A stretch of DNA of 64,000 nucleotides from Cyanidioschyzon merolae (Eukaryota), in the NCBI GenBank assembly GCA_000091205.1, contig AP006502.2. One strand, given 5' to 3'. The notes below the pieces were generated by a model. The model saw only the letters and a program-made list of their open reading frames with translations. It was not told where the DNA came from and ran no database searches. This document shows positions 1 to 64,000 of this stretch, one piece after another. Within the stretch, counting starts at the first letter, position 1; every line of letters begins with the position of its first letter. Both the position numbers and the translations under genes were made by a program.

Positions 1-2352
1 AAGTGTTTTTCGCAGTATAGAACGGAAGCGTTCAAAGAGCGTTCAAGAAATAAAAATAAAAAACTAAAAAAAGAAAAGTTATGAAAAAGCAAGTCCACGA
101 TCCTGGAGGCGCATTGGCGCCGGCTGCCAGAAAAAAAAAACAAAAAAACCGTACGGAATCCAGAAGAAAAGGAAGAGAGGAAGGACCGAAAGTGGGAGGC
201 CCTACGTTGAAGGCGGCAAGAAAGACAACTGTACGACGAGATGGTGGTGAAAGCCATTCATCTTGGACATATCAAGGATCCCTACAGGGGAAAGCTGCGA
301 GACGCTATCAAAAAGCGTGTCGACTCGTACTCCAAGAGTATTGTCAATGCGTCGTCGGGACTGATGTATTTGGCGAGGAAGATGTACGAAGACGTGAAGC
401 ACATGGAAACGGTCGAGATTCCAGACAAGTTTTTCGACAAGACGTTTATTCGTCACCTGATGCTTGGCACAGAGAAAGCGCGGATGGAAAATGAGCGGTT
501 GCATGTTCTCCACGAAAAACATCCCTTTTACAGCTTCAAGGGTACTCGAAACAAGGGTGACTGGGGTGTTTACGACTGCGGGTCGATGAAGTACATCACG
601 AATCTGAAGAACCATTTGACAACGAACCTCGAACGTTGCATGATACGCGCCGTATTTGCACTGTTCCCTGGCATCTCTCGCAGGAGGATATGGGCGATTG
701 TCAACGGCATCACGAATGATCGCAGGCATGAAGGTGAGGTCGAATTCGTCGACAGGAAGGCGTCAAAAGAGAGCACGAATGAAGCTTCTGTAATCCGTGC
801 GGTTATACAAGAGCACCGTGCAATCTTGGGGTTGGCAAATCCAACAGACAACATATCAGAGCTGAACAAAAGATAAGGAAAGATACTATCGCCTCGTCCG
901 GCGGTATATCGTGCTTCTGGACCGAGAGCTCGAACGCAAGGCAGAGATGAAGCTGAGCGAAGAGACAAATGACGAGTGGGAGAGATGGAAGGCGTTCCTA
1001 ATGGGTAAGCGCCTCAGCGTCGTTCCAATGTGCAACATCAAGTCACATTTTGCGAAAGTCGACCCCAACGCACATTACAGCAAAATGAAGGAGATCTGTC
1101 CGGAGGTCGATGTAAAGAAGACAGAGTTCACCGGTGAAAACCGGGAGACGTGCTGGAAGAATATCTTCGATTTCAAACGCCTCAAAGTCAGCAAACAAAA
1201 GGTATTTACTGGGTTGATCGAAACCGATGGAGTAGCCTTGTGTGTACACTATCGGCGGTTGAAGAGAGATCGTCCAGTTCCGCCCTCGGCTTCGCCCGTG
1301 ACGAAGGATGGAGATGAGAAGAAGGCGGATCCTGTGATGCAGGAGGTGTAGGATAACGCCTTTATGGTTGGCGCGGCGAAGCATGAAGAAAACAAGAAGG
1401 CGGGCCCTGAGACACAGAAAGTGCAGGATAACGATCTTGTCGTTGGCGCGGGCCCCGGGAATACGAATATCATAATTATCGCAGCACCGAAGCGTGCGGA
1501 AGATGGTACTGACAGCAACTTGCGTCAGAAAGACATGCGTCTTTTGAGGTTCTCGAGAGCGATATACTATCGAGAATCGGGTATAACGAATGCAAGGAAG
1601 AAAATTGGGACGTGGAATGCAGGAATGAAGGATCGCCTGGAAGCTTTGAGCGAGGTGACGAGCCGCGGAGCGGACTTTACAGCTTTTCGGAAATTCGTGG
1701 AAGATCGTGTTGCCCATTGAGATGCGCTGTGGGAGGAGTATACCAAGCCCGGTGGGCTCGTCTGCGATTGAATCTATACAGTGGGAGGCAGCGGGCGTTT
1801 GCCAATTTTTTCAATCAGCTGAGCGCCCTCAAGGAGGATGAAAATCAGAGGCTCGTAGTAGCGTACGGAGCAGGGCGATGGAAGACCCAAAAAGGGACTA
1901 CGCCAGCTCCAACGACAAGAACGTACAAGGAGTGTGCACGGCGTTTCGTTACGATACCAGTAGATGAGTTCCGAACATCGTATACACACCAAGAGTTGGG
2001 GTGTACACTTCAGAGAGTCGAGATGGAAAAGTGTCAGCGGAGCCCTGAGGAAATAGCAAAGTACGCACCGCTAACAGAAGAGCGAATGGAAAGAAGAGCG
2101 AAAGTTCGTGGACTACTTGCATTAGTGAGTACAACTCCCAACGGCATGAAACGCATGGAGTTTGTGAACCGTGACTTAAATGCCGCTATCAGTATAAGGA
2201 AATGTGCGGTGCTGGAGAACTGAACTCCAGAGTTGACACGAGAGAAAACTTTATTGGACAACCTCTCAAAGTGGAACTATATGAGAAACAGTTGGAAGCA
2301 GTAGTGGGTGGCCGGTCCAAGAAAACTGAGAGGCGTCTGCACGTCAGTTCAA
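1..2352 (+). mobile_element. TnpB/Fanzor-like transposon-associated element, copy 1. The left side runs off the window edge. The right end is inferred where homology to copy 2 stops, just after ...GTCTGCACGTCAGT.
   Basis: Homologous along its whole length to 24311..26553 at nucleotide and protein level. About 240 bp upstream of the first ATG are conserved in both copies. Confidence 0.6.
241..2223 (+). pseudogene. Fanzor/TnpB-like RuvC nuclease gene, decayed. Segments: ORF1 241..876, middle region 911..1351, RuvC region 1364..1720 and 1612..2223. Disrupted by an in-frame TGA and a 1-nt deletion at ~1715-1745, and by a premature stop plus frameshift at ~2219 before the conserved C-terminal tail.
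   Basis: Paralogous to the intact 309-aa ORF of copy 2. The RuvC-I-like motif here reads [16 protein letters not shown] where copy 2 has VVDADPGN. The C-terminal NRDLNAAISIRK matches the D-x-NAA-x-NI RuvC-III signature of TnpB/OrfB_IS605. A Cys/His cluster sits between them. A putative 36-nt GT..AG intron lies at 1346..1381. Confidence 0.6.
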
Positions 2353-2441
2353 GACGCTATGTCTAGGGCGCGGTTGCCGCCACTACTGTACACCGCTGGC
2401 GACAACGTTTTTCTTTCGAAAGGCGTTTGTTGTTGGCGGTG

Positions 2442-3773
2442 ATGGCGACTCTCACCCGAGCGTCTGTCCGCGTGCCCGTAGCGCAACAGGCGGAAGTTCT
2501 CAGAGCCAGCGAAAAAGATAAGCAAGTACGGAATGAGCTCGCACGGGCGCTGCAAAATATATGGCAAGGCGGCAGTATAGTCCTGGGCCGTTTCCTTCAC
2601 ATCCAGCGATTAAACCAACGCTGGTCGCGTGCACAGCGGGCCCCAAGTCGTGTGCCGTTGTCAACCGGGCAAGCGCAAGGAACGTCACGTTCTAGCACAC
2701 TGGGGAGTCTCCAGCAGCCGTGGGAGCCGCTTGGAGCACCACCGACAGCGTTTCGCTTTCTGAGTGACCTCGTCTTCTACTGGAGCACAGTGGGAATCGG
2801 TCGCCAAACACCCGGAGAAGAGTTTTGTGACCTTTTCGAGTGCACCATAGCTACCGGTGATCGCATCCAAGTGGCAACCCTATCTTGGAAACAGCGACTA
2901 TTGGAAACATTGCTCTATGCCACCATCGACTCTTTTCAGCTGCTTCTGTACTGGCTCCGGGTAGCACTGCGTCGAGTCGCCCGGTTCTTGGAGCGTGACT
3001 GGTACTCGCAATGTCTCTTGAGTCGCGAGAGACGCTGCCGAGTAGCCAGTACCTTACGTTTCGTAGACACTTGCTGCGCACGTCTGCAATTGCTACAAAG
3101 CTCCGATCGCCATGCACTGGCACTCACGATACAGTGGCTCATGCGTGTGCATCTTGCACTGTTCTATTTGTATGGGCGCTACTATGACCCAGCGAAGAGG
3201 CTTGCTGGTGTGCGTCTCGTGCATATTGGGCGGTCAAGGGCGTATTCACCTCGATATGATGCTCTAGGTCTTTTGCTCATCGTGCAGCTCGTCCTCGAAC
3301 CCATTGATGTGTTGATGCAGCGTCCAGCATGGAAGCGAAAGCTCCGCGTGCTTTTCAAATGGGCACTTGAGCTGTTTCGCAAAATGTATGCCAGTGTATC
3401 CACCTCGAAGCGAATCGCAGGTGATGGCGTCTCGCAGGCTCGGCCTCAGATGGTGACCGCTGTGCACACCACAGATCGATTCTCGGGCGAAGAAACCGGG
3501 CTTCCTGGCTCCAGAACGACAGATCAACAGCGGTCATGGTCTGTGGTATCGCCCAAATTCGAGCCTGTACCCACTGCAAGGCGAGCGCGAAACGAGTCGC
3601 GACACCGCTGCGTGCTCTGCTTGGATCAGTGCCAGGACCCCACATGTACTGCCTGTGGACACGTCTTCTGTTGGATCTGCATCCTGGACTGGGTGCGTCA
3701 GCAAAACTCTTGTCCAGTTTGTCGTCGAGAGGCACAGTTGAATGACTTACGTTGCCTCTACAGCCTCGGATGA
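2442..3773 (+). CDS. PEX10: Peroxisome biogenesis factor 10 (RING-type E3 peroxin). The ORF is open from 2427 (TTG); the first ATG is at 2442.
   Basis: The C-terminal C3HC4 RING CVLCLDQCQDPTCTACGHVFCWICILDWVRQQNSCPVCR closely resembles the PEX10 RING [25 protein letters not shown]...CPLCR. The N-terminal part is consistent with a Pex2/Pex12-type domain. Confidence 0.75.
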   Translation: MATLTRASVRVPVAQQAEVLRASEKDKQVRNELARALQNIWQGGSIVLGRFLHIQRLNQRWSRAQRAPSRVPLSTGQAQGTSRSSTLGSLQQPWEPLGAPPTAFRFLSDLVFYWSTVGIGRQTPGEEFCDLFECTIATGDRIQVATLSWKQRLLETLLYATIDSFQLLLYWLRVALRRVARFLERDWYSQCLLSRERRCRVASTLRFVDTCCARLQLLQSSDRHALALTIQWLMRVHLALFYLYGRYYDPAKRLAGVRLVHIGRSRAYSPRYDALGLLLIVQLVLEPIDVLMQRPAWKRKLRVLFKWALELFRKMYASVSTSKRIAGDGVSQARPQMVTAVHTTDRFSGEETGLPGSRTTDQQRSWSVVSPKFEPVPTARRARNESRHRCVLCLDQCQDPTCTACGHVFCWICILDWVRQQNSCPVCRREAQLNDLRCLYSLG

Positions 3774-4419
3774 ATTCATTGTATGCCTAAGCGTTCCGTG
3801 CTCGTCGGATCGCTGAAAACGCCCTAATATGACAGTGTCTAACCTGACGGTGATTGCACCCATGCCAGAATTGAGTGGAACAGGTCTTCCAATGTGGACG
3901 TAAACACGTACGAGAGGATCGATTCCAGTTGTCACCAACGCAAGCCATTGCAGGCGTTTTCTGCGACTGCTTCCTTTCTCTCTCTTGTATCGGGTATCAA
4001 GTACGTCGGTCTCCCACTGTCCCTCGAGCTACGTTGCCAGAAGTCGAAGGATGCTGGTAGCAAAATTAAATGAAGTCCCGATTACGCAGTTTCCGGTCGT
4101 TGTTGGCGCAATTCATGTACATGCGGGAGCTTCGATCTAAGCGCCGCATATTATTTTCATCTTCTTTGCGTGCTACCTCGGAACGCGCTTCGCCTGGATT
4201 TCGTCGGGTGTAACTAAGCGTGGACCACAGCGCTCCTCTAGGACTCGCCAAGTCAAGCGCAAAAGTGTACCTGATTGTTCAGCGCATTCTCTTGACGGGC
4301 ACAGAAGGCTGGCCTCGATGCCCGCTATGTTTCCGCGTCTGATGCCGTTCCGGAGATTGCAGGCTTCTGCAGAACAATTGCCGCAGCACGTACTCTGTCC
4401 GCTGTAGGTGCAAGCGCAC

Positions 4420-4620
4420 ACTCTTCCATTCAGCTGAGGTTTTGTGGAAGTCCATCGTATGCATGATGGGGCAAGTCGATCCATTCCGATCCTTTTATGC
4501 TCTTTCCAAAGCGATGACGCACGCTCCAGTGAACGCGATCATTGCGATGACTGAGGCCGAGTCTGGTTCGCTTTTCAATGAAACTAGTATCGTCGAAATT
4601 CTCTAAAGGCATACCCCGTG
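4420..4620 (-). repeat. Dispersed repeat family R, degenerate copy in inverted orientation.
   Basis: The plus strand at ~4490-4580 aligns to the reverse complement of 12070-12160 (...gatgacgcacgctccagtgaacgcgatcattgcgatgactgag...). It encodes a short peptide MTHAPVNAIIAMTE, matching the THAPLEAI-AMT motif of the other copies. Confidence 0.5.
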
Positions 4621-7188
4621 GAATGCATTACTCTGCTGCTCTCGGATGCCATTTGGTTGGCGATCTTATCGAAAACAGGTTTTCTTTGAACGACATCGAT
4701 TATTTGACTTGACGAATTCACGAAATGATCGGCATGAATTTGTGAGCAAGTCGTCGTGAGACAGCACCGAGATTTTTCCATTCCCGCCAAGGAAGCAGCG
4801 CGAATTGCGGCGTCTATGGGTCGCCCTGAAACAGGTAAATCAAAAAGATGAAGATTGCGTGATATGAACGTGCAACGTACAGGGAAAGGAAAGGAATAGA
4901 CTCTTGAACGCGAGAGTTGCATAATAATAACGGTCATGTCATGAAATCTGGTTCGAGAGCGAAGCGAATTAACTAGTGTCTGCTAAAGTAACAAATTCAA
5001 GCTGCGAGCAGTCGAAAAAGTCGCTCCGAAAGGACGCCGGAGAATCCTACAACCATCCATGAATCCGTATGCCCCAGTTGCGGCAGTCGGAATGACGAGA
5101 GTGTGTATCAGAAATGTTCGGAGAATACGTCGAATGGCAGAAACAGGGCGAGCACTTCAGTGTAACAATCTAACCCGACACGCTTACAGATGACGCGACG
5201 ACAATGGCCAAACTTGGTCTGATGCGCGCTTTCGTATTCATGGATATTCTACTCGAACCCTCTTTGCAATCCTTTTCCACCTCATGCGCGTCGGTACGCC
5301 GGCAAGCGTCCAGGCTGTGGAACGCATGCTCCCATTTTAGGTTCAAGCAGCATGCTTTGGGATGAAAACGCCCCCGTGAATCCATGATGAGCAGTAGAAT
5401 AGAAAACTGAATAAAGGGAATGGCTTTGGCTGCAGACCGAACGTCCGCTTGAAGAAACCCACATGGAATTGGTATACAGGCCCACGAAACGGAATTTTAT
5501 AGTGCAAAATCAAATATTCGAATCAGACTTCTCCCACGGCGTCGCTGCAGCAGTCTGTAATCAGGGACGAAACCACGGCAACTCCCCAGATCCGTCTGAG
5601 CTTCGACATCCCCACAAGAGGCTTGCCTTCCGAGACGGAATTTCGATCTATCCAGCATCGTCATATGCGCCGCCGCCGCTATGGCCGCTATCGCCTGCAG
5701 AGACATGATGGCGTTGTGGTGCTGTGAACTGCTTCAGCACGGAAAAACTGAATGGAATCATCCGGAAGCGAAAACAAGTTGCTACGTTCGTGCCGAGAGC
5801 GCCACTTGCAGTTTGAATACAGGCAACGCTTCTGATGATGTTTTGCTTGCGGCAACATGTGCCATAACCCCGGTACCACTGCAACGTGGGAGAAATGCTT
5901 CAAACTTGGACCCTTTCGAGACACGATCTCCGAACCCGTTTCGCCAGTTGAAAGTGGCTGTGCATCTTTTGGGCTCGAAGAAACATAGAGAGTCAAGAAG
6001 CTGCACTCTCCGTCGGCAAAGAGACGAACAAGACATGCATACGAGATCATAGACGTTGCATAGTCTGCAACATTGCTGCCTTCGTTGGGCCCAAGAGGCG
6101 AATCGCTGTATGGTCCGACACCGCAGTTGCCATTCGTTCAACGTTCTCTGCTAATGTTCTGGACGCTGCTCATTCGCTGTCTCTTTTAACCTGAGGCTCA
6201 CTCTAGAATAGGAACTGTACACGTGAGTTTCGAATACGAGGGGTATCCATCCGCAATCGCTCCCAAGGTTCTACAAGACAACTGGCAAGAAGAACCTAAT
6301 ACGTAACGTTCTTCCGGACAGCGTTCTTGCTCGGTGCAGTCAACGCCCGCTGTGCTACTATACTCTGTGACACGCAACGAATAAATAAATAGGCCTGAAA
6401 AGGCGATTTCTATTCTGGTGTCGTATGCAAGAACACGAGGCTCGTCTCGCAGCTGAGTATACCTCAGTGAACGATAGTCTCGCTGACGTCGATTCCAAGG
6501 ACAGCTTCACAACGGAGACGCCGTCTAGGTGCACAGGAAAAGCTTGTCCAGTGAGCCCATGGTGACAAGCTCCCCAGTTCGTCGTGGAATCAGTGACCAG
6601 CTGCGCTATGAAATAACCAGTCAGCAGCAAAGAGCCAAAGCGGTTACAAGTCCAGAGCCGAGTGCTCGAAATTGCTTGACAGGGTGCTCTCTCGTGCCTC
6701 TGCCTTCAAACGGCTCCTGCAGTCACTTAAAGTTAAGGAAGCAGACTGAGTGAGCTCCAAAAGCCGTGCGTGAGGCTCAGGGAACCGAAAGTACCCCATC
6801 AACCGAGACGCACCTCGTGCGCTACAGGCACCGGCTGTAGGAAAAGAAAACTTCGTTGAGCAACGTGCCTGCGCTAGGCAGTCAAGCGAGCAGGGAACTT
6901 TGCCGTCTCCACCTCTACCGCAGCCGCCGTACAGCAGCTTGCTCTATATGAACGCTACAAGATAGCTAGCGCGGAGTACCCATGCGCCAAGGTTGCCGCA
7001 GTGCCCCTCAAGGTCACCACCGGACTGCTCCGAGATGCCGGAGCAGCACGGGATTTCTTGCAGGCGCGCAGCGTACACGTTATCGCGTTGCTACCACTCC
7101 AGGGAAGGCTGTTTCAGGGCGGACTTGTAGACGGACCAGCACAGCTTTGAACTTGACAATCCCGTGAAGCAAAGGTGCGTTTGCGCCG

Positions 7189-7854
7189 ATGGGCACCAGG
7201 AAAGAATTGAGCCTCAGCGAACGCAAAGTCGTGGTAAACGTTTACGACATTGTCGACCTGGCAAGCACAAACGACCGGCTCTACCGGCTTGGACTCGGGG
7301 TATACCACACTGGTGTCGTTCTGGGAAGAAGGGAATATGCGTACGGTTTTAAGTGGGGCCCCGGGACGGGAGTTTTCTATACGACACCTCGCTGTGCGCC
7401 AAACGCGCGCTACCGTCAGAGCCTAGAGTTCGGGCCGATTATCGTAACAGCAACGGAGGCGAGAGAGCGCTTCCGAAGAGTTTGTGAAGAGTTTACTGGT
7501 TCGAGCTATCATCTATTGGACAAGAACTGCAACACATTCACCGCTCGAGTTGTTTATGATCTCACGGGCCAGAAACTACCGTCCTGGATCAACCGAACCG
7601 CCCGTTGGGCATCGGTTTTCCGGTGCTTGCTTCCTCCAGAGCTAGCGCAACCGCAGTCCGTGCCGAGTGCAGAGATGCTGCCCTCAAGTCATGCACTGGA
7701 ATATCGATCCATGTTATCTGGTCCTCCGGGGACGGAGGAATGCTCCGATGGGGACGCGCACAGCGGAAGCACGCTGTCGCGGGCGAGCACGCCCCCGAAG
7801 GAGGACTCGCAACCCTTGCCTCCTCGAGTTGAGCTGAACGAGATCCTCCAATAA
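7189..7854 (+). CDS. PPPDE/DeSI-family desumoylating isopeptidase (DUF862).
   Basis: ATG start. VVVNVYDIVDL...GVYHTGVVLGRREYAYGF matches the PPPDE signature (VxLNVYDL...GxxHxGVEV..xEYxFG), followed by a conserved Cys-containing core. Confidence 0.7.
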   Translation: MGTRKELSLSERKVVVNVYDIVDLASTNDRLYRLGLGVYHTGVVLGRREYAYGFKWGPGTGVFYTTPRCAPNARYRQSLEFGPIIVTATEARERFRRVCEEFTGSSYHLLDKNCNTFTARVVYDLTGQKLPSWINRTARWASVFRCLLPPELAQPQSVPSAEMLPSSHALEYRSMLSGPPGTEECSDGDAHSGSTLSRASTPPKEDSQPLPPRVELNEILQ

Positions 7855-10800
7855 GGAGACAATCGCACGCTGCAATATCTACAAGTAAGTCAGAAAGGCT
7901 GATGGATTTCAAATTTTTACTTTCCTGCACGAAGACTATATGAAAAACGTGCTCACCACTGCCGAGGAATGTCTTGAGAGAAGCTGTTTCGCGAAGCGCG
8001 CAGTAGGTGCTCGAAACGGGCTGTTGATGTCTTGTAGATGAAACCGGCAGCACATGGATCCGTTTTTGCAGGTCTCCGGAGAGTATCTGTGCAGTGCCAG
8101 TGCGCTAGTGCATCGTGCACACGGATACTCGTCGCTGTGTGATATATTCAGACTTGTGTGCTTCCACGAATCGCATCCTACTTATGTGTGCTCCGATTCT
8201 GTTCTCTGCCCGAGCTTGCACGATCGCACGTGCAAGCACTTGGCAGGGACACGTTTACAGCGAGTACACAAACTTGGTCTCGTTTGTGCGGAAGCGATCT
8301 CGGTAACTTCTGAGCGCGGCGCTCGAGTGCATAGAGGTCTGTTGCGCCGAGCAAGTGCTGCAGTCTCGAGGACAGCGCCCCCGGACTAGCACGGTCGTTC
8401 AAATAGCTGGTGTGTCGGCGAGTGTTGGTAGAGGACAGGTGACGCTTGCATGCCATGTTCGCCGCATTACACTTGGGAACTTGAAACGACGACACAGGTA
8501 CGTTGTTCTGCGGTCACGATCCCGATACGCTGATATAGGCCTGCTGGTTTTCCAAGTCTTTTTCAAAAGCATGTGCTCTAGAGCACGCTCCTTACCAGTA
8601 ACCGAACGGGAATCCCGGGGAGAGCCGCAAACGTTTCTGTTTTCTTCACTGTAAAGTCATGACCTCGTTATAATCAGAGCGTTAAATTTTGGAACATCTG
8701 TACCAGCACATTTTCTTGATTCGAATCGTTTCTCTTACAAGTATTCAACAGAAAGAATGTTTCATGTATGTTGGGGAAATGTGGCGGTAAGACCCGATGC
8801 TCGCACCGTCAGCTTGCGAGGAAATGGTCTCATGTGTTCAACTCACTCATTCTGGGGTCAGCAGGTAGATGAACTACCCTATTTGTTGTCACCACACAGA
8901 ACGTCTTGCGCTGAATAGCTAATTTCCCAAACCCTGTTTGTAAGGCAGTATCCTCGCCAATTCATTTTACTCTGGATGCTCTCCGAGAAATCGTGTTGAA
9001 AAAGCTACTGAATGTGAACATGGCATATTGTTGAGACGAACTCTGATAAAGAGACACGAATGGGCGAAGAAAGTATGCAAGCATCTCTGCAACTCCTTCG
9101 TGCAATGAAAAATACTCCACTGATATCGCACTGAAACACGAACGTGTAGTATATGAAGGACTCGTGCTCGTATCATTCTATCAGAACATATTTGGTACAA
9201 ATACTAGTCCTGGATACGGACGCCCAAAGAGGGGCAAAGCGCTATTCATAAAAAGATGAGATGAAGGACCCCATCCAGAACAGCACAGCTTCCTACTCGA
9301 TGGCGCCTCGCCCAGCTTTCCTCGCTTTGGTGTATCTCGTGAGGAACTATTCCTTGGGGTTCCAGGCGCAGGGCCCCCCGTCGTCCATATTTTTCAGTAA
9401 TCCTTCCATCAAACCTTTCGACGACAACACTGCCTATGTTCGGGACGAAATGTGCAATACGACCTTGTCGTAGAATCATTGATTTGCAGAAACACGTCCC
9501 AACATATCTCGACCTGTCGCCGCGCCACATCGTTGATCGGAATTTCCACTGCGCTCGTACCAGAAAGCCTCAAAACAACCACAAAGATTAGAAGCATATG
9601 CGGCCAATGACGAACGCTTCATGGGGTGCACTCTCTGGGTATTCTACCCATCGTAATCTCGCATTGGTGTTCCCGAAAACTGGGGACGTATGTAATGTAC
9701 TCATGGGCCAATTGATGAAGGCAAAAGACGAGCTGGAGCCGGAAGAAATCAAAGCGGTAGCGAGCTCCGAAGTGATGTCGCAAGAAGAGCGAGAATCACA
9801 TCAGATCGTCCAAGCAGCACGCGTTAATCTCGGCCTCGGACGGGCAGACGTCGCATCCAAAGGACAGTCGAACTGCCACAGATACCCAGCTTGCATCTTG
9901 CGCTATTACGTTTTCCTGAACAGAGCTTACCAGAGAGCAATGCAGACTCCCACCCCGAATCCGAATGCCTTAGCCTCCGAAAGCGTCTGTTCGTTGTCAT
10001 TCCCGTATGTCAGATAAAGGTCTATTCCGTCACCGTTTACAGTCGTGCACTGAACTGTATGGCCTTCTCAGAAAGCGACGGCCCGTCTCTGCGTAGAAGC
10101 ATGAAGGATTCGACCAATTGCGCGATGAGCAGCAGCAGAACACCTTCAAAGAATCTCATAGTTACAGAGGAAGTTGAAAGCTGTTCACACGTAAAATGGA
10201 TCGATGAAAAGTCAGTCTGTATGTAATTGATGAAAGCTTGGCCTGAATTGAGCGACGAGTTTCATTTTCAAACATTCAAGGTAGATGAAGAGGTGAAATC
10301 CGTTTCGGATATGGATCACGGATTGAAGGGCATCATGGCCGTCGCCATACCTTCAAGTCAAATGGATGGAGATACAGGGCAGAACTGAAAGCAGATGAAT
10401 TAACAAGACTGTTCCATTGCTCAGCGTCATAGAGATTTGGGGTTGATGGACACAAAGAGACGTACCAACATTTAGAATCAGGGCGTCCGGACCGTCCTCG
10501 ACGAATTGAGCACTGTCTAGAGCAGCAAAATGCGCCGCACGCTGCATTTAGAGCGCACATGATTTTCCAAATGGTCTAAGCGAATGAGCTTTGGCAGGAG
10601 TACTTGCGACCACGTCTGTGTAGCCAGCATTTTGGGTTGTATGGAGATATCACGTGTTCCTGAACATGTTCAATGATTTAGAGAATGATGTGACCCATAC
10701 GCGCCGTCTTTCGGTAGTAGGCTCAGGCTCTGAATGTACAGACGCGTGCGGCAGCCGTACGCCTTCTCCTTCGACGACAGCATACAAAGAGTGCAAAAAT

Positions 10801-11989
10801 CGATTTTGTGCGATTCTAATCGATAATTCCAGTTGCGACTTTAGCGTACAGTGGGCACTCGTGCCCGCTGATACAAGCGGGGAAGTAGAGAATGAAACAG
10901 AGGCGAATACAAGAGATGATGCTCGGTACGCTGACCAGACGTCAAATGGCGAGGGAATCGAAGGCAAGAGACAGGGTGTGATGTGATCTCACCAGCAACC
11001 GAGCGGAAAAGCACTCTCTGTAGCCGCATTTTAGCAGCTCGATCAATGTCCGGAAATACCTCGTGCTTCTTGAGCATCTAGCGGCGCTGCGTCTAGCAAA
11101 GTTTCAAGGGAGTCTTTTCGCACTCTATTCGGCATTGTGCTAAAACGTTGAAGTGCTCGAAGTGAACTATCAGTTCCCAAGCGAGATCGCATTCGAATCC
11201 CGCCCGAAGCAGGGTCCTGATACATGGCGGTTCAATAATCCAGAACGGCTGGGGCGCCTTTTACGTACACCGGGCACAATTTTTACGTGCTGTTGGCATA
11301 CGACTATGATGTTCCACGACTTGAAATTACTGAGTATATTCTTAATCGCTCGTAAAAGCACATGGTTCGTTAACGAAGGTGAGCCCCTTCCCCAGGGCTC
11401 GCCCGTGCAGGACAAACACGCGCGAGCGAACGCCACGCTCTACTCAGTTCAAAATGGAGTACTGAACTGCTCGCTCTTTTCCTGCAATTGGATCTTTTCC
11501 AGAACTATTTTCTGAATGAGCAGCCCCAAAATTCGAAGTACAGCAATGAGCGCCTACGGATTTACAGCTAGTTCAAGGAAGCTCCGTCGTTGGTTCCTAC
11601 TGGTTCCTTTGAAGCTCTGCCACTGGAATTCGGTGCTTCAACGAAAGTAAGATGATCGATTCGCCACTACCTCGAGCACGAGCTCCCAATACAATCGACA
11701 TTAGCATTCAATTCACACGCTCTAGCCTAGACTACTGCACTTTCCTTGCACATCCCATGCTCAAATCTACGATTCTTCTTGAATCTTCGACCATTCTGTG
11801 CCAAAGCAGCTCGTGGGCACTGCGCTTGGCACCGCTGGATTGAATACCAAAAAATCAAGTACTTTCATTGGGGACTTCTTCACAGGCGCATTCCGAAACT
11901 GCACTGAATATGCGACGCCAAATAATCGATTCCACTTAAAGGACAAATCCATCGCTGTTTGTGAGCATTCAGAGAACCGCATTCGACAG

Positions 11990-12350
11990 CAGCATGGCAT
12001 CAAGTACGGATTGTATGCTCCCTGAGGCCCCCATCTCTCCTGTTTGAATGGAAAAGTGTCTTCGACTCCGACTTGAGTCATCGGAGCGATCGCTTCCAGT
12101 GGAGCATGCGTCACGGCTTTGCATATAGGCGTATACACAGACAGAGAATTCTCGAGTTGTTTTGCAGCCTGGATTTTCCTTCCGGTGTATTCTTCATCAA
12201 GGACAAGACGGTACTCCGCAAATCATCTAGTAACTTGAATAGGATGCGCTTGCGTGTGCAGCAGGCAGCGTACCCGCCGAAAGGATCGCGCTGCTGTTGC
12301 CCGTGATCGTTGGTAACCGCAACAGGCGCGGAATCGGAGGCCAGCATCGA
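11990..12350 (-). repeat. Dispersed repeat family R copy. Minus-strand ORFs 12111..12347 and 11767..12138 carry the conserved THAPLEAIAPMTQV and GK-x-LQ segments.
   Basis: About 300 nt align at roughly 65-75% identity with 30040..30350 and with the 46830..47050 / 49550..49770 segments. Contains a GCGATCGC palindrome. Confidence 0.55.
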
Positions 12351-12966
12351 GCGGAGCCTCCTGTACCCGCCACAGGCACATGTGCCGGGCGATGGAGCAG
12401 GCGTTCACGCGCATCAGGGACGTCCCCGGAGGACGGATGTGCTCGACATGTGGGAACACCAAACACAGTCAAGTGTCACCGCTGCGATGAGCGCACCGAT
12501 GCTATATCAAGTGAAGATCCTGATGGCAAGCGACCAAAATTTGTCGGCGCTGCCTGAGCATGAATTGCGTCGTTAACAGCTGGAAGCAAAGAAATCGGTA
12601 CATGAACGCTGCCATCGCCATGCCCGGTTTTGTGACAAGTCAGCTTCAGGAACTAGAGAGTCCGACGTTTTGAGCCAGAGATACGAGAGCGAAACGGGTA
12701 ACAGTCGCAGCAGAAGCGAGTACAGGCGAGTGTTGATGACAGTGCGCGGAGACTCCAACCTCTTGTGTGCAGGCCCGAGTTAAGGACGTGAACCTGTCCC
12801 ACCATAGTCCGGTAGGGGTAGAGCACGGACGCAAGGACGTGCGTTCGTGGCAAGCAGGTTGGGCGTCTCGTCGAACGGTGCAAGTCTGCCGCGCGGAACG
12901 AGTGCGACCATTTCCAAGCGCCTCTTCCTTGCCGTTTCCCGCGAACGTCGTACGCGGGACGGCTGC

Positions 12967-12971
12967 CAAAA
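12967..12971 (-). terminator. Pol III oligo-T terminator (T5) immediately downstream of tRNA-Pro.
   Basis: ctgTTTTTgg on the tRNA strand, 14 nt after the discriminator base. Confidence 0.5.
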
Positions 12972-12984
12972 ACAGAATCGAACA

Positions 12985-13071
12985 GGGACTCACGGGGACT
13001 TGAACCCCGGACCTCTCGCACGTTCTTCGGTAACTCCCGAAGCGAGCATTCTACCCCTGAACTATGAGTCC
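12985..13071 (-). tRNA. tRNA-Pro (anticodon CGG) with a 15-nt intron 3' of anticodon position 37.
   Basis: The reverse complement folds as a cloverleaf. Acceptor GGACTCA/TGAGTCC, D arm GTTC-AGGGGTA-GAAT, anticodon stem CTCGC/GCGAG, T arm CGGGG-TTCAAGT-CCCCG, discriminator C. The loop is TTCGGG + intron AGTTACCGAAGAACG + T. The intron CCGAAG pairs with the anticodon-loop CTTCGG. A run of T5 follows the 3' end. Confidence 0.8.
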
Positions 13072-13807
13072 CGTTTGTTGCTGGCGCCTGCGATCCACCT
13101 GCATCAGCACATCGCGACCGCCGAACTGTAGCAATTATTTGCGATATTCTATATATAAATGGTTGCGCTACGAGCGATGGCGATTGCGCGCGATTTTTTG
13201 CGACACATGTGTATATTAAGGACAGATTCATGGGTGATGCTTACGGTATTTCACCTCAACGGGGTTCCACTCGCAGATGCGTGGAATCAAGAGTGGTTTC
13301 GTGCTTAACAGCAACCACGTTCGAAGCGCGTTCATTAGAAGAAATAGAAAACCCAAGGGAAAGAATCGTCATCGAAGCGGCGGATCGAAGAGGGTCGGTG
13401 TCGTCGGGGTTTGACAAGGAAACGAAATAATCCTCTCCTCGCCGACCATCGAGCAAGGGAGAGCTACTGACGAAGAAAAAGAATAGTGGGGATTGGCGAG
13501 CAAAACTTGTTCGCCGTAGAGGACGATGATGAGACTAGAGTGGCACAGAGGGCAAGTGTTTGAGAAATCCCTGGACTGATGCATTGTACCAGAGGCATTA
13601 AAGTCAAGGAGTTCATGAACAGTTACTTGAACGCCGAACGCAATATTACACGATGTAAGATGCTGAAGACGAGAACCGTGGAGCTGACGCGAGCATTTTT
13701 GGGGCGCAACCTCTCAGGCTCGAAGTGTACAAAGAGAAACTGAAAACGATTGCAGGACGCTGGTCGAAAAAGGCTGGCAGCCGTCTGCGGGCGGATATCA
13801 ATTTACC

Positions 13808-16348
13808 CTATGGTCGCGATATGTCTTCGCTCCGCGAAGCAAACAGGCACGGATCAACTGGCGGGTTACTGGAAAGCGCGTCCGCGAACGGATACCAGTT
13901 GCGCATGGCCGCTCTGGTTTCCTCAGAGACGTTCTCGGTTACCGCCACCGCCCAGGCCTCTTCAAAGTCGGACAGAAAAGGATGGACGCCTGCTTCGCAG
14001 AGTCGCAACACCCCGCGCTCTAAATATGCCTTATCGCCCGTTGCGGTGGCGAGCGCGGTGACGCTGGCCAAGTCAGTAGCCCCGCGTCGTTCAAAGAACT
14101 CGTGGCAAACTTTCTCAACATTGTTTCCGTGCAAAGTTTTCACGACCGCATCAAGTTCTGCTTGCGCAAGCTTCGCTGCAGACGACGACCCCCTGATGGA
14201 ACGTGACAGACGTACAAGCAGACGAATCGCCATCGGCGACAGCGTCTCGACCGTAGTGCTGCCCCGCAAAGCCGCAACGACCGCTCGGGCAGCGAGCGCA
14301 TAACGAGCACTCTCCACAGCGACTTGGAAAATGATATCCAAGAGCTCTTCTGATAGCTCGGAAGGCTGCGTGGCCTTGAGTATTAACGGAAGCGTCAGCT
14401 TTTCCGCCTCCTCCAGAGGTGCCGCGCGGCTGATGAGCATTGTTCCGTCGGGGTCGGTCTCCATCCAACCGGGAGTGCGCGGACGGCGAGATGCTCGTTT
14501 CGCTGTGGAGGTCTCATTGGTGGACGCGCTTGTGGTAATGGCACCCGCATGAACGCGGAGCCGTTCCAGACGTGCTGTAATGTCCGCGCGATTGCGATGC
14601 AACGCAAGGTAGCAACGTGCAGCGCCGCGCACTGCGCGTTGGTAGTACTCATGCTGATGAAGACGATCTTCCCAGCGAATGAGATCCACATAGGCTGCGA
14701 TCGTGGATTTCCGTAGACAGTACGCATGAAAGTCGTACTCATCTTCGCGAAAGTCTGTGAAATGCCGCAGAACTGCCGTGTAGTATTTCAGCGCACGATC
14801 GATGCGGCCTTGTGCAAGCGCTGCATCCGCGTAAGCTAGTTCGAACCACATGACCTGCAAATTGTACAGCGCTTGAACAGGAGGTGCCTCTCCATCATGT
14901 GTGAACATCAAAATCAGCTCCATGGCACGATCAGGTATGCCGGCTAGCAATGCGTACTCAGCTGCGAGTGAGTTCAGTGCGCGATCACGCACGTCCAGGG
15001 ATCGTGCTCGCTCTGCTGCCTCGTAAGCGCGGCGATATGCTCCAACAGACCGCCAGATCCGCGCTATCGCGGCTCTGCATTCAGGCGAGTCGGTGAACTG
15101 TTCTAGAAAGGCGATAGCGCGTTCAGGGTCGCGCGATACCCGCATACAGTGTTCTGCGGCGAAAATCGCGGTCGCCTCATTATGAACCGCAGCTGGGACG
15201 TTACCGATCAGTTCGAGAAATACCTCGTCGATGACGCGCTTCTTCGCATCATCCTTGTAAAAATTTTCTAGGATGCGAGCGAAACTAGGAACCTGGGCGA
15301 TTTCCAGAAAATGATGCATGAGCTCTTTGACTCTTTTTCGGAATTCATCGCAGGATCCCTCCAGGTGGCGAAGCGCTCCTAGCGCGCAACCTAGCACAGG
15401 CGCCTCGTCAGGGGTGAAGCACTCTTCGCCGGCGCTGTCGCAAAGTTCCCTCGGGACTGCATCATACAGAGCCACAACATCCCGGCCCGTCGTATCGTTT
15501 CGCACAATACCCTCGAGGTACTCCGCATTACTCGGATTTCGGCGCAAGAGTTGCCAGTAACACCTGTGGGCTCGCTCATGATCCCCGATCCGCTCCGCTA
15601 TACGCGCAGCGGTGTGGAGCGCGAACGTACGATCGAGGATTTTTCCCTCCTGAATGCAAGTCTCGGCGTACTTGAGGGCTTCCTCACGCATATCCGCCTC
15701 TTCCAGCAATCTCAGGCGGTACTCGTACGCAAGCGAGGCTTCGGAGATGTTTGATCCCTCTGTGCCGAGCTGGTATTTGGCTGCGATGCGTTCCCATGCA
15801 TCCAGAACCCGTAACGCTTCCTCGTGACGGCCCAGCAGGTGGTTTGCAACGGCAAGTCCCAGCCAGTTTAGACGCAGCGTCGGCCGCTGCTGAAGCATTT
15901 GCTCGCGAGTTCGGAGGAGCCCCTCAAAGTCCCGAATGTGCGCCTGAAGCGGAGATAGTTCGCGCAGCAGTTGCGCATTATTAGGGTCCAACCGGAGCGC
16001 CTGCTGGTACGCCTTGGCTGCCTCCTTGTACTCTCGGTCGTGTCTGTGAAGAAGTCCTAAAATATGCCACGCAACTTGGGACCGAATATCTTGCCGGAGG
16101 CCGCGCCTGGCGAGCTCGTAGGCCTCGTCGCGTTGATCCAACGCTCGCAAGATGAGACCTTTCATCGCGAGTGTCTCTCCGTGGTCGGGCACTGCACGCA
16201 AGATCTGGTCAGCGATCTTGTTTGCCTTTTTGTACTGCTTGATTTCATAAAGTCGAAACATTTGTTTGAACAGCGACTGCTCCTTTGTGGGCAGCGACGG
16301 CTTCCGCCCCTGCGCTGACCCAGCACCCGCGGCAGACACCGGAGCCAT
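13808..16348 (-). CDS. NAA15: N-alpha-acetyltransferase 15, NatA auxiliary subunit (TPR protein).
   Basis: 846-aa uninterrupted ORF with ATG start. The N-terminus KEQSLFKQMFRLYEIKQYKKANKIADQIL...GETLAMKGLILRALDQRDEAYELARRGLRQDIRSQVAWHILGLL is highly similar to NAA15/Nat1. Confidence 0.85.
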   Translation of the reverse strand: MAPVSAAGAGSAQGRKPSLPTKEQSLFKQMFRLYEIKQYKKANKIADQILRAVPDHGETLAMKGLILRALDQRDEAYELARRGLRQDIRSQVAWHILGLLHRHDREYKEAAKAYQQALRLDPNNAQLLRELSPLQAHIRDFEGLLRTREQMLQQRPTLRLNWLGLAVANHLLGRHEEALRVLDAWERIAAKYQLGTEGSNISEASLAYEYRLRLLEEADMREEALKYAETCIQEGKILDRTFALHTAARIAERIGDHERAHRCYWQLLRRNPSNAEYLEGIVRNDTTGRDVVALYDAVPRELCDSAGEECFTPDEAPVLGCALGALRHLEGSCDEFRKRVKELMHHFLEIAQVPSFARILENFYKDDAKKRVIDEVFLELIGNVPAAVHNEATAIFAAEHCMRVSRDPERAIAFLEQFTDSPECRAAIARIWRSVGAYRRAYEAAERARSLDVRDRALNSLAAEYALLAGIPDRAMELILMFTHDGEAPPVQALYNLQVMWFELAYADAALAQGRIDRALKYYTAVLRHFTDFREDEYDFHAYCLRKSTIAAYVDLIRWEDRLHQHEYYQRAVRGAARCYLALHRNRADITARLERLRVHAGAITTSASTNETSTAKRASRRPRTPGWMETDPDGTMLISRAAPLEEAEKLTLPLILKATQPSELSEELLDIIFQVAVESARYALAARAVVAALRGSTTVETLSPMAIRLLVRLSRSIRGSSSAAKLAQAELDAVVKTLHGNNVEKVCHEFFERRGATDLASVTALATATGDKAYLERGVLRLCEAGVHPFLSDFEEAWAVAVTENVSEETRAAMRNWYPFADALSSNPPVDPCLFASRSEDISRP

Positions 16349-16545
16349 CCGCTGTGAGTGTCGTGCTCGTACTCCAACAGTTGATCACGTCCTCTGTAAG
16401 TAATACTCAAGATTCTTCCCCGAAGAAAATCATGAACAGAGCGCTGATCACTGGACGTTAGAAACTTGATCTTGTCAGTAAGCAGGGACGTGCGTAGAGC
16501 CTATCGCGCTCTGCTAGGGTACGGAATTCTCGGCAGACGCCCCGA

Positions 16546-16700
16546 TCAGATGATGGCGTCGATACCCTGAGACACCCACATGTCCATATTGTCGCATTTA
16601 TTGTTCGAGGCCAGGCCGCCGTCGATGCTTGTACCATGGGCGAAGACCGCCTCAGCGGTATCGCGAATTCGGTGATCCCCGGTTCGTGTAAGAGAGACGC
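16546..16700 (-). CDS. Possible 3' exon or fragment of a short-chain dehydrogenase/reductase-like gene (uncertain).
   Basis: The minus-strand translation ...TAEAVFAHGTSIDGGLASNNK...* resembles an SDR C-terminus (G-x-x-hxVDGG). No continuous upstream ORF, so either intron-containing or degenerate. Confidence 0.25.
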
Positions 16701-18087
16701 TGTACGCCCGCAATGCTCGTCATCCGCAGCCTCGATGTTTACGCGCTGTGAAACCGCTGTCCATCACCAATGATCGTAGGCGATTCGCAGATAGGTCGCT
16801 GTGCGTGTGGATCCGCTGCACTCGGCCCGAGTTGATGCGCTCGTCCCGACCACCCCAGGTCGATAGCTTCAAGGGCTGCAGCGCAGTCCAGTGGCTTTTG
16901 GTTGTTGTTGGAACGGGCCGTTTCAGCGCTACGCTGCGATGTAATCGAGCACCACTGCATAGCGAGACGCGAGGCAATACGGGCTCCTTGCATGAAAAGG
17001 TTTAGGCGCATGGGTATAGCGATCTCCGTTTGTGGACCTGTGCATACACCCATGGATTCATGGAAGCAGGTATGAATGAGGTGCCGGCCGCGACCTATGC
17101 GGAGGAGCAAAAATTTTTGCGCACTGGTCTGGGCTCTGCGGTCGTTTCGCTGCATGTATTTCGTCGTGTTGCAGTGGTAGCATGCAACGCGCCGTTTCTT
17201 TTAAAGCTCGTCAAACTCAGTATAAGTCGAAATTGTTCCAACAGAATCGCCTCAAGTCGCCGTGCATTCCGGCCGTTTGTATCGAATGCCAGTACGATAT
17301 ATGTACGCGTCGTCCGTGAGCATTTGCATCCAAGCCACAGATGGATTGTGCTTCAGGCTTGGCATTGGATTACGCAGCAAGATAGCACACGAGAAGCCAT
17401 TTCAGCTGCTAGGAATCGACCGAGCCCCGCAGCTCGTCAAGTGCTTGCATTTCGCGTGCGCAATGAGCCATCATAAAAGGTGCCGAGATATCTGGCGCAT
17501 AGGCAGCCTCGCATGCCCAGTAGCGACATTGAAAAAATACCAGCGGGCCTGTGATCACCTCCCAGATGCCTTCCAGACTCGTATTCGCGGCCGCAACATC
17601 AGTGGCCTCCGCGAACAGAAAATGGAACAAGCGCAAAACAGTTCGATGACCGGGCTCCCATACAGCCTCGCAGAATCACGTCCATGCGGAGGAGCACCTG
17701 CCACAAGAGCATTTCGCCACAGGGGCAGCTCACATTCGACTTGCAGTGCTATTTGAGCCATTTGGGGGTCGTTGAGCCCCAACACCTCCGTGCATCGAGA
17801 CCCAGGTTTGAGCAGTTGCACTGGCAACTGAACGTCGACGCGGCGATCGGCGCCAGCGGATGCCACGGGATGCGACGCGCCCGCAGATGCGCATCTGCGA
17901 GAGGCGGTGCACTCGGCTTGAAACCCCGCAGTCTACATATGCAACAACCTCTCCTCCATGTTGTGCTTGATTCGGGGACAGCATACATTCTGGAACCGCA
18001 CCTCAGTGTGCCCAGAACTTTACTGTAGCACAGGACTCTGTGAAACGCTCACAGTACAATCCTCGACTCAGAGGGCTCGTTCGAAAT

Positions 18088-19500
18088 ATGGCGCCGGCTC
18101 TCTCGGTAGTCGCAGTTTGGCGAGCAGTCGAGTTTCTGTTGCGCTTGAATTATCAGCGTTTCGAGGGAGCGCTGTCTGAACGATACGCATGCTTGGAGGC
18201 TGCTGCGTCAGTAATCGAAATACGTACTGTGGCTCTTCGTTCGCTCGATGGGTCGTACGCGAAAACCTCGTCCGAGGTAAGCCCAAGAGCACCGGAGAGG
18301 ACGCGGCTTCTGCAGGTACGCATCTTTGAACACGCCGCTCGATCGATGCAGCAACGGCTTCGAACTGGAGACCGTGCCCGTGACACTCTCGGAGTGGTGC
18401 TGCTGGTGCACGGCCTATCGCCTTCGGGAAACCGGGATGCGCGCATGGAGGCGGTTGCGCGAGCTTTGGCGAGTCTGGGGTTTACTGCAGTTATCCCCGA
18501 CTTTGTCGAGTTTCGAGAGTGTCGTATGGGCCAGCAAACACTCGATGAAATCGCTTGGGCAGTCGTCGCCGTTGCGAAGGCTTTCCATCAGGAATCTATT
18601 AGTTTGTTCGCGGCATGCGTCGCGGCAGGTTATACGCTTTGCGCTGTTTTGGGTAGTGGCGAACACATCCGACAACGGGTTCGAACGATCATGTGCATTG
18701 GCCCGTACGCCGAAGTTGAAGCGATGGTCTGGTGCGCCATGTCCAGCGACTCTGCCGATGACTACGGTCGGAATGCGATCTTCTACAATTTTCTTCAGTA
18801 TTCTTCGCTGATCTCGGAAATCGAGCATGCAGGTAACGCAGCCAACGGACATGGATGGATGTCGCAGCTACTCCATGCGCTTCGTCTCGCTTTGGAAGAC
18901 TCGCATTTCCTCCGAGGGAGCACGGAGGCAGCGATGCTACCCAAGTATTTCAAAGAGCTGCGGGATCGGGTACCACATAGTTTCGACACTGCAAACGACG
19001 CTTCTGAAGATGCTTCGAGTACGAGGACAAGTCACGTTCAGAGAGTTTTCGAACGGTTCCAACTTGACAAAGAGTTTCGAGAGCTGCACACGAAGGCGAT
19101 GCTCTCGCATCCGGCAGTGCAAAAGTTGATCGCGTCCTGCCAACCGATACGAGTCGTTTCCCGGGAACCTATCGATTTTCCCATCCTTCTTTTGCACGGC
19201 GAATGTGATAATATTGTTCCCTGTCGGGAAAGCCGCAGGCTTTTCTGCGCTATGATGCACAACAAGCTCTGTACGGTGAAGCCCCTTATTGAGATAACCT
19301 CGCTCCTCAATCACGGCGACCGCCAGCGTCTGAACTGGTTCACAGACACGCCGCAAATTATCCGCCTTATTCGTCTGTTTGCGCAGTTTTTCACCTGGGC
19401 TGCACAGCCGCGAATTTCTGTTCCGCAGTCGCATTCGAGCTCTGCGAAGAACCGTACAGAGTCACGTTTGCTGCAACCGCGCATCATCCGATCGCGTTGA
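18088..19500 (+). CDS. Putative alpha/beta-hydrolase-fold protein. The ORF is open from 18040 (GTG); the first ATG is at 18088.
   Basis: 486-aa ORF. VLLVHGLSPSGNRD...GFTAVIPDF and LLLHGECDNIVP are reminiscent of alpha/beta hydrolases. No canonical GxSxG motif was seen. Confidence 0.4.
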   Translation: MAPALSVVAVWRAVEFLLRLNYQRFEGALSERYACLEAAASVIEIRTVALRSLDGSYAKTSSEVSPRAPERTRLLQVRIFEHAARSMQQRLRTGDRARDTLGVVLLVHGLSPSGNRDARMEAVARALASLGFTAVIPDFVEFRECRMGQQTLDEIAWAVVAVAKAFHQESISLFAACVAAGYTLCAVLGSGEHIRQRVRTIMCIGPYAEVEAMVWCAMSSDSADDYGRNAIFYNFLQYSSLISEIEHAGNAANGHGWMSQLLHALRLALEDSHFLRGSTEAAMLPKYFKELRDRVPHSFDTANDASEDASSTRTSHVQRVFERFQLDKEFRELHTKAMLSHPAVQKLIASCQPIRVVSREPIDFPILLLHGECDNIVPCRESRRLFCAMMHNKLCTVKPLIEITSLLNHGDRQRLNWFTDTPQIIRLIRLFAQFFTWAAQPRISVPQSHSSSAKNRTESRLLQPRIIRSR

Positions 19501-20660
19501 AGCGCAGCGTCGCTTTCCCACGGCGAATCGCTCCTCTTGCATAATGAAGAACTGCACGACACAGAATGCTTTCGCACAGAACAGCTTCTGGAAAACCGAC
19601 TCCATGCGATGGAGTCAGACACTTTCGTTATTCCCTAAAATACAGGGTTTGCAACTATGTCATGCGTTATCCATCCGAGCTCGTTTCTGGGTCATGGAGC
19701 CGAATCCTGCCCGTGTATTCACCACATACCCGAGACAAGTGCCGTCAGCGCTAGCTCCCGGATGCTAACGAACCACGGATTGTTGGCGCGTTTCATTGCT
19801 CACAAAGGAAGCCCGTCAGCAGATGATGCCCGATGCGTATCGAAAGCGCCTCGTCCATCCCGGCCTGTGTCGAAATCGATTCGCATATTGTGCCATTAGC
19901 AGAGCAGTTTCCGCTGCCCACTTCCCCGACAAACATGCTCCGTAATGAGGCAGATGTGCGTGCATCGCTAGCGACTCGAGCGCGTCTCGCAGCTTTCGCT
20001 GTCCACACATCAACAAGGCGCCCCAGCACCGGGGCTGCTCCGCAGGTCACCACAGGGCTCTGCGGTCGCTTGTGGAACCCTTGTTCTGAACCTCGCTTCC
20101 ATTGAAACCACAGCGAGCACCCGAAAATACCCAAAACATTTCACAAATGAATAGAGGTCCGCGGCGATAGTGTCACCGCCAGGTCGCTACGAGTAGAAGC
20201 GGCTACGCTGCAACACAAGCGAGACTCCGTCGAGAGCTGCACGCCACGGCCCTGAGGAAATAGTCGGAGACAGACGCCACTAACAGGCACTTCGAATACT
20301 GGAAATCTTGTCGATCCATGCCACATTTACGCCTAGAAAACATCAGAAGCAGTTAACGAGTGAGCACATGGTATGTAACCGGTGCTTGGTGCTTGCACGC
20401 GTTTCGCCTGTATGTTGCAGTGAAGCGCGGCAACGCCGTGCGTGCATCCAACTGCTAATTCTGATCAGTCTCTATGAGACGCTTCCAGGCGAGGCCTATG
20501 TTGCATCCCGTAGGGCGCCCCGCTGGATGCCATGAATGCCGACGCGTGAACGTCCCTGAATCCAGCCCGAGGGCTTCGTCTGCACCTACCGTTTTGATCC
20601 AGAAGAACCCTGGACACATTCTCGAGTGCGGCATCGGAACCAAGATCCGACTGCGCCGCG

Positions 20661-21119
20661 TCAGAATACTATAGAACACTGGGCTGCTCGCTCTGTTCCT
20701 GCCTTGCGATATGTTTCCAAACCTTTTCGATATACAGTCTCGACATTCACATTGTGGTAAGCGCGGATGACGGATTCATGTGCAATGCTAGGATTCATGG
20801 TCATGTTTTCGAAGTGGCTGATTCGGCGCTTTGCAGCTGGGATTCGTTCTGTAACCAGAATCGTGATGAGCCGCAAACCCATCGAACACGAGTTCCTAAA
20901 ATAACCGATATCGTTCGCCAATACATATGTTTGTGCATCCATGCTCCTGCTCTCCGCATATATAGCATGCTCGGATACAGCATTCTTCAACTGTTCGATC
21001 TTTCCGTTCCGTGGTAACTTTTGGGAAGCAGGTAGCAGTGCGCAACATTGTGTAGAGGTGAAAGTATACTCGACTTGGTCGCTGGACGACATCCGCACAA
21101 GCGTATCTGGAAAGTTCAT
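20661..21119 (-). CDS. Hypothetical protein (152 aa, ATG start), no recognisable domain.
   Basis: ORF only. Confidence 0.2.
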   Translation of the reverse strand: MNFPDTLVRMSSSDQVEYTFTSTQCCALLPASQKLPRNGKIEQLKNAVSEHAIYAESRSMDAQTYVLANDIGYFRNSCSMGLRLITILVTERIPAAKRRISHFENMTMNPSIAHESVIRAYHNVNVETVYRKGLETYRKAGTERAAQCSIVF

Positions 21120-22146
21120 TCACTGACCTTGTCACGGCACATGAAAGACTCCTTTCGAAAGTCAAATATGCCTCTCTTCGGCGCCAGCGACGAACCGGCA
21201 TTCGGCAGAAGCATTGTACCGCTAGGGCACGATGCTCTTAAAGGATTTCGCCTTCCCCATTTCCATGAAACATGGTCTTGGACTCGGAGCCCAGTCGTCT
21301 CTCCCATCGCTGCTAGTGTAGAATGCGCCACTGTTTAGAAGAAGAGTGCGTTGATGGATGGAAGTTTCTTGACTTTTCATGCAGCATGGATATTCAGTGT
21401 GGTACTTGTGCCATCATGCACATCAACGTGTCCCGCAGATCCTCTATCGACTGGAAGAAAGTGCGCTTGTAAATGCAGCGGATAGCGTACTCGGGGCAGG
21501 TATCGCGCCGAAGAAGCCTGTGAGCTTCGGTATGGAACCGGGCACGGAAACGGTGCAGGACACCGAGGCGAGCCTTCTGTGCCCGTCATAGGCGTGCGCC
21601 GAATGATAAACCAAAAGCTCGCGTGCCACAGGGCGACTCTCTCAGAGAATAGGGTGCGATGGACCTAAATGAGTACCTGACTATATTCAAGTGTGATAGC
21701 TGCGAATAACGCACCGAGGCTGCATGCATAGGAGATGACAATGGAAAGCGATGCCTAGATATCAACTACTGTCTGTGCATCAAATGCAGCGACAAAAGCC
21801 GGAAGCAGCGAAATCAGGAACTGAACGCAGCCACCAACAACGTTCGAATCGTGACAACGGAGCTGAAGACAAGGGCAGACCGACGAACGTAAAGCCGGAG
21901 ATAAGACAAAGGAAAACGAAGCCGTCCCAGATAAAGCTCGCAAAGGCTGGTCGTCATGACATGAGGAAAAGACCCAAACTTTACGGTGTACGCTCGTGTT
22001 CGCAAAGTGGGCCCGCTCCATTTCATTCTGATAGGGGTGCAAGCGACCTCTGGTCCAGACCTGAGGCAGATGCGCGCGATTGCCAGACTGCGTCTCATGA
22101 ACGCAGCGTATTGACTGTGGACGTCAGCGCACGTCAAGCTCCGCTC

Positions 22147-23769
22147 TTAAGACGGAGAACGCTCCCAGCTCTGGCTGGGTATTCGGTCCGAACGCAGATA
22201 GAAGACGCTCGTCACGTACCGCTCGTGATACCTTCGCGTGAGGACGTACTTGTGCACATGGCGCACATTTGCGGATACCCCGCTGGGAACTATGTACAAA
22301 TGGTTCAGGGTCACTGTAACAGGTCTTGGAGGGAACAAATCAACCTCGCCCCGCTCTCGTCGCAACTGTTCTTCTATGAATTCGTTTGGAGTCATCTCAA
22401 TTGGCAAGCGAGGAGCCGTTTCCTCGCCAAGCAGGACAGGCAGCGGCGGTGGCTCACGATGAAAGCCCGACTCGATACCTGGAATTGCGTTATCATAGCT
22501 GCCAACAGGGCTCTGTTCCCGCCGGAAGACCTCGCTCGCGCGCTTCGTTCCAGGCAAGAAATCATCCTGTACCAGAAACTCGCCAAAGAAAGGTTCCACC
22601 CGAATGAAGTTGTTCACATTACCGTGGGCATCCCGAGCGACCATTTGCTCGGGCGCATACCGCCACTCGCCGTCTACAACATACTTGTACTGATAGTCAC
22701 CAGGTTCTAGATTAAGGAGAATGTAAAAGGCGTTCCCGCTCCGATGCAGTGGATGACGCCGCTTCCACCCGTCAAAGGAGCCCGCGACTTCCACACCCGC
22801 AACGGCGCCGTGGTGCCAGTTGAATGCCACTGGAACCAGGTTCCGCTGCGGGACTTCTAGGAGCTCCATTTCAGCCAGCTTGGTTTCGGTATCCTCGAGC
22901 TGTGGTGTGTGCACGACGCCGTGGTCCACAGAGCGCCTTGGTGGCACCTCGGCGCCTCCGTGCTCTCTCGAATCACTGCCTAACGCAGGAGGAAGTTGCA
23001 TGGCGCTCGGCAGAGGAGGCGGCCCCGAGGCAGACGCTTTCGCTTGGAGGGCGTTTTCACTCATTCCAGAGGTTTCTGGCACAGCCCAGCCCGGAGCGGC
23101 TCTTGGTACCCCACCACTAAAGTAGGACTCCATGCCCAGGCTTGCGGGACTGTGCGGGCTGAGCCTCGGGCTTATTGCCGCAGGCGCGGCGCCTACGGAG
23201 GCCGCAGCAGCGAGTGCCGCAGCACTCCGCTCCGACAGCGCTGCTGAGCCCCGTGTGAGGACTCGCGAGGCCGCGGCGGGTGCCCCTGGACCACCCTCTC
23301 GAGAGAACGAGTGTCCCATAACGCCAGCAACGGCAACTCCAACGTTGCCAAAACCGTTGTTGCTGCGGGACGCACCCGTGCCTCCAAGGAACAACGTTGT
23401 CAGTCGCGCGCGATTGGCGTCTTGGTAGGAACGTTCAAAGGAGTCGGATGCCGGCAGGTGATTCCCTTTTCGATGACAAAACGTTTCCATGAACCATGGA
23501 TCCCAGTTTGCGGAATGGGTATTCGTAATCGAAAAAAAAGGTTCATCATGCGGCAACAACCTGCATGTTCCATGAACCAGATATCCTCTCGGATACACTG
23601 GTCGTTTCGTGCGCTCTATCGTGTGCCAGTTGTCTGCCTGGCTGCACTCGCAATAGCAGTCATACCGCTGGAGCAGATGCAGCACGGAGACAGAACCGCT
23701 TTTCCATACCACTGAGGGCTTCGACTCGATGCTTGGTTCATCCGAGACCGGGTCGGAGTACATAATCAT
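22147..23769 (-). CDS. AMPK/SNF1 kinase beta subunit (CBM48 glycogen-binding domain plus ASC domain). The ORF is open from 23784 (TTG); the first ATG is at 23769.
   Basis: VPVAFNWHHGAVAGVEVAGSFDGWKRRHPLHRSGNAFYILLNLEPGDYQYKYVVDGEWRYAPEQ matches the AMPK-beta GBD. C-terminal ...TLNHLYIVPSGVSANVRHVHKYVLTRRYHERYVTSVFY matches the ASC domain. A long Ala/Pro-rich linker separates them. Confidence 0.8.
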   Translation of the reverse strand: MIMYSDPVSDEPSIESKPSVVWKSGSVSVLHLLQRYDCYCECSQADNWHTIERTKRPVYPRGYLVHGTCRLLPHDEPFFSITNTHSANWDPWFMETFCHRKGNHLPASDSFERSYQDANRARLTTLFLGGTGASRSNNGFGNVGVAVAGVMGHSFSREGGPGAPAAASRVLTRGSAALSERSAAALAAAASVGAAPAAISPRLSPHSPASLGMESYFSGGVPRAAPGWAVPETSGMSENALQAKASASGPPPLPSAMQLPPALGSDSREHGGAEVPPRRSVDHGVVHTPQLEDTETKLAEMELLEVPQRNLVPVAFNWHHGAVAGVEVAGSFDGWKRRHPLHRSGNAFYILLNLEPGDYQYKYVVDGEWRYAPEQMVARDAHGNVNNFIRVEPFFGEFLVQDDFLPGTKRASEVFRREQSPVGSYDNAIPGIESGFHREPPPLPVLLGEETAPRLPIEMTPNEFIEEQLRRERGEVDLFPPRPVTVTLNHLYIVPSGVSANVRHVHKYVLTRRYHERYVTSVFYLRSDRIPSQSWERSPS

Positions 23770-24310
23770 TCTGGGGGTCAGCAAGCTGCTCAGAGAGGCT
23801 TACTTTCTGCGACTGCGCGAATCGACATGCAAGGAGACCACTGCGACCAGGGCGATGCCCAGACCCAGCATACCCAATTCGTGTCCCAGAATAGATTGCG
23901 TTGCGGACGGCTGCCCTGATCTCACGAAAGGACCCACCACTGGGAGGCGCATGAAGCACGAGTCTGGCGGACTTGTCCGGCTCGCGGGACCTTCCGCCTA
24001 AAGGATGAATTTTCGACAATATGGAAACCGCTCTCCCCTTTTAACGTGTTTCGCAGAGAAGGAAAGAAATTTTTATCCAGTTGCAAGGTTAGAGGTTAGT
24101 CTCTGTCCATGTTTGTGTATAGCGCGGTTGATACGCGCACCTTGAGATCCAGCAGGCGTGAGATCCGACGTGCATCTCGCCCTTGAAGGGAAACGCGATC
24201 CTAATCAATAGCACGTTGGTATGACGTACAGGTTGTATTTGCATTGCATGTATCTCATTTTATAGTCTTTCAATTCAATGCTTTTTCAACCATCACGTTG
24301 GTATATTCAT

Positions 24311-26553
24311 GTGATTTCTCGCGGTTTCTAACTGAAGCGTTCAAAGTGCTCTCGTGCTAAAAAATAAAAAAAGAAATTCATGGAAATAGAAGTGGAGGAC
24401 CCTTGAGGCCTTATGTCGTCGGCTGCCGGAAAAAACGGAAAAGAGTCCCGAGCCACGTGGAGCATGGGAAGATGTAGAAGCAAAAGAATGAGGTCCGACG
24501 CCAAAGGCTGCGAGAAAGACGAAATTACGACGAGATGTCGGTGAAAGCCTGTCTCCCTAAACATATCAAGGATCCGTACAAGGAAAAGTTGCGAGAGGCC
24601 ATCAGAAACCGTGTCGCGTCGTACTTGACCAATGCTCGTCACGCATCTTTAGGATTGATGTATATGGCGAAGGAGATGTATCGCGACGTGATGGAAATCA
24701 AAATATTCGAGCTTCCGGACGAATGTTCCGACAAGACCTTTATTCGTCATCTGATGCTTGGCACAGAGGAAACGTCGAGAAGAAACGAGCGAGTGCATGC
24801 CCTCCACGAAAAATATCCCTTCTACATCTTCCACGGTACTCGATACAGGATAAGAGTGATATTTACGAAATCGGGGCGAAGAAATACCTCACGAACCTGA
24901 AGAACCATTTGACAATGAACCTCGAACGTTTCATGATACGTGCCGTGCTTGCATTCTACCCGGGCATGTCTCGGCAATGAATATGAGCGATTATCAATGG
25001 CATAACGAACAATCGCAAGCATGAACAGGAGATCGAATTCGTCGACAAGAAGACACCATGCAGGAAAAGGTGTAAAACTTCTGTAATCCGTGCGGCGATT
25101 CAAGAGCGCCGTCCGGTACTGGGGCTGCTCAACCCATCAGAAAAAGTAGCAGATATGGGAAAAACATTATTCTCTCATCCTGCGCTATTTCGTGTTTTTG
25201 GACCGAGAACTCGAACGCAAGGCCGAGATGAAGCTCCGTGTGGGAAAAAACGAAGAGTCGGAGAAACGGAAGGCTGCGCTTCTGAGGAAGCGCTCCAACG
25301 CCGTTGCGCAATGCGGCGTCAAGTCACACATTTTGACAATCGACTCCAGAGCCCTTTTCCGCATCACGAAGGAGATAAGTCCGGAGTTCGATATAAGCAG
25401 GGACGAATTTATGGATGAAAACCGAGTAACTCGTTGGAAGAATATCTTCGATTTCAAACTCCTCAGAACGAGCGCGCAAAAAGTATTCACGGGAACGATC
25501 GAAAGCGATGGGGTATCCACGTGTGTTCACTACGGGCACCTGAAAGTGTATGATCCTTTTCCATCTTCCATATGACCCTCGGCGAAGCATGAAGAGAAGA
25601 AGGAGGCAGATCTTGCGAGGCAGAAAGTGCAGAAGAACGACTTTGTGGTTGACGCGGACCCCGGAAACACGAACATCATAACCATCGCAGTACCCAAGCG
25701 TGCGGAAGATGACATTCACGGTAGCTTACGTCGGAAAAACATGCGTCTTTTGAGGTTCTCGACAGCAAGATACTATCGAGAATCCGGTATGATGAATGCG
25801 AGGAAGAAAATCGAGACATGGAATGCAGGAGTGAAGGATCACCTGGAAGCTATGCGCAAGGTGACGAGCTGCGGAGCAGACTTTCGAGCTTTTCGGGAGT
25901 TCATGGAAACTCGTGCTGCCCATAACGAGAAGCTTTCGAACGAATATGCCAGGCCCCGGTGGGCTCGTCTGCGAATGAACCTGCTCTGTGGGAAGCAGCG
26001 TGCATTCGCCAAATTCTTGAATCAGTTGAGCCCCCTCAAAGAAAACAAGATCCAAAGGCTCGTAAAGGCATATAGAGCACGACGCGAGGCGTCAGGAGAA
26101 GGCAGCACACCAGCGCCATCGACGAGAACGTACAAGGAATGCGCACACCGTTTTGTCACAATACCGATAGACGAGTTCCGAGCGTCATACGTCCACCATG
26201 ATCTGGGGTGCACAATCCAGAGAGTCGAGATGGAAAGGTGCCAGCGAATTCGTGAGGATATCAAAAACTTCGGAGCGCTGACGGAACAACAAATGGAAAG
26301 GAGGGCACAAGTTCGGGGATTTCTTGCAGTGGTGAGTTCCATCTCGGGCAAAAAACGCATGGAGTTCGTGCACCAAAACATAAACGCCGCTTTCAATATC
26401 AGGAGATGTGCAGTGATGGAGAAGAGATCTCCGCATCTGGCGCGAGCCAACTTTATGGGGCAGCCTCTCAGGGTTAAAGTGTACGAGGAGAAGTTGAAGC
26501 CAGTAACAGGCGGCCGGTCCAAAAAGCCTGGGAGGCGTCTCCACGTCAGTGTA
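24311..26553 (+). mobile_element. TnpB/Fanzor-like transposon-associated element, copy 2. Both ends are inferred from where homology to copy 1 stops.
   Basis: Collinear with 1..2352. The conserved upstream block ...gaagcgttcaaag... begins near 24311. The conserved 3' block ...GGCGGCCGGTCCAAAAAGCCTGGGAGGCGTCTCCACGTCAGT ends at ~26553. Confidence 0.65.
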
Positions 26554-26556
26554 TAG
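24535..26556 (+). pseudogene. Fanzor/TnpB-like nuclease gene, copy 2. The N-terminal region is disrupted by a 1-nt deletion at ~24890 and two in-frame TGA codons at ~24972-24980. The downstream half is intact.
   Basis: ORF1 homolog is split across frames (24535..24900 and 24723..24980). The middle region 25192..25575 and the RuvC region 25627..26556 are open. Putative introns at 25116..25149 and 25546..25587. Confidence 0.6.
25627..26556 (+). CDS. Longest intact ORF of the Fanzor/TnpB-like gene: the RuvC nuclease half (309 aa; open in frame from ~25588).
   Basis: RuvC-I-like FVVDADPGNTNIITIAV, a Cys/His cluster (KECAHRF...HHDLGCTIQRVEMERCQR), and a C-terminal MEFVHQNINAAFNIRR motif. This last motif has N where copy 1 has the Asp of R-D-L-NAA. 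C-terminal tail GGRSKKPGRRLHVSV. Confidence 0.65.
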   Translation: MQKNDFVVDADPGNTNIITIAVPKRAEDDIHGSLRRKNMRLLRFSTARYYRESGMMNARKKIETWNAGVKDHLEAMRKVTSCGADFRAFREFMETRAAHNEKLSNEYARPRWARLRMNLLCGKQRAFAKFLNQLSPLKENKIQRLVKAYRARREASGEGSTPAPSTRTYKECAHRFVTIPIDEFRASYVHHDLGCTIQRVEMERCQRIREDIKNFGALTEQQMERRAQVRGFLAVVSSISGKKRMEFVHQNINAAFNIRRCAVMEKRSPHLARANFMGQPLRVKVYEEKLKPVTGGRSKKPGRRLHVSV

Positions 26557-27383
26557 ACATGTACGCTATCGACATGATGTATGTACGCATGTATGCCCGA
26601 TATGCCGGCGGCTTACGACTCATGCAGCGTAGTGTGCGTTGCAGGGACAGAAAAAGCGACGATGGATGAGATCTGACCAAAAGAGAGATATAATCCTTTG
26701 GACGAAAAGCGTCTTGCACGGCGGTGTGCCTAAGACATCGAATCCACTCCAGCAAGGGCTATCACGAGCAGGGATAAATACGGCTTTGCTTTGCGCGTGT
26801 CGCATCTATCGCGCTGACGCTCGTGTGGTCATGACGGTCACTGCTTGCATGCGATGTCGGCTTCTGACTCGATATGTTTACGGACGGGAGCGTGGTATCG
26901 TGCGTAAACGGCACGAGAACCCCGCGCAGCTGATATAGACGGCTGCAGCGCTGGCGAGATATGCGCACGCATGCCGTCGATGCGTGTCACCGGTCGCATT
27001 CACCGGCGATCGACGACCTACACTCTCAGTGGCGTTGCGCCAGTGCGCCGTCGGTGCAAAGCACGGCCGACGCACGTCTGCGCAGGGTATGCGCTGTCCG
27101 CATGCACACGCAAGCGAAGTGATACGCTTCGGGAGACCCCAGCTGCCCAGGATGCATCCCGTGGAATGTCCAGGAATACGCAGCAAATCGGAACGAATGC
27201 CTCCATTTGACATGGAACGACAAACGTTTGTTTGCCTTTTGGGAGACAAGAAACGCCCAGCATCCTCATCGCAAAGATGCAGTCAGGAAACTGTTTTCTG
27301 GGCGGAAACTGGCTCTGCGTACCAAGGCTGCACATGGGAACACACTGCGTTGAGTTCCGCAACAAGATGCTGGCTGGTGGCGG

Positions 27384-28214
27384 TCATGAGGCCTTTGCGA
27401 GTCGCTTCGCGCGAGACAGCATGCGTTTCTGCTGCCGCGCAGCGCGTCGAGCCTTCAGTGATGCTGCGCGTTCGCGCTGGCGGGCCTCCTTTGCAGCAGA
27501 CTGCGCCTGCAAGCGCGCTTGCCATGCGCGCGCGCGTTTCACTCGTTCTTTCTGTTGCCGCTTCAGCGCGCGTTTCAAGAGCCTAGGATCATCCTTCACT
27601 TTGCAACCCGCTGCGCGCTTGATTGCCTTCTCCAACTGATGCGCCACACGAGCTTCCTGTGTCTCGGTTGCCAACTGCTTCTGCTCGCTGACTGCTTGCT
27701 TGACTTGGGCCAGAGTCACTTTTCTCGAATGACCCCTAGGCCCTTCTTCGTCCATCGTCCGCGAGAAGCTAATGCGTTTCTCTTGTGCATCACTGGTGTT
27801 AGCACTGGTTTGTGCACGAGGCTCAGCGTCAGATAACGCAGTTTGCGCGCCTCGAGGCATAGTTCTTGAGTTTGGTGGCATGCAGTCCGCTGAAGGCTGC
27901 TCGATACCGGCATTGGCGCTGTTTCTCTCAGCCCTGTTTACGCTCATCGCAAGTTCCGATGGGGAAAGCTTGATCGAACGCCTCCTTTCTTCACCAGATA
28001 CTCTAGTCTCCCCGTGACTACCACGCAGCTGGGCATTTCTTCGCTGTGCTGCTGGATCCTTGCGAGAGCTCGTTCCGACGGCGAGCGCGTCACGTCCGTC
28101 AACGTCGTGTCCGTAGCGTGTCCTCGCTGGGATTGTGCTGGCAACTTCCTTCCAGATCCACTCGTCTAGTTTGAGCACGTCAGCCCCATCAAGAGGGCTG
28201 GCGCTTGCTGCCAT
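27384..28214 (-). CDS. SURF6/Rrp14-like nucleolar protein (Lys/Arg-rich). The ORF is open from 28232 (GTG); the first ATG is at 28214.
   Basis: The C-terminus DDPRLLKRALKRQQKERVKRARAWQARLQ...RQQKRMLSRAKR resembles the SURF6 C-terminal domain (DDPKLLKKALKRKEK...W..R...KQ.KR). Confidence 0.5.
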   Translation of the reverse strand: MAASASPLDGADVLKLDEWIWKEVASTIPARTRYGHDVDGRDALAVGTSSRKDPAAQRRNAQLRGSHGETRVSGEERRRSIKLSPSELAMSVNRAERNSANAGIEQPSADCMPPNSRTMPRGAQTALSDAEPRAQTSANTSDAQEKRISFSRTMDEEGPRGHSRKVTLAQVKQAVSEQKQLATETQEARVAHQLEKAIKRAAGCKVKDDPRLLKRALKRQQKERVKRARAWQARLQAQSAAKEARQRERAASLKARRAARQQKRMLSRAKRLAKAS

Positions 28215-30039
28215 GCTGGGAACGACTGACACTTATGGCGCCTCCACAGAACACTAAACCAGTTTTTGCTAAACGCTGTGAGAAATCCGTATCGCCTTCG
28301 TCTCCGAGCTTCCACGGCTCGAAACTTCGTCAGCGCTGTAAGTTACGTCCACTTCGTGCGGCCCTCTTCGCGAGTGCTTGTGCGTCTCACGCACAAGAAA
28401 GAGGTGTACGGAAGCAGATGCGTATATCCGACAAGACTCTTTCAGAAGAGAGTTGTTCAGGAGCTGATAAACTAAGCTTCAAAGCTTTGCTGCTGCTTCC
28501 TTTCCAGTACACGCCACGAAAGAAGTGTCTCAGAGGAGTCTGTCGAAAGATGGCAGGACTCGTACCGACTGGCGTGGTGGAGCGGGATCCCGGGGCACGG
28601 CCCCCAGCGAGTCGGTATTGCGCGATCCGGCAACACAGGCGGACGCACAACAGACGCGCTTCACACATGTACATGACTGGAAGGGTGTTCAGGGAACCCG
28701 TCGATGATCACGCGACTGAGATCAATGGCTCAGAAGACAACAACCGAGGCGTTCTATACAAACATCCAGATGAACTCAGAGGTGCACTCACTGGTTGGGA
28801 CAGGCTGAACCTGCATTCGCTATACTAGGGGATTACCAAGCCCGCAGCGGGGTCCGCTAGACCGCCTCGACAGCTACCTGGGTTTATGCGCTCTAGTCAC
28901 GACACTTTGATCGAGACCTTTTCGAGCAGAGCGCATCTCGGATGCGGTTCAAATGATTCACCGATACCCGACTCGTCAACGCATTTCAGAGTCTGCAGGG
29001 ACGGCACGGCACCCGTACGGTCGCATCGCCTTGAGTGAGCTCGAATGCAGATCAGTATGGCTATCGGGACAGGAGCGAGCGATTTGCTTCGCCATTCGCT
29101 TGGTAAGCGGCATCGCCGATCAGAACGCGATATGCATATCGAGTTCTCGCATCATCGAATCAAGATGCTCGCTATGATTTCGTCGGGGAATATGGCGATT
29201 TGCGGCAGGTGCCACCAGCGTCGTGTTGGAAAAAGATGAACGAGTACGTATCCATTTGTTCGATGTGAGGCACCTTGTGTTCTAGATCACTCGTCCACAC
29301 TTATTCTGAGGTTATTTTGAATCCAAAAACGAGTTGCAAGCGATGTCATTCGGCGCGGTTGCATCTACTAGACCATCCATAAATCTTTGTGGGTATTGCA
29401 TTTCCGGGGTGTCCGCCGCAGACGCAAGTACGCCGCTTTGATTCGTCCGCTCGAACACGGTGATCCATCGATCTGTGAGCTAGACACCACAAGTCGATTG
29501 ACATATGACTCCAGACGGTACGTGGTTAGGATGGAACGCTGGGCTATTCGCTCTGTTCCTGGCTCGTGATTTTTTCCGTATTTGTCTGATGCACAGCCTT
29601 GGAATGCGAGATACAGCAATAAAAACTTTCGGACGCTCATGCAATCCATGGATGCTCAGCTGTCTTTTCGGCATGACTCCGCCAATTCTTTACCACTAGA
29701 TTTCGATACAGTACCGGAATCATGATGATGCGCAATGCCCTGCAACCAAGATTTGTAAAATGAGCCATATCATTATCCAGTGCTTACGTAAGAGTCTCCA
29801 AACTTCTCCATGCCTAATAGGTCGCTCGCTAAAATCACGCATTCTTCAAGTTTTCGATCTTTCTCTTTCAAGGCAACTCGCGGGAGCAGCTAGGCTCGCC
29901 ACTGGATTGAGGAGAAAAAACTCAACTCTATCTTTTGGCGACTGCTTGACGCGCTCAAGTTGCGTGCAAACTGTACTTGTCCGACAGAGTAATCGATTCT
30001 GTTCGAAAGATAAATCCTCCACGCTTCGTGGCCATCGAC

Positions 30040-30350
30040 GAAACGGGATGCCTTACCAGAATGATACCTCTCAGGTGATATTCGCCCACAGGCTCCGGTC
30101 TCTTCTGTTTGTAATGAAAAGGGTATTGGACTGGGACTTCAGTCATCGCAGTGATCGTCTCGAGAGGAGCGTGCGTCCCCGTTTCGCGTGACAACAACAG
30201 AGACGGATCATAAATTTCTTGACTTGTTCTCCAGTCTGGAGTTGCTTTCCGGCACTTGCTTCATCATGGACCACACCGTGTCCTATACATCCTCGATCAA
30301 ACGGAACAGGGTGCTTCTGCGGGTGAAGTGAGCAGAGTACTAGCAAGGAA
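30040..30350 (-). repeat. Dispersed repeat family R copy.
   Basis: Aligns to 11990..12350 (tgtttgtaatgaaaagggtattggactgggacttcagtcatcgcagtgatcg... and ...ttgttctccagtctggagttgctttccggcacttgcttcatcatggacc...). Minus-strand ORFs encode THAPLETITAMTEV and a GKQLQ segment. Confidence 0.55.
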
Positions 30351-31189
30351 CATCACCCAGAAGAAGCTCTTGATCGAATGTAACTGGCCAGGTGCCGAAA
30401 AAAAAAGCAGAATATCGAGGGCGGCTTAGTGTAACGGCCGAGAGCATTCGCTAAGCGAAGAGGCAAGCGGTCACGTGCCACAGGATAGCCCTCAAAGAAG
30501 GAGCCATTAAGGGCATATGCGAACACCTGATCACATCCAACTGGCACCTCTACCGAGAGCTTACCCAGATTGAACATTAGAAGAAGAATCACATTGTCGG
30601 TGAAGTGTAGATCGCCACTACCGCCAGTACATGAAATGCGACAACAACAGTCCGAAGCAGCAAAACCAGGATCTGAACACTGGAAACAACATTCTTCCAT
30701 AGCGGATAGCCGAACTGGAGGAACAGGAGCGATCGGTGAACGCTACGTAGCAGATACGAGAGAGGAAACTGAAGCCGTCGCAGAACAAGCCCGCATATGC
30801 TCGTCTTGATGGTCGCTGGATGCTACATAAACTATAGAGTACAAGACCGTGTCAGAGGTCCCGTTTCATTTTTTGTTCTGACAGGAGTGGAACCCGCTCT
30901 TGAGGGATGCCCCGGTTCCCAGTTACCGCGTTGCCGTGCTTTCCGCCTCGATGGAGTGCCCCGCGGGTTGCCGTCCGGCCGCCGTACGTGTTCGTGCGCA
31001 CGCAAATGGCCCCCGCCAGGATCGTCGCGCGATGCGCATGCATCGACGCGTGCGTGCATCTCGGCCTCGGGACGCATCCCGAGTGCTACCAGAGATTCCA
31101 TTTCCATTGAGCATTTTGTTGCATACGCTGACACAACACGAACGTGTATCTGTTGGGTGTAATACTGAACAGCTATTTCGCTTTGAAAC

Positions 31190-32392
31190 ATGCCGTGCAG
31201 CTGTGCGTCTGGTTGCCAAAAGTCAAAGAATGGTGGCTCTACTCCGTCCATTCGGGACCACGTGGCGGACTACTACGGCAAAACGCTTCAGTCAAGCGCC
31301 GACCTAAAGACGAGCGCTTGCAAGCTTGCCGCGGCTGTCCCGGAGAGCCATCGCAAAATCCTGGCGGATATCGCTGACGAGGTCCTGGAAAAGTTCTACG
31401 GTTGCGGGTCTACGCTCCCCGCTGATGGATCTCTCGAGGGCGCAACAGTCCTAGATCTGGGCTGCGGCACAGGTCGCGACGTGTACCTCGCTTCAAAGCT
31501 GGTTGGCGAGCATGGTAAAGTCATTGGGGTGGACATGCTCGATAATCAGCTTGAAGTCGCCCGGAAATATGTAGAATATCATGCAGAAAAGTTTTTCGGT
31601 AGTCCGAGTCGGTCGAATGTGCGCTTTCTCAAGGGTTTCATCGAGAACCTAGCCACTGCGGAACCGGAAGGTGTTCCGGACTCCTCGGTAGATATCGTGA
31701 TAAGCAACTGTGTTTGTAACCTATCGACGAATAAGCTGGCGTTATTCAAGGAGATCCACCGTGTCCTTCGCGACGGAGGTGAGTTGTACTTTTCCGATGT
31801 CTATGCGGATCGCAGGCTGAGCGAAGCTGCCCAACAGGATCCGATCTTGTACGGAGAGTGCCTTGGCGGTGCGCTCTACTTGGAAGACTTCCGTCGCCTC
31901 GTGGCTGAGGCAGGGTTCCGCGACGTGCGTTTAGTTTCGGTTGGTCCCGTCGATGTAAGTGATCCGCAGCTACGGAAGCTCGTACCGGACGTGCAATTCT
32001 ATTCGTGCACGTTTCGATGTTTCAAGGTCGCGACACTGGAGGCAACCCGAGAAGACTACGGCCAGTCAGCCACATACTTGGGCGGGATTGGAGAAGAATT
32101 CAAGCTCGATCGCTTTTTCACGTTCCCCAAAGAGAAACCTGTGCGTGTGGACCGCAACACCGCTGAGATCATCCGCCACAGTCGCCTTCATCAGTGGTTC
32201 TCTGTGAGCGCAGAGCAACAGCACATGGGATTGTTCAAAGCAAACGATTCTTACGCGTTGTTGCACGCACCACTGAGTATGCAGGTTGAGCAGCTTGTCT
32301 GTGAAGTGAAGAAAGGATCCACCGATACCTGCTCGGAACAAGCCTCTGCAAATGGTGCCTCTTGCTGTGCGACAGGGCGACGATGCTGCTGA
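31190..32392 (+). CDS. AS3MT: Arsenite S-adenosylmethionine methyltransferase (AS3MT/ArsM family).
   Basis: ATG start. [30 protein letters not shown]...[12 protein letters not shown]...[10 protein letters not shown]...[10 protein letters not shown] is near-collinear with AS3MT motifs, including the conserved Cys residues and a Cys-rich C-terminus. Confidence 0.85.
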
Positions 32393-32943
32393 CCAGCGCA
32401 CAAACCGATCGCGATGTCACCGGGCAGGTAATGCCAAAACACCTCACATGTCGTAGTTTACGGAAAGGAAAATTCTCCAGCGATGCATCGAGATGAAGAC
32501 TCGGCATCGCAGCGGTAGCTCTGAAGCCAAACTTGTAAACGCTGACTTGCAGCACGCTGAACATATTGCAAATTTGGTGCCATGGACACCACCGTATGAA
32601 TACTTAAGGATGCGGTTTCGGCCCCACAGCGCACAAAGCTCACAAAGACGTCACCCCATATAACCACCAGCACAGATCGCAATCGATCCCGATCGCGTAT
32701 CGACTTGTGCGTTGAGGGAACACGAGCGAGCGCGTAGACGGTAGTGCACCCGCGGAAGCTGCGCGATTGGCCCCGCGCAGCTGGATCGCCAGCGGCGGCT
32801 GGCCGGCGCGCCGAGCCCTCCACTCCAGCGGCCTGCGAGATACTGGATGCTGCCGGAGCGACTACCCTGTCTGTAAAAGTGCGCTGCGTACCAGCGCTCG
32901 CAACAAAGCAAGCGTTTGTGCACAGTCTCGCACGAGGGTGCTC

Positions 32944-35900
32944 ATGCGTTTGTACACCCACGGGATGAAGGGTCAGCTTTATAGGTGCGAATCCGTGGAA
33001 CGAGAACACGCAGGCAAATGGAAGGCTGGGTGGCAACAGCTTCCGGGGCTTCTCGGCTTCATCCAGAGTACAAGCCGCCCGCATTGTAGCTCCCGTTGGC
33101 GGCGTGGACTGAAAGATCCGCGAAGATCCATCCGCTATGTTGGAACCGTAAGCACTGTTCGGCGGAGGCTCTTGTTGAGTACCGGTGGGGGCTCAGGTTC
33201 CGACGAGCAGGATCCAGGCCCCGAACCCGAGCAGCATAAAAAGAACCCGCTCAGGCAAGTTCTTGGCTATGCGGATACACGTGTTTTTAAGGATCCGTCG
33301 GGAAAGAAGATTGTGCACGGTGTTCGCGTACCCGAAACGGGCGAGTTCCTTCGTGTTCGCTATCCAGCACACGTGGAAATACCCGCGGTAGGCGAGCGAA
33401 TGTTGCTTCTCGGGCGCTTCTCTTCCGATGAGAACGGCACGGAGATTTTTGAGGTTCTCGACGTGCGGTTTGTATCTGACATGGAGGGCCCGTCGCGCCC
33501 CGTTTCGAATAACCGTCATGTTTGGGATTTTCGCCAAAACGGCCACGGCTTGCTTTCCCCGTACGCTCTGGTAGGAATGGAAAGGAACACGTCTGGCCCC
33601 GCCAGCAACGCCGACCAACAGAAAACCTCTAAGACACCTAACCCCGAAACAGCCAGCAATCCAGAAGGGCCTGCATCGAATCCTCCGGAGCGTCCTCGTG
33701 ACGAAAGCGAGCGCAAGTCCAGCGAGCCGTCAGCATCTCAGCCGTCCGACATCGCAGAACGTGTCAGCGCGCAAGCCGTTGAAGCAGAGCGTCCGTCGCA
33801 GAGCAGCCTCGTTCTGCATGGAGACACTGCAGGCAGCTCATCTGACACCAAAGCAAGCAATGTAGCAAGTAGCGAGCTCCCGCCAGCGCAAGAATCCCGG
33901 GAAGTCGAGCGTTCGACAATAGAGGGTACGATCAAGAGCATCCTCTACAGGAACGCGCAAAATGAATTCGTTGTATGCGTACTATCCACCGGTGAGAAAA
34001 TTATTGGATCTTGCGCAGAGGACGTGGACTTTCTCCTCAAACCGGGCGCACGCGTTCGCCTCCGAGGTGCATGGGTTACGCATCCAGTCTATGGCAAGCA
34101 GTTTCAAGCCGGAAAAATACGTGAGAGTGCGTTCATCGCCGAAAGCGAGCAAGACCAGGGACGTGTGTCGCTAGTGGCACTCAAATCGTATCTGGCATCC
34201 GGTGTTGTGAAAGGCGTGGGCGTTAAGATGGCCGAACGCATCATCAATCGCTTTGGTGAAAGCACACTCCACGTGCTGGACACTGACCCTGCCAACATGC
34301 TGACACAGGTCGAGGGAATCGGTCGCGTCCGAGCAGAGCAGATTGCGACTGCGTGGAGAGCCCAGGCGCCGTTGCGCGCCCTGATGCTCTTTCTGAGACC
34401 GTACGGCATCGGGCCTGCGATATGTAATCGCATTGCTCGTGCGTATGAGGGTGACCCCGATCCCATTGGCCGCATTCGACTGAACCCGTACCGACTTGTG
34501 GAGGACGTGCGTGGTGTCGGTTTCAGAACGGCGGACCAGATCGCTGCAGGCTTAGGTATAGATCCCGAGTCACCTGAACGGTACGCAGCTGGCCTCCTTA
34601 ACGTGCTTCAAACGGCAGAAAACCTTGAGGGCCATAGTTTTCTCCTGAAGAGCGATGCTTTTGACCGCGTACTCAGACTTCTTTTTGGAACCAACGCTGC
34701 TGCTTCCGATGATACGAACCTTGCGGAAAGGCAAGCGCGATTCTCACAAGCGGTTGAGGACCTGAAACGTCGTCAGGCGCTGGTTGTGAATAATATCGGT
34801 GGCGACGAGGAGCCTCACCTGCTGACACCGAGGATGGACAGAGCTGAGCGTGGGATCATAGAGCACTTGAGGCGGCTCTTCTTCCACTCGAGGAAGCCGA
34901 TCGACTCCAGCGAATCCGCACGGCGCGCAGTCGAAGGACACGTCAACCGCGAGCACATCCTTCGGTGGATTAACGTGAACTATCCGACGCTATCGGCGGC
35001 ACAGCGCGAAGCGGTCTGTGTTGCCGCCGAGCAGCCTATCATGATTCTCTCAGGTGGACCTGGTGTCGGCAAAACGCATACCGCTACGGCCATTGTGCAC
35101 ATGTGGCGTACGCTGCTCGGAATTGAGAACGTCCAGCTGACTGCCCCCACGGGCCGAGCTGCGAACCGCCTGGGCACTGCGGCCAATGTTTGGGGTAACG
35201 CGCGCTGTGCCACCATTCATCGGTGCCTTGAATGCGATAGGCAAGGGAGGTTTCTTCGAAACGAACACAATCAGCTCAATACGAAGGCAGTGATTGTCGA
35301 TGAATGCTCCATGATGGATGCCCTGCTGGCACATGCGCTCCTCCAGGCGATTCCGAACGGAGCACGCCTGGTCCTCATCGGTGACGCAGACCAGCTGCCA
35401 AGTGTAGGTCCAGGCCGTGTCTTTGCGGATCTTTGCGAAAGTAATGCGTTTCCCACGATATACCTTCAGGAAATCTTTCGACAGGCCCTCAAATCGATGA
35501 TTGTTCGTGTTGCGCACGAAGCCCGGAACGGCCGCTACCTCTCGATGCCCCGAGCAAAGACTCCCGCAGAGGCGCTAGAGCTTGGGCGGAAAACCGACCT
35601 GGTCTTTCTGGAAGCAGCTGATCCAGTGATAGGTCTGCAGTTCCTACTCGAGCTGTGCTGTGGTCGAGATAACGAGCCAGAGGGCGAACGCAAGCCCGTG
35701 CTCCCCTTTGACCCGCTCAAGGAGATCCAGGTCCTGTCGCCCGGACACCGTGGCGTCATAGGCGTGCGTAACCTGAACCTTGAACTGCAGAAACGCCTGA
35801 ATCCCACTCGACTGCCGCTCTCAAAGCAAGCACGGACGTCGGAAGTGTTTCTCCGCATCGGTGATCGGGTCGTGCAAAATATGAACAACTACGACAAGGG

Positions 35901-36309
35901 CGTTTTTAACGGAGAGGTCGGCACTGTGATGCACGTCCCCGACCTCGACGCGATCGACAGCGACAACGATCAGAGTAGCCAGCTTCTGGTGGAATTTCAG
36001 AACCACGACGACTGGGTCGCCTACGACTATCCCATGGAAGCCGCCGATCAGCTGCAGCTCGCCTGGGCCATGTCCGTGCATAAGGCCCAAGGCGGCGGCT
36101 ACCCGTGCGTTGTGATACCCATCTTTATGACACATTCGGCCCTGTTGACTCGGAACCTCTTCTACACGGCTATCACGCGAGCTCAAGAGTTATGTGTGGT
36201 TATCGGGAACCTGACGGCCATTCGGATGGCAATTCGTAATGAAATCACTACAAAGCGCAACACGAGCCTCCTGCAACGCCTTGATGAACTGGAACTCGAC
36301 GCGAAATAG
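32944..36309 (+). CDS. RecD2-type SF1B DNA helicase (bacterial-like architecture) with a long low-complexity N-terminal extension. The ORF is open from 32767 (TTG); the first ATG is at 32944.
   Basis: Tandem HhH region (KGVGVKMAERIINRFGESTLHVLDTDPANMLTQVEGIGRVRAEQIATAW...), Walker A GGPGVGKTH, motif II LVLIGDADQLPSVGPG, and C-terminal SVHKAQGGGYPCVVIP...YTAITRAQE. Confidence 0.8.
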   Translation: MRLYTHGMKGQLYRCESVEREHAGKWKAGWQQLPGLLGFIQSTSRPHCSSRWRRGLKDPRRSIRYVGTVSTVRRRLLLSTGGGSGSDEQDPGPEPEQHKKNPLRQVLGYADTRVFKDPSGKKIVHGVRVPETGEFLRVRYPAHVEIPAVGERMLLLGRFSSDENGTEIFEVLDVRFVSDMEGPSRPVSNNRHVWDFRQNGHGLLSPYALVGMERNTSGPASNADQQKTSKTPNPETASNPEGPASNPPERPRDESERKSSEPSASQPSDIAERVSAQAVEAERPSQSSLVLHGDTAGSSSDTKASNVASSELPPAQESREVERSTIEGTIKSILYRNAQNEFVVCVLSTGEKIIGSCAEDVDFLLKPGARVRLRGAWVTHPVYGKQFQAGKIRESAFIAESEQDQGRVSLVALKSYLASGVVKGVGVKMAERIINRFGESTLHVLDTDPANMLTQVEGIGRVRAEQIATAWRAQAPLRALMLFLRPYGIGPAICNRIARAYEGDPDPIGRIRLNPYRLVEDVRGVGFRTADQIAAGLGIDPESPERYAAGLLNVLQTAENLEGHSFLLKSDAFDRVLRLLFGTNAAASDDTNLAERQARFSQAVEDLKRRQALVVNNIGGDEEPHLLTPRMDRAERGIIEHLRRLFFHSRKPIDSSESARRAVEGHVNREHILRWINVNYPTLSAAQREAVCVAAEQPIMILSGGPGVGKTHTATAIVHMWRTLLGIENVQLTAPTGRAANRLGTAANVWGNARCATIHRCLECDRQGRFLRNEHNQLNTKAVIVDECSMMDALLAHALLQAIPNGARLVLIGDADQLPSVGPGRVFADLCESNAFPTIYLQEIFRQALKSMIVRVAHEARNGRYLSMPRAKTPAEALELGRKTDLVFLEAADPVIGLQFLLELCCGRDNEPEGERKPVLPFDPLKEIQVLSPGHRGVIGVRNLNLELQKRLNPTRLPLSKQARTSEVFLRIGDRVVQNMNNYDKGVFNGEVGTVMHVPDLDAIDSDNDQSSQLLVEFQNHDDWVAYDYPMEAADQLQLAWAMSVHKAQGGGYPCVVIPIFMTHSALLTRNLFYTAITRAQELCVVIGNLTAIRMAIRNEITTKRNTSLLQRLDELELDAK

Positions 36310-36751
36310 ACCACACAGCGAAGATCTCCGATTTAAAAGATAAAATCCTTGATGAGCTTGATCACGAGTCCAAGAGCGGTTTCTATGACGTCGATGGCAT
36401 ACCGGCAGGCTGGGAGCACACAGCGGTCCCGTTGATGCACGAACACCACAGGCGCCGCGGAACGTCTCGCCGCACAACGTCGAGCGCGCGTTCTACCGGC
36501 AACATGAAACACCTGACGAACGTCAAAGGAAATCATGCGCTGGTGCTGCGGCTCGGCAGCTGGATCTGTACCAGTGGTGGTGCCGCGTAGCACGCCGTAC
36601 GCGGTCCACGACTGGTGGCGAGCGTGCGGAAGCGAGCGAGCGTTAAACCGCCCAAAGGACTGCGTCTGCGTAACGCCTCCAGGGGCACTAGACCTCACGC
36701 CCACAATTACCAAGTTTCAGCAGTCCCGTTTATGAAAGTCAGCGCGTACCC

Positions 36752-37558
36752 CTAGAACCGCTTCTTCTTCTTGGGTTTGTCCATGGACCAGGGTTGCAGA
36801 CCTATCTTGGGGTAGTGGTCCTCGGCGCGACTAAAAATGCGCAAAACCGCCCGCACAACGTCGTCCAAACGTGCCTCTTTTCCCGTTACAGGTATGGTCA
36901 CTTTCTCCGCAACCTCGTTACCGGGGAGGTTTTTAGAGGCCTCGCTCAGTGCCTGCAGGTTCGTGATGACGTCGTTGAGCTCCTTGACATCCTTCATCAA
37001 CTCGTCCCGGATCAACCGCGTGCGCTCCAGAAGCGCGTCGAGATCCTCGATAGAGCACCCACTCTCTAGGCAAATCTGCGCCTGCTTCCGAACGGTCAAA
37101 CGCTCCTGATCGTCGACAGACATGCGCAGTGCAGCGGAGGCGAGTGTGAATCGGGACGACGTTCCACGGCGCGTGAGCTGCGACAGCGCACAAGTTGTAG
37201 CGTTCACCCTCGGGCGCACGAACGTCAGTCCTGTACTAGGAGTCAGTTGGAAGCACAACATAGTTCCCAGCAGCGGAGCCACAACGACAGCGTTATACGA
37301 AGCGCCTGCTCTGACGACGTCGACGATCATGTACGAGATCCGAGGGCGTCGTCTCGGGGCGAGAGGCGACGCGAGTCGCGCGCACACCACCGCCGCCGCG
37401 GCGCTGCAGCGGCAGGCAGCACAGCGCGCTCCGTATCTGCGTGCCGCTGCGGCGCTGCGATGCCGCTGCAGGCACCACCAGCGTGTGCCAGGCGGATCAG
37501 CAGCGGCGCCCTGCGCAACGTGTCTTCCATATGGTGCGTTCGCCCGGGTACGATCCAT
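36752..37558 (-). CDS. Hypothetical protein (268 aa, ATG start). Ala/Arg-rich N-terminus, coiled-coil-like C-terminus ending KPKKKKRF.
   Basis: ORF with a plausible ATG start. No domain recognised. Confidence 0.3.
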   Translation of the reverse strand: MDRTRANAPYGRHVAQGAAADPPGTRWWCLQRHRSAAAARRYGARCAACRCSAAAAVVCARLASPLAPRRRPRISYMIVDVVRAGASYNAVVVAPLLGTMLCFQLTPSTGLTFVRPRVNATTCALSQLTRRGTSSRFTLASAALRMSVDDQERLTVRKQAQICLESGCSIEDLDALLERTRLIRDELMKDVKELNDVITNLQALSEASKNLPGNEVAEKVTIPVTGKEARLDDVVRAVLRIFSRAEDHYPKIGLQPWSMDKPKKKKRF

Positions 37559-38534
37559 GCGTCTAGCGAGTATCCCTTGTACTCAGATTTTCTGGATGTT
37601 GTCAGCGATGAGAGACGCTTTTCTTATTTAGATAGTTCTACGTTCCGCAAGGCACGGATCTGTGGTCTCGTCGGAACTGGGGAAAACGCTGTGTTCAAGC
37701 AGATAGATCGTGTGTCGGTCTTCTGTTAGCCTCTCGTTGGGCATGTGATCGAATCCTGATCGCGCGCGCGCGCGTGCTTAACAGGTAGGCCCAAACCTGT
37801 GGAGATGCGTTGACCGGTGACCGACACAGGCTTGTGTTCAGCTGCTGGACGATGTGGCAGCATGGGCGCTCTTTCGACTGGGAAAAGAGGGATGCGTGTC
37901 GGAGGAACGCAGTCTCGTGTAGATACACCCGTTGCTTCTGGAGGCTGCAGTATAGTCCAGCGCCGCGTGCTGGTCGTTTTCGTGGACGGGGCTGTACGGG
38001 GCTCGGAAATTGTCCACCAGTCGCTGTGTTTGTGCGATCGTGCGCATTTGCTAGGGAAGGAAGCGGATCATCGGGGGCACGGGCCGTGTCGATCGCGAGT
38101 CGATTTCAGGACATGCGAACACCCGCCCAGAACTTTCATGAATAAACCAGTCTTCATGTGCGAGCTCGGAGCGTCTAGCAGACACCCGGCCTCTATTCAG
38201 ATCGGGGCACGAGCCGTGTCGAAGTGATGCAGGGCTGCAGTCTCGTTCCGCTGACCCGCACCACGACCCGCGAGCAGCATCCATCACGGGAGCGCTTCTC
38301 AAGCCGACGCCTCCAGAGGTACGGCAGGCACTCGTCGCTCAATAGAACGTACGAAACGACCGATCCGTCTGAGAAGAAGTATGGGGAATGGAACTTGGGT
38401 GCATCGCAATGGGGGCGTTTTCGGAATGCCAGCAGCCATTCCTGCGATCTGCGAGACGCGAGCGCAATGATCTCGCAGCGCGCAGCGCATTGGGCGAGCG
38501 CTGCAGTTCGTGAATCCGAGTCGCTCGAAGCGTC

Positions 38535-39509
38535 TTGGGCGAAGCACTTGCCACGGAACCTATGCGAGCGACTTTTAAGTCAACCGCCTTTCTGCAAGTC
38601 TACGGTGGTGGTACGACTCCCTGCAGTAATCGTCACAGGCTGAGGCGACAGACTTGGACTTTGGGCCGACGGCGATCTGGCTACAAGTGCGCCTCCGTTG
38701 CAGCGCTCTCGCTCACACAGCGGACTGAGTACTCTCGGAGAGAACTTCTTCGAGCTTTTTCATTGTTGCCGGCAACCGCTGTCTTTGCCTATACGGCAGC
38801 GATGACCGTGCAGCAGGCAGCTGCAGCTGTCGCGCCGTCGACGACTGGTGCACCGGCAACCGCACCCAAGACGGGTGCTGAGATACCAGTCGCACCGTTG
38901 CCGTATCCATATAATGCCCTTGAGCCGGTCATTGACGCCAAGACGATGCGTCTGCACCATGATAAGCATTTTGCGGGATACGTGAGCAAGACGAATGCGG
39001 CGCTCAACGAGGAGCAGCGGAGGACGTTTCCGGCGATCCTGAGCCGGCTCTCGACGATATCGGATCGGGCGTTGCGCGAGACTGTGCGGAACCAGGGTGG
39101 CGGCGCCATAAACCACCGTATTTTCTTTCAGACCATGCGCGCACCGGTAGCGGATGCCCAGAAGAATGTTCCGGACGGTGCCCTTGGTGATGCTATAGCG
39201 CGGCAGTTTGGATCGTTTGAAGCTTTCCAGAAGGAATTCAGCCGGGCCGCGAAATCGTTGTTTGGTTCCGGTTGGATTTGGCTGTTCGAGCTTGGCAACT
39301 CAACGCGCCGAGAGTTGCGGATTGGGACCTTTGCGAACCAGGACTCGCCGCTCATGCAGGGCAATTTGCCGCTGCTCGGTCTCGATGTCTGGGAGCACGC
39401 CTACTATTTACGCTACGGACCCGATCGAGGTGCTTACGTCGATGCCTGGTGGCGAGTCGTGAACTGGCCTGCTGTGGCCAGAATCTTCGAGTCCCGTCAG
39501 CTGCCGTAG
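38535..39509 (+). CDS. Fe/Mn-family superoxide dismutase with a ~130-aa N-terminal extension. The ORF is open from 38535 (non-ATG). Internal ATGs, for example at ~38562, may be the true start. Possible targeting presequence.
   Basis: PYPYNALEPVIDAKTMRLHHDKHFAGYV, FGSGWIWL and DVWEHAYYLRYGPDRGAYVDAWWRVVNW are canonical Fe/Mn-SOD motifs. Confidence 0.8.
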   Translation: MGEALATEPMRATFKSTAFLQVYGGGTTPCSNRHRLRRQTWTLGRRRSGYKCASVAALSLTQRTEYSRRELLRAFSLLPATAVFAYTAAMTVQQAAAAVAPSTTGAPATAPKTGAEIPVAPLPYPYNALEPVIDAKTMRLHHDKHFAGYVSKTNAALNEEQRRTFPAILSRLSTISDRALRETVRNQGGGAINHRIFFQTMRAPVADAQKNVPDGALGDAIARQFGSFEAFQKEFSRAAKSLFGSGWIWLFELGNSTRRELRIGTFANQDSPLMQGNLPLLGLDVWEHAYYLRYGPDRGAYVDAWWRVVNWPAVARIFESRQLP

Positions 39510-42500
39510 CGCGGCGACGAGTTGGCGCTCGAAGCGCGTGGGACTTTGATTGACTTGTTCACGAGGAAACGCTTACGGCTACACAGCGGGGCTAGCAATG
39601 AAAGACGCCCAGCGGTCAGCCGCGTAGGTGGTCGTCTTCGTGCAGCAGCTACGAAAGACGGCTTGCTGGTCGAGTGTGCCAAAGCGCACCGTGCAAGAAC
39701 GCCGGAACGACGAAGCAACTGCAGGGCGGCAAGATATAGCGTCCTGAGGTGCACCGGCGCTCGTCAAGCCGGTGCCAACGAGCGCAATCTTCAATAAGGC
39801 CCCCGTATAGCACCCGCGCAAACTTTCGCTAAGCGCTTCGAGAATATGAGAGATGTTTGGGCTTGCGCTGCTGCACAGCGGCTCGATGCGGAACGCGTTC
39901 TGTGCGCAACGAACATCGCCTCGCTGCACACGGAAAGAACAACGAATCCAAAAGATGTAGCGAACTGAACGTGATCCATGCGAATATTAACAAACTAAAA
40001 TGATGCTAGATGGATGACACAGCGCGCAGAGGCTGCATCGCCAGGGCCGTTGCGCGCTACGTATCCGGGTAGCGAGGTCCGGGGAAATCGAAACGATGTC
40101 TTCCGTCCCTGGAAGCGTACGGGGTATAACCCGCCGCTGGGGCGCGGCTTATACCCAGTTGGACATCAAAAGGGACGCGTCCGATGAGATAACTCGGGCG
40201 AACACGCGGACGCTTGGTTCACTTGCCACTTCTGATGAACACCAGCCTATGTAGGCATTTTCTGCTACTGCTTCCGATGGATCTCTCTGATTTCAGGTCT
40301 TAAATGCGCAGATCTGCCACATGCCTCCAGCTCTGTAGTCAACCGTCGAAGGGTACTGGCGGCGGCTTTGAGGTCCCGATTTCGCAGCTTCCGGCTCTTG
40401 GCGACGCATTTGATGCATAGACGGGCGTGCCGATCGACACTTTGCTCCGATTTATCAATTGCTTTGTATACAGCTTCAATGCACCTTTCGCAGCGTTCAC
40501 AGTGAGCTTTGGTCAGGTGTTTTCATATGTCCATGACGCTGCTTCTTCCTGCTCCGAGCGTTCGCAAGTCGTGCATGAACGCGTGCTTCTCTGCTCGATC
40601 TATGCCTTTGCCGGGCACAGAATGCTCCGCTCGGTACCGTTTGCAATTCGGCATTCGGTGATGTCGCCGAAGATCACGAGCTTCGTCTGGGCATTCCCGT
40701 CGGCGAGTATGCTGTTCGCTGCACGCTCGGGCGTGTGCCTCTTCACTCGATAACTCAAGATCCGCTACCTCGTACGCGCTTCGTTTTCCGCGCACGCTTC
40801 CCATAGGACATGACGATGAGCGTGACGGACTCTGAGGCACCTGAACCACTCGTGGGCATCGTGTCCATACGTTCCACCGGCGTACAACAATGCGGACAAG
40901 GCTTCTGGGGCTCCCTTCTGCTTCGCGCACTCATCGGGCCACTCTGTCATTCGTTTATCTCCGCAAACACGAAGATGAGAGGCGCGCGAATACACCTCAC
41001 CATTGTTGGGGCAAGTCGGACGACTGGAAACTCGTTGCTCAAACCCGTTGCCGATAACCGCAAGTGGTCGGATTACTCTTCGGATCTCACGCAAAAGCAA
41101 GCGTAGAGGTTCTCTCTCCCTTCAGTCAGGCTTGTGCAGATCACATTGAAAGAAAACCAGTTCGCGAGACAATGCATCCGTATTGCTCGTTGTTCCTCCG
41201 TAAATTTCCTGTTCTGAGCAGGGGCACGTCTGGCCTCAGACAGATCCTTAAGCCTGCGGGATCTTCGCAGTTGCTGACGATGGATACGCTTGCGCTGGTG
41301 GTCTCGGCGGAGGACACGACGTCTCCTCGTGGTCGTGGTACTGACCTCTCGTTGCTCCGTTTCTCCTTCCCATTCGTAATTTCCCTCGCCTTTTGCCGCC
41401 AATTGTTCTTACAGCGGTTCGTGAGCGCCTTCGAATGTACTAGCGAAAGGTGCATAGTTCGCTTCATACCGTCCTTGGTCTTCATTCGCTGCGCATCTTT
41501 TTCGACACGCATGCTCCCCGATGGACGCCTCTGTCCTGCCGTTGGACGGGCAAACCCGTCCACAACGAATGAAAAAACAGAAAGATCGAGAACATGAAGA
41601 ATTTGTATTTAAAGACCGCTAAAATGAATCAATGAAGAAGCGTCAAGGCTTGTACGCGTGCATTGAATAATGGAGTCGAATACGTTGCGAACCCGCGGTC
41701 GCGGGCCTCGTGTGTCATCTTGATGACGGTTGCGTAACGAATTCCAATCGAAGAGCGTGTAAAGAACTACTCGGAAAAGTCGCTCAAGACTCCAAAAATC
41801 GGCCTATGAACCTATAAGCGCTCGTCACCAAACTTGCAGTGTCGAGCCTCTGCACCTAGGAAAAGTTCGGAGAAGCATCGCAAAGCACGAACGTAGCGTC
41901 CAGTTCGGCGCCCGTATACCCAATTGGACACGACTCAGATCTGTCAGGTTTGATCCATGAAATCCAATCTTCAACGCTTTCTCACGGTACACGCCAAGGC
42001 GTCAAGCTGGTACCGCGGGCATCGCGCGCGGTAGCCCAGCGCCCTGCACCGCGGCACGCCAGCGAGGCGCTGGTGGCAGTGCGCTGCTGCCTACGTGAGG
42101 CGGCGGCTGCACCGCTGCACCCGTTGGGCTGCGCGATCGGCATTGCAGCGAGCGCCCATTATCGGTGCGGACGCGCGCGCGCGCACACGCATTCGCCAGG
42201 GTGCCACGAGCCGGTGTTACCGAGTACCGGTGCGGCGACTCGACGCTTGTACTGAAGCCTTCGTATAGGCGCGCGAAGTGAACCAGGCCGATTCAGCCCA
42301 TATATCGCGTAACCTTGGCCTCGGTCACTGCTTTTTTTCGGTCTCTAGGGGCAGTGGTGAGAGCGGAAATACGACGTTCGCGGGCTGCTCGCAAGCGTTC
42401 GAGCGTTTGCGCTGCGTGCCTCGCCCAGCAAAGCGCGCACACCAAGCCGTGAGCACCGCCCCTCGGAGGTGATCATTAGCACTGCGCTTCCAATTCTACG

Positions 42501-42797
42501 CAATTTGGTTTGAAAGCGTGCGAATTGAGGCGAAAAGAGCGACACTCGAGGTAACCAGTGACTTGTTATTCTAGGGACCGCGCGACGGAACCGACGCAAC
42601 TCTTGCAGCGAACTCGTGCCGAACGGCTTTAATTGCGGACGTGCTACGCACGCAACGACTGGGGACGCTCTCCTTTCAGTTGGTGGATAAATTCGAGTGC
42701 TGAGCGACTGGGTTTTGTCACATTGTTTGTGAACTCGTCGACGTGTGCGTTCAAGTGGCGAGACACGAAGCTACCTCTGCACATACGCACGCATACC

Positions 42798-44168
42798 ATG
42801 CGGCAATTCATACCAGTGATTCACGGCTCGTTGGACTGGATTGCTTTGGAGGCATGCTCGCTCGCCTCACTGAAACCGGTCACATTACCACATCAGCGGC
42901 ATCGTGAGCCGGCTGCAGCGGTTGAACTGCATCCAAGCGCCGCAAAATTGTACAACTATTGCAGATTCAATGGAATCCCCGGTAAGCAGCTGGATTCCGT
43001 ACCAGAAGGCGCAAGCGTCGCTGAAGAGGCCCATGTCGCTGTATACTTGCAGCCGATAACGCCAGTGACGGGCGAGAGGCATCGTGCCCGTGCACCGCTT
43101 CTTGTGGACTCGCCGCACTCTGGAAGAATCTATCCGGTCGACTTTGAATTCTATCCGGAATTCACCAAGCTCCGCCGAGGCGAGGACGCCTACGTCGACC
43201 GTCTGGTCGCGCCTGCGTTGCACAGTGGCGCTACCGTAATCGCTGCTCTCTTCCCTCGAACCTATATTGACGTGAATCGGCACGAGAACGACATCGATGT
43301 GGAGCTGCTAGCCTCGCCATGGCCGTACCCAGTGAGGCCTTCCGAGAAAACCGCTCGTGGTCTGGGTTTGTTGCGGCGCTATGTGATTCCCGGCGAGCCG
43401 GTTTACGCCCCCGGGAAGCGTTTAACAGTCGAACAAGTTCACCATCGTATTGTATCTTATTTTGAGCCCTATCTGACCCTAGTCGCGAACGCGATAGATG
43501 CTCTCCACTCCGAGTTCGGTGTTGTCTACCATCTAGACGTACACTCGATGAAATCCAGGGGAAATGCCATGACGCCGGATGGTGCTGGCGCTTCGCGTCC
43601 CGATGTTGTGGTCGGTGACCTGCGCGGCCTGGCATGCGAACCAGAATTTACGCAGTTTGTCGTACAAGCGCTCGAGGCCGAGGGCCTTAGCGTCAGTGTC
43701 AATAAGCCGTATGCTGGTGCCGGCATTCTACGGCGATTTGGAGCACCTCAGGATGGAGTACACTGTCTGCAAATAGAACTGAATCGAGCGCTCTATCTGG
43801 ACGAGGAGCAGGTGGAATGCCTGAGCGATGGCCGATTTGAGCGGCTGCAGAGCGCGCTCGCTCGCGTCTTTGCACGCGTTGCTGACTGGACGCTGAAGCG
43901 TGCCGCAGAGGAAATGGGCAAGCCGATCTCAGAGCAGGACACGGAAGCGGACTTTGTGCGCCGCGTACTTCCGTCCGTCGCGCGGCGCTTGCGCAGCTCG
44001 GGAATGCGCGTCTCGGCGAGCCTTCTGGAGCCACTGCTGCTTGGCGATGCCGACGGGGGTCATGAGTCGGACCCTGACTCCAATGACAGTCTCGACAGTG
44101 ATTACGAGCAAGAACCGGAGATTTCGGAGAAGCAATCCCCAAAAGGCTTGTACTGCATCCCTTCCTGA
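42798..44168 (+). CDS. N-formylglutamate amidohydrolase (FGase) family protein with an acidic C-terminal tail. The ORF is open from 42633 (TTG); the first ATG is at 42798.
   Basis: LLVDSPHSGRIYP, YIDVNRHENDID and VVYHLDVHSM are characteristic of the FGase/HutG-like family. Confidence 0.65.
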   Translation: MRQFIPVIHGSLDWIALEACSLASLKPVTLPHQRHREPAAAVELHPSAAKLYNYCRFNGIPGKQLDSVPEGASVAEEAHVAVYLQPITPVTGERHRARAPLLVDSPHSGRIYPVDFEFYPEFTKLRRGEDAYVDRLVAPALHSGATVIAALFPRTYIDVNRHENDIDVELLASPWPYPVRPSEKTARGLGLLRRYVIPGEPVYAPGKRLTVEQVHHRIVSYFEPYLTLVANAIDALHSEFGVVYHLDVHSMKSRGNAMTPDGAGASRPDVVVGDLRGLACEPEFTQFVVQALEAEGLSVSVNKPYAGAGILRRFGAPQDGVHCLQIELNRALYLDEEQVECLSDGRFERLQSALARVFARVADWTLKRAAEEMGKPISEQDTEADFVRRVLPSVARRLRSSGMRVSASLLEPLLLGDADGGHESDPDSNDSLDSDYEQEPEISEKQSPKGLYCIPS

Positions 44169-44726
44169 CGGCGGACGCTTCGCTTCCACTGTTGAAGCGC
44201 CGGATACAGGCATCGTGGTGGACACCTACCGGTGCCGGTGTTTGACGTGGATGGCGCAGCGGCAGCTCTGGAAGTCGTCGTACACGGGACTGCTGCCGCG
44301 CTCGCACCAGGGCGCTGTCCGACGAGTGCACCGCGTCTGCTGGAAGTGGCGGGCTACTCGCTTTGCGCCGGGCGCTCATCGTAAACGCGTGCTTACAAAC
44401 AAACAAAAGAACGATACAGACGTGCCTTTTACCTCTCTGTCCGACGTACCGAGCAGTTGGACCAGCGCATTCGCACGCAACCTGAGACCTGCCTTGATAA
44501 AAGCCGTGTCGCACGCAGGTCTGCGAAGTTCCAGCACGGAGCTATCCCGATGCTATCGTTCCATGTGCTGGTACTGGAAGCTGTTTGTGGCAGCAACCAG
44601 AACGTCTCGGGTGCCAGTGTATATGTGGTAGTCTGGTCAGGGGTTTCGCGCGGAGGTACTTATTCAAAGTGCCTCCTTAACCCACGAATGACCACATGAC
44701 GACTATTCGGAAAACGAGCGCAAGCC

Positions 44727-44915
44727 TCAAAGCGTCTGGGCGTTGGGACCACGCTTCCTCCCTGGCCCCGTGGCGACGTTCACAAAACGGCGGTTGTACT
44801 TTGCTCTCAGGTTCGCTCTTCCGCGGGGCTTTTTAGGTTTCTCCTGCTTCGCCACTTTCGGGGTTTGTGCCTTGACCTTACCCGCACGCGCCAGTGATCC
44901 GTGAACCTTACCCAT
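44727..44915 (-). CDS. RPS30: 40S ribosomal protein eS30 (Fau-like).
   Basis: [60 protein letters not shown] has near-full-length identity to eS30. ATG start. Confidence 0.85.
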
Positions 44916-44984
44916 TTTGTAGCGAGTTCCAGTGCGCTAACCAACTATACTCGAGTGCCACAAAACCTGCGCGATAGCGCAACG

Positions 44985-45225
44985 GGTGCGCTTCCGCTGG
45001 TCCAGTAGCGCGGCGCGGCGTATTTGCCTAAATTCAACAAGTCAATTGACTTAAGGATCTGTTTTCGGCAGTGAGCGCTGGTGCAGCGCAGAAGCGCAGC
45101 GTATTTTCCCTAAATTCAACAAGTCAAATGACTTAAGGATCTGTTTTCGGCAGTGAGCGCTGGTGCAGCGCAGAAGCGCAGCGTATTTTCCCTAAATTCA
45201 ACAAGTCAATTGTCTTAGACAAGCC
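44985..45225. repeat. Tandem repeat of about 2.6 units of ~82 bp. Each unit carries the 14-nt perfect palindrome AAGTCAATTGACTT.
   Basis: The unit cgtattttccctaaattcaacaagtcaattgacttaaggatctgttttcggcagtgagcgctggtgcagcgcagaagcgcag is repeated at 45019, 45101 and 45183 (the last partial). It lies 70-310 bp upstream of the eS30 start codon. Confidence 0.8.
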
Positions 45226-46209
45226 TGATGGTGCGCGACGTTCTCCGAATCGACGTCTCGGTAGGCGCACCTCCAGATCCGGCAGGCAGAGGACACGATG
45301 AGCATGCCGATTTCAAAGGGAAATACGCGACCCTGAACAATTGTCGATTTGCCGGGAACCAGCAGACATCGCGTTCGAAACATACACTGTTGCTGGTGCC
45401 GCGTTCCATGCAAGACGACGGCATGGCATGACAGCATCAAGCGTGCATCTCGAACGGACGCGGTGTATTTGCGTTAGAGGCATGGCATAGACTTCGACCT
45501 CGATGGTGTTCCACGCCCAGGTACGTGTCGTCAAATGCATTTTCGTGGTTTATATCAAACGCGTTCGTAGTGCGTTCATTTGAAGAAATCAATATAATCC
45601 AACGGATCTGGTAAGGACATTGGAAGTCGAGGATCCTCGAGGGCCGGGGGCCTCAGGCCTCAGGCACCGGAAAAGCAGAACGAAAAATCCTCTCCTCGCC
45701 GACCAACGAGCGAAGAAAAGCAAGCGATGAAGGAGAAGAAGATGGGTGGTAATGGTCCAAAAAAGGTGTCCACCGGACTGGGCGATGATGAGACTGTCGT
45801 GGCACAGCGGGCACAAGTTCTAGCGATCCTCGCCATGACGAGTTCAGCCAGAGGCAATAAACACAGGAAGGTCGTGAGCCGCGACTTCAATGCCGTCATC
45901 AATATAAGATGATATGTAGTGCTGAGGACGAAAACTGCGGAGCTGACGCGTGCGAGCTTTGTGGGCCAGCCTTCTCGGCTCGAAGTGTGCCTGGATACAC
46001 TGAAGCCGATAGCATCGGGTCGGTCAGAAAAGTCTGGGAGGCATGTGCACATGGGCAGATATATTTACCTCCCATGGCCAGAGCGCGTTTCCCGTTATAA
46101 TGGCCGTGTGTATGAAGGACTGTTTTCTTAGGGCTCGAATGGATACCGAATTCGTAGGGCCCTATCGTTCGCATGCGTGTCTGAACTAGCCCTCAACACC
46201 TGTATCAGC

Positions 46210-47410
46210 TTAAAATCGGATATTGTATTGCTCGCTCAGCGTCTGTCTTGCGATTTTTTCCTAGATGCATTCGATGTACAGCCTCGACAATCAGATTGCC
46301 GGAATAAACGGCCAAGCATGTATAGTACGTGATAGGATGCCCGGTTGCTTTTTCGAAGTGCCCCCGTTGACGCTGTGCCGCTGGCGTTCGTTACGTACCC
46401 GGAGACTCGCGATGATGTGCGACGCGTTCCGATCAGTGATTCCCAAAATCAACCGGTTCCATGATCAGGTTCATATGCACAAGACTGCGTGATACTCCGC
46501 TCCTGACATGTTGGACGCGCTTACCACGCATGCGTCTCTTTTTCGATATTGTCTGTTTCACGACAACTCGTGGGTGCAGCAACTCGTGCCGCTGGATTGA
46601 CGACGACGACGACGACGACGACGACGAAATAAAAAACTCCATGTCGTCCCTTGGCGACCATACAGAAGCTCATGCACAAAGTTGTACGGATTTGATGGTG
46701 TCCAAATCATCGACTCCGATTGAAAGACAGGTCTGCCTCTGCTTTGTGGCCGCCGCCGCCGCCGAGCCGGCACATGACTGACGCAAAATACCTCCCAGGG
46801 CGTGCGCTTCCACAGGATGCCGTCTCTTCCGTTTGCATAGAATCGGGTGCTGGGCTCGCACTCGAGCCATCGCAACGATCGCTTCCAGTGGAGCGTACGC
46901 CAGCGTCTTGCACGAAACGGGCGTAGATGGACCTGAGGAACTCGACTTGCTCTCCAGCGTGGATATTCCCTCCTGGACTCGTTTCGTGATGGACAATATC
47001 GCGTTCCACCAATCCTCTATCGAATGGAACGGCGAGCGCTTTCATGCGTAGCGGGCAGCGTTCTCGAACAGAACATCGCGCGGCAGGCGCCCGTGAACGT
47101 AGAACGCGACCCCAGGGTCGGCAAACGAGGATGGGATCGAGGCGAGCCTCCTGTTGCCGTCAAGGCCACGTGGGGAGCGATGAACCGAGCGTTCACGCGT
47201 CACGAGGCAGCGATCGGAGTGGCAGCTGTGGTGGTGAACAGGTGGCAGCACCTGACCACAGGCACGTGTCACTGGTGCGAGGGGCGCACAGCGACGCTGC
47301 ATACAAAGAAGACGGAACTGGCAAGCGCGGTATCGATTGCAACTACCGTCTACGTATGGAAAGCGTTGACATTAGCCGACTGCGGCGTCGTCGGGGCTTG
47401 AACGTCGCTG
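46210..47410 (+). repeat. 1.2-kb direct repeat, copy A (about 98-99% identical to 48918..50197). Contains (GAC)9, a (GCC)5 run and a copy of dispersed family R at ~46830-47050.
   Basis: Identical ORFs appear in both copies (e.g. 46265..46492 = start of 48972..49499, and 46670..46996 = 49388..49714). Homology starts at ttaaaatcggatattg and ends at ...cggggcttgaacgt. Confidence 0.85.
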
Positions 47411-48176
47411 CCTCGCCCTCGATCGCCGACCTCAGCGAGCAAGCATGTGCGTCCGGATGCAGCCGTGTCCACTCGCCGCGCTGCGACACGCTTCGATGCC
47501 AAACCGGGTACTGTGCCCCATTAGAGCCCAATCAGCAACGCACCCAAAATCTCGCGGATGCTGCGCCCTGTAGGCTGGAGTCGGCCACAATGCAACGCAC
47601 CAACCTGGATGCGCTCGAGCATACGTGCACCCTTGGTGGCGTGCATCGGAAACGTCCACTGCGTATTTAGACAAACCTCAAATTCTGAGCATCGAGACAG
47701 GCCGAGAACTGCCAAAACATCGTAACTTGCAATGAAAGAAACTGTAATCTCTCGGCTGGCTGCCACCGCCAATCATCGCGCATTCCGGGATAATCTCATA
47801 GGCTGGTTCCCCGATGCTTCTCAAAGAATCCGAGCCAGGTACCAAGTGCGGCTGGCGCCAGATGCTCCATGGCCGGGGCGTCTTCATCGCACAGCGTGTA
47901 TGCAGCGACCGCACCGGCGCTATAGGCGCCATTGCTGTCGCTCTCGGCAGGCACTAGGCACACACGATAGGACGTATGAAACGACCAGAATATCCGAGAT
48001 GAAATATAGGTCATGTAACATGGAGGTAGGGGTTTGACAGATACCTCACCTCGCACTGAAAAAAAAAGCCAAAAAGAAAAGAAAAACGTGCATAATCGGA
48101 GAACGCTGGCCTATGGAAACGTTTCGTCCATGAAAAAACATCATTTGCCAGCGGACGCAGACGCCACAGACGTCCG

Positions 48177-48842
48177 ATGTTTCCTGCTTTGATTCGTGGT
48201 GCAGCGCGCTTCTCAGAACGTCTTCGGGGTGACTTGAGAAAAAAGATGCAGCACCAAGCCCCGAAGCCGCTGATTCTCATCGATATGGACAACACGATTG
48301 TATCATTTGACGACGCGTTCGTGAAACGCTGGAAGGAATTGGATCCACACGCCGACGAGGCCCTGATTCGGAAACGGCAGCACTTTGAACTCGAAGAAAA
48401 CCTGCCACCCGAAGCTCGGGCAATAGCGGAGAAAATCATGGGGGAGCCCGGGTTCTATGCCTCGTTTCGACCACTGGAAGGAGCTATCGTGGCCCTGCGC
48501 GCGATGATCGACCGGTCCTGGGAGGTCCGGCTGTGCTCGGCCCCGCACCCGCTACAGTGGGAAGACTGCGTGCGAGACAAGTACAGCTGGGTCCGCGAGC
48601 ACCTGGGTAGCGATTGGCTGCACCGCATTATGATCGTGCGTGATAAGACCTGTGTTCGTGGTTCTGTGTTAATCGACGACAAACCCAGTATATCGGGGTT
48701 CTATCCCGATCCCGAGTGGCTCCACGTCGTTTTCGATCAGCCGTACAACCGCGACGTGGAGGCGCGAGCGCGCCTGAGTCACTGGTCCCAATGGGAAGAA
48801 GTGCTTACACCGATCCTGAAGGCTCAAGGGTTTTCTGTTTAA
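48177..48842 (+). CDS. 5'(3')-deoxyribonucleotidase (NT5C family, HAD superfamily).
   Basis: ATG start. LILIDMDNTIVSFDDAF (DxDx[T/V] HAD motif I), EHLGSDWLHRIMIVRDKTCVRGSVLIDDKP and SHWSQWEEVL are collinear with cytosolic and mitochondrial dNT-1/dNT-2. Confidence 0.8.
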   Translation: MFPALIRGAARFSERLRGDLRKKMQHQAPKPLILIDMDNTIVSFDDAFVKRWKELDPHADEALIRKRQHFELEENLPPEARAIAEKIMGEPGFYASFRPLEGAIVALRAMIDRSWEVRLCSAPHPLQWEDCVRDKYSWVREHLGSDWLHRIMIVRDKTCVRGSVLIDDKPSISGFYPDPEWLHVVFDQPYNRDVEARARLSHWSQWEEVLTPILKAQGFSV

Positions 48843-48917
48843 AGAAACGGAGATGAATGGGCCCAGCTGGCAACGTTTGACCGGTGAGCGAGCCGGCTCT
48901 CCAGCTAGATGCCAGAT

Positions 48918-49303
48918 TAAAATCGGATATTGTATTGCTCGCTCAGCGTCTGTCTTGCGATTTTTTCCTAGATGCATTCGATGTACAGCCTCGACAATCA
49001 GATTGCCGGAATAAACGGCCAAGCATGTATAGTACGTGATAGGATGCCCGGTTGCTTTTTCGAAGTGCCCCCGTTGACGCTGTGGCGCTGGCGTTCGTTA
49101 CGTACCCGGAGACTCGCGATGATGTGCGACGCGTTCCGATCAGTGATCCCAATATCAACCGATATCATGATCAGGTTCATATGCACAAGCCTGCGTGATA
49201 CTCCGCTCCTGACATGTTGGACGCGCTTACCACGCATGCGTCTCTTTTTCGATATTGTCTGTTTCACGACAACTCGTGGGTGCAGCAACTCGTGCCGCTG
49301 GAT

Positions 49304-49345
<42 letters not shown>

Positions 49346-50197
49346 AATAAAAAACTCCATGTCGTCCCTTGGCGACCATACAGAAGCTCATGCACAAAGT
49401 TGTACGGATTTGATGGTGTCCAAATCATCGACTCCGATTGAAAGACAGGTCTGCCTCTGCTTTGTGGCCGCCGCCGCCGCCGAGCCGGCACATGACTGAC
49501 GCAAAATACCTCCCAGGGCGTGCGCTTCCACAGGATGCCGTCTCTTCCGTTTGCATAGAATCGGGTGCTGGGCTCGCACTCGAGCCATCGCAACGATCGC
49601 TTCCAGTGGAGCGTACGCCAGCGTCTTGCACGAAACGGGCGTAGATGGACCTGAGGAACTCGACTTGCTCTCCAGCGTGGATATTCCCTCCTGGACTCGT
49701 TTCGTGATGGACAATATCGCGTTCCACCAATCCTCTATCGAATGGAACGGCTAGCGTTTTCATGCGTAGCGGGCAGCGTTCTCGAACAGAACATCGCGCG
49801 GCAGGCGCCCGTGAACGTAGAACGCGACCCCAGGGTCGGCAAACGAGGATGGGATCGAGGCGAGCCTCCTGTTGCCGTCAAGGCCACGTGGGGAGCGATG
49901 AACCGAGCGTTCACGCGTCACGAGGCAGCGATCGGAGTGGCAGCTGTGGTGGTGAACAGTTGGCAGCATCTGACCACAGGCACGTGTCACTGGTGCGAGG
50001 GGCGCACAGCGACGCTGCATACAAAGAAGACGGAGGCGGCCTCTGACCGCAGGCACGTGTCACTGGTGCGAGAGGCGCACAGCGACGCTGCATACAAAGA
50101 AGACAGAACTGGCAAGCGCGGTATCGATTGCAACTACCGTCTACGTATGGAAAGCGTTCACATTAGCCGACTGCGGCGTCGTCGGGGCTTGAACGTT
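48918..50197 (+). repeat. 1.2-kb direct repeat, copy B. Carries an expanded (GAC)13 and an internal ~60-bp tandem duplication at ~49990-50060.
   Basis: Near-identical to 46210..47410. The GAC microsatellite is longer (49304..49345 versus 46599..46626). Confidence 0.85.
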
Positions 50198-51390
50198 GCC
50201 ATCAACACGCTTACAATGCGAACAATGGAACTAGAGCGGAGGGAATGACCAGCGTATTTCGTACGGGAACTAGGAGACAGGAGACGGAAGCAGTTGCAGA
50301 AATACCCCGCAAAGGCTTTTACTGATAATAATGGGAGAATACCCAATTGTAGCGTGTACGTCCTTGTTAGCTTACCAGTTCCATTTCATTCTGGTATGGA
50401 TGGAGACGGATACCCGTGGCGTCATGAAATGACGCCAGCGACCCCAACAGCATCTGCTGTGCAATCATGGCAGGTTGAATACAGGTTTACCGCTCGGTTT
50501 GGCCAGCTGGCTCCGATGCTGACGTACACCGTTGGCCATTCTTCGCGTGATGTCGAGCCTGAAGAGGCAACACATGAGGCGCCCCTTCTGCTCAGCAGGA
50601 CGCCTACGGGCGTCTGATGCGCGCGCACCAGGGAGAAAGCGCCGCCCACAACGGCGGCGATGGAAGCATGCGCTTCGCTTTCGCAATCGAATATGCTTAT
50701 AAGCAAACGGGAACGCAGCATCGGTATCGCCACATCAGTGCACGCGTTCGTTGTCACTGCAGAGACGCACCCGGCGCTGGTGGAATCGCAGGCTCAAAAC
50801 TCCGTTCGACATGCCCTGGAAACGTTTTTGCCAACGTGGATTTGCTTCGATACGGATGCACGCTGCCAGTCCACATGCAGGAGCTATCGCGCCGGGCATA
50901 ACTTGCACGACGAAGTGACACCAGCGTCGATTGCCAGTGATCAAGTCGCATCACTGGCATCCATCGGCTGCCGCCAAAAGACGAACCCAGAGGGTCCATC
51001 CGGCAAGAGACACGTATTTGATGCCGCAGCTCTGGACAAACGCCCTTCTTCGCCGTTCAGTGCTTGCATTGCGAATCTTACAGCGGGGTATCACTGAAAA
51101 CCTCGAAACAGGCGAATAGATTTAAGATGGAGTCCTCGACAATCAGCTACGCGAACAAACACTCGTACAGCACTGGAAGGCCCTTGCACTGCTGCTTCCT
51201 GTCATTTCGTGCGATGCCGGTTGCAGCGTCCACGGCCAGCGAAGCAAACGCCAGAGATACCCGCATCTTCATGCGTTCGGTGTGATCGAGAGCGTCGTCC
51301 GACAGCCAGCATGGAGCATTGAACCTTGGCGTTGCGTGGCAGTGCGTCCAAGGTCCATTCCTGCGCAATTACCAACGACCCGGAAGACCA

Positions 51391-52260
51391 TTACGTTATC
51401 GTACAGGTTGAGCAACCAACACGCCCATTCACCGCTGCTGTGTTTGGCGCATTTGTCTCTGCAACGTGTGCACTTCGTTGCGATCGAGTCGAACGAGTCC
51501 CCGAGGTCGAAGCGCGCCCCGCCTGCCGAGACGCTACCTGTCTGTGACTGCGTCGATGACGCCGTTCCGCTTCCGCGCCTGCTGCTTCCGAGCCAGGCAC
51601 CCGGTTTCGCGACGTGTTGTGCGAACTCCATAAATACGAGACAAAATTCGAGCCTAGCGGGTGCTGCGGCGACGATGGAGGCTGGGACCGAGAGCCCGAC
51701 TCCGTGGCCGGTCGAGTGACAACGTGTACCGTCTGACATAAGCCCACCTGAAAGCCGCACTCGAGAAGCGTGTCGGTATCCTCGAGCACGTTGCCGAGAT
51801 ACAGAATACGCAAGTCCGACGCGGTTGAGCACGGTGGCTGGTGGAGCACTCGGAGCTGTTCGAGGAGCTCTTTTGGCTGTAAAGCTAGGAGCGCCTCTTT
51901 CACTTGACCTATTGTCGCATAAACAGGGAAAGATACCGAAAACGCATCGCCATTCACGCAGAGGAAACGAACCTTGGTCGTCTCTAGTGCAAAAGTCCCC
52001 GGTTGCAGAACTTGCTCCGAACTCAAGCGCGCAGGCACCGTAGCTGTCACTTGTGCCTGCTCCGCTGCGTCCTGATCCTTGTCAGAGCTCGGCTCGCTCT
52101 CCATGCCGCCAGAGCCGCAACGTCCGGCGCGCTTCGCAGCGTTCCCTGTACCAAGCGAGGTATCCGAGGTGAGCGACGCGCAACTGGTGTTTTCCGCAGC
52201 AGGTCGGCGCCCTTGGTTTTCCGCGCTACGCGGCGTCTCTATTTCAAGAGCAACCTCCAT
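51391..52260 (-). CDS. Ubiquitin-like-domain protein (UBL3/MUB-like fold) with low-complexity Arg/Ser-rich C-terminus. ATG start.
   Basis: VRFLCVNGDAFSVSFPVYATIGQVKEALL...LRILYLGNVLEDTDTLLECGF...TVHVVTRP resembles a beta-grasp UBL domain. Confidence 0.4.
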   Translation of the reverse strand: MEVALEIETPRSAENQGRRPAAENTSCASLTSDTSLGTGNAAKRAGRCGSGGMESEPSSDKDQDAAEQAQVTATVPARLSSEQVLQPGTFALETTKVRFLCVNGDAFSVSFPVYATIGQVKEALLALQPKELLEQLRVLHQPPCSTASDLRILYLGNVLEDTDTLLECGFQVGLCQTVHVVTRPATESGSRSQPPSSPQHPLGSNFVSYLWSSHNTSRNRVPGSEAAGAEAERRHRRSHRQVASRQAGRASTSGTRSTRSQRSAHVAETNAPNTAAVNGRVGCSTCTIT

Positions 52261-55204
52261 ATACGACCCGCAAACTCGAACTAAGTACCGAACTGAAGTG
52301 GCGACGACGCAACGCCGACTCCGGTCCAGCGTCTGCAGCGTTCACAGGCCGCTGGCAAAACGCGGTCTGCTGGATGATGAGGCCTTACAGTCTTCTATCT
52401 GGCTCGTAAGCGAAATTAAAGACCGGAACAGTCTCTAAAGCGAGCAGCTTTGTAACATGCCTACAGCAACAGATAGGTCTGCGAGTCAAGATGATCAGCG
52501 TATCGGTTCGAGAGCGTTTGCGAGAGGCGCTCCCGTTGCTGTTCATGTACGCACTTGGGATGAATTGTCCAGGTTGGTAACAGCCACAAACAGTCGCGCT
52601 CACGGTAAACTAGGACCCATCCTCGGCATCAGTAGCACCGGTTCTTCGAATCCTCGGTTTCTTTGACAGAAACCGGTCGACGCTTCGTCTCACCGGGAGC
52701 AGAAGGCTCTGTTGGGATAACGGTAGCACATGCTTTGGCGTACAGAAGCAGTATGCCGCCCGACTCTTCCCGGGGGACAGAAAGGACCACGAGCGGAAAC
52801 AAGTGACCCACGGAAAACCTCGCGTCTTCAAGGTGAAACTGAATGCTTTCTTCCAAGAAAGCTATCGCGAACGGATACAGCCCCTCGTCTCGCTTATACC
52901 GGCATCCTCAGCCATGGACTGTAAGGGGAAGCAGTCGCGCTCGCGAACTCCCGAATTCTGAGGGTTCTCGCTCGCGACCCGTGACCCTGATCACGCGAGC
53001 TTTTATTTCCTTTCTTACTGACAACGAAGGGAACGTATTTGAATAAGGTCAAAGATTGCACGAGCTAAGCGGCTGAAAGCGCGTTCCCATCCCCGAATAG
53101 GAACTTTTTTCCCAGTTGCTTGGTCGTCACTACGGAGACTAGCAGAAACGTCCTCGAGAAACCCATCAGCTCGAGTGTCACGTCGCGTGTTGATAAATGC
53201 AATCGTCTCTGACCCGGAATTCCGGAATGACAAATCGAAATCGAAGAACAGCGAGGGTCAACGAATATGGATTACGTTGGAATGACACAGATGCTTGCAG
53301 AGCGTTCCATAACGATGGTCGCGATGGAGACGAATAACATCCAGAAGAACTTCGAGTCTCGTGTCGCTCATGACATCCAGCTGATGCACAAAGTGTAAAT
53401 GAAGGGCGTCTCGGGAGAGAAACATTGTCTGTGCCGAACCCGCTCGATGTTTTGTAAGTCTCGACGTTCCCTTCCCCCGCGAGTGATCGAGATAGGAATC
53501 CGGAGCTGAAATTGGCAGCCGAGATCGCGGAATACCTGAGGATACAGCTTCTCGAAAGCTTCTCTCTGAAAAAAGCGCCTGTCCGAGACGCGTTTTGGCC
53601 CTTCCTCTGGACATCAGATACTTGGAAGAGGGTGGAAACGCTTCGAGTACCCTGCGAGAATAGGATGCACAAGGTAGAACAGATAAACGCCGCCCCAAGA
53701 CGTTCTCTCTCCCGCCGACGAGGCGTAGCCTCGCAATTGGTTACGTTCCTTTTCGTCACGTGAGCGTCATGGGCAATCTACGATGCCATGGCATCGTGGG
53801 CATGAAAGGAAATGAACGGAAAGCGAATGAGGAATTGCAGCGGAAGTTTCACACGAAAACTTCCACATCAAAGCTGCCGAGACCGTAAACAGTCAATTCG
53901 GTTTCCGTTCTCTCTCTGGTGGATACGGTGTCAGCGTCCAACTGAAAGTATCGCCGAATACTTTGGGCGAAAGGGAGACGAAGAAAGGTGTCTGCCTCTG
54001 AAAGACAACGAAAGACTCGTGCGCGTGGACCCGGGTTTGCCAGAGGTTGTCACCTTCGTGGACTCGAGTACAGCGTGAGAAACGCGTGATTACGGCAGCA
54101 GAAGATGCAAGCGCGAGGCGAGGTTCACATACAACGCGAGGAAATCACACAGAAAAAGAACCAGCGTACAGGTGAATCGTCAGCTTGTCACCTCATTCAC
54201 GGGACGACGGACTTGGCTTACAAAACCTTTCTAAGAAGGTACTTGAGCGTTCTCCCTGAATGACTGAAACACAGAGCTCGTTCTGGATACCAGCGACTGA
54301 GACGCTGCCCGTCACCTGTTCTAACATAAAGCAGTCCATGGGATCTACACCCGCCTCTGGTGCCGAGCGGTGAAGAGAAGCCCATCGGGTTCGGAAACAT
54401 GGATGCGGGAGCTACGCACCCAAAGGCCTGTCGCAGGTGCGGTACGTCGAAAGCGACCAAACAGAAGTTCATGGAAATGCGGTATGGTTGTCTGGTACAC
54501 ATCAATGAATGCCGGTCGCCGATAACGTGTTCGTGTTGCGGAATTCGCCTCACGATCATGAAAAAGACGTCGACGACGACGACGAGGGTCATCACTAGCG
54601 AAGAAACGAAATTAAAAGAAAAGAGGTCGCCTCTCGCTCGGATCCACAAAGTACTGCACTAATTGCCTCTAAAATGCGGATCCAGGGCAAACGCTCCCAG
54701 CTGAAGCACATCATGGAACCGTTTCCACAACGGGTGCCTCAACATCCGGGAGCTATTGAAGATCAGATTCAAAGCGGCCAACAACCTGCACCGTTTCCTC
54801 GCACGATAGAAAATGATTATCACGACTCGTAGACAAGAAACCCCGTAGCATCCTTCCAGAGCAAACGTCTCGAGGCAAGAGAAAGACGATCTTGTCCTGG
54901 ATCTCGTGAACAAACAGCGTTATATTCTGATACAATCCTTCACGAGAAAATGGTATAAAAAGGGTATCCCACAATGTTTACGCATGCCTGTACGCTTCAC
55001 GATAGGCGCGTACGCACCAACACATGAACACAGCCACGGACGCCATCGGGTGAACGCGTCCCGCTCTGCGCATCTCTGCCGAGGCGCTCGCTCGCGACGT
55101 CAGCAGGGCATCCATTCGTTCCATATTCGACCTCTGGTGCCTTTAGAGTATCACTGCGATAAGTTTCTGGACGCTCTGAAAACAGTTGTACGGAGTTTCT
55201 AGTC

Positions 55205-56686
55205 ATGAGCAGCGTGTTCAGTCCAATTCACGAGGGTAATACCTATTTTTTGCTGATCCATGGAAAGTTCTTGCGCAGCGAGTCGGGTAAGACAATTACC
55301 GGACAGACACCATTCGATGGAACGCCAACGTACACCATCCAGGCAGCAACCAAGGAGGAAATCGATAGGGCGTACGAGAGCGCAGCTCAAGCGCAGCGCG
55401 AATGGCGTCGGGTGCCGCTCTGGAAACGAGCGGAAGTTGTGCATAAAGCGGCAACCATTCTGCGTGAGCACGTAGACGAAATCGCTACGGTCATTTTGCG
55501 CGAGGTCGGCAAGAACCGCAAGTCCGCGGTCAGTGAGGTGCTTCGGACCGCGGACCTCTGCGACTACACGGCCGAGGAGGGCTTGCGTATGGAAGGGCAA
55601 CTCCTGGTCGGAGACTCGTACCCCGGGCAACCGCGCAACAAGCTGTGTCTGGTTCAGAGGGTGCCGCTCGGGGTGGTGCTTGCGCAGGGACCATTCAACT
55701 ACCCCTGCAATCTGACAGGTTCCAAGGTCGCGCCCGCGCTTATGGCTGGAAACTCTTGTGTGGTGAAGGGTCCCACGCAGGGTGCAGTGTCTGCGCTGTA
55801 CTTGACTGCAGCGTTCCACTTTGCGGGAGCCCCGCCTGGAGTTGTGAATTTCGTTTCCGGCCGCGGCTCCGAAATCGGTGATTATCTCGTCCAGCACCCG
55901 CTCTGTAATTGTATCTCGTTCACTGGTGGTAACATTGGGCTCGAGGTTGCGAAGAAAGCACACATGATCCCGATGCAAATGGAACTGGGCGGCAAAGATG
56001 CGGCTATCGTCTGCGATGATGCAGATCTCGATCTAGCTGCGAAATGTATTGTTTCGGGCGCGTTCTCCTATTCGGGCCAGCGGTGCACGGCTGTGAAGCT
56101 CGTCCTCGCGGTTGAGTCGATTGCAGAGGAGCTCATTTCAAAAGTCGTGGAACGCACCCGGGCACTGACAGTGGGGCATCCCGAGGATAATTGTGAGGTA
56201 ACAGCGGTTATCAACAAGGCAGCAGCGGACTACGCGGAGAGTCTCGCCATGGACGCGAAGGAGAAGGGTGCCAAGTTCCTCCTAGAGTACCGACGAGAAG
56301 CCAACTTGATCTATCCTCTGGTTGTGGACCATGTGAATGAATCGATGAAATTGGCATGGGAGGAGCCTTTTGCGCCAGTGCTGCCCATCATGCGCGTCAA
56401 AGATGAGAAGGCTGCAGTCGCGTTTGCAAACCGTCTTCGCTACGGTCTTCAGGGTTGTGTCTTCACGCGTGATGTGAATCGCGCGATATCGCTTTCTTCC
56501 AGTATTACTGCCGGCACGATCCAAGTGAACGGTGCGCCAGCTCGAGGTCCAGATCATTTTCTGTTCCTTGGTCACAAGGACTCGGGGATTAATGCGCAGG
56601 GTGCCAAATGGAGCATCGAAGCAATGACGAAACTCAAATCAATTGTAATCAATCTCCCGGAGGAGGCGTATATGGTGGCCAACTGA
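55205..56686 (+). CDS. gapN: NADP-dependent non-phosphorylating glyceraldehyde-3-phosphate dehydrogenase (GapN, ALDH11 family).
   Basis: ATG start. FNYPCNLTGSKVAPALMAGNSCVVKGPTQGAVSA, catalytic region ELGGKDAAIVCDDADL and SGQRCTAVK. Full-length (493 aa). Confidence 0.85.
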   Translation: MSSVFSPIHEGNTYFLLIHGKFLRSESGKTITGQTPFDGTPTYTIQAATKEEIDRAYESAAQAQREWRRVPLWKRAEVVHKAATILREHVDEIATVILREVGKNRKSAVSEVLRTADLCDYTAEEGLRMEGQLLVGDSYPGQPRNKLCLVQRVPLGVVLAQGPFNYPCNLTGSKVAPALMAGNSCVVKGPTQGAVSALYLTAAFHFAGAPPGVVNFVSGRGSEIGDYLVQHPLCNCISFTGGNIGLEVAKKAHMIPMQMELGGKDAAIVCDDADLDLAAKCIVSGAFSYSGQRCTAVKLVLAVESIAEELISKVVERTRALTVGHPEDNCEVTAVINKAAADYAESLAMDAKEKGAKFLLEYRREANLIYPLVVDHVNESMKLAWEEPFAPVLPIMRVKDEKAAVAFANRLRYGLQGCVFTRDVNRAISLSSSITAGTIQVNGAPARGPDHFLFLGHKDSGINAQGAKWSIEAMTKLKSIVINLPEEAYMVAN

Positions 56687-57492
56687 GACCCTTTTGTATG
56701 GTACGTGGCATCGAAGCACAGGTCGCGGCGGATGCCGAGATGCTCCTCGCGGCATCGAGGCGTTACGACGACCGCGAATACTGAGCACGATACGCCTTTT
56801 GTGATGATGTATCGTCCGCTCTGTGTGCAGCGTTACGCGAATATGATGTGTGGTGTTCTTTATGACTCGCAGGGGGACCAATGGTGATGACTGGTGATCG
56901 TCACATTCATGAATGGGAAACTGCCGCCATCGGGCGGGTTGCGTAAACGCAGGTATCCATGCACGCCGCTGCATGCCCGCTCTTGTGACGTGCTCGAGCC
57001 AGATGGGTATCACCACACGATGAATGTCGATGATGCCACAAATCCGGTTCAGCATACTCGCTCTTGTGACGTGCTCGAGCCAGATGGGTATCACCACACG
57101 ATGAATGTCGATGATGCCACAAATCCGGTTCAAGGAGCATGGATTCCCGTCCACGGCATTTTGGGATGCAGTGATCAGTATGTGTTGGTCGACGAGGCGA
57201 TCCCTTGCTCGCTCCTGGAAACGACTTGCAGGAACGAGAAGCGCAGTGGGATACCACAACACTTTGGTGTGGCGTGTATAAAACCGATATGGGTGGCGAC
57301 CTTGGAACGTTTTGGATGCCACCACCAATGACCTCCAGTGGTACCGAGACAGTCGTAACCGCGTCTACGCAGGGAAACTTCCGATGAACGGCAGCGTAAA
57401 CAGCCATGGAAGGAACGAATCGCGCATTGAATGAGCGTACTTCAAAACAGGAAAAAGAGCCCAGCGCTTGTTTCCATTTGGGATGCTGATTT

Positions 57493-58692
57493 CTATGAGA
57501 CTTGTGGCTCAGCGTCTATGGGCGAGTTGGATGTTCCGCTACGGTCGACGTCCGCATCGACAAGTTGCGCGGATGGGCAGTTTTCCACATGCGTCGCGAT
57601 ATGGTCGACAACAGGGCGACCATGTCGCCACAGCCACGCCCCGAAATCATTGCGGCTCCATGCCACAATCCGATTATGAGCGGGTATCCATGGAGCATCG
57701 AATTCGACTGCGTAGCGGTCCCAAGAGACCTGGTTCAGTGCAGACGCCATGCGACGCTCAATGTCCTCGCGATCGCTTCCGCCCGAGTGCTGCACGTTCT
57801 TCTTCTTCTTCTTCGTTTTCTGGTCCCATGTGCAGAGGATCACCAGCCACGCGCCACAGAAATAGACGAAGCTTCGCAATAGGTAGAGCACTCGTGCACC
57901 ACTAGAAAAAGGCGATACAAGCACTGATGCACCCGCGACGTCCGGTTTCAGTTGCAAAGTCTCCGGACGCGACGAAGCGCTAATCGCTTCAGGCCGGAGC
58001 TGCCAGATACGCACATGCGGCGCCTGGTGAATGCAAGTCGCCTCATAGGTTGTAACTGGCACTCGATATCGACGCTCATCGGGCAAAACCAAGGATGTGC
58101 CGGCATTCACCATGAGGTCGTAACTCAGGTTCGCCACAAGTAGGCGAACGCTGAAAGCAGCCATCGCTCTGAGTGCTGCCCGATGTTGCGCCATTCGGAG
58201 TAGGAGAGGTTCCTGTTCCTCGTCCAGTAGAAAGAGTTCGCGACCGGTTTGCCCTGCGAAGACGCCAGCTAAAAAGTGGCTCCATCGGGGGCAGTATCGC
58301 AACAAACCATAGCTGCTCACGCCTAAATGAGGTGTGGCAATACAGATGAGGGTGTGCGGCTCCAGACCCGCGACCTTCGTAGTTCCTTCGGTGTCATCGA
58401 ACAGCGTCTCGAGGGCGCTCCGCACATACAGTCCGCCGAGGCTAAAACCGACGAGCGAGATCCACTGAAGCCGCGACCGATAGTCAGCAACAACGTGCTC
58501 TATTTCCGCAGCGACACGCTTGCCACCTGAACTGATCCCGTCGGTGGTGCGACGCCAGTTGCACTGCACGGTGTGCACCAGCAAGCCACGCTGCTGCAGT
58601 GCGTGCGCGAGGTACGTAAGGTCGCCGGGTGCTCCCTGCAGTCCGTGCACTAGAAAGCAAACATGTTTGCTCGATGTGTTTGACGTTTCCAT
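57493..58692 (-). CDS. DUF676-family putative serine esterase/lipase. The ORF is open from 58995 (GTG); in-frame ATGs are at 58866 and 58692.
   Basis: HVCFLVHGLQGAPGDLTYL and the nucleophile elbow ISLVGFSLGGLYVR (GxSxG) are typical of DUF676/FAM135-like lipases. A poly-Lys stretch KTKKKKKN lies near the C-terminal third. Confidence 0.65.
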   Translation of the reverse strand: METSNTSSKHVCFLVHGLQGAPGDLTYLAHALQQRGLLVHTVQCNWRRTTDGISSGGKRVAAEIEHVVADYRSRLQWISLVGFSLGGLYVRSALETLFDDTEGTTKVAGLEPHTLICIATPHLGVSSYGLLRYCPRWSHFLAGVFAGQTGRELFLLDEEQEPLLLRMAQHRAALRAMAAFSVRLLVANLSYDLMVNAGTSLVLPDERRYRVPVTTYEATCIHQAPHVRIWQLRPEAISASSRPETLQLKPDVAGASVLVSPFSSGARVLYLLRSFVYFCGAWLVILCTWDQKTKKKKKNVQHSGGSDREDIERRMASALNQVSWDRYAVEFDAPWIPAHNRIVAWSRNDFGAWLWRHGRPVVDHIATHVENCPSAQLVDADVDRSGTSNSPIDAEPQVS

Positions 58693-59165
58693 TTGGAGCT
58701 GGAGTTTTGAAGCCGCGTCCCGAGGCGGCGCGCGCCGCTGCGTGTTTACAGCCCGACCTGAACGGGGCAACGGCGTTCGTCTGGACGTGAGGGCAAGGTT
58801 GCTATTGTGGCAGCGTTGCGCCTTGTCGATGCCAAGTAACAGGACGTGTACTTCGCCAGCAAACATAAGCTGGCCTTTGCGGTTGATGCCTGTTTTCGTC
58901 GTCGGCCAACAGGTCGGACTAGTCAGGACTGCAACGAGCCGCGCGCATAACGCTTTGCTACGGTTGCAGCCATGCCCGCTCCGAAAGGTGTCCACGTATC
59001 AGCGTCCAAACGCTCTTCTGACGCAATAAGGCGATGCTTTCGGCAACATGGGCTCTCGAATAGCAACCTTCGGTGCACTTTACTGGAAAACACCCATACG
59101 GATTGTGCCCAACGAGTTACAGCATTGGAGCGTTTACTCCACGTAGCGCGCGTCGGCTTCGTACG

Positions 59166-59190
59166 CGCACACACAAACACACACACACAT
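59166..59190. repeat. (CA)n microsatellite.
   Basis: gcacacacaaacacacacacacat. Confidence 0.7.
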
Positions 59191-59720
59191 GGATAGGGTC
59201 ACTGCTCATGGACACTTGGCTCGGTTTGTGCTTCGTGTCCAAGCTAGTCGTCGTTGCGTCCAGTCAAGTCGCCGAAGAGAAATCAGTATACCTGTCGCGT
59301 GCCGGTATCAGGCGCTGAAGCCTCTGTCCTGACTTTTTGCAAAATGCATCAGCAGCATCATGTCGCTCGTATTCGAGGAGCGGCGGAAAAAGCACATGCT
59401 CATTGCAAGGAATGCAGTGGTCTCCAGTACGGACCTCGAATAAGACCAGCACTCGGAACGCCACTCCAACGAGTGTCCACGCACGAAAGCGATCTCCAGT
59501 CAGTGCTGTATCGTTCGTATCTCGCACAGTCTTTGAACTTGCACGTGGTCGTTTGCGCTGTGGGTCAAGGGCGCTCAGCTGCCGTAGTCCTTGCGTGCAG
59601 TCGGTACCTCACTGATATCCGATACTGTTATTGCTGGATCAAATTGCCGACGACGCGTTTTGTCGCAAGCACTTCTGAAGCACCGGCTTGACCGGTGCAT
59701 CGTTGAAACACATTTTCCAT

Positions 59721-60326
59721 TCAGTCGTTTCGCGCCTCTGCAGAAGGACTCGTGGCATCGTGGTCGGCACTGCTCGCTGTACATTCGCGTGCAGACTGGT
59801 CGGTTGCATGCCAGCCGCGGTTGTAGCGTGTGAACAGCTCATCCAACTCTGCAAGTCGTTTCGGCCCGATACTGCGCTCCTCGAGGCACATTCCAGCCTC
59901 AGGTCCACCGTAAACCTGGAAGTAAGGCAGTGACGTCACGCCTAATGACCGGCAGAGCTTCTTGTTCTCATCGAACTGCACCGCATAACAGCGGATGTAC
60001 TTGGACGCTTGTTGTTGGCTTGCAAGCTCCAAAAAGCGTGGGTACACGTTGGCACACGCGTGACACCAGCTCGCTTTAAACATAACTATTGAGGCTCGTC
60101 CTGCCTCGGTGTCGGCAGTTACCCATTCCACAAAGTGCGCGTGATCTGGGACAAGCCGCACCGGTTCCGACGCGGACGCGGCGCTGGGATCAATGCACGC
60201 GCGCCAGTGCAGAGACCATCTGCGTGACTCTACAGGATGGCTAAGAACGCATAGACGATCAGCAGAACGACCACATCGCCGATAATTCAGGTTCCAACCC
60301 GTAGTGATAAACGCCGCACAACTCAT
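59721..60326 (-). CDS. Thioredoxin-fold protein with non-canonical WCHAC active-site motif. The ORF is open from 60338 (GTG); the first ATG is at 60326.
   Basis: IVMFKASWCHACANVYPRFLELAS...LGVTSLPYFQVYGG follows the thioredoxin pattern (WCGPC replaced by WCHAC). Confidence 0.55.
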   Translation of the reverse strand: MSCAAFITTGWNLNYRRCGRSADRLCVLSHPVESRRWSLHWRACIDPSAASASEPVRLVPDHAHFVEWVTADTEAGRASIVMFKASWCHACANVYPRFLELASQQQASKYIRCYAVQFDENKKLCRSLGVTSLPYFQVYGGPEAGMCLEERSIGPKRLAELDELFTRYNRGWHATDQSARECTASSADHDATSPSAEARND

Positions 60327-60829
60327 GCAACCCTCCACAGCTCACACGTCAACGGATAACAGAAGTACAACAACAGCGTATTTCGTTAGCGAGAGCCGAG
60401 AGCCGGCGCTGCGGTTCCAGCGCGAAACAGTGCACATCGAGTGTCTGTACATGTTAGTTCCAAACGATACAATAAGGAAAGTAATGCTTATTATATGACA
60501 CCTGCACAGATTGCCCTGCGTCTGTGCGGCGCTGCGCGGCAGCAGCAACAGCACCGGGCGCACGCAAAAACGCATCATCTGGGATCAGGCACTGATGCTG
60601 TTTCTAGCCGCCGCCATGCATCCTGTGGCCCTATGTCCGTGATGGGCAGTTTCAGAAAAAAAGGCGGGAAAGCGTCCGCACGCGAGGCACGCACATGCAT
60701 AGACAGCGGATCGACTGTTGCGGGACACGCGCTGCACACACTGCTGTGTACCTTGTTTACTGAACGCAATCTACCGTCTGCGTTCGGATTGTTCGCGGTC
60801 GTCGTTGCTACAGAGCAATCCAAACTGCT

Positions 60830-63580
60830 ATGTTAGACGCGAAACCTGGCGTGGAGCAGTGGGTGCGGCGTCTGGCAGCGCAAGCAGCGCTAGATGAAAG
60901 AACTGTAGACGAAGCGCTGCAACTGGTTGAACAAGTTCGTTTCCCTGAAGACGAGGCCAGCTGGGCAGCATGTGCGCTTCTAGTGGCGGTACAGAGTCCT
61001 GAGACGGCTGGACACGTGCTCGGGGCGTTTCTCCGCTGTGCCGACGTTACACCGCAACCTAGTCCGAAAGGCAGAGGTAACTGTATTAGCGACTTTTTCG
61101 AGCGGGCGAAGATGATCTCACCCACTGCTCAGCGCATGGAGCAGCTCCTCGTGGTTATTGCGAACGTCCACCGCAAGTTTGTGGAACTTTATCAAGGCGA
61201 CATTTTCGACGAGGAACGGGCCTGGATATGTTTTCTCACGGCTCTCGCGCTGTTGGCGTCACGAGGCGGCCCGCTGGGCGAGCTTCCTGACCTCGTGAGT
61301 GCCTACCATCTAATGGTCGCTGTCATCCGCCGGTTGCAACTGAAGATGCTTAAGCAGCCAGATATCCTCGAGGAAGATGTCGAGCGATACTTGGCACGAC
61401 TCGAAACGACGATGATCCCATGGGATGACACGAGCGGCATGCAGGACCTCTACAACAGCGTCTTTGTCGGCCGCCTCGGGTTTGACGGCCGCATTCTACT
61501 GCAAGCACACCATCTGGGACAAATGTTGTGCGAAATGCATAAGTTTCCTGCCAAGGACGCAGCACCCACTTTGGTTCAGAGAGTGAGACCGGAGCGGTGC
61601 GTCCCGCGCTTCTCACGCGTTATCAGCGAAACGCTATCATCGCTTCGTGCAAAACGGCAGCGTATGGAGTCGACACCATTATCGTCGTCGTCGTCATCGT
61701 CGTCGTCGATGGCGGTGAAACCATCTCTGCACGCCGAACAGGTGCCACCTGCCCGTGGCGCATCGGCTGAGGATGAGCAGCATTCATCTACGGCACCAGG
61801 TCCGAAAAGCACCGCTTTGATATATAATGATGCTGAAACGCCGATGCCCTCTACTCAGTGCGTATACCCGGATCAAAAGGACTCCGCCGATGCTGTTTTT
61901 GATGAGCTGGCAGCGGCCGCGGCGCTCCAGAACCTGGCTCGCCCGCGAGAAGCAGATTCCGCGGGCGGCAAAGTTGCTGCTGCCCTTCGGACACCGCAGC
62001 GAGCTGCACTCTCTACGCAGAACCCCAACCGAGTGCCGCCACCCTCGCCACGTCGCACCCCGATTCGGGGCGGTATTGCCTCTGTTCGTTGGGTGCGCGC
62101 TATAACCGCCCTTGCTTCTCGAGTTTGTGATAATCTCCGGGAAACTTACGGTGGACTTGGAGTCGACCCCTTGGGTTTCGCGAATTCGGCAACTGGGTAT
62201 CTGCTCCAGAGCTTTACGGAGCGATTTCATCCCGAAACTGCAGAGCAGCGTATCGGGGAAGTCATGGCAGTGTACTGGTACGCACTGGAAAGCATTTTGA
62301 ACGCTGAGACGCAACGCATGAACGGCTCGACAGACTTTGTGCCGAAACTACTTGCGCTGCAACCTTTTCACAAGGCGCTGCTCCTGTGTGCCGTCGAGAC
62401 GGTGTGCGCATCATACGGCATCCGAGACGAAATCCACTTTGAGCACCTGCTGGAGTCGCTGAAGCTCTCGCCGTTCGATTTCATCAAAATCATTGGCGCC
62501 TACGTGCTCAATGTGGAGAATCTCCCGCCCCAGGCGAAACGTCGTCTTGCAGCCTGCCAGGAGTGCGTGCTCTGCGTGCTGGCCTGGCAGTCGGACTCGT
62601 TACTCGTACGCGCACTTCGCACGGGCGACATGAGCTCCATACCAACAGCGGCATTGGATTTGTTCTTTGACAAGCTGCTGATGCAAGCGGATTATCGCAT
62701 CCTGAACGTCTGTGCTCGCCTCGGCATCTGCGAAGAAGCGTTTGAAAATCGGGTGTGGTCGATTTTCAAACTGGCGCTCACGGAGCAATGGGAGCTCTTC
62801 ATCGGGCGCCATCTTGATACAGTTCTACTTTGCTGCTTCTATGGAGCAGCGAAGACGCAGCGTTCCCTGCAGTTCAAATTTGTGGATATCATTCGAGCGT
62901 ATCGGGCAGTTGTTGCGGACTCTGAATGCATCCGACTGAGTGACTCGCTGCAGACAGTGTATCGGGATCTTGCCTTGGACGATGGTGGACGTGGCGACAT
63001 TATTGCCTTTTACAACCTTATTTTTGTTCCACATATGAAGCGCTACCTGTTGGGACAAACTACTCCAGAGGGTCCAGCCGCTGCTCTCTCAATGAGCAGT
63101 ACACCCGAAAGGCGCCGTGAATCCGAATCTGAACTCGATGCACATCATGTGAATGCTCCGCACGCGTCACCCGTATCTTCTCCTGGCTTGGGACCGCGTA
63201 TCGTGGACAAGATCATTTCGTCGCCGCTGCGTCTACCACGAATACGTAGCCAGTCCGGAGTGGTTAGCCTTCGCGCGAGTCCCGCAACGAGCCCGCGAAA
63301 TACATTCCCAGTTTGGACGCTGCCGACGTATTCTCCGCAGTCTACGCTAACGCCCCTTGCGTCCTCGCGACGAGCGGCGCTTCTGGCAGCGAGATTGCCT
63401 CCGAACGCGTCGCCACAGTTCCAGGCCCCACGGCCCGAGGGCAGCCCCAGCACTCGAACCCAAGCGGCGGCGGCAGAGGCGGAAACGCAGGCGGAGGCAG
63501 CGCCTGCGTCACCGCACCAGCCGTTGGCCGAGCAGCGCATCACATCCCCGCCTGGACGCCGGAAACTTGTCTTTTTCTAA
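60830..63580 (+). CDS. RBR: Retinoblastoma-related pocket protein (RB/RBR family), 916 aa.
   Basis: ATG start. The pocket-B-like region NRVWSIFKLALTEQWELFIGRHLDTVLLCCFYGAAKTQRSLQFKFVDIIRAYRAV...IIAFYNLIFVPHMKRYLL parallels human RB1 pocket B (...[21 protein letters not shown]...KFKIIVTAYKDL...IIVFYNSVFMQRLK). The C-terminus has many S/T-P CDK-type sites. A (TCG)n-encoded poly-Ser run lies at 61681..61709. Confidence 0.75.
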   Translation: MLDAKPGVEQWVRRLAAQAALDERTVDEALQLVEQVRFPEDEASWAACALLVAVQSPETAGHVLGAFLRCADVTPQPSPKGRGNCISDFFERAKMISPTAQRMEQLLVVIANVHRKFVELYQGDIFDEERAWICFLTALALLASRGGPLGELPDLVSAYHLMVAVIRRLQLKMLKQPDILEEDVERYLARLETTMIPWDDTSGMQDLYNSVFVGRLGFDGRILLQAHHLGQMLCEMHKFPAKDAAPTLVQRVRPERCVPRFSRVISETLSSLRAKRQRMESTPLSSSSSSSSSMAVKPSLHAEQVPPARGASAEDEQHSSTAPGPKSTALIYNDAETPMPSTQCVYPDQKDSADAVFDELAAAAALQNLARPREADSAGGKVAAALRTPQRAALSTQNPNRVPPPSPRRTPIRGGIASVRWVRAITALASRVCDNLRETYGGLGVDPLGFANSATGYLLQSFTERFHPETAEQRIGEVMAVYWYALESILNAETQRMNGSTDFVPKLLALQPFHKALLLCAVETVCASYGIRDEIHFEHLLESLKLSPFDFIKIIGAYVLNVENLPPQAKRRLAACQECVLCVLAWQSDSLLVRALRTGDMSSIPTAALDLFFDKLLMQADYRILNVCARLGICEEAFENRVWSIFKLALTEQWELFIGRHLDTVLLCCFYGAAKTQRSLQFKFVDIIRAYRAVVADSECIRLSDSLQTVYRDLALDDGGRGDIIAFYNLIFVPHMKRYLLGQTTPEGPAAALSMSSTPERRRESESELDAHHVNAPHASPVSSPGLGPRIVDKIISSPLRLPRIRSQSGVVSLRASPATSPRNTFPVWTLPTYSPQSTLTPLASSRRAALLAARLPPNASPQFQAPRPEGSPSTRTQAAAAEAETQAEAAPASPHQPLAEQRITSPPGRRKLVFF

Positions 63581-64000
63581 ACAAACGCACGGTGCTGATC
63601 AATGAACGCACTCCTCCTCTGAACGATGCGTTTGCGAATATGTCCTGCAGCGCAGCACGATCGCTGAACAACCCTTGACTGGACAGTGCCAGGACCGATT
63701 CCGTTGCGTGTTCGTGCGGGCGCTTCACGCCAGTCACGTTCCGTGACGCAGTTCCTCGAGATCCGGCACCGTCGTGCGTTACGTACTAGTGCAGTAGCAA
63801 GTGAAGCAGAGTGAAGCAATGCGCCCACAGCGACCGTACAGAACACTTTGCTAGCTGGACGAACGTTACGCATGCGCCTCTCGCATCAGAGGAGGCCACT
63901 GCATTGACCGATGTTACGAGCCAATGCGCTCCGAGAAGCGCATTTGAGCACCATGCGTTGACCAGGGGCGTCTGACACACCACCCCTCCGTGTTACGAAG

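Follow-up and report, generated by a model that had tools for sequence, protein, structure and literature searches.

The window analyzed here is a 64,000-nucleotide stretch of nuclear DNA from Cyanidioschyzon merolae 10D, lying on a contig of 1.62 Mb. Three host proteins encoded in it are identical to C. merolae 10D proteins BAM83055, BAM83063, and BAM83066, in agreement with the eukaryotic nuclear, intron-poor context proposed in a preliminary description of the sequence. The window contains two diverged, collinear copies of a transposon-like element, both on the + strand. This arrangement, which had been noted previously, was confirmed by blastn, with positions 6–1376 matching 24315–25657 at 71% identity and 1374–2348 matching 25580–26550 at 76%; the copies are thus divergent, at 71–76% identity rather than the 65–70% first given.

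Copy 1 (1–2441) is truncated in its 5′ part by the window edge and has an intact 3′ terminus. Its 3′ end had been placed at ~2352; we set it at 2441 from 47 independent ends, all terminating in ...GGTG. The copy is collinear with copy 2 and with four independent copies (L004, L005, L007, and L009), and it shares 84%–86% identity with the full-length L004 copy. The remnant of its ORF occupies 241–2366 and closes at a natural TAG stop (2364–2366). After correction of frameshifts the conceptual protein has 705 aa, compared with the ~670 aa originally estimated. The frame is broken by frameshifts near 868, 1750, and 2237 and by in-frame stops at 1349, 1718, and 2221. Directly ahead of the RuvC-I motif, offset self-matches revealed a tandem repeat of two 75 bp units (1297–1451), in which the unit encodes a 25-aa repeat (KHEExKKEAGPxxQxVxDNDxVV) whose number differs between copies (P0003, P0121, and P0126) and which is modeled as disordered (pLDDT ~21 over residues 373–471 of the AlphaFold2 model). 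The RuvC-I motif itself (11 residues, 1439–1471; family consensus GADPGNTNI) carries Gly in place of the catalytic Asp (codon 1451–1453), a residue that is invariant across our family alignment, A3. RuvC-II is rearranged (1861–1980): in AYGAGR (1861–1878) Gly occupies the site of the canonical Glu, and an alternative Glu lies within DEFRTS (1963–1980). The RuvC-III motif RDLNAA (2170–2187) retains its Asp. The stop codon is followed by a conserved noncoding tail of 75 nt (2367–2441), which includes a 16-nt anchor, CGCCACTACTGTACAC (2378–2393), and a terminal hairpin (2391–2441).

Copy 2 (23460–26550, ~3.08 kb) has a complete 5′ end and has lost the 3′ tail. Its start, previously assigned to ~24311, lies at ~23455–23465, a sharp boundary common to 16 independent loci; at the other end, the match with other copies runs no further than 26550, compared with the ~26553 first assigned. 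The copy begins with a 5′ module of ~640 bp (23460–24106) that also occurs alone: in solo copies (L035, L048, L056, L085, L039, and L128) the match begins at ~23467 and stops between 23860 and 24106. In many copies of the element, the shared sequence begins only at ~24123–24137, which defines alternative 5′ ends. The ORF remnants of copy 2 span 24535–26556. Frameshifts break up the N-terminal half (HSP frames 1, 3, 1), and a C-terminal ORF of 309 aa (25627–26556) is intact. RuvC-I (VVDADPGNTNI, 25645–25677) retains its Asp, the alternative RuvC-II Glu lies in DEFRAS (26170–26187), and the RuvC-III motif QNINAA (26374–26391) has Asn instead of the catalytic Asp (codon 26377–26379). The RuvC-I-like and D-x-NAA motifs were positioned correctly in the preliminary description, but as a result of the two substitutions the Asp of DxDPG is present only in copy 2 and that of D-x-NAA only in copy 1. 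With frameshifts or stops and the loss of one catalytic Asp in each, both window copies are dead.

Three further fragments of the family, all on the + strand, lie in the window. A third, heavily decayed copy (9388–10845) was detected by tblastn at 25%–32% amino acid identity to a full-length relative, P0121. A similarity search found a remnant of the C-terminal coding end at 13531–13787, which may be the 3′ end of that copy, ~2.7 kb apart from it. A copy with an apparent internal deletion (45258–46071) consists of the start of the common core (45258–45323, corresponding to 4680–4745 of L004 and to ~24128–24193 of the window) and the last ~95 codons (45790–46071).

It had been proposed that the copies diverged under coding constraint before decaying. 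This held for the C-terminal half, where dN/dS between copies 1 and 2 is 0.28 compared with 1.26 and 1.55 in two control frames; for the N-terminal part the signal is weak (0.65 versus 0.79–0.90 in controls). The value of 0.28 indicates that the copies diverged while coding. An ortholog of copy 2 is present in two metagenome contigs (L001 and L002) at 98%–99% identity, and comparison with the L001 sequence gave a dN/dS of ~1.06 (3 synonymous and 11 nonsynonymous changes), indicating that copy 2 has been neutral since insertion. We conclude that the lineages behind both copies were under purifying selection while diverging and that decay after insertion was neutral.

Searches with the window proteins alone found no direct match in Pfam, NCBIfam, or the PDB sequences, and a profile built from close relatives only found none in the PDB, so classification depended on distant family members or structure. 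The window proteins have more than 200 unnamed homologs. Relatives, among them the full-length P0121 (752 aa), form a graded series that descends to 23% identity. The remotest family members, P0145 and P0146, clear the Pfam gathering score for PF07282, the Cas12f1-like/TnpB TNB domain (30.0 and 29.3 bits; cut-off 26.3). Against the PDB, the A3 profile matched Fanzor1 chains only (PpFz1, 2e-23; SpuFz1, 9.2e-17; GtFz1, 1e-3), with the catalytic motifs aligned; DEFRTS aligns with IDEFRTSSFC of PpFz1 and LDEYKTSSVC of SpuFz1. Residues D484, Y622-G623, E656, D725, N727, A728, and A729 are invariant in A3, and even at identities as low as ~24% there is no variation in DPG, the relocated Glu of DEFRTS, or RDxNAA. 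This pattern agrees with that of Fanzors, in which the canonical Glu is replaced by Gly or Pro and an alternative Glu lies downstream (PMC10530073). The Cys/His cluster of the preliminary description did not survive as such: the four zinc-ribbon cysteine positions hold H, L, L, and S in the aligned clade, so the cluster is a relic. An AlphaFold2 model of a full-length relative (pLDDT 71, pTM 0.66) retrieved Fanzor1 structures as its top seven Foldseek matches (E 8e-17 to 4e-13, target-normalized TM up to 0.70), followed by Cas12o (E 1.8e-3). Sequence profile and modeled fold together show the encoded protein to be a Fanzor1. Profile search, structure prediction, and the search for further copies, which yielded many copies with defined ends, were the checks proposed with the original suggestion of a eukaryotic TnpB/Fanzor-type gene in decayed transposon-like elements, and each supported it.

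The terminal hairpin (~50 nt, sense strand) has a 23 bp stem in copy 1 and recurs in the 47 independent ends. The fold of positions 2340–2441 has a free energy of −43 kcal/mol (z −3.99), equaled by 0 of 200 shuffles, compared with −30.1 (z −1.73) for the antisense strand. Across the 47 nonredundant ends the sense strand averages −15.6, compared with −9.0 for the antisense strand (p = 8e-9) and −8.9 for flanking sequence (p = 2e-7); these p values overstate independence because the ends are linked by descent. G·U pairs make up 24% of all pairs in these ends, and the arm sequences differ by subfamily yet still pair. The tail had no match in Rfam, and RNAalifold applied to the MAFFT alignment returned no consensus structure. 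Fanzor guide RNAs derive from the 3′ noncoding region next to the right end, overlapping the end of the ORF (PMC10530073, PMC10432273). By analogy, the tail and hairpin are plausible candidates for an ωRNA scaffold, a right-end signal, or both.

The repeat family is already known. Bao and Jurka (2013, Mobile DNA 4:12; PMC3627910) list a single Fanzor1 family for C. merolae, CMe-1A, with ~150 copies ~80% identical to a ~3 kb consensus, no TIRs, TSDs given as undetermined, and 635 bp at the 5′ end that are the same as TE-N2_CMe. Judging from species, protein class, copy length, and 5′ module, matched to that published description, both elements are very probably old, inactivated insertions of CMe-1A, a Fanzor1-carrying, transposase-less repeat family of the C. 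merolae nuclear genome.

The persistence of the 309-aa frame of copy 2, which is uninterrupted both in the window and in a pair of related metagenome contigs (96% amino acid identity), could suggest a domesticated host gene, encoding a RuvC-half protein with a cellular function. We regard this as very unlikely. Its dN/dS to the ortholog is 1.06, and the neighboring dead part of the element is just as similar (98.8%); a frame of 309 codons is expected to stay open by chance at 1.5% divergence. The ORF also begins with a GTG inside the linker, lacks the whole WED/REC half, and has Asn for the catalytic RuvC-III Asp. A working RNA-guided nuclease locus in at least one window copy, through frameshifting, editing, or an unrecognized intron, is still less probable, even though intact CMe-1A copies have been reported (PMC3627910) and copy 1 keeps its structured tail. 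Copy 1 would need three frame changes and read-through of three stops and would still have Gly at the RuvC-I Asp; copy 2 would need several frame changes and has lost both the RuvC-III Asp and the tail. The frame offsets are unlike between the copies, which leaves no conserved programmed shift.

An origin of the elements as IS200/IS605-type TnpB insertions from bacteria or archaea, acquired by contamination or recent horizontal transfer, is a reading to which we give almost no credence. TnpB shares the motif arrangement, and prokaryotes are also present in the metagenome samples that hold relatives. However, the elements are flanked by nuclear genes of C. merolae that match the reference proteome exactly, and copies adjoin eukaryotic genes (e.g., SMC, AMPK-beta, SURF6, and a DEAD_2 helicase). 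The protein resembles Fanzor1 in its length of ~700 aa and its basic N terminus, and NCBIfam, which holds prokaryotic naming models, gave no match. The top sequence and fold matches are Fanzor1, TnpB is absent from the PDB matches of either kind, and Cas12 proteins score far lower.

The ancestral CMe-1A element is ~3 kb long, comprising the ~640 bp 5′ module (also the TE-N2_CMe-like solo repeat), a leader of ~430 bp, one intron-less ORF of ~700–750 aa for a Fanzor1 nuclease, and a noncoding tail of ~75 nt closing in the ~50-nt sense-strand hairpin. The ORF runs from a basic N terminus through a WED/REC region (Pfam DUF8286) and the variable 25-aa repeat linker to a RuvC domain whose RuvC-II glutamate is relocated as in Fanzors; the zinc ribbon is without its cysteines. 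If an intact copy behaved as characterized Fanzors and TnpBs do, its transcription would continue through its own 3′ end, the end of the ORF and the tail would form an ωRNA scaffold with a guide from flanking DNA, and the ribonucleoprotein would cut matching DNA beside a target-adjacent motif. Neither window copy could encode an active nuclease, so the proposed candidate OMEGA-type programmable nuclease is the family and not these loci.

Compared with the solved Fanzor1 proteins SpuFz1, PpFz1, and GtFz1 (PDB 8GKH, 9CEU–9CF3), the family shares the whole-length fold (TM 0.68–0.70 to SpuFz1), RuvC-I DPG, the relocated Glu in (D/I/L)DE(F/Y)(R/K)TS, RuvC-III NRD, multicopy transposons in a eukaryotic nucleus, and a structured 3′ noncoding region abutting the right end. 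This candidate nuclease differs in identity (only ~14%), in the replacement of the CxxC...CxxxxC zinc-ribbon cysteines, and in the variable linker before RuvC-I; the element ends lack inverted repeats, whereas the SpuFz1 ωRNA derives from the 3′ IR. With IS200/IS605 TnpB (e.g., ISDra2) the family has in common a single RuvC nuclease, the lack of TIRs, a structured right end, and a guide RNA expected at the 3′ end of the element, overlapping the end of the ORF. Unlike TnpB, it has no TnpA (Y1/HUH) partner, its protein is ~300 aa longer, its RuvC-II Glu is relocated, and its host nucleus is eukaryotic. The elements agree with the published CMe-1A in host, Fanzor1 protein, ~3 kb size (full-length copies of 2.6–3.2 kb), lack of a transposase gene, inter-copy identity (~70%–85%), and a 5′ ~635–640 bp common to TE-N2_CMe; TIRs beyond shuffle level and obvious TSDs were both looked for and not found, as in that description, which nothing found here contradicts. 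To it we add base-level ends (5′ ...TTTTCGATGACAAAACG..., 3′ ...GGTG), alternative 5′ ends, the terminal hairpin on the sense strand, and the inactivating lesions of both window copies.

The two elements picked out in a preliminary description of the window are real and collinear. In blastn comparisons, identity was 71% between window 6-1376 and 24315-25657 and 76% between 1374-2348 and 25580-26550, and both copies contain collinear ORF fragments that follow a common start ATG (241 in copy 1, at the window's left edge; 24535 in copy 2). After frameshift correction, the conceptual protein of copy 1 is 705 aa long. The motifs quoted in that description were found in both copies at the RuvC-I position (1439-1471 in copy 1; VVDADPGNTNI at 25645-25677 in copy 2), at the DEF position of a relocated RuvC-II Glu (DEFRTS at 1963-1980; DEFRAS at 26170-26187), and at the RuvC-III NAA position (RDLNAA at 2170-2187; QNINAA at 26374-26391). 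Each copy is short of one catalytic Asp, which is replaced by Gly in RuvC-I of copy 1 and by Asn in RuvC-III of copy 2. Copy 1 also requires frame changes near 868, 1750, and 2237, and its frame is interrupted by stop codons at 1349, 1718, and 2221. In copy 2 the N-terminal half is broken up (tblastn HSPs fall in frames 1, 3, and 1), and the C-terminal 309 codons (25627-26556) remain open. Both copies are pseudogenes. In the N-terminal region, where a Fanzor1 may have a nuclear localization signal, K/R-rich stretches precede a conserved VVK motif (KKNRK...RRRRQERQ, with KKRPDR..KKAKR in relatives), and indels have disrupted the reading frames ahead of ATG 241.

The ORF fragments of the window had no relevant match in Pfam, in NCBIfam, or, using phmmer, among PDB sequences, and there was likewise no match for a profile of 27 close relatives in the PDB or for long close relatives in a Pfam scan. 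More than 200 unnamed relatives are present in a large protein database; with the full conceptual protein as query they form a graded series down to 23% identity and include a full-length member, P0121 (752 aa), that is 71% identical to copy 1. The two most distant members, P0145 and P0146, matched PF07282 (the OrfB_Zn_ribbon/Cas12f1-like TNB domain of Pfam) at 30.0 and 29.3 bits, against a gathering score of 26.3. When all PDB sequences were searched with a profile of A3, a diverse alignment of 13 sequences, the only matches were Fanzor1 chains (PpFz1, E = 2e-23; SpuFz1, 9.2e-17; GtFz1, 1e-3); A3 alone thus succeeded where the window proteins and the close-relative profile had found no PDB match. 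The A3 profile alignment places DEFRTS against IDEFRTSSFC and LDEYKTSSVC (PpFz1 and SpuFz1) and NRDxNAA against WNRDQAA and WNRDM of Fanzor1 chains. The WED/REC part of P0013, P0016, P0030, P0121, and other members carries the Pfam tag PF26935 (DUF8286, of unknown function), which co-occurs with PF07282 in P0145 and P0146; on these grounds DUF8286 appears to be a Fanzor1 domain as yet without such annotation.

The structural comparison was run on an AlphaFold2 model of P0121 (pLDDT 71, pTM 0.66). The top seven Foldseek matches in the PDB were Fanzor1 only (SpuFz, PpFz, and GtFz; E values from 8e-17 to 4e-13), with TM scores normalized to the target of 0.68-0.70 for SpuFz. Cas12o came next at E = 1.8e-3, and Cas12o and Cas12f appeared only at E > 1e-3. 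The model predicts a bilobed WED/REC and RuvC fold like that of solved Fanzor1 structures. Membership in Fanzor1 is therefore supported independently by the A3 profile and by the predicted fold, which bears out the TnpB/Fanzor-type assignment originally made from the sequence alone. A separate feature lies just before RuvC-I, where 75-bp tandem units encode a 25-aa acidic/basic repeat (window 1297-1451; 6146-6450 of metagenome contig L004); there are about one to two units in the window copies versus four to six in P0003, P0121, and P0126, and the segment is fully disordered in the model (pLDDT ~21).

In contrast to the window copies, the family as a whole retains its catalytic residues. The RuvC-I Asp of the DPG motif (D484 in P0121 numbering) is invariant in the 13 sequences of A3, as are the Tyr and Gly of AYG (Y622 and G623), which lie on the canonical RuvC-II strand, the Glu of DE(F/H), and the Asp, Asn, Ala, and Ala of RDxNAA in RuvC-III (the Asp being D725). 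The invariant Glu is E656 of DEFRTS, 33 residues after the canonical position in P0121, and by the A3 profile its counterparts in PpFz1 and SpuFz1 lie in their DEF/DEY motif. Jiang et al. describe Fanzors as having Gly or Pro in place of the canonical RuvC-II Glu, with a compensating Glu "approximately 45" residues downstream (PMC10530073). As judged from the alignment, the A3 pattern is that of a Fanzor-type rearranged RuvC. The zinc ribbon (CxxC...CxxC) has fared differently. In the proteins of CMe-1A, the Fanzor1 repeat family of C. merolae, its four Cys positions are occupied by H, L, L, and S, and for this reason PF07282 does not match them. P0145 and P0146 keep the cysteines, whose loss looks clade-specific, and the ribbon domain is still modeled in P0121 at pLDDT ~65-89. 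The "Cys/His cluster" of the preliminary description is a relic of this ribbon.

The setting is a eukaryotic nuclear genome with intron-less host genes, as had been stated from the sequence: three host ORFs with ATG starts are identical to the C. merolae 10D proteins arsenite methyltransferase (BAM83055), NADP-GAPDH (BAM83063), and an RB-like protein (BAM83066). Metagenome contigs with relatives also bear eukaryote-type genes (SMC, AMPK-beta, and SURF6). As one of them, L001, is 98-99% identical to the window, we infer from sequence that these contigs derive from related Cyanidiales. The family has the multicopy context of a mobile element in this nuclear setting, with at least four copies or fragments inside the window. 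Besides the two main copies there are a heavily decayed copy at 9388-10845, a 3' remnant at 13531-13787 that probably belongs to it, and a short derivative at 45258-46071 with an apparent internal deletion. Of this derivative only the beginning of the common core and the final ~95 codons remain, the rest of the ORF being absent, and it resembles the ORF-less "ghost loci" of SpuFz1 elements (PMC10432273). The ~2.7 kb (10845-13531) between the decayed copy and its probable remnant may be a later insertion. A distinct dispersed repeat (21404-21982) recurs at ~64-70% identity at 3943-4476 (-), 30608-30811, and 40235-40422 (-), and in many metagenome loci. An AMPK-beta-like long ORF at 22147-23784 (-), like the ORF called on L001, overlaps the copy 2 5' module by ~300 nt (23460-23784); this N-terminal stretch is probably not genuinely coding.

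We estimated dN/dS by the Nei-Gojobori method, using the same alignment read in the two wrong frames as controls. Between copies 1 and 2, dN/dS was 0.28 for the C-terminal half (dS 0.70; wrong-frame controls, 1.26 and 1.55) and 0.65 for the N-terminal part (controls, 0.79-0.90). The low C-terminal value indicates that the two lineages diverged as working genes. The open 309-codon ORF of copy 2 could be taken to mean that this fragment has since been domesticated, but comparison with its L001 ortholog (98.5% nucleotide identity) argues against this: dN/dS was 1.06, with 3 synonymous and 11 nonsynonymous changes, and the dead part of the element beside the ORF is equally similar (98.8%). We conclude that copy 2 has drifted neutrally since insertion, and the two ratios together support the view, proposed before any search, that constraint preceded decay.

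The 5' boundary of copy 2 is sharp at ~23455-23467 (...TTTTCGATGACAAAACGTTTCC...), and 16 independent loci are alignable from there, which makes copy 2 ~3.08 kb long. In several loci the match to copy 2 starts at ~23467 and already stops at 23860-24106; these are thus solo copies of a ~640-bp 5' module ending at ~24106. In many other copies the shared sequence begins only at ~24123-24137, so the 5' ends vary between subfamilies. Five full-length copies span 2.6-3.2 kb, and inter-copy identity is 70-86%. At the ends of these five copies, a search for TIRs gave scores at the level of shuffled sequence and none was evident, nor were TSDs. A search for empty sites that would reveal TSDs found none: in the only candidate, L013, the element is present and its anchor is mutated. 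The strains diverged long after the insertions took place. Fragments resembling part of the 5' module, which is like the separate repeat TE-N2_CMe, occur in the window at 47946-48138 (-), 38323-38398 (-), and 23559-23745. In L004, module-like sequence (3402-3696) precedes the core at a distance of ~1 kb, so that module and core are not always contiguous. Just upstream of the core in L004 lies an unbroken stretch (4265-4699) that in L007/L008 is interrupted by a ~3-kb insertion (399-3424) carrying an opposite-strand reverse-transcriptase ORF (PF00078).

Downstream of the stop codon, a conserved noncoding tail of ~75-90 nt (75 nt in copy 1) is common to five of six independent copies, and similarity in copy 2 ends at 26550. 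Scanning metagenome contigs with a 16-nt anchor (CGCCACTACTGTACAC, window 2378-2393) gave 120 loci, with 73 family 3' ends (47 nonredundant). In every subfamily a long hairpin directly follows the anchor, after which similarity stops, and many copies end in ...GGTG. The hairpin of copy 1 has a 23-bp stem (2391-2441). An Rfam search with copy 1 gave no match. For window 2340-2441 the folding energy is -43 kcal/mol (z = -3.99), which none of 200 shuffles equaled, and for its reverse complement it is -30.1 kcal/mol (z = -1.73). The register of the hairpin differs between subfamilies, which is why RNAalifold, run on 37 3' ends aligned with MAFFT, predicted no pairs; a register-free energy test was used in its place. 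Across the 47 ends, which share descent, mean energy was -15.6 for the sense strand versus -9.0 for the antisense strand (Wilcoxon p = 8e-9) and -8.9 for the adjacent flank (p = 2e-7). G.U pairs make up 24% of the hairpin pairs in these ends. The hairpin arms differ between subfamilies yet pair (CGTT...GATG versus GCC...GGC), and the inner stem is invariant in the sole subfamily that aligns cleanly. On the reverse strand of L088, the 49-nt terminal module of anchor and hairpin is tandemly duplicated, giving two right ends in a row (matches at 572-587 and 621-636). The element ends are asymmetric, with a 3' terminus that is structured on the sense strand. [quoted passage not shown]

By analogy with Fanzor and TnpB systems, intact copies would form a ribonucleoprotein with an RNA from the 3' end of the element and flanking DNA, and this complex would cut matching DNA beside a TAM. 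RNA-guided cleavage by Fanzors was reportedly shown in 2023. The element carries no gene besides the Fanzor1 ORF. The G.U-rich terminal hairpin (...GGTG) might be more than an omega-RNA scaffold, namely the sole cis-acting mobility signal. On this reading CMe-1A would be a Fanzor1 element without a transposase whose spread to ~150 copies took place, with its nuclease under purifying selection, via a single-stranded DNA or RNA intermediate or by nuclease-driven copying. This proposal draws on the absence of TIRs, TSDs, and a transposase, the alternative 5' ends, the fixed structured 3' end, and the dN/dS of 0.28, and we think it improbable. If it were true, Fanzor1 would be necessary for its own spread and not a passenger.

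The tiny genome of the acidothermophile C. merolae is well assembled and genetically tractable, and an intact CMe-1A Fanzor1 with a defined 3' tail would therefore offer a convenient and possibly heat-tolerant system in which to study a transposase-less Fanzor in its native host. The residual value of this work lies in the base-level ends and terminal hairpin, which provide a concrete omega-RNA/right-end candidate for CMe-1A. The value as discovery is small, as publications on Fanzor1 in C. merolae date back to 2013 and the two window loci are pseudogenes of a known Fanzor1 family. Exactly one Fanzor1 family, CMe-1A, was described in C. merolae; its roughly 150 copies show ~80% identity to a consensus of ~3 kb (Bao and Jurka, 2013; PMC3627910). 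It was reported to be without TIRs, with TSDs undetermined, and its 5' 635 bp are 95% identical to TE-N2_CMe, which has ~70 copies (PMC3627910). Some copies were intact, which the authors took as a hint that the protein has a role in transposition (PMC3627910). Our element maps agree with this description, in a match made on published features: the elements are ~3 kb long, lack TIRs, share their 5' module with a solo repeat, and are 70-86% identical to one another.

What the first reader, a model, noticed from the sequence alone, without database searches (positions are those of the whole stretch)
1400..26440. Different inactivating lesions in the two Fanzor-like copies, including substitutions at putative RuvC catalytic positions
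Copy 1 reads LVVGAGPGN where copy 2 has VVDADPGN, so the RuvC-I Asp position is Gly. Copy 1 also has a TGA plus a 1-nt deletion at ~1715-1745, and a premature stop with frameshift before the conserved C-terminal tail. Copy 2 keeps the RuvC-I Asp but reads HQNINAAFNI where copy 1 has NRDLNAAISI, so the RuvC-III Asp position is Asn. Its N-terminal region has a 1-nt deletion and two TGA codons (cgg caa tga ata tga versus cgc agg agg ata tgg). Neither copy looks catalytically competent. They may be relics. Alternatively copy 2's intact RuvC-half ORF might retain a nuclease-dead, RNA-guided binding role.
Basis: partly seen in the sequence, partly recalled or inferred. Interest (0 to 1): 0.7.

Follow-up and report, generated by a model that had tools for sequence, protein, structure and literature searches.

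The report
Two decayed CMe-1A Fanzor1 transposon copies

Summary

**What the copies are.** Both belong to CMe-1A, the Fanzor1 family of Cyanidioschyzon merolae (Bao & Jurka 2013).
- Copy 1 is window 1-2425, which matches consensus 834-3169 at 86.6% identity. The window edge cuts it.
- Copy 2 is window 23471-26550, which matches consensus 1-3092 at 80.7%. It lacks the last 77 nt.

**Catalytic positions.** A profile of 73 intact relatives hits solved Fanzor1 structures (PpFz1 E=3.7e-20, SpuFz1 E=7e-13). That alignment places the DPG Asp, the DEF Glu and the NRD Asp on SpuFz1 D383, E541 and D606. The substituted residues, D431G in copy 1 and D672N in copy 2, are therefore true catalytic positions. 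D-to-N at the third position is tolerated in Fanzor1: GtFz1 carries N there naturally, and SpuFz1 D606N is more active than wild type.

**What kills the copies.** Copy 1 has 4 frameshifts and 4 stops. Copy 2 has 3 frameshifts, 5 stops and a truncated 3' end.

**Errors excluded.** Most lesions are shared by 7 to 12 independent assemblies of the same loci. Three stops are still polymorphic.

**Copy 2's 309-aa ORF.** It shows 13 nonsynonymous to 4 synonymous polymorphisms, at noncoding-like density. That is neutral evolution, so a retained role is not supported.

The parts
1..2425 (+). Copy 1 of CMe-1A, matching consensus positions 834-3169. The window edge cuts it. In assemblies of the same locus it starts at consensus 648, about 186 bp upstream of window position 1.
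   Evidence: blastn of the published consensus against the window gives 86.6% identity. The upstream extent comes from L017 and L018.
81..2366 (+). Copy 1 Fanzor1 (CMe-1) coding remnant, a pseudogene. Frameshifts: +4 at 138-141, +1 at about 867, -1 at about 1747, +2 at about 2245. Stops: TGA 208, TAG 1349, TGA 1718, TGA 2221.
   Evidence: Frameshift-aware protein-to-DNA alignment and consensus DNA alignment. TGA1718 and TGA2221 are polymorphic among 7 assemblies; the other lesions are fixed.
1300..1374 (+). Extra 75-nt (25-aa) copy of the KHEEKKEA..QEVQDNDFVVGA repeat unit just upstream of RuvC-I. It carries TAG at 1349.
   Evidence: Insertion relative to the consensus. The unit number varies from 1 to 6 among family copies.
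1451..1453 (+). RuvC-I catalytic codon, GAC>GGC (D431G), equivalent to SpuFz1 D383.
   Evidence: Fixed in 7 of 7 assemblies.
1966..1968 (+). Copy 1 relocated RuvC-II glutamate (E603, equivalent to SpuFz1 E541), retained.
2173..2175 (+). Copy 1 RuvC-III aspartate (D672, equivalent to SpuFz1 D606), retained.
2298..2425 (+). Structured 3' end of the element, overlapping the ORF tail. It is a candidate omega-RNA scaffold, with the stem CAGTAGTGGGTGGC / GCCGCCACTACTG. Retained in copy 1.
   Evidence: RNAalifold on 6 copies. The consensus folds at -55.8 kcal/mol with z -3.3. Copy 1 folds at -49.4 with z -2.2. This is inferred only; there are no expression data.
23471..26550 (+). Copy 2 of CMe-1A, matching consensus 1-3092. 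It lacks the last 77 nt of the element.
   Evidence: 80.7% identity. The 3' alignment shows homology stops at 26550.
23471..24110 (+). 5' module of copy 2 of about 635 bp, corresponding to the separate element TE-N2_CMe. It is absent from copy 1.
   Evidence: Consensus alignment. Bao & Jurka 2013 text. Copy 1 starts at consensus 648.
24380..26556 (+). Copy 2 Fanzor1 coding remnant, a pseudogene. Frameshifts: -1 at about 24429, -1 at about 24847, -11 at about 25157. Stops: TGA 24404, TAG 24475, TGA 24978, TGA 24984, TGA 25573. In-frame -3 at about 26337.
   Evidence: Shared by 11-12 assemblies, except TAG24475 (9 of 11) and a homopolymer indel at about 25159.
25627..26556 (+). Open 309-aa RuvC-half ORF of copy 2. 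It is evolving neutrally.
   Evidence: Polymorphism is 13 nonsynonymous to 4 synonymous at 18.3 sites per kb. Allele alignment.
25657..25659 (+). Copy 2 RuvC-I aspartate (D431), retained.
26173..26175 (+). Copy 2 relocated RuvC-II glutamate (E603), retained.
26377..26379 (+). RuvC-III catalytic codon, GAC>AAC (D672N), equivalent to SpuFz1 D606. The preceding Arg is also changed to Gln.
   Evidence: Fixed in 12 of 12 assemblies.
9252..10845 (+). N-terminal and middle part of a much more diverged Fanzor1-like relic, riddled with stops.
   Evidence: tblastn with the CMe-1 protein and the family consensus.
13531..13793 (+). C-terminal (RuvC-III and tail) fragment of the diverged relic.
45440..46053 (+). 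Internally deleted CMe-1-like relic. It keeps ..VSRDFNAVINIR*.. and the tail.
38323..38454 (-). Fragment of the CMe-1A / TE-N2_CMe 5' module (consensus 31-166).
47923..48030 (-). Fragment of the CMe-1A / TE-N2_CMe 5' module (consensus 84-189).

Best explanation
The window carries two old insertions of CMe-1A, the Fanzor1-encoding transposable element of Cyanidioschyzon merolae, or of a very close relative of that alga. An intact CMe-1 protein is a 734-aa TnpB-like RNA-guided nuclease. Its RuvC triad is D431 / E603 / D672, with the relocated glutamate typical of Fanzors. It is presumably guided by an RNA transcribed from the structured 3' end of the element; that step is inferred. Both copies here lost function long ago and have since collected substitutions, small indels and stop codons at the neutral rate. 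Copy 1 is 13% and copy 2 is 19% diverged from the family consensus. The hits on catalytic residues (D431G in copy 1, D672N in copy 2) are part of that random decay. They are neither the cause of inactivation nor a sign of a new nuclease-dead function. Copy 2's 309-codon open frame is a chance survivor.
For: **Family identity**
- The published CMe-1A consensus (PMC3627910, Additional file 2) aligns to 1-2425 at 86.6% and to 23471-26550 at 80.7%.
- The CMe-1 protein aligns over the whole remnant in both copies.
- The paper describes about 150 copies, each about 80% identical to the consensus, without TIRs. No TIR was found here either.

**Fanzor1 membership**
- A profile of 73 intact relatives hits PpFz1 (9cf0, E=3.7e-20) and SpuFz1 (8gkh, E=7e-13).
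- An AlphaFold2 model of the intact relative P0123 has pLDDT 89.6. Its seven best PDB matches are all Fanzor1 structures, the top one SpuFz 9ceu at E=1.8e-17, with TM 0.54-0.64 by query length across the seven (0.63/0.72 query/target for 9ceu).

**Catalytic mapping**
- The HMM alignment puts the DPG-D, DEF-E and NRD-D on chain residues 777, 935 and 1000. With the MBP-fusion offset of 394 these are D383, E541 and D606. The papers name these as the triad.
- The triad is invariant in all 73 intact relatives: D 73/73, E 73/73, D 71/71.

**Pseudogene state**
- Four frameshifts and four stops in copy 1; three frameshifts and five stops in copy 2.

**Real, not artefact**
- The lesions recur in 7 assemblies of the copy 1 locus and 11-12 of the copy 2 locus, at about 99% identity.
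- TGA1718, TGA2221 and TAG24475 are still polymorphic, so decay is ongoing.

**Neutrality**
- ORF309 has 13 nonsynonymous to 4 synonymous segregating sites at 18.3 per kb. AMPK-beta has 9.7 per kb and SURF6 5.9 per kb. The dead N-terminal part has 23.3 per kb.
- The mutation spectrum is ordinary: ts/tv about 1.4, with CpG context enriched.
Against: - Copy 2's C-terminal 930 nt have no stop or frameshift, while the upstream 1250 nt have eight. With a uniform lesion rate that has a probability of roughly 0.003. This calculation is post hoc.
- All 12 sampled alleles keep the frame open.
- In both copies the RuvC half has a lower nonsynonymous-to-synonymous ratio against the consensus (about 1.0-1.6) than the N-terminal half (about 2.2-2.6). 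This is expected if part of the divergence arose while the lineages were still active. The broken C-terminal half of copy 1 shows it too.
- The organism is inferred from the element and from base composition. It was not given.
Confidence: 0.94

Rival explanations
1. Copy 2's 309-aa ORF is an exapted, truncated Fanzor: a RuvC-only protein kept by the host for a nuclease-dead or N-type-triad function.
For: - The ORF is open in all 12 alleles, while the upstream half is riddled with lesions.
- D and E are retained, and N at the third position is compatible with catalysis in Fanzor1.
- The insertion is fixed in the sampled population.
Against: - Polymorphism is 13 nonsynonymous to 4 synonymous, at a density like noncoding DNA and 2-3 times that of neighbouring genes.
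- Variable sites include D>E right next to the catalytic Glu.
- The conserved G570 of AYGAGRW is Arg, and the Arg before the third catalytic residue is Gln.
- The ORF lacks the WED/REC half that binds the guide RNA and DNA in solved Fanzor1 structures.
- The ORF as listed starts at a GTG; the first in-frame ATG lies at codon 39 (MRLLRF), which is where one assembly's gene call starts.
- The 3' 77 nt and the predicted RNA stem are lost; z = 0.27 against -3.3 for the consensus.
Confidence: 0.03
2. The stops and frameshifts are sequencing or assembly errors, or lie in spliceosomal introns, and one or both genes are in fact intact.
For: - Two of the indels sit in homopolymer runs (poly-A at 133-150 and at about 25159), and those runs are length-polymorphic.
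- Fanzor genes in other eukaryotes do contain introns (PMC10530073).
Against: - The same lesions appear in 7 to 12 independently assembled metagenome contigs.
- Stops replace conserved codons. For example, W520 TGG>TGA lies inside continuous colinear homology.
- The indels are 1-11 nt relative to the consensus. No intron-sized GT..AG insert is present.
Confidence: 0.01
3. The copies were inactivated by a directed genome-defence process such as RIP-like hypermutation, not by neutral drift.
For: The element regions have lower GC (0.48-0.49) than the window average of about 0.55.
Against: - Against a 7-copy consensus, ts/tv is only about 1.3-1.6.
- C>T and G>A changes in CpA/TpG context are few (4 plus 4 in copy 1, 5 plus 8 in copy 2). 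CpG context dominates.
- The consensus itself is comparatively AT-rich, so the low GC is a property of the family.
Confidence: 0.02

Closest known systems
CMe-1A / CMe-1 (Fanzor1 family of Cyanidioschyzon merolae; Bao & Jurka 2013, Mob DNA 4:12)
   Same: - Nucleotide identity to the published 3169-bp consensus is 81-87% over the full shared length.
- The 734-aa protein has the same architecture.
- There are no TIRs.
- Divergence of about 80% from the consensus is what the paper describes for the roughly 150 genomic copies.
- The 5' 635-bp module shared with TE-N2_CMe is present in copy 2.
   Different: Nothing of kind. These are two particular degenerate insertions. Copy 1 lacks the 5' module and has one extra 25-aa repeat unit. 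Copy 2 lacks the last 77 nt.
Spizellomyces punctatus Fanzor1 (SpuFz1; PDB 8gkh, 9ceu-9cez)
   Same: - Homologous by profile (E=7e-13) and by fold (TM 0.63/0.72).
- The same D / relocated-E / D RuvC triad (D383, E541, D606), with Gly at the canonical RuvC-II position.
   Different: - Only about 15% sequence identity.
- The CMe-1 clade has no CxxC...CxxC zinc-finger cysteines in the TNB region.
- SpuFz1 elements have 30-nt inverted repeats; CMe-1A has none.
- The copies here are pseudogenes.
Guillardia theta Fanzor1 (GtFz1; PDB 9cer)
   Same: Asn at the third catalytic position, as in copy 2 (N658 in GtFz1). The fold match has E=5e-16.
   Different: In GtFz1 the Asn is the native residue of an active enzyme. 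In copy 2 it is a one-off substitution in a dead copy of a family whose 71 scored intact relatives all carry Asp.
Prokaryotic TnpB (ISDra2; PDB 8h1j) and Cas12f
   Same: The RuvC core fold and the RNA-guided nuclease ancestry.
   Different: - Much weaker structural match (E about 3e-3, TM about 0.2-0.3).
- Canonical RuvC-II glutamate.
- Much smaller REC domain.
- Prokaryotic IS200/605 context with TnpA.

Membership tests
CMe-1A (Fanzor1 transposon of C. merolae) | Nucleotide similarity to the published family consensus along its length | tested here: met
   Copy 1 matches consensus 834-3169 at 86.6%. Copy 2 matches consensus 1-3092 at 80.7%.
CMe-1A (Fanzor1 transposon of C. merolae) | Encodes the CMe-1 Fanzor1 protein (734 aa, single exon) | tested here: met
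   tblastn and frameshift-aware alignment cover residues 4-734 in copy 1 and 9-729 in copy 2, as disrupted reading frames.
CMe-1A (Fanzor1 transposon of C. merolae) | No terminal inverted repeats | tested here: met
   No inverted match longer than 9 nt between the left and right ends in three full copies.
CMe-1A (Fanzor1 transposon of C. merolae) | Host is Cyanidioschyzon merolae | not testable with these tools
   The window's origin is not given. About 55% GC, long intron-free ORFs and several CMe-1A and TE-N2_CMe fragments are consistent with that host.
Fanzor1 | Sequence homology to experimentally characterised Fanzor1 proteins | tested here: met
   The family profile A3 hits PpFz1 at E=3.7e-20 and SpuFz1 at E=7e-13. 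Single sequences and the shallow profile gave nothing.
Fanzor1 | Full-length Fanzor1 fold (WED-REC-RuvC-TNB) | tested here: met
   Tested on the intact relative P0123 (42% identical to CMe-1). pLDDT is 89.6. The top seven PDB hits are SpuFz, PpFz and GtFz.
Fanzor1 | RuvC triad D / relocated E / D(N), with Gly or Pro at the canonical RuvC-II position | tested here: met
   Met for the family: D 73/73, E 73/73, D 71/71, G 98/100. In the window, copy 1 has G at the first position and copy 2 has N at the third.
Fanzor1 | Intact reading frame and a catalytically competent protein in these two copies | tested here: not met
   Copy 1 has 4 frameshifts and 4 stops. Copy 2 has 3 frameshifts and 5 stops. 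They are relics of the family, not working members.
Fanzor1 | Guide (omega) RNA encoded at the 3' end of the element | tested here: inconclusive
   The consensus 3' 131 nt fold at -55.8 kcal/mol with z -3.3. A conserved long-range stem is predicted, but only 2 compensatory pairs appear in 6 copies. There are no expression data. Rfam gives no match.
Fanzor1 | Zinc-finger (CxxC...CxxC) in the TNB domain, as in SpuFz1 and PpFz1 | tested here: not met
   The consensus of CMe-1 and of 73-100 intact relatives has no paired CxxC motifs between DEFRT and NRD. SpuFz1 and PpFz1 show them in the same alignment. This is a clade difference, not a lesion.
Prokaryotic TnpB (IS200/IS605) | Canonical RuvC-II Glu, adjacent TnpA, prokaryotic host | tested here: not met
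   Gly sits at the canonical position. No TnpA is present. The flanking genes are eukaryotic: AMPK-beta, SURF6 and Pex2/12. The TnpB fold match reaches only E=3e-3.

The most novel reading that the evidence does not exclude
Copy 2's 309-codon RuvC-half ORF (25627-26556) is open in all 12 sampled alleles. It keeps the Asp and Glu and carries an Asn that Fanzor1 enzymes tolerate. On this reading it is expressed as a truncated, host-retained Fanzor fragment and is not a chance-surviving frame.
Probability: 0.03. Interest if true: 0.5.

Novelty: already known. Interest (0 to 1): 0.1.

Why it matters
It matters little for biology. It documents two more degenerate insertions of a transposon family catalogued in 2013.

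Three points are useful.
- The window's "Fanzor-like" sequences can now be annotated precisely as CMe-1A copies and fragments.
- An Asp-to-Asn change at RuvC-III should not be read as inactivating in Fanzor1.
- Stop codons still segregating in the population give a direct view of pseudogene decay in progress.

The intact relatives found here number 1332 representative clusters. Many are full-length and lack zinc-finger cysteines. They may interest people mining Fanzor1 diversity.

Tried and rejected
- **Pfam and PDB sequence searches** with the conceptual proteins and with a shallow profile of close copies gave nothing. Homology to Fanzor1 appeared only after a profile of diverse intact relatives was built.
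- **First AlphaFold2 run** on the shallow alignment failed, with pLDDT 38.7. The second, with 100 diverse sequences, succeeded.
- **Terminal inverted repeats** were searched between the element ends in three copies. None was found.
- **RIP-like hypermutation** was rejected from the mutation spectrum.
- **Introns** as an explanation of the frame changes were rejected. The indels are 1-11 nt inside continuous homology.
- **Sequencing error** was rejected using 7 to 12 independent assemblies.
- **Selection on ORF309** was rejected from the polymorphism counts.
- **The 271-aa allele (P0379)** looked like a truncation but is only a different start-codon call. Its DNA is identical in that stretch.
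- **Covariation support** for the 3' RNA structure had too few independent copies in hand. Only 5 distinct sequences were available.
- **Organism identity** could not be obtained from cluster names.
- **A fully intact CMe-1 ORF** was searched for in the protein collection. The best is P0380, 752 aa, with D/E/D intact but truncated at both ends.

Full report
**1. What is in the sequence**

A self-comparison of the window shows one pair of long direct repeats, 6-2348 against 24315-26550, at 71-76% identity.
- Copy 1 reads ..[20 protein letters not shown].. and ..FVNRDLNAAISIRKCAV..
- Copy 2 reads ..NDFVVDADPGNTNIITIAVP.. and ..FVHQNINAAFNIRRCAV..
- Copy 2 has 'cgg caa tga ata tga' at 24972-24986, where copy 1 has 'cgc agg agg ata tgg'.
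- Copy 1 has TGA at 1718 followed by a lost base, and TGA at 2221 followed by a frame change.

**2. What family it is**

Single sequences hit nothing in Pfam or in the PDB sequence set. A protein search with the RuvC half of copy 2 found 206 close relatives. All were fragmentary ORFs of 55-73% identity, mostly from JGI metagenomes. Their consensus is FVVGADPGNTN ... VVAYGAGRW ... IPVDEFRTSY ... FVNRDFNAAINIRRC.

A profile of these sequences, searched against 1.84 billion cluster representatives, found 1332 relatives. Many are intact proteins of 580-740 aa. A profile of 73 such full-length proteins then hit two solved Fanzor1 proteins: Parasitella PpFz1 (9cf0, E=3.7e-20) and Spizellomyces SpuFz1 (8gkh, E=7e-13).

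An AlphaFold2 model of the intact relative P0123, built with a 100-sequence alignment, reached pLDDT 89.6 and pTM 0.88. Its seven best PDB matches are all Fanzor1 structures. The top hit is SpuFz 9ceu, at E=1.8e-17 and TM 0.63/0.72, followed by PpFz and GtFz. Cas12 variants and TnpB follow far behind.

A literature search then gave the exact family. [quoted passage not shown] It has about 150 copies, each about 80% identical to the consensus. It has no TIRs. Its 5' 635 bp are shared with another element, TE-N2_CMe. Some copies are still intact.

I read the consensus DNA (3169 bp) and the CMe-1 protein (734 aa) from the paper's additional files and aligned them to the window.
- Copy 1 is window 1-2425, matching consensus 834-3169 at 86.6%.
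- Copy 2 is window 23471-26550, matching consensus 1-3092 at 80.7%.

Copy 1 is cut by the window edge. In metagenome contigs of the same locus it begins at consensus 648, so it lacks the TE-N2_CMe module. Copy 2 has that module but lacks the last 77 nt.

Further CMe-1A-related debris lies elsewhere in the window:
- 38323-38454 (minus strand)
- 45440-46053
- 47923-48030 (minus strand)
- a much older relic at 9252-10845 plus 13531-13793

**3. Are the substituted residues catalytic?**

Yes. In the HMM alignment, three family residues fall on chain residues 777, 935 and 1000 of the MBP fusion. These are the Asp of DPG, the Glu of DEF and the Asp of NRD. With an offset of 394 they are SpuFz1 D383, E541 and D606. 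The neighbouring N385 of 'DPN' also fits.

The structural papers name D383, E541 and D606 as the magnesium-coordinating catalytic residues (PMC10432273; PMC11423790). The Gly in VVAYGAGRW occupies the canonical RuvC-II position. This is the 'rearranged' site described for Fanzors, where mutating the RuvC-I Asp or the alternative Glu abolishes cleavage (PMC10530073).

Among 73 intact relatives the three residues are D 73/73, E 73/73 and D 71/71. In CMe-1 numbering, copy 1 carries D431G (GAC>GGC, 1451-1453). Copy 2 carries D672N (GAC>AAC, 26377-26379), together with R671Q and G570R.

One correction is needed. PMC11423790 shows that GtFz1 naturally has Asn at the third position. It also shows that SpuFz1 D606N cleaves better than wild type. 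D672N alone cannot be called inactivating.

**4. Full lesion catalogue**

This comes from a frameshift-aware alignment and a consensus DNA alignment.

| Lesion type | Copy 1 | Copy 2 |
|---|---|---|
| Frameshifts | +4 at 138-141; +C at about 867; -1 at about 1747; +AA at about 2245 | -1 at about 24429; -1 at about 24847; -11 at about 25157 |
| Stops | CAA>TGA 208; TAG 1349; W520* TGA 1718; R688* TGA 2221 | TGA 24404; TAG 24475; TGA 24978; TGA 24984; TGA 25573 |
| Catalytic substitution | D431G | D672N |
| Other | 75-nt extra repeat unit after 1299 (it carries the TAG at 1349) | in-frame -3 at about 26337; 3' truncation at 26550 |

Both copies are unambiguous pseudogenes.

**5. Not artefacts, and still decaying**

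The same two loci occur in JGI metagenome assemblies at about 99% identity. One 46-kb contig carries both copies at the same spacing.

All copy 1 lesions are present in 7 of 7 sequences, with three exceptions:
- TGA1718 is TGA in 4 and the ancestral TGG in 3.
- TGA2221 is TGA in 3 and AGA in 4.
- The poly-A run near 140 varies in length.

All copy 2 lesions are present in 11-12 sequences, with two exceptions. TAG24475 is TAG in 9 and AAG in 2. A homopolymer indel near 25159 also varies. One further protein allele reads Trp instead of the stop at 25573. Both catalytic substitutions are fixed.

The lesions are real.

**6. Is copy 2's open RuvC half under selection?**

Across 12 sequences the 930-nt ORF has 17 segregating sites, 13 nonsynonymous and 4 synonymous. 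This is close to the roughly 3:1 expected without constraint.

| Region | Segregating sites per kb |
|---|---|
| ORF309 (25627-26556) | 18.3 |
| Dead N-terminal part of copy 2 | 23.3 |
| Downstream intergenic DNA | 24.2 |
| AMPK-beta gene | 9.7 |
| SURF6 gene | 5.9 |

The ORF also lacks the WED/REC half of the protein. The copy has lost the 3' 77 nt of the element.

That 3' end forms a strong predicted structure in the consensus. A 13-14 bp long-range stem, CAGTAGTGGGTGGC / GCCGCCACTACTG, encloses a hairpin. The fold energy is -55.8 kcal/mol with z = -3.3. Copy 1 retains the structure, with z = -2.2. Copy 2 does not, with z = +0.27. By analogy with SpuFz1, this 3' region is the likely guide-RNA scaffold. 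That is an inference, not shown here.

The one point in favour of retention is that eight lesions fall in the upstream 1250 nt and none in the last 930 nt. I treat this as a post-hoc curiosity. Under neutral decay a long frame survives now and then. The family paper and my own search show other copies with long open stretches, for example P0380 at 752 aa and P0276 at 600 aa with RuvC-I deleted.

**7. Mechanism of decay**

Against a seven-copy consensus the substitutions show ts/tv of about 1.3-1.6, with CpG-context transitions enriched and few CpA/TpG-context changes. This is ordinary mutation, not RIP.

Nonsynonymous codon changes affect 14% of the C-terminal half in copy 1 and 28% in copy 2. 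One hit among three catalytic residues per copy is therefore expected, with probabilities of about 0.36 and 0.62.

**8. Verdict**

The finding is real and correctly read as relics. It concerns a transposon family already described in 2013. It needs two corrections: D-to-N at RuvC-III is not inactivating in Fanzor1, and the evidence does not support the proposed nuclease-dead role. Novelty: already known. Interest: low.

Noticed in passing
window 1300-1451, and alignment A1: Directly upstream of the RuvC-I Asp, CMe-1 copies carry a tandem 25/26-aa unit (KHEEKKEAGPATQEVQDNDFVVGA). It is present 1 to 6 times in different copies. Each unit repeats the first RuvC beta-strand up to, but not including, the catalytic DPG.
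   Followed up: partly
alignments A3 and A4, compared with SpuFz1 and PpFz1: The whole clade, including hundreds of intact and apparently live proteins, lacks the CxxC...CxxC zinc-finger cysteines that SpuFz1 and PpFz1 have between the DEF motif and NRD. It has a conserved VRGLLWC.ST motif there instead.
   Followed up: partly
window 2298-2425, and CMe-1A consensus 3039-3169: The conserved C-terminal tail of CMe-1 (..EAVVGGRSKKTGRRLHVSWRRFV) is encoded by sequence that also forms the 5' arm and inner hairpin of a strong predicted RNA structure ending at the element's right end. The tail may be conserved for the RNA and not for the protein.
   Followed up: partly
window 23471-24110, against L017:2459-2778: The 5' 635-bp module of the published CMe-1A consensus (TE-N2_CMe) is present in copy 2 and L003. 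It is absent from copy 1, L004 and L005, which begin near consensus 648-667. Next to copy 1 an inverted fragment of that module lies just upstream. The published consensus may be a composite of two elements.
   Followed up: partly
window 12984-13072 (minus strand): A tRNA-Pro(CGG) gene of 89 nt, long enough to suggest an intron. It lies between the two pieces of the old Fanzor1-like relic (9252-10845 and 13531-13793).
   Followed up: no
window 46206-47316 and 48913-50034: A 1.1-kb direct duplication at 97.9% identity flanks a 221-aa ORF (48177-48842). It contains a poly-Asp-coding tract of different length in the two copies. The region is also distantly similar to 12031-12532.
   Followed up: no
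window 3943-5163, against 20676-21948: Inverted similarity of 64-67% between the sequence downstream of copy 1 and the sequence upstream of copy 2, including a 46-nt inverted repeat at 4278-4323 / 21558-21603. A further match links 21771-21957 to 40235-40422. This is possibly another dispersed repeat family.
   Followed up: no
window 44995-45217, 49962-50107 and 56971-57132: Short tandem duplications with units of 81, 73 and 81 nt, at 91-98% identity.
   Followed up: no
window 22147-23784 (minus strand): The mechanical 545-aa ORF of the AMPK-beta homologue runs about 300 nt into the left end of copy 2. Other strains' gene calls give 447 aa, so the real start is probably near 23490. Copy 2 therefore sits immediately upstream of that gene, in divergent orientation.
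   Followed up: partly
L018:345-863 (outside the window, about 2.2 kb upstream of copy 1): An ORF with a reverse-transcriptase domain (RVT_1) lies upstream of copy 1 in one strain's contig. This suggests a retroelement remnant next to the Fanzor copy.
   Followed up: no
P0028 and P0276/P0280: Other paralogous copies show independent hits on the triad. P0028 reads NRN (third Asp to Asn again). The P0276 group has lost RuvC-I by an internal deletion and reads IDMF or IDKF in place of IDEF, yet keeps a 600-aa open frame in several strains.
   Followed up: no

Follow-up and report, generated by a model that had tools for sequence, protein, structure and literature searches.

Two CMe-1A copies and two short relatives

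The window, that is, the whole stretch of 64,000 nucleotides from Cyanidioschyzon merolae that was analyzed (contig AP006502.2 of assembly GCA_000091205.1), carries two long copies of CMe-1A, the published Fanzor1 element of this organism (Bao and Jurka, 2013, Mob DNA 4:12; PMC3627910), along with two short relatives. The CMe-1A consensus has a length of 3169 bp, and the CMe-1 protein comprises 734 aa (supplement of PMC3627910). A previous sequence-only reading had described the two long elements as Fanzor-like; this is borne out, since both are copies of the published Fanzor1 family, and no evidence against their identification as CMe-1A was found. The elements are arranged as follows.

1-2429, + strand: CMe-1A copy 1; left part cut by the window start at consensus position 834, 3′ end complete
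81-2366, + strand: degenerate Fanzor1 reading frame of copy 1, with in-frame stops and frameshifts; RuvC-I aspartate changed to glycine (GAGPGNTN)
13290-13810, + strand: copy 4, the second short relative, of the same sub-type as copy 3
23471-26550, + strand: CMe-1A copy 2; 5′ end complete, last 77 nt missing; a pseudogene with the RuvC-III aspartate changed to asparagine (HQNINAAFNI)
45258-46068, + strand: copy 3, a short, internally deleted relative that retains the 5′ region along with the final ~270 nt of the ORF but differs in its 3′ end

A blastn comparison with the published consensus matched positions 834-2196 to window 1-1376 (82.4% identity) and positions 2117-3169 to window 1372-2425 (90.1%) for copy 1, and positions 1-3092 to window 23471-26550 (80.7% over 3092 nt) for copy 2, which also carries the 5′ 635-bp module of CMe-1A. 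Identities of about 80% to the consensus and the lack of terminal inverted repeats agree with the published description (PMC3627910). Downstream of copy 2 the sequence is unique and shared only by the orthologous metagenome loci L001, L002, L004, and L005; the missing 77-nt tail was found neither there nor elsewhere in the window.

The reading frame of copy 1 is broken into ORF pieces in three frames (241-876, 911-1351, 1364-1720, 1612-2223, and 2202-2366), and its protein start, MKKQVHDPGG, resembles the MEKEVEDPGG of published CMe-1. The ORF of copy 2 is 74% identical to the published protein. The family consensus and most homologues possess a split RuvC triad D...E...D (DPG / DEFRTS / RDxNAAxNI); because copy 1 has lost the aspartate of motif I (D to G) and copy 2 that of motif III (D to N), both are catalytically dead. 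A long ORF is present in only 1 of the 80 metagenome loci; the genome has ~150 copies of the element in all. Membership in Fanzor1 is also indicated by an hhalign comparison of the family profile with PUl-1, a Fanzor1 protein of Pythium (E value 7e-6, probability 84%, over the RuvC-II motif). Between RuvC II and III, the consensus contains HHELGC...EKC (two His, two Cys) instead of a canonical CCCC arrangement; PUl-1 has CSCC...CTNSKC. In sequence searches of Pfam, NCBIfam, and the PDB, neither the ORF pieces nor the homologues nor a 15-sequence profile gave a significant TnpB or Fanzor match, the best hit being a Cas12f1-like TNB domain with an E value of 0.42. An AlphaFold2 model built from a 67-sequence alignment was poor (mean pLDDT 50, pTM 0.28).

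Coding nature of the 42-nt block

Attention had been drawn to the segment 2290-2375 by the sequence-only reading, which took a block of 42 nt, better conserved between copies 1 and 2 than the coding sequence before it, for a candidate omega-RNA scaffold abutting the right end of the element. Both 42-mers are indeed present in the window, with 36/42 identical bases (85.7%), and the homology of the two copies does stop abruptly after CACGTCAGT, identity being 20-45% further on. The break had been placed at ~2352 and ~26553; its actual position is 2348 in copy 1 and 26550 in copy 2.

2307-2348, + strand: the block in copy 1, encoding GGRSKKTERRLHVS, the basic C-terminal tail of the protein (from its translation and the C termini of homologues)
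2349-2366, + strand: last five codons (SRRYV) and the stop codon TAG (2364-2366) of ORF 2202-2366
26509-26550, + strand: the block in copy 2, encoding GGRSKKPGRRLHVS; the frame then enters the flank and stops at 26554-26556

Homologous proteins terminate with GGRSKKxGRRLHVS followed by five residues, and the tail encoded by the block is GGRSKK(T/P)(E/G)RRLHVS; the family members end in WRLLG, SRRFI, RRCFV, or similar sequences. In the published CMe-1A consensus the stop codon occupies positions 3108-3110.

The contrast with upstream coding sequence of only ~60-65% identity had been overstated, as the 100 alignment columns adjoining the block are 69% identical, the two copies share 74% identity overall (gaps excluded), and several of their 100-nt blocks reach 81-83%. 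One tenth (10%) of all 42-column windows in the copy pair are at least as similar as the block, which therefore is not an outlier and does not exceed chance. Differences within it fall on codon positions 1, 2, and 3 in 1/14, 1/14, and 4/14 cases; the corresponding values for the 294 preceding codons are 21.8%, 15.3%, and 35.4%. What little extra identity there is thus lies at amino-acid-changing and not at synonymous positions, which points to the protein or to chance and not to an overlapping RNA constraint. Among 42 non-redundant family copies, mean pairwise identity was 0.778 in the block versus 0.831 in 958 nt of upstream coding sequence, and third-position identity 0.749 versus 0.746. Extra constraint at the 3′ end is consequently not seen: synonymous sites are conserved as they are elsewhere, and family-wide the block is less conserved than the coding sequence upstream of it. 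By codon-position counts, in the pair as in the family, it behaves as the tail of a protein, the very outcome that the sequence-only reading had set against its own proposal. We conclude with considerable confidence that window 2290-2375 spans the end of the reading frame of a dead CMe-1A copy and the beginning of its 3′ non-coding tail.

The right end of the element

The right end was located from 80 metagenome loci, which supplied 46 non-redundant ends for an alignment. Past CAGT, all ends except those of the copy 2 orthologues run through ...TGGAGACGTTTTGTCTAGGGCG...CCACTACTGTACACC...GAAAGGCG(TTTG) and then diverge. The published consensus and ~45 independent copies extend 77-81 nt past CACGTCAGT, and the tail of copy 1 reaches 2425-2429, so that the right end cannot be kept at CACGTCAGT. 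Homology appeared to end there because copy 2 breaks off at consensus position 3092, 77 nt short of the full length. The consensus terminus ...CACTACTGTACACCGCTGGCGGCAGCGTTTTTCTTTTGAAAGGCG is found in copy 1 (2349-2425; its last 66 nt are 94% identical) and is absent from copy 2.

2367-2429, + strand: non-coding 3′-terminal segment (59 nt in the published consensus, plus TTTG), with a GGCG...CGCC hairpin at 2367-2381 and the conserved island CGCCACTACTGTACAC

Consensus position 3169 corresponds to window position 2425, and the real right end of copy 1 probably lies at 2427-2429. Bases 2426-2429 (TTTG) are conserved across the copies (T 94%, T 91%, T 56%, G 72%), and the alignment of many ends suggests that the element extends 2-4 nt (TT or TTTG) past the published end. 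Per-position identity is 0.78-0.95 at consensus positions 3122-3137 and drops to ~0.25 past the element; the four near-constant bases TTTG are followed by ~7 G/T-rich bases.

The clean, single-base break in homology might instead be taken to mean that CACGTCAGT is the genuine right end of a subfamily of which copy 2 is a complete member, and 10 nt that match the left end in inverted orientation (GACAAAACGT / ACGTTTTGTC) begin 5 nt further on. However, the only elements that end there are copy 2 and its same-site orthologues (L001, L002, L004, and L005), compared with 0 of ~45 independent copies. This makes the alternative highly improbable, and we rejected a genuine right end at CACGTCAGT on the ground that just one genomic site displays it.

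Among six copies for which both ends are available, no convincing target-site duplications were found; in these copies, left flanks are T-rich, the motif beside the left end being a candidate TAM, and right flanks begin with TTTG. Right ends were often observed 10-100 nt upstream of a host ORF on the same strand.

Predicted RNA structure of the terminal ~135 nt

The terminal ~135 nt of the element (2295-2429) are predicted to fold stably when read as RNA in the sense direction. The consensus fold has an energy of -55.8 kcal/mol with a z-score of -3.27 (-3.3 to -3.7 across analyses), and that of copy 1 an energy of -52.4 with a z-score of -2.23. The fold is sense-specific, with -57 kcal/mol for the sense and -39 kcal/mol for the antisense strand of the consensus. 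Over 43 sequences, the mean z-score against mononucleotide shuffles was -1.41 for the terminal 135 nt, 0.04, -0.49, and -0.47 for coding controls, and -0.68 for the antisense strand, comparisons that overstate significance because the copies are related by descent. In the minimum-free-energy folds, for copy 1 as for the consensus, 2298-2340 pairs with 2350-2389.

2299-2305, + strand: CAGTAGT, 5′ arm of the predicted long-range stem, inside the coding sequence (minimum-free-energy folds of the consensus and copy 1)
2382-2388, + strand: ACTACTG, 3′ arm of the predicted long-range stem (minimum-free-energy folds)
2404-2427, + strand: terminal hairpin, AACGTTTTTC, loop TTTC, GAAAGGCGTT, with two T-G wobble pairs (fold of copy 1)

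In the long-range stem (helix 1), 87.6% of the alignment cells are paired, with no significant covariation. The terminal hairpin occurs in two family variants of -15.9 kcal/mol (z-score -3.7) and -9.9 kcal/mol (z-score -2.6); hybrids with swapped arms reach only -8.0 and -5.8, and the antisense strands -9.8 and -4.5. As judged from these predicted folds, the hairpin is kept by two co-varying variants at the subfamily level. A covariation analysis across further copies, which the sequence-only reading had advised, yielded no column-wise signal above shuffled or slid controls, either for the long hairpin or for a set of local hairpins that fits equally well. RNAalifold retained only 3 invariant pairs on the 46-sequence alignment. 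Mean conservation of the 3′ non-coding segment (0.649) is below that of synonymous sites (0.746). No matching family was found in Rfam: at the gathering threshold tRNA alone was reported, and the permissive mode applied to 2150-2500 gave chance-level matches.

These folds bear on the question of whether the 42-nt block is constrained as RNA after all, by forming, with the sequence past the stop codon, the main stem of a guide-RNA scaffold that extends into the ORF end. The pairing of 2298-2340 with 2350-2389 and the sense-specificity of the fold would agree with this, as would the retention of the last ~270 nt of the ORF by the deletion derivatives copies 3 and 4; furthermore, according to PMC10432273, the guide RNAs of TnpB and of some Fanzors overlap the ORF end. 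Against it stand third positions that are as diverged as elsewhere in the pair (4/14 versus 35%) and in the family (0.749 versus 0.746), a block that is conserved less than the upstream coding sequence, the absent covariation signal, and the equal fit of the local hairpins. We regard an RNA-level constraint on the block as plausible, while leaning against it.

Somewhat doubtful, in our view, is the possibility that the terminal hairpin and the 3′ non-coding segment are DNA signals for mobilization by a transposase acting in trans, in a single-strand process like that of IS200/IS605 or Helitron2 elements, and not an RNA scaffold. The hairpin is situated 2-4 nt from a sharp element boundary, the family lacks terminal inverted repeats as well as a transposase gene (PMC3627910), its shared core also starts with a hairpin and bears different 5′ modules, and other Fanzor1 families ride on Helitron2 elements with hairpins at both ends (PMC3627910). 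However, the stability of the CMe-1A hairpin relies on T-G wobble pairs, and these are weaker in DNA; the antisense strand folds worse; the Helitron ends 5′-TC/CTRR-3′ and an A/T target are not seen (the element begins with CGATG... and ends with ...GGCGTTTG), and no transposase is known. A DNA signal would also be compatible with a guide-RNA role, as the IS200/IS605 right end serves both.

The stem followed by TTTG at the very end, in a segment directly after the stop codon, could likewise suggest the 3′ UTR of a Fanzor mRNA, with the stem and the T's as a signal for termination or 3′-end formation. We consider this unlikely: a UTR signal would not set the boundary of a repeat so exactly, such stems are not normal for eukaryotic mRNA 3′ ends, and where a same-strand host ORF follows within 10-100 nt, as it often does at right ends, a terminator could be harmful or irrelevant.

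A putative guide RNA at the corrected right end

A guide RNA encoded at the 3′ end, as the sequence-only reading had it, is still the leading functional hypothesis for Fanzor1, but the right end and the guides had been misplaced. In the version that we propose, the terminal ~135 nt of active elements (~55 nt of coding tail and the non-coding end) would be transcribed in the sense direction. The transcript would fold as a long imperfect hairpin with the 42-nt block as its 5′ arm and the region past the stop codon as its 3′ arm, followed in order by a short hairpin and the terminal 10-11-bp hairpin. Together, the long, short, and terminal hairpins would constitute the omega RNA scaffold of the Fanzor1 nuclease, and the 15-20 nt past ~2429 would supply the guide; the terminal hairpin may additionally be a DNA signal that marks the right end in mobilization. 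Since the block is the predicted 5′ arm of the sense-specific hairpin 2298-2389, it could still belong to this scaffold. We suggest tentatively, from the predicted folds, that the CMe-1A terminal ~135 nt (2295-2429) might encode an undescribed Fanzor1 guide RNA with the last ~55 nt of the ORF in its main stem, a 10-11-bp hairpin, and a guide from the host flank. Both window copies are pseudogenes that lack one catalytic residue each, which counts against such a role, as do the column-wise covariation at control level, the low mean conservation of the 3′ non-coding segment, the restricted variability of the bases just past the element, and the rarity of long ORFs among the metagenome loci. In the open literature that we searched, no description of a guide RNA for the Cyanidioschyzon Fanzor was found; the publication on CMe-1A predates guide-RNA biology and says nothing on RNA (PMC3627910).

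The two guides proposed previously are both wrong, because the element continues past CACGTCAGT and copy 2 is truncated. The first (2349-2368) is internal to the element and consists of the SRRYV codons plus TAG and two bases of the non-coding tail; the second belongs to the unique flank that adjoins the truncation of copy 2.

2430-2445, + strand: putative guide site if the guide-RNA model holds, placed by analogy with SpuFz1; no other match in the window
26551-26570, + strand: the second guide of the sequence-only reading, unique host flank beside the truncation point

Searches of the window with the two proposed guides and the corrected flank returned the sequences themselves only. Searches for guide targets must begin from 2427-2429 and not from 2348, and copy 2 is unusable for them.

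SpuFz1 of Spizellomyces punctatus (Saito et al., 2023; PMC10432273) resembles CMe-1A in that its Fanzor1 ORF is followed by a conserved non-coding segment of 60-80 nt up to the right end, with a predicted stem-loop just ahead of the boundary, and that short, ORF-less derivatives exist in the genome. In contrast to CMe-1A, which has no inverted repeats and nearly all of whose copies in this analysis are decayed, SpuFz1 elements possess 30-nt inverted repeats and encode intact, ~82% identical proteins. Expression, protein binding, and cleavage have been demonstrated for SpuFz1 (PMC10432273), whereas the guide RNA of CMe-1A is a prediction; its best predicted fold reaches ~55 nt into the ORF, unlike that of SpuFz1.

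The logic of the model is shared with the IS200/IS605 TnpB system of ISDra2, where the scaffold extends over the right end and the 3′-terminal part of the nuclease gene, and the guide is positioned just outside. At the IS200/IS605 right end, a subterminal hairpin also serves transposition. CMe-1A differs from these elements by the lack of TnpA, the absence of a detectable match to TnpB models in Pfam and NCBIfam, its eukaryotic host, and its much larger protein (734 aa).

Non-autonomous Helitron2 elements carry Fanzor1 genes in Chlamydomonas (CRe-1, CRe-2, and CRe-3; PMC3627910). CMe-1A likewise bears a Fanzor1 gene without encoding a transposase, has a hairpin close to either terminus, and combines an invariant 3′ end with 5′ parts that vary. 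Neither the termini diagnostic of Helitrons nor their asymmetric inverted repeat at 20-30 bp from the 3′ end could be discerned in CMe-1A, whose sole inverted match is found 62-71 nt from the end. Membership in Helitron or Helitron2 was rejected: the ends are CGATGAC... and ...GAAAGGCGTTTG, the left flank is T-rich and the right flank TTTG, and only the near-end hairpin fits.

As first written, the finding carried little weight: the coding tail that it came upon belongs to a transposon family on record since 2013, whose end it misplaced. The element is already known, and the useful outcome is the corrected right end. The model, for its part, yields boundaries for a candidate scaffold, a terminal hairpin, and a predicted RNA 3′ end 15-20 nt past the element, and, coming from an alga that thrives in heat and acid, such a Fanzor could be of interest for genome editing. 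Right ends lie just upstream of same-strand start codons in 15 of 32 cases, compared with a background of 20.5%; because this is unusually often, the system might home in on the 5′ regions of genes or persist there, which, if true, would take place in a very compact genome of a moderately thermophilic, acidophilic red alga. At copy 1, the ATG of a host Pex10-like ORF is located at 2442, and Pex2/Pex12 and RING domains are present in this downstream ORF.

The elements belong to the Fanzor1 family CMe-1A

CMe-1A is a Fanzor1 family described from the red alga Cyanidioschyzon merolae, where it has about 150 copies that are each ~80% identical to a consensus of ~3 kb (Bao & Jurka, 2013; PMC3627910). 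It lacks terminal inverted repeats, its target duplications were left undetermined by the authors, and its 5' 635 bp are common to another repeat, TE-N2_CMe; the supplement provides a consensus (3169 bp) and a protein (734 aa) (PMC3627910). When we compared this consensus with the window by blastn, positions 1-3092 matched 23471-26550 (80.7%) and positions 834-3169 matched 1-2425 (82-90%). The CMe-1 protein is 74% identical to the ORF of copy 2, and the family profile aligns to the Pythium Fanzor1 PUl-1 over the AYG.W...IP.DE.RTS region (hhalign E 7e-6). The elements are therefore Fanzor elements, as the sequence-only reading had proposed, and are copies of the already known CMe-1A. Sequence searches of Pfam, NCBIfam and the PDB gave no significant match, and an AlphaFold model was of too poor quality for use.

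Window start to ~2.4 kb, + strand: copy 1, homologous to copy 2
~23.5-26.55 kb, + strand: copy 2, homologous to copy 1

The 42-nt block is a protein-coding tail

The 42-mers that had been read as a better-conserved candidate omega-RNA scaffold and right end are located at 2307-2348 (copy 1) and 26509-26550 (copy 2) and agree at 36 of 42 positions. This similarity is unexceptional within the pair: 10% of all its 42-column windows equal or exceed it, and several 100-nt stretches reach 81-83% against an overall identity of 74% (gaps excluded). The block codes for protein: it forms the end of a 309-codon ORF in copy 2 (...GGRSKKPGRRLHVSV), and the region translates as ...GGRSKKTERRLHVSSRRYV in copy 1, where the stop codon occupies 2364-2366. 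Third codon positions hold four of the six block differences, and the difference rates at positions 1/2/3 are 7%, 7% and 29%, as against 22%, 15% and 35% in the preceding 294 codons; judged by these rates, synonymous sites in the block enjoy no special protection. Both copies are pseudogenes, each with several stops and frameshifts; the RuvC-I aspartate is gone in copy 1 and the RuvC-III aspartate in copy 2. A protein search yielded 211 relatives, all unnamed and from JGI and ENA metagenomes, most of which, as does copy 1, carry five further residues past ...HVS (for example WRLLG, SRRFI or RRCFV).

Nor is the extra 3'-end constraint found family-wide: the block is less conserved than the upstream coding sequence, with equal identity at position 3. 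The codon-position pattern upstream points clearly to protein-level selection while the family spread. Two islands in the non-coding tail, GGCG and CGCCACTACTGTACAC (the latter 0.78-0.95), are highly conserved, and outside the element identity drops to ~0.25.

Table. Conservation across the family (mean pairwise identity over 42 copies)
Segment; codon positions 1/2/3; all positions
Upstream coding sequence, 958 nt; 0.86/0.89/0.75; 0.831
Block, 42 nt; 0.79/0.80/0.75; 0.778
Last codons (consensus 3093-3110); 0.67/0.69/0.70; 0.686
Non-coding tail, 59 nt; not applicable; 0.649

Upstream of the block, the ORF carries a 75-78-nt tandem repeat (window 1302-1376 and 1377-1451; loci L024, L045 and L059 of the related metagenome set; consensus 2117-2196), present in one to five copies depending on the element, which encodes an acidic KHEEKKEADPATQEVQ.NDFVV unit and directly precedes the RuvC-I motif.

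The right end lies beyond the block, and copy 2 is truncated

Homology between the two copies stops at 2348/26550, right behind CACGTCAGT, and identity further on is 20-45%; the reported break thus exists, at coordinates 3-4 nt lower than had been given. It is not the right end. The CMe-1A consensus runs 77 nt past CACGTCAGT (TGGAGACGTTTTGTCTAGGGCGCGTTTGCCGCCACTACTGTACACCGCTGGCGGCAGCGTTTTTCTTTTGAAAGGCG), and this tail is present in copy 1 at 2349-2425. We mapped the right end from 80 related metagenome-contig loci by aligning 46 non-redundant 3' ends, all of which pass through the tail and diverge only after ...GAAAGGCG, except for the copy 2 orthologues (L001, L002, L004, L005). The tail of copy 2 was searched for nearby and not found, and the downstream sequence is unique; copy 2 is therefore 3'-truncated, and homology appeared to end abruptly because it was compared with a complete copy. 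Two observations that the sequence-only reading had itself named as speaking against it were made: the element extends past CACGTCAGT, and the behaviour of the block is that of a protein tail. The guides proposed in that reading are consequently no guides, since 2349-2368 comprises the final five codons with their stop codon plus two non-coding bases, and 26551-26570 is unique flank; neither has further matches within the window.

The four bases past the published end are near-constant (T 94%, T 91%, T 56%, G 72%), so that copy 1 probably ends at ~2427-2429. After T/T/T/G, a non-random G/T-rich stretch extends to about +11 (window 2426-2436, with the corresponding flanks of the loci). Either the published consensus falls short of the element end by 2-4 nt (or more), or these bases reflect a target-site preference. 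Full-length copies have a T-rich left flank (...TTTTC).

Metagenome contig L052 (1-827) is 99.9% identical to window 22705-23531, which spans the left flank of copy 2 and its beginning, and then enters a Fanzor C-terminal region just 64% identical to copy 2. The assembly probably produced a chimera at the repeat here, and such contigs should be used with caution.

Predicted structure and possible role of the 3' end

The terminal 131 nt of the consensus are predicted to fold at -55.8 kcal/mol (z -3.27; equalled by 1 of 200 shuffles) into a long imperfect hairpin in which the coding tail, block included, supplies the 5' arm and the post-stop region the 3' arm, followed by a short hairpin and a terminal hairpin. 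The same fold is predicted for copy 1 (-52.4 kcal/mol, z -2.23). The mean z of the terminal 135 nt in 43 sequences is -1.41 (antisense -0.68; three coding control segments 0.04, -0.49 and -0.47), although these sequences are interrelated and nominal P values overstate the sense-strand stability; structure is strongest in the consensus (-57 kcal/mol sense versus -39 antisense). Two subfamily variants keep the predicted terminal hairpin, namely CGTCGTTCGA-CTT-TCGAACGGCG (-15.9 kcal/mol, z -3.7) and AACGTTTTTC-TTTT-GAAAGGCGTT (-9.9 kcal/mol, z -2.6), while arm-swapped hybrids are weak (-8.0, -5.8); the antisense hairpins are weaker because of G-U pairs. The predicted stability of the end is thus sense-biased. 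RNAalifold kept only three invariant pairs, paired-cell fraction and covariation score of two explicit structure models equalled shuffled controls, and Rfam gave no match for the 3' end. Such a lack of covariation would follow if dead copies had acquired most of their differences after inserting, but it leaves the structure a predicted one.

Fanzor1 scaffolds consist of one or more stem-loops preceding the guide (PMC11423790). By analogy, active CMe-1A copies would use their terminal ~80-135 nt as guide-RNA scaffold, with a guide that in copy 1 would begin at ~2430. The general premise of the earlier proposal is sound, a 3'-end guide RNA being the leading hypothesis for Fanzor elements. With both ORFs broken, nothing in the window can be active; a long ORF occurs in only 1 of 80 loci. 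The terminal hairpin may, additionally or instead, be a DNA signal for mobilisation in trans: the core element likewise begins with a hairpin (GCGCTC-GGT-GAGCGC or GCGCG-GTCGATA-CGCGC) and bears different 5' modules across subfamilies. The open literature searched gave no description of a CMe-1A guide RNA, and the relocated guide-RNA hypothesis would add one more member to a kind already known; the practical value lies in a corrected boundary and an explicit, testable model.

Host-gene neighbourhood and further repeats

Right ends lie unusually often directly upstream of a same-strand host ORF (at least 100 aa, starting within 120 nt), as in 15 of 32 non-redundant copies (L003-L081) versus 20.5% of random positions (binomial P ~7e-4). 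In copy 1 (window 2425-2445) this is a Pex10-like RING-finger ORF with its ATG at 2442, 13-17 nt past the element end.

What the subfamilies have in common begins only at consensus ~640, and their 5' modules are unrelated; that of copy 2 is 635 bp and TE-N2_CMe-like. The left end GACAAAACGT (consensus 5-14) forms a 10-nt exact inverted match with the stop-codon region ACGTTTTGTC (consensus 3098-3107), equalled in only 4 of 2000 shuffles, in a family described without terminal inverted repeats; the copy 1 site (2354-2363) has diverged. The two short relatives, copies 3 and 4, retain the promoter-proximal 5' region and the final ~270 nt of the ORF. Their common, different 3' end (...GATAT..TTTACC.CC.ATGG.C) suggests that they are short non-autonomous members of a second, related family.

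23475-23484: left-end part of the inverted match
24115-24150: core start with 5'-module junction, ~300 nt upstream of the ATG; also in L007, L013, L019, L020, L055 and others
45258-46068 and 13290-13810: copies 3 and 4, two relatives of ~600 bp with internal deletions; the C-terminal part shows ~42% amino-acid identity
12984-13072, - strand: intron-containing tRNA-Pro(CGG) gene, 89 nt, ~250 nt from copy 4; sole Rfam/ARAGORN match in the window
38323-38454 and 47923-48030, both - strand: isolated fragments matching consensus 31-189 (75-81% identity), probably TE-N2_CMe-type copies without the Fanzor part

Follow-up and report, generated by a model that had tools for sequence, protein, structure and literature searches.

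Positions 11,990 to 12,350 of a 64,000-nucleotide stretch of DNA from the hot-spring red alga Cyanidioschyzon merolae (contig AP006502.2; this whole stretch is called the window below) belong to a sequence that recurs in the window in several diverged copies, which raises the questions of what this repeat is, how far it extends and whether it codes for anything. The window consists of intron-poor eukaryotic DNA with ~54% GC and harbors genes coding for a Pex RING peroxin, AMPK-beta, RB, a RecD2-like helicase and an aldehyde dehydrogenase; two of its proteins are present with identical sequence on JGI metagenome contigs, two of whose sample prefixes probably denote hot-spring metagenomes. The initial annotation described a repeat of ~300 nt with a conserved small-ORF motif, and suggested either a transposable element in fragments or a multicopy gene in decay.

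Extent and copies of the repeat family

The five segments listed initially are homologous (BLASTN self-matches, E 1e-16 to 1e-42) and form one repeat family (D1). However, their ~300 nt are the best-conserved core of a real element of ~1.38 kb: tblastx homology between copies spans ~1.4 kb, the copies are collinear over ~1.4 kb in a multiple alignment, the repeat families D17, D1 and D15 obtained by repeat detection in the window keep constant spacing among copies, and the consensus element is 1379 bp long. The number of copies, given as at least five, is seven in the window, including two that had been missed (20652-22039 and 40152-~41934, the latter on the minus strand). Their occurrence in both orientations is confirmed, u4 and u40 lying on the minus strand and the other five window copies on the plus strand. 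The identity, first reported as ~65-80%, amounts over the full element to a pairwise median of ~55%, and to 70-75% with the consensus; values of 64-72% are reached in BLAST-local segments only. A palindrome said to be shared by the copies, GCGATCGC, is present in a single one (at 12086), and its two occurrences in the window compare with 3.3 expected by chance.

Copy coordinates were mapped from a 17-sequence alignment to the consensus. The copy that contains the segment noted earlier, u12 (11436-12820, plus strand), is a full relic of 1385 bp delimited by remnants of terminal inverted repeats (TIRs) at 11436-11460 and 12796-12820. Its transposase-derived part lies at 11516-12224, with the region of the first catalytic Asp at ~11964-11996 and that of the second at ~12202, and its Fanzor-derived part at 12224-12762. 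It carries seven frameshifts and four stops in the last 294 codons and is matched by the Fanzor homologues P0004 and P0006 in tblastn (E 2e-5 to 7e-5). Other full-length relics are u21 (20652-22039, plus strand, 1388 bp), recognized from repeat families D1, D15 and D17 and from the alignment, with five frameshifts and six stops and a tblastn match to P0006 (E 2e-10); u30 (29513-30889, plus strand, 1377 bp), which matches the transposase P0003 (tblastn, E 1e-6); the inverted u4 (3857-5186, minus strand, 1330 bp), with six frameshifts and five stops; and u50 (48904-50402, plus strand, 1499 bp), which matches P0003 (tblastn, E 2e-11) and P0001 (E 6e-13), and whose extra length corresponds to a (GAC)n run and a 73-bp tandem duplication at 49962-50107. 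Finally, u40 (40152-~41934, minus strand) is a different internal-deletion derivative of the same parent.

The remaining window copy, u47 (46197-47408, plus strand), is a recent DNA-level duplicate, 95-98% identical, of the first 1.2 kb of u50. The placement of one copy within a duplicated block, already noted, is borne out by BLASTN (46206-47316 vs 48913-50034, 97.9% identical), which also reveals a second block (47241-47408 vs 50032-50199, 94.6%). The 3' end of the element is missing from u47, and a search for a 3' TIR there found none. The duplication as a whole (46206-47408 vs 48913-50199) has a spacing of 2.7 kb, and its start nearly coincides with the 5' TIR. The 73-bp tandem duplication of u50 sits where u47 ends, and the (GAC)n run is present in both copies with different lengths (46600-46630 and 49302-49343). 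Ectopic recombination and gene conversion are candidate mechanisms for this duplication.

A search of JGI metagenome contigs with a stitched consensus peptide identified 10 further insertion sites (22 loci collapsed), which lie between ordinary genes. No long ORF is present in any metagenome copy of the relic. At L019/L020 (~2400-3000), the window copies also match in reverse just upstream of the main match, and two copies of the family may be arranged head-to-head there.

Two truncated genes in the consensus

A nucleotide consensus of 16 copies (1616 nt) restores long frames on the strand opposite to the peptides of the initial annotation. In frame 3, nt 237-1019 contain an ORF of 261 aa that starts MYSLDIR and reads MYSLDIRSTAIRAY...VVIDETAF...FIMDNIAFHKSS. 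This ORF matches the Pfam domain DDE_3 (PF13358; E=4.5e-11, 43.2 bits vs cut-off 28.6), for which individual copies give only weak matches. The HTH scores of the consensus are all below the Pfam cut-offs (HTH_Tnp_Tc3_2 E=1.7e-4, HTH_33 E=3.6e-4, HTH_32 E=1.6e-3), and it aligns from residue 1 with P0007, whose HTH_Tnp_Tc3_2 match passes the cut-off. The first (VVIDETAF) and second (FIMDNIAF) catalytic Asp are both kept. A complete D, D, E/D triad is absent from the consensus, because transposase homology ends just after the second D and Fanzor sequence then starts; this fits a non-autonomous derivative rather than an active member.

In frame 2, nt ~940-1480 read ...ALARAADRVLAEGIAQKKPVIVGYGTGRGNGGGHRGEPSVPVKGMYRAMKQ...VVDIWEHLTTAKCHRCE...FRLCMKCVDNSRKQRNRDLNAAINILRLL..ERPAYLKPE and match Cas12f1-like_TNB (PF07282; E=4.9e-7, 30.2 bits vs cut-off 26.3). 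The C-terminal signature of Fanzor proteins, which are eukaryotic RNA-guided nucleases of TnpB type, consists of [TS][TS]-x-x-C4 zinc finger-x(5,50)-RD (Bao and Jurka 2013, PMC3627910), the first catalytic Asp lying 125-275 residues upstream. The C-terminal motif is found in the consensus (HLTTAKCHRCE...FRLCMKCV...RNRDLNAAINIL), and the first catalytic Asp, in RuvC-I, is deleted from the main 1.38-kb form, which has Fanzor homology only from P0004 residue ~301-320 onward.

The two parts are delimited by tblastn onto the consensus. The frame 3 alignments of P0003 (E=9e-48, 39%) and P0007 (E=3e-24, starting at residue 1) extend to FIMDNIAFHKSS. P0004 (E=8e-37, residues 301-525), P0006 (E=4e-27) and P0001 (E=5e-34) align in frame 2 over their C-terminal part only, in a stretch running from ..ALARAAD..KKPVIVGYGTGRGNGGGH.. 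to RNRDLNAAINIL..ERP.YL.P, and Fanzor homology begins only at ~900-940. The end of one homology and the start of the other lie within ~10 nt of each other and in different frames, at a junction placed within ~±10 nt on a consensus in which an indel error is conceivable. Since transposase homology stops where Fanzor homology starts, out of frame, the unit is a chimera of two truncated genes, a 3'-truncated transposase gene joined to a 5'-truncated Fanzor gene. No match of either part to any solved structure was obtained in sequence searches with the consensus, profiles and P0004, nor any match in an NCBIfam search.

The main guess made initially therefore holds: the family is a DNA transposon in decay. 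Its copies do not represent host-gene exons. Moreover, the repeat, which could not then be placed in a known superfamily, is assignable to IS630/Tc1-mariner (DDE_3) with a Fanzor/TnpB remnant, from the Pfam and tblastn results.

Terminal inverted repeats and a second derivative

The consensus is bounded by TIRs, CACCCGTGTCAGATTAAAATGGAAC (nt 160-184) and the reverse complement of nt 1514-1538 matching at 22 of 25 positions, a score that none of 300 shuffled controls reached (maximum 18). These TIRs sit where inter-copy homology starts and stops. Repeat detection does not find them in single copies, where they are too decayed, and they are visible only in the consensus. The dinucleotide next to the ends has T at -2 in ~10 of 13 ends and A at -1 in ~5 of 13; the flanks are decayed and the TSD is unreadable.

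The layout of u40 comprises the 5' end and transposase residues ~20-93 (41906-41575), then Fanzor from ~147/234 to its end (41320-40292), then the 3' TIR. Consensus nt 188-516 align to 41906-41575 (E 2e-30) and nt 944-1521 to 40752-40169, while P0004 residues 234-343 align to 40995-40666 (E 9e-22); the 5' piece, which was outside the training set, is also picked up by nhmmer (E 5e-35). This copy keeps Fanzor sequence that is absent from the main form, including, in mutated state, the RuvC-I stretch (AVIGNGFEQRV vs AIVKGLDPGRV, compared by eye), just upstream of the start of the confirmed alignment at P0004 residue 234. No intact parent of the exact family is present in the window or at the 10 extra sites.

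Decay and age of the copies

A frameshift-aware alignment to the consensus protein revealed 3-7 frameshifts and 3-6 stops in the last 294 codons of each window copy, and no copy can now encode protein. Relative to the consensus, dN/dS amounts to 0.92 for the transposase frame and 0.80 for the Fanzor frame, with values of 0.78-0.97 in the control frames (four on the plus strand, as well as every minus frame tested). Among 16 copies, no codon position differs more often than the others; hints of codon periodicity obtained from 6 copies were gone with 16. Neither a CpG nor a RIP-like bias is apparent in the substitution spectrum. Distances between copies are much the same for all pairs (median 55%, best 60% identity, in a comparison that took in u47 but not u50, the two being recent duplicates), giving a star phylogeny. 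Insertions are found at the same loci in four metagenome samples and are fixed; u30, for example, is present at the same locus in all four with 99.0-99.4% identity. Differences between samples amount to 0.6-1.3% in the relics and to 0.1-0.6% in most neighbouring genes, with up to 1.1% in AMPK-beta. Taken together, the pseudogene state, the control-like dN/dS, the star phylogeny and the fixed insertions point to an old burst followed by neutral decay. We consider it highly likely that the family descends by internal deletion from a mariner–Fanzor1 composite transposon, and that it is non-autonomous, extinct and decaying neutrally.

The persistence of many 1.4-kb relics in a streamlined genome of 9-18 Mb, and their fixation in the four samples, could also be read as retention for use, be it regulatory, as structural chromatin or as former carriers of a guide RNA (ωRNA). 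In characterized TnpB/Fanzor systems the ωRNA is encoded in the 3' end region, and the Fanzor 3' end and 3' TIR are kept in all window copies except the truncated duplicate u47. Such co-option is nevertheless unlikely: conservation is roughly uniform along the element with the non-coding ends least conserved, the relics differ between samples more than most genes do, substitution is neutral along a star-like phylogeny, and no Rfam match at gathering threshold was obtained except one tRNA outside the element. Any covariation signal of a guide RNA would have been erased by the neutral decay that followed the burst.

Segmental duplication of a host region at the DNA level, in place of transposition, is a very unlikely source of the copies. 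The pair u47/u50 is a clear recent segmental duplicate and the ~9 kb spacing of u12, u21 and u30 looks regular, but the flanks of different copies are unrelated and homology starts and stops at the TIRs; furthermore, the copies lie in both orientations and at 10 unlinked sites, and all pairs but u47/u50 are about equally distant.

Reading frames on the opposite strand

The related peptides of the initial annotation (THAPLEAI... and a shared GK-x-LQ block) do exist, but they are not a coding feature, being on the wrong strand, without Pfam match and with neutral dN/dS. On the sense strand, the THAPLEAI peptide corresponds to the best-conserved transposase segment (sVIAAIASSGAC...) and the GK-x-LQ block to ...LDFPSGT...; the peptide similarity is shared ancestry read on the antisense strand. 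ORFs of 120-210 aa in several copies and a 260-codon open minus frame in the consensus would suit small minus-strand genes kept by selection, and neither tblastx nor ORF length could choose the strand, the six frames scoring alike. Such genes are, however, extremely unlikely, as the minus-strand consensus ORF, which contains THAPLEAIAAMT, has no Pfam match, the minus-frame dN/dS (0.78-0.97) is the same as in controls, other consensus frames are also long and open, and homology to two real protein families is found on the plus strand (E down to 1e-47). Moreover, the minus frame partly shares codon boundaries with the plus-strand Fanzor frame, and such an antisense frame would stay open if the sense strand is without TTA, CTA and TCA codons.

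That the whole unit is a decayed stand-alone Fanzor/TnpB gene without transposase part has just as little to commend it: the C-terminal TNB and RuvC-III motifs are present and a plus frame (VLDSDSS...) could pass for RuvC-I, but the 5' two-thirds of the 16-copy consensus match DDE_3/HTH transposases from residue 1, with Fanzor homology confined to the part beyond ~900-940. A 7-copy consensus had been taken for such a pseudogene, which was dropped once the 16-copy consensus revealed the DDE transposase in another frame.

Intact relatives and known systems

Of the transposases related to the consensus, P0003 is an intact protein of 286 aa with DDE_3, and P0007, also intact (307 aa, DDE_3 and HTH_Tnp_Tc3_2, starting MYSLDLRNTAIR), is encoded on an element-sized contig of 3273 nt, where the gene for a 636-aa PF07282 protein directly follows. 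At ~61-3132, L038 (ENA ERZ19565769 scaffold, 3610 nt) harbors a composite element of ~3.07 kb that appears to be intact. It encodes a DDE_3 transposase of 306 aa and a Fanzor1 of 657 aa, the latter with 30% identity to CMe-1 along its entire length (E=3e-82), which suggests that CMe-1-type Fanzors also travelled in mariner-type elements. The TIRs of L038 start CACTC and are each preceded by TA as far as read, short of the outer 3' flank; those of the relic family start CACCC. The P0010 loci resemble the layouts of P0007 and L038.

Mariner–Fanzor1 composites such as PUl-1 of Pythium ultimum have been described (Bao and Jurka 2013, PMC3627910). The parent inferred for the relic family would share with PUl-1 and L038 the layout TIR – IS630/Tc1-mariner transposase – Fanzor1 – TIR and a length of ~3-3.6 kb. 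The PUl-1 transposase shares 27% identity with P0007 over 310 aa, and that of L038 shares 29% with the consensus transposase over 235 aa. In contrast to these two elements, the family consists of 1.38-kb remnants, internally deleted and out of frame, in which no gene is intact and the TSDs are unreadable, and its Fanzor piece is 42-47% identical to P0004, P0006 and P0001, as against 26-33% to the Fanzors of PUl-1 and L038. Similarly to Tc1/mariner internal-deletion derivatives and MITEs, it keeps both TIRs, has lost transposase function and is present in many copies, and it was presumably amplified by trans-mobilization. At 1.38 kb, it is larger than a typical MITE, and it contains recognizable remnants of two genes, the deletion joining two different genes. 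With bacterial IS630 and TnpB (IS200/IS605, IS607) it shares DDE_3 and Cas12f1-like_TNB and the C-terminal pattern TT-x-K-C-x-x-C ... C-x-x-C ... RD-x-NAA-x-NI, whereas it has a eukaryotic host, unites both genes between one pair of TIRs and carries a Fanzor part related to eukaryotic Fanzor1.

P0001, P0004 and P0006 are solo Fanzor genes on gene-dense contigs of 51-56% GC (L031-L036). These contigs also code for a 2625-aa Peptidase_S74 protein, an RNA ligase, a 2OG-Fe(II) oxygenase, Rpb2, a UvrD helicase and ATG8, and may be giant-virus genomes. No transposase or similar TIR lies alongside their Fanzor genes, IMG/VR scans with P0004 and P0003 gave no relatives, and a viral source of the lineage is only a possibility.

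Relationship to CMe-1A

The C. merolae Fanzor1 family CMe-1A (~150 copies, 3169-bp consensus) was reported without TIRs, transposase or classification and is the sole Fanzor family given for this species, the mariner–Fanzor relic being unmentioned (PMC3627910). BLASTN locates copies of CMe-1A at window positions 1-2425 and 23471-26550, with 81-90% identity to the published consensus, as well as small fragments, and gives no match to the relic consensus or copies. The Fanzor ORF is broken into several frames in both copies, and the second one is full length, including the ~840-bp non-coding 5' region. Judged by this lack of nucleotide similarity, the relic family is distinct from CMe-1A. The two are found in the same host lineage and both carry Fanzor1-type sequence, whereas only the relic family has TIRs and a transposase part and their protein similarity is distant. 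Identity to CMe-1 is 24% over 163 aa (30 bits) for the consensus Fanzor piece, and 26% over 418 aa (55 bits) for its closest intact relative, P0004 (551 aa); by this homology to a published Fanzor1, the Fanzor piece is a putative member of the Fanzor1 group. A relation between the TIRs of the relic family and the CMe-1A ends was looked for, and none could be demonstrated.

In elements of ~570 bp at 13253-13807, 45497-46069 and in L022/L025 (~1701-2210), a promoter-proximal stretch of CMe-1A (consensus ~735-939) is fused to the CMe-1A 3' end (2889-3008), which gives these elements the look of CMe-1A copies shortened by internal deletion. Twice, a mariner–Fanzor relic is found immediately downstream of such a mini element, at 45.5-46.2 kb of the window and in the unlinked L022/L025. 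Fragments of the CMe-1A 5' non-coding region (consensus ~31-189, 75-81%) are present at 38323-38454 and 47923-48030, both inverted, and an inverted pair of such fragments at 23559-23625 and 47961-48027; they may be related to the TE-N2_CMe family, which shares the first 635 bp of CMe-1A (Bao and Jurka, PMC3627910). The sole Rfam match of the window at gathering threshold, a tRNA-Pro(CGG) of 89 nt (12984-13072, minus strand) that possibly contains an intron, from its length, lies between u12 and the adjacent mini CMe-1A element. In addition, two perfect-looking two-copy tandem repeats are found in unique sequence, at 45023-45186 and 56971-57132 (82 bp and 81 bp, 98% identical).

Origin and significance

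The ancestor of the relics was probably a composite Tc1/mariner element (IS630-like, DDE_3) of ~3 kb, with the order TIR – transposase – Fanzor1 – TIR. Through an internal deletion, it lost about the last fifth of the transposase with the third catalytic residue, and about the first 55-60% of the Fanzor with RuvC-I; the two remnants were thereby joined out of frame in a 1.38-kb derivative that retained both ~25-bp TIRs. A full-length partner would have mobilized this derivative in trans, by cut-and-paste on its TIRs, in a single ancient burst of copies. The parent would since have become extinct in this genome, and every copy has decayed neutrally, to ~27% divergence from the consensus.

It could further be imagined that the derivative spread as a guide-RNA-bearing passenger that used the Fanzor of its partner in trans for homing or retention, and that the mariner–Fanzor lineage perhaps came from a large DNA virus. 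The first idea arises because the multiplied derivative kept the Fanzor 3' end and the 3' TIR, where the guide RNA is encoded in characterized systems, and the second because the contigs that carry the closest intact Fanzor relatives are gene-dense and contain virus-like genes; we hold this scenario to be speculative and rather improbable.

The relics are ordinary genomic debris that reveals no new mechanism, and they account for ~10 kb (15%) of the window. For annotation, they call for caution, as their long antisense ORFs should not be called genes. They would represent a second Fanzor-bearing transposon lineage for Cyanidioschyzon, of mariner type, where the literature that we searched describes CMe-1A only. 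Together with the intact L038 element and the P0007 contig, they support the idea of Tc1/mariner elements as vehicles of Fanzor1 in algae.

Follow-up and report, generated by a model that had tools for sequence, protein, structure and literature searches.

The nuclear genome of the hot-spring red alga Cyanidioschyzon merolae encodes a helicase with the layout of a bacterial protein, RecD2, and the locus raises the question of where such an enzyme came from and what it does in a eukaryotic cell. The window analyzed here is a stretch of 64,000 nucleotides of contig AP006502.2 (assembly GCA_000091205.1), to which all coordinates refer. A sequence-only reading of the window proposed either an organelle-targeted protein of endosymbiotic origin or a horizontal acquisition, and this is the right frame for the question. 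The explanation favored here, at a probability of roughly 0.6, draws on sequence, predicted structure, and analogy: a functional nuclear gene for a bacterial-derived RecD2, whose product would be imported into an organelle as an SF1B ATP-driven 5'-to-3' single-stranded DNA (ssDNA) translocase/helicase. Because the gene has been publicly annotated for years, this account is a refinement and not a discovery. The gene seems to be unstudied so far: no paper was found that connects RecD2 to plastids or to C. merolae, and searches for RecD in the C. merolae literature, Cyanidiales horizontal gene transfer (HGT) lists, microarray data, and TargetP tables returned nothing usable.

The gene and its chromosomal setting

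The open reading frame at 32767-36309 is uninterrupted, as the sequence-only reading had it, but the gene itself starts further downstream. The TTG at 32767 is merely the first TTG past a stop codon, whereas the annotated start is the ATG at 32944, from which the protein begins MRLYTHG. The product of 1121 amino acids (aa) is identical to XP_005539092.1 (BAM83056.1) of C. merolae 10D, annotated as “probable exodeoxyribonuclease V, alpha subunit”.

32767-32943, plus strand: in-frame stretch from the TTG to the first ATG, outside the annotated protein and probably 5' UTR
32944-36309, plus strand: coding sequence of the RecD2-type helicase, single exon, complete, 1121 aa plus stop

As had been supposed, the gene lies on a eukaryotic nuclear chromosome. 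The chromosome record that carries the gene is 1.62 Mb long, and the surrounding genes are eukaryotic (Pex2/12, a NatA auxiliary subunit, AMPK-beta, SURF6, ArsM, Fe/Mn-SOD, ALDH, and RB). Codon usage is native, with GC3 and RSCU like those of the neighbors (r = 0.81).

Identity and domain architecture of the helicase

A complete RecD2 spans residues 320-1121. The protein passes the NCBIfam equivalog TIGR01448 (helicase_RecD2) at 635.5 bits, above the cutoff of 500, in a match that runs from position 1 to 712 of the 713-position model, and its Pfam domains follow the RecD2 order (OB_YrrC, HHH_5, HHH_RecD2, AAA_19/AAA_30, SH3_13, UvrD_C_2), in agreement with the tandem helix-hairpin-helix (HhH) plus SF1B motor layout first recognized from the letters.

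33913-34125, plus strand: canonical RecD2 N-terminal OB domain (Pfam OB_YrrC, aa 324-394)
34207-34641, plus strand: tandem HhH region (Pfam HHH_5, aa 422-472; HHH_RecD2, aa 474-566)
34987-35535, plus strand: SF1B motor domain 1A (Pfam AAA_19/AAA_30, aa 682-864)
35053-35076, plus strand: Walker A, GGPGVGKT, within domain 1A
within domain 1A, plus strand: motif Ia, APTGRAA
35299-35313, plus strand: Walker B, DECSM, within domain 1A
35380-35406, plus strand: motif III, GDADQLPSV, within domain 1A
35773-35997, plus strand: RecD-type SH3 domain, or domain 2B (Pfam SH3_13, aa 944-1018)
36058-36204, plus strand: C-terminal part of motor domain 2A, holding motifs V and VI (Pfam UvrD_C_2, aa 1039-1087)
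36079-36105, plus strand: motif V, HKAQGGGYP (consensus HK[SA]QGSE[YF]; Ser-Glu replaced by Gly-Gly)
36166-36183, plus strand: motif VI, TAITRA, within domain 2A

AF2 yields a model that is confident for aa 320-1121, with core pLDDT mostly above 90. Its best Foldseek matches are the structures of Deinococcus radiodurans RecD2 (3GP8, 3GPL, and 3E1S), with target-normalized TM-scores of 0.84-0.88 and E values down to 7e-43; 3E1S is also matched at the sequence level (E = 6e-52). Among the 38,144 homologs in an exhaustive HMMER scan, the best 150 are proteins of RecD2 architecture; most of these 150 have bacterial length (700-770 aa), those with a source name are bacterial RecD2, and three turned out to be eukaryotic proteins of RecD2 type.

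Other SF1B helicases fit less well. RecD of Escherichia coli RecBCD shares the SF1B motor and SH3 domain with the C. merolae protein but acts within the RecB/RecC complex and has no N-terminal region with OB_YrrC and HhH; it matches the predicted model at a Foldseek TM-score of about 0.62, and the family cutoffs are missed (TIGR01447, 213.3 bits against 310.15; PRK10875, 134.5 against 671). The name given in GenBank, “exodeoxyribonuclease V alpha subunit”, is imprecise because the protein falls below the TIGR01447 cutoff and has an N-terminal region that RecBCD RecD lacks. DNA helicase B (HELB) and Pif1 share the SF1B superfamily and the 5'-3' polarity class, but the C. merolae protein has the RecD2 hallmarks OB_YrrC and HHH_RecD2. 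The Pfam PIF1 match, at 16 bits, stays under its threshold of 25.9, and Pif1 structures match only the motor, weakly (Foldseek TM-score 0.4-0.55). No HELB was identified among the best 150 of the 38,144 homologs, most of which carry no source name. The equivalog match, the best structural match, and these 150 homologs speak against a HELB-type identity, which the sequence-only reading had also set aside; sequence comparison and modeling support the assignment to RecD2.

With bacterial RecD2 (D. radiodurans 3E1S/3GP8/3GPL and Bacillus subtilis RecD2/YrrC), the protein shares the order OB_YrrC, HhH, HHH_RecD2, 1A, 1B, and 2A plus SH3, as well as SF1B motifs I, Ia, II, III, IV, and VI. It differs in being encoded in a eukaryotic nucleus, in carrying Gly-Gly and not Ser-Glu in motif V, in its 328 additional N-terminal residues, and in its identity of only 36-43% to the bacterial sequences found.

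The N-terminal extension

From the ATG at 32944, 328 residues that are missing from bacterial homologs precede the RecD2 core. This region had been described as about 400 residues of Ser/Pro/Glu-rich low-complexity sequence; that description holds for aa 181-320 only, and the extension is tripartite, consisting of a basic segment (N1), an ordered OB fold (N2), and a disordered linker.

32944-33198, plus strand: N1, basic acid-poor segment (aa 1-85), candidate organelle targeting peptide
33235-33477, plus strand: N2, extra ordered OB fold (aa ~98-178, the fold itself at ~101-178), five beta strands in the predicted model
33484-33903, plus strand: disordered Ser/Pro/Glu/Ala-rich linker of ~140 aa (aa 181-320; pLDDT < 50 at aa 180-319)

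In composition, N1 is presequence-like, and it is a candidate targeting peptide: it contains 21% R+K and 5% D+E (net charge +13), is predicted to be disordered, and includes an amphipathic stretch at aa 52-69. Its length of ~80-85 aa fits the range reported for C. merolae presequences (59 ± 23 aa for mitochondrial and 78 ± 17 aa for chloroplast proteins; PMC11298712). Glu residues at positions 16, 18, and 20 are atypical of a clean transit peptide, and N1, with its Arg/Lys clusters (RRGLKDPRR, RRR, and KK), could instead contain a nuclear localization signal (NLS). The OB fold predicted for N2 was previously unnoticed; a Pfam search of N2 found no match, and the segment is conserved in a related cyanidiophycean alga.

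Orthologs and other eukaryotic RecD2 proteins

The ortholog in that alga (P0252) is syntenic and 57% identical overall, with 69% identity in conserved columns. The order SURF6-ArsM-RecD2-SOD-FGase is kept around the ortholog in GCA_041825655.1 and in three metagenomes, and the 3.4-kb RecD2 frame is open in both species. At least two cyanidiophycean lineages have received the gene by vertical descent, at a syntenic locus. A word-indexed search seeded with an alignment of four sequences is uninformative, since it yielded the same bacterial set again and failed to recover even this 57% identical ortholog.

Full RecD2 architecture with N-terminal extensions, as in C. merolae, is also found in eukaryotic genes of Cyanophora paradoxa (EP00741_P016870, or P0104) and a metagenomic eukaryote (P0115), whose gene adjoins genes for SRP72, a TEX47-like protein, and REX1B. 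These two proteins are only 36-39% identical to that of C. merolae, and each has one OB domain by the OB_YrrC profile; unlike the C. merolae protein, they retain the motif V Ser-Glu. About 140 residues precede the OB domain of Cyanophora, and in P0115 a textbook presequence of ~85 aa, rich in Arg/Ser/Ala/Leu, stands right before it. Both cluster with the RecD2 proteins of cyanobacteria, a placement that is not clear for the C. merolae lineage.

Phylogenetic origin

Sequence comparisons support a bacterial ancestry for the C. merolae gene. The bacterial affinity anticipated for the helicase core is borne out, in that the best 150 of the 38,144 homologs are of RecD2 type and none of them was identified as HELB. 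A pattern-based scan of GTDB genomes recovered 49 bacterial loci spread over many phyla, with identities of 24-43% (33-37% when full-length), a sample that is not systematic and therefore uninformative on the donor.

One account of the origin, which addresses only the descent of the gene and leaves room for a function as an organellar helicase, is a relic of endosymbiotic gene transfer: RecD2 would have come from the cyanobacterial plastid ancestor and been retained by Cyanidioschyzon-type red algae, by glaucophytes, and by one or more other lineages, with the C. merolae copy now too diverged to place. We regard this account as possible but less than probable. The best BLAST matches of Cyanophora (672-618 bits; next, 570), P0115 (610-563 bits), and C. 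merolae, together with the top six of the cyanidiophycean ortholog, fall into one Planktothrix-like group, which is 59-69% identical to Planktothrix RecD2 and includes a member on whose contig the cyanobacterial HIP1 palindrome is abundant; for C. merolae, the margin is slight (Planktothrix at 437 bits, tied with a match at 436). With maximum likelihood (ML)-gamma distances, a clade of up to 30 taxa that holds all cyanobacterial sequences is joined by Cyanophora in 86% and by P0115 in 71% of bootstraps, and Cyanophora is the commonest sister of the red-algal pair in the first neighbor-joining tree (Kimura distances), at a bootstrap of 31.5% only. Against this account, the red-algal pair enters that clade in just 20% of distance bootstraps, and the clade also includes non-cyanobacterial sequences. 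In ML placement, which used a fixed backbone and a single-matrix model, a position of the pair within or beside the cyanobacterial clade is worse by 24-56 lnL units (RELL 0.01-0.02), so that a sister or nested cyanobacterial position was not recovered for the C. merolae lineage. The best ML position moves with taxon sampling, and RELL is at most 0.45 for every branch.

A two-residue insertion seemingly shared with the cyanobacterial subfamily (W-I-x-E-R-F, or WI-ERF), which would favor the endosymbiotic account, is an alignment artefact; in an ungapped alignment, the red-algal WINERF pairs with WAQERM of the other subfamily. With added taxa, neighbor joining places the red-algal pair with Thauera, Acidiferrobacter, P0084, and P0187. 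These four are orphan long branches and the ML placement shifted once they were dropped, so the grouping is read as long-branch attraction, and Acidiferrobacter is not proposed as the donor. We lean towards a source for the C. merolae gene other than the cyanobacterial lineage behind the Cyanophora and P0115 genes, insofar as the sequence comparisons can be read. A broader scenario is rather unlikely: that RecD2, handed down from the cyanobacterial ancestor of plastids, survives as an unrecognized component of organelle DNA maintenance in scattered algal lineages (Cyanidioschyzon-type red algae, the glaucophyte Cyanophora, and one or more further eukaryotes), and that the cyanidiophycean copy later gained a second OB fold and had its motif V Ser-Glu replaced.

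Proposed function and cellular location

RecD2 of B. subtilis is a 5'-3' helicase, fork remodeler, and RecA-filament disassembler that binds SsbA and RecA (PMC10804225). By analogy, the favored reading proposes that the basic N-terminus of the C. merolae protein directs import into the plastid and/or mitochondrion, where the helicase would load onto 5' single-stranded tails at stalled or collapsed replication forks, unwind or remodel branched DNA, and, as in B. subtilis, strip organellar RecA (CMK061C) from ssDNA; both N-terminal OB folds may bind ssDNA or an SSB-type partner. The bacterial-type DNA enzymes DnaG, gyrase, Pol I, and SSB of C. merolae are organelle-localized (PMC3914683), and the alga has organellar RECA and SSB (PMC3914683, PMC4166229). 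RecD2 resembles DnaG, gyrase A/B, Topo IA, Pol I, SSB, and RECA in nuclear encoding, bacterial descent, and N-terminal extensions (PMC3914683, PMC4166229), but for these proteins a plastid or mitochondrial location has been established or predicted, whereas the targeting of RecD2 is proposed here from its sequence. The C. merolae inventories of organellar DNA enzymes contain zero mentions of RecD2 (PMC3914683, PMC4166229), and a RecD2-type helicase is absent from algal and plant inventories of organellar replication and recombination enzymes.

An alternative that we judge unlikely is that a horizontally acquired RecD2 acts in the nucleus or the cytosol, perhaps in nuclear replication-fork or repair work suited to hot, acidic, metal-rich habitats, with the N-terminus serving as an NLS or interaction region. 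The acidic residues at 16-20 and the Arg/Lys clusters of N1 would suit it, as would the finding that about 1% of Cyanidiales genes are HGT genes with adaptive roles (PMC6629376). So would the distribution, which among the best 150 of the 38,144 homologs is confined to the Cyanidioschyzon-type lineage, without specific cyanobacterial affinity. In other red algae, the exhaustive scan found no ortholog outscoring the bacterial matches among these 150, and so patchy a distribution is explained by lineage-specific HGT no less well than by an old role in organelles. However, P0115, the other eukaryotic RecD2 whose N-terminus is clear, looks organelle-targeted, the bacterial-type DNA enzymes of C. 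merolae have so far proved organelle-localized (PMC3914683), and the main text of the HGT surveys consulted does not mention RecD2. Viewed against the HGT criterion of supported nesting in a specific prokaryotic clade and absence from other eukaryotes, the gene is bacterial but unstable in position, with RELL at most 0.45 on any branch, and Cyanophora and P0115 also have RecD2.

Several observations sit uneasily with organelle import of a functional helicase: the Glu residues at 16-20, the motif V change, the unstable phylogenetic placement, and the patchy red-algal distribution. If imported, the protein would provide a bacterial-style fork-remodeling and anti-RecA helicase inside an organelle. 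C. merolae is genetically tractable and has a single plastid and a single mitochondrion per cell, so that a role in organelle genome stability is directly testable. Moreover, RecD2 is present in three or more eukaryotic lineages, which offers a small test case for endosymbiotic versus horizontal gene origins.

Integrity of the motor and of the locus

Helicase motifs I, Ia, II, III, IV, and VI are intact, and only motif V deviates. Its Glu is present in 377 of 383 homologs, and Gly occurs solely in the C. merolae protein and the cyanidiophycean ortholog. The loss of Ser-Glu may alter ATPase-translocation coupling, to judge from the motif. Together with the six deviations among 104 near-invariant columns (98 are kept; bacterial median 1, 95th percentile 5), it is the basis for supposing a decaying or catalytically crippled gene, be it a non-functional helicase relic or a scaffold that binds DNA but has no motor activity. 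Such decay is highly improbable, since the reading frame has stayed open and the Gly-Gly itself has been kept in two species at the divergence given above, Walker A, Walker B, motifs Ia, III, and IV, and the arginine of motif VI are all preserved, the predicted structure has high confidence, and polymorphisms spare the domains. The extra OB fold and the conserved Gly-Gly are handles for studies of SF1B mechanism.

Bacterial contamination or mis-assembly, suggested by the solely bacterial closest non-algal relatives among the best 150 of the 38,144 homologs, is effectively refuted by the position between eukaryotic genes on a finished chromosome, the native codon usage, the same locus order in an independent assembly and metagenomes, and the eukaryote-style low-complexity linker and N-terminal extension. 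Strain differences amount to three synonymous and five non-synonymous changes, too few for a usable dN/dS between strains, and environmental variants differ solely at aa 10, 13, 224, 591, and 663, all outside the domains.

The gene and its genomic setting

The mechanical open reading frame of the helicase gene runs from 32767..36309 (+), with its first ATG at 32944. The 1121-aa product from this ATG is a 100% match to the C. merolae 10D protein XP_005539092.1 / BAM83056.1, from a source record of 1,621,617 bp. The helicase gene is already in public annotation under the name 'probable exodeoxyribonuclease V, alpha subunit'. This identity places the window in red-algal nuclear DNA. The nuclear eukaryotic context proposed by the sequence-only reading is also borne out by the other long ORFs of the window, which encode Pex2/12, a NatA auxiliary subunit, AMPK-beta, SURF6, CmArsM, an Fe/Mn superoxide dismutase (SOD), an N-formylglutamate amidohydrolase (FGase)-family protein, an ALDH, and a retinoblastoma homolog. 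In GC, GC3, and codon usage the helicase gene is indistinguishable from neighbouring genes (RSCU correlation 0.81).

Genes adjoining the helicase gene
31190-32392, +, CmArsM, arsenic methyltransferase directly 5' of the helicase gene (E = 1e-252; crystallised, PDB 4FS8, 4FR0, 4KW7)
36752-37558, -, 268-aa ORF directly 3' of the helicase gene on the opposite strand (no Pfam match)
38535-39509, +, Fe/Mn superoxide dismutase with a ~110-aa N-terminal extension starting MRATFKSTAFLQVYGG
42633-44168, +, N-formylglutamate amidohydrolase family protein (PF05013, E = 2e-59)

The 268-aa ORF has an Arg/Ala-rich N-terminus and ends in KKKKRF. About 150 aa precede the PF05013 domain in the mechanical ORF of the amidohydrolase, a member of a mainly bacterial family.

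Family assignment

The Pfam domain order of the protein is OB_YrrC, HHH_5, HHH_RecD2, AAA_19/AAA_30, SH3_13, and UvrD_C_2. The NCBIfam equivalog for SF1B helicase RecD2, TIGR01448, matches at 635.5 bits (cutoff 500 bits) over model positions 1-712/713, and the RecBCD RecD models tried on the protein score under their family cutoffs. By sequence, D. radiodurans RecD2 is the nearest solved structure (E = 6e-52). AlphaFold2, run on the full-length protein with an alignment of 77 sequences, gave a model that is confident across aa 320-1121; the top PDB matches of this model are 3GP8, 3GPL, and 3E1S (TM 0.84-0.88), whereas RecBCD RecD ranks after these at TM ~0.62, and Dda and Pif1 rank lower still. 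The earlier assignment to a bacterial RecD2 architecture rather than HELB thus holds, and the RecBCD-style product name in GenBank is imprecise.

The N-terminal extension

From Met1 the extension comprises 328 aa in three parts. The first, N1 (aa 1-85), is a basic segment with few acidic residues (R+K 21%, D+E 5%, net charge +13) and predicted to be disordered, with an amphipathic stretch at ~aa 52-69; it is presequence-like. The second is an extra ordered OB fold (aa ~98-178); among bacteria, OB domains in tandem at the N-terminus are rare but not without precedent, since a RecD2 from a deltaproteobacterium has four copies of OB_YrrC. Disordered Ser/Pro/Glu/Ala-rich sequence is confined to aa ~181-320, so that the low-complexity N-terminus of ~400 aa described from the sequence alone stands for this linker and fails for the rest. 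In the neighbouring Fe/Mn-SOD, the extension is enriched in Ser, Thr, and Arg, has Phe residues near its start, and resembles an organelle transit peptide of red algae; it could be used as an internal comparison for N1.

Relatives and distribution

Scanned exhaustively with HMMER, 1.84 billion representatives yielded 38,144 homologs. The top match, 57% identical, is found in three metagenomes and in GCA_041825655.1, the assembly of a related cyanidiophycean. The gene order SURF6-ArsM-RecD2-SOD-FGase is kept around this ortholog, including the ArsM-RecD2 adjacency and the downstream position of the amidohydrolase gene, and vertical inheritance at this locus therefore follows. The third-ranked match is a 1216-aa Cyanophora paradoxa protein (EukProt EP00741_P016870) with eukaryote-style insertions, whose nearest relatives are cyanobacterial RecD2 proteins; several of its insertions are Ala/Pro/Gly-rich, and it carries a ~230-aa low-complexity C-terminal tail. 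P0115, a 925-aa metagenomic eukaryote RecD2 (5146-7923 of contig ERZ23491056, L055), adjoins SRP72, TEX47-like, and REX1B genes, and its ~85-aa Arg/Ser/Ala/Leu stretch, abutting the OB domain, is a textbook clean organelle-type presequence. Among the best 150 of the 38,144 matches, nearly all the remainder are of bacterial length (700-770 aa) and 36-43% identical, the named ones spanning many phyla, and no ortholog from other red algae outscores the bacterial matches.

Evolutionary origin

The bacterial ancestry of the C. merolae RecD2 is certain; the immediate source is harder to name. With P0115 as query, a protein group 59-69% identical to Planktothrix RecD2 was recovered; HIP1, a cyanobacterial palindrome, is abundant on the contig of one member. 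The Cyanophora protein prefers this group over others by 40-100 BLAST bits, with a smaller gap for P0115. In ML-gamma distance bootstraps, a clade of at most 30 taxa with all cyanobacterial sequences is joined by Cyanophora in 86% and by P0115 in 71%. By these sequence comparisons both proteins clearly prefer the cyanobacterial-type group.

The sequences of the C. merolae lineage give a weak and contradictory signal of origin. Its top BLAST matches are marginally cyanobacterial, and distance bootstraps do not settle its position. Maximum-likelihood placement (Gonnet-derived model, four gamma categories, fixed optimised backbone) attaches the red-algal pair to the stem that leads to four orphan long branches, with a likelihood weight of 0.93 but a RELL of only 0.40; when those branches are removed, the pair shifts to the Firmicutes/Bacteroides stem (RELL 0.45). 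Non-cyanobacterial HGT is given a rough probability of 0.5 as the source of the C. merolae copy. A diverged cyanobacterial EGT is less likely and finds no support in the placements, where a position inside the cyanobacteria-Cyanophora-P0115 clade is 24-56 lnL units worse (RELL 0.01-0.02); it keeps some probability because the branch is long and the model simple. Any other source is less likely again. A seemingly shared indel linking the red-algal sequences to the cyanobacterial type proved to be an alignment artefact.

Conservation of the helicase motifs

The C. merolae protein keeps 98 of 104 near-invariant RecD2 columns (at least 93% conserved among 379 bacterial sequences). Also preserved are both Walker motifs (A and B), motifs Ia, III, and IV, and the arginine of motif VI. 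Motif V (36079-36105, +) reads HKAQGGGYP instead of the usual HK[SA]QGSE[YF]. Across 383 homologs the Ser-Glu of this motif is near-invariant: 377 have Glu at the Glu position, and Gly is seen there in no proteins other than the cyanidiophycean two, which have the Gly-Gly in common despite only 57% protein identity. The acidic residue of motif V touches the nucleotide in SF1 structures, and the change may therefore adjust how ATP is coupled without abolishing activity. Differences among strain variants are limited to aa 10, 13, 224, 591, and 663, all beyond the domains. The protein is an intact RecD2 that carries an alga-specific module at its N-terminus, and it is apparently under constraint. 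What is variant in this eukaryotic RecD2 is the extra OB fold, the motif V Gly-Gly, and the probable presequence; a literature search yielded no paper that deals with RecD or RecD2 of C. merolae or with a RecD2-plastid link, and RecD2 is absent from the main text of the Cyanidiales HGT surveys consulted.

Proposed function

N1 would direct the protein to the plastid and/or mitochondrion for import. The mean presequence length in C. merolae is 59 aa for mitochondrial and 78 aa for chloroplast presequences (PMC11298712), and other DNA enzymes of bacterial type in this alga are found in organelles (PMC3914683). RecD2 of B. subtilis is a 5'-3' helicase, fork remodeler, and RecA-filament disassembler that partners with SsbA and RecA (PMC10804225). 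By analogy, the algal helicase would have stalled organellar forks and filaments formed by the organellar RECA (CMK061C) as its substrates, with its two OB folds providing contacts to ssDNA or SSB. That the helicase was acquired by HGT and works in the nucleus or cytosol is less probable than organellar import, yet is a serious rival because N1 has acidic residues near its start and basic clusters that resemble an NLS.

Variant bacterial RecD2 proteins

Variants were seen among P0144/P0261 (a Deltaproteobacteria MAG), P0135, P0173, and P0305: one has the four tandem OB_YrrC domains, one an N-terminus resembling a DnaQ-type exonuclease by eye, one a C-terminus resembling uracil-DNA-glycosylase by eye, and one an intein (Pfam Intein_splicing and LAGLIDADG_3). 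On the L056/L057 contigs, the gene for a cyanobacterial-type RecD2 (P0287) lies between Y-family polymerase (IMS) and HU genes, with 7 HIP1 palindromes in 20 kb of contig and transposases close by.
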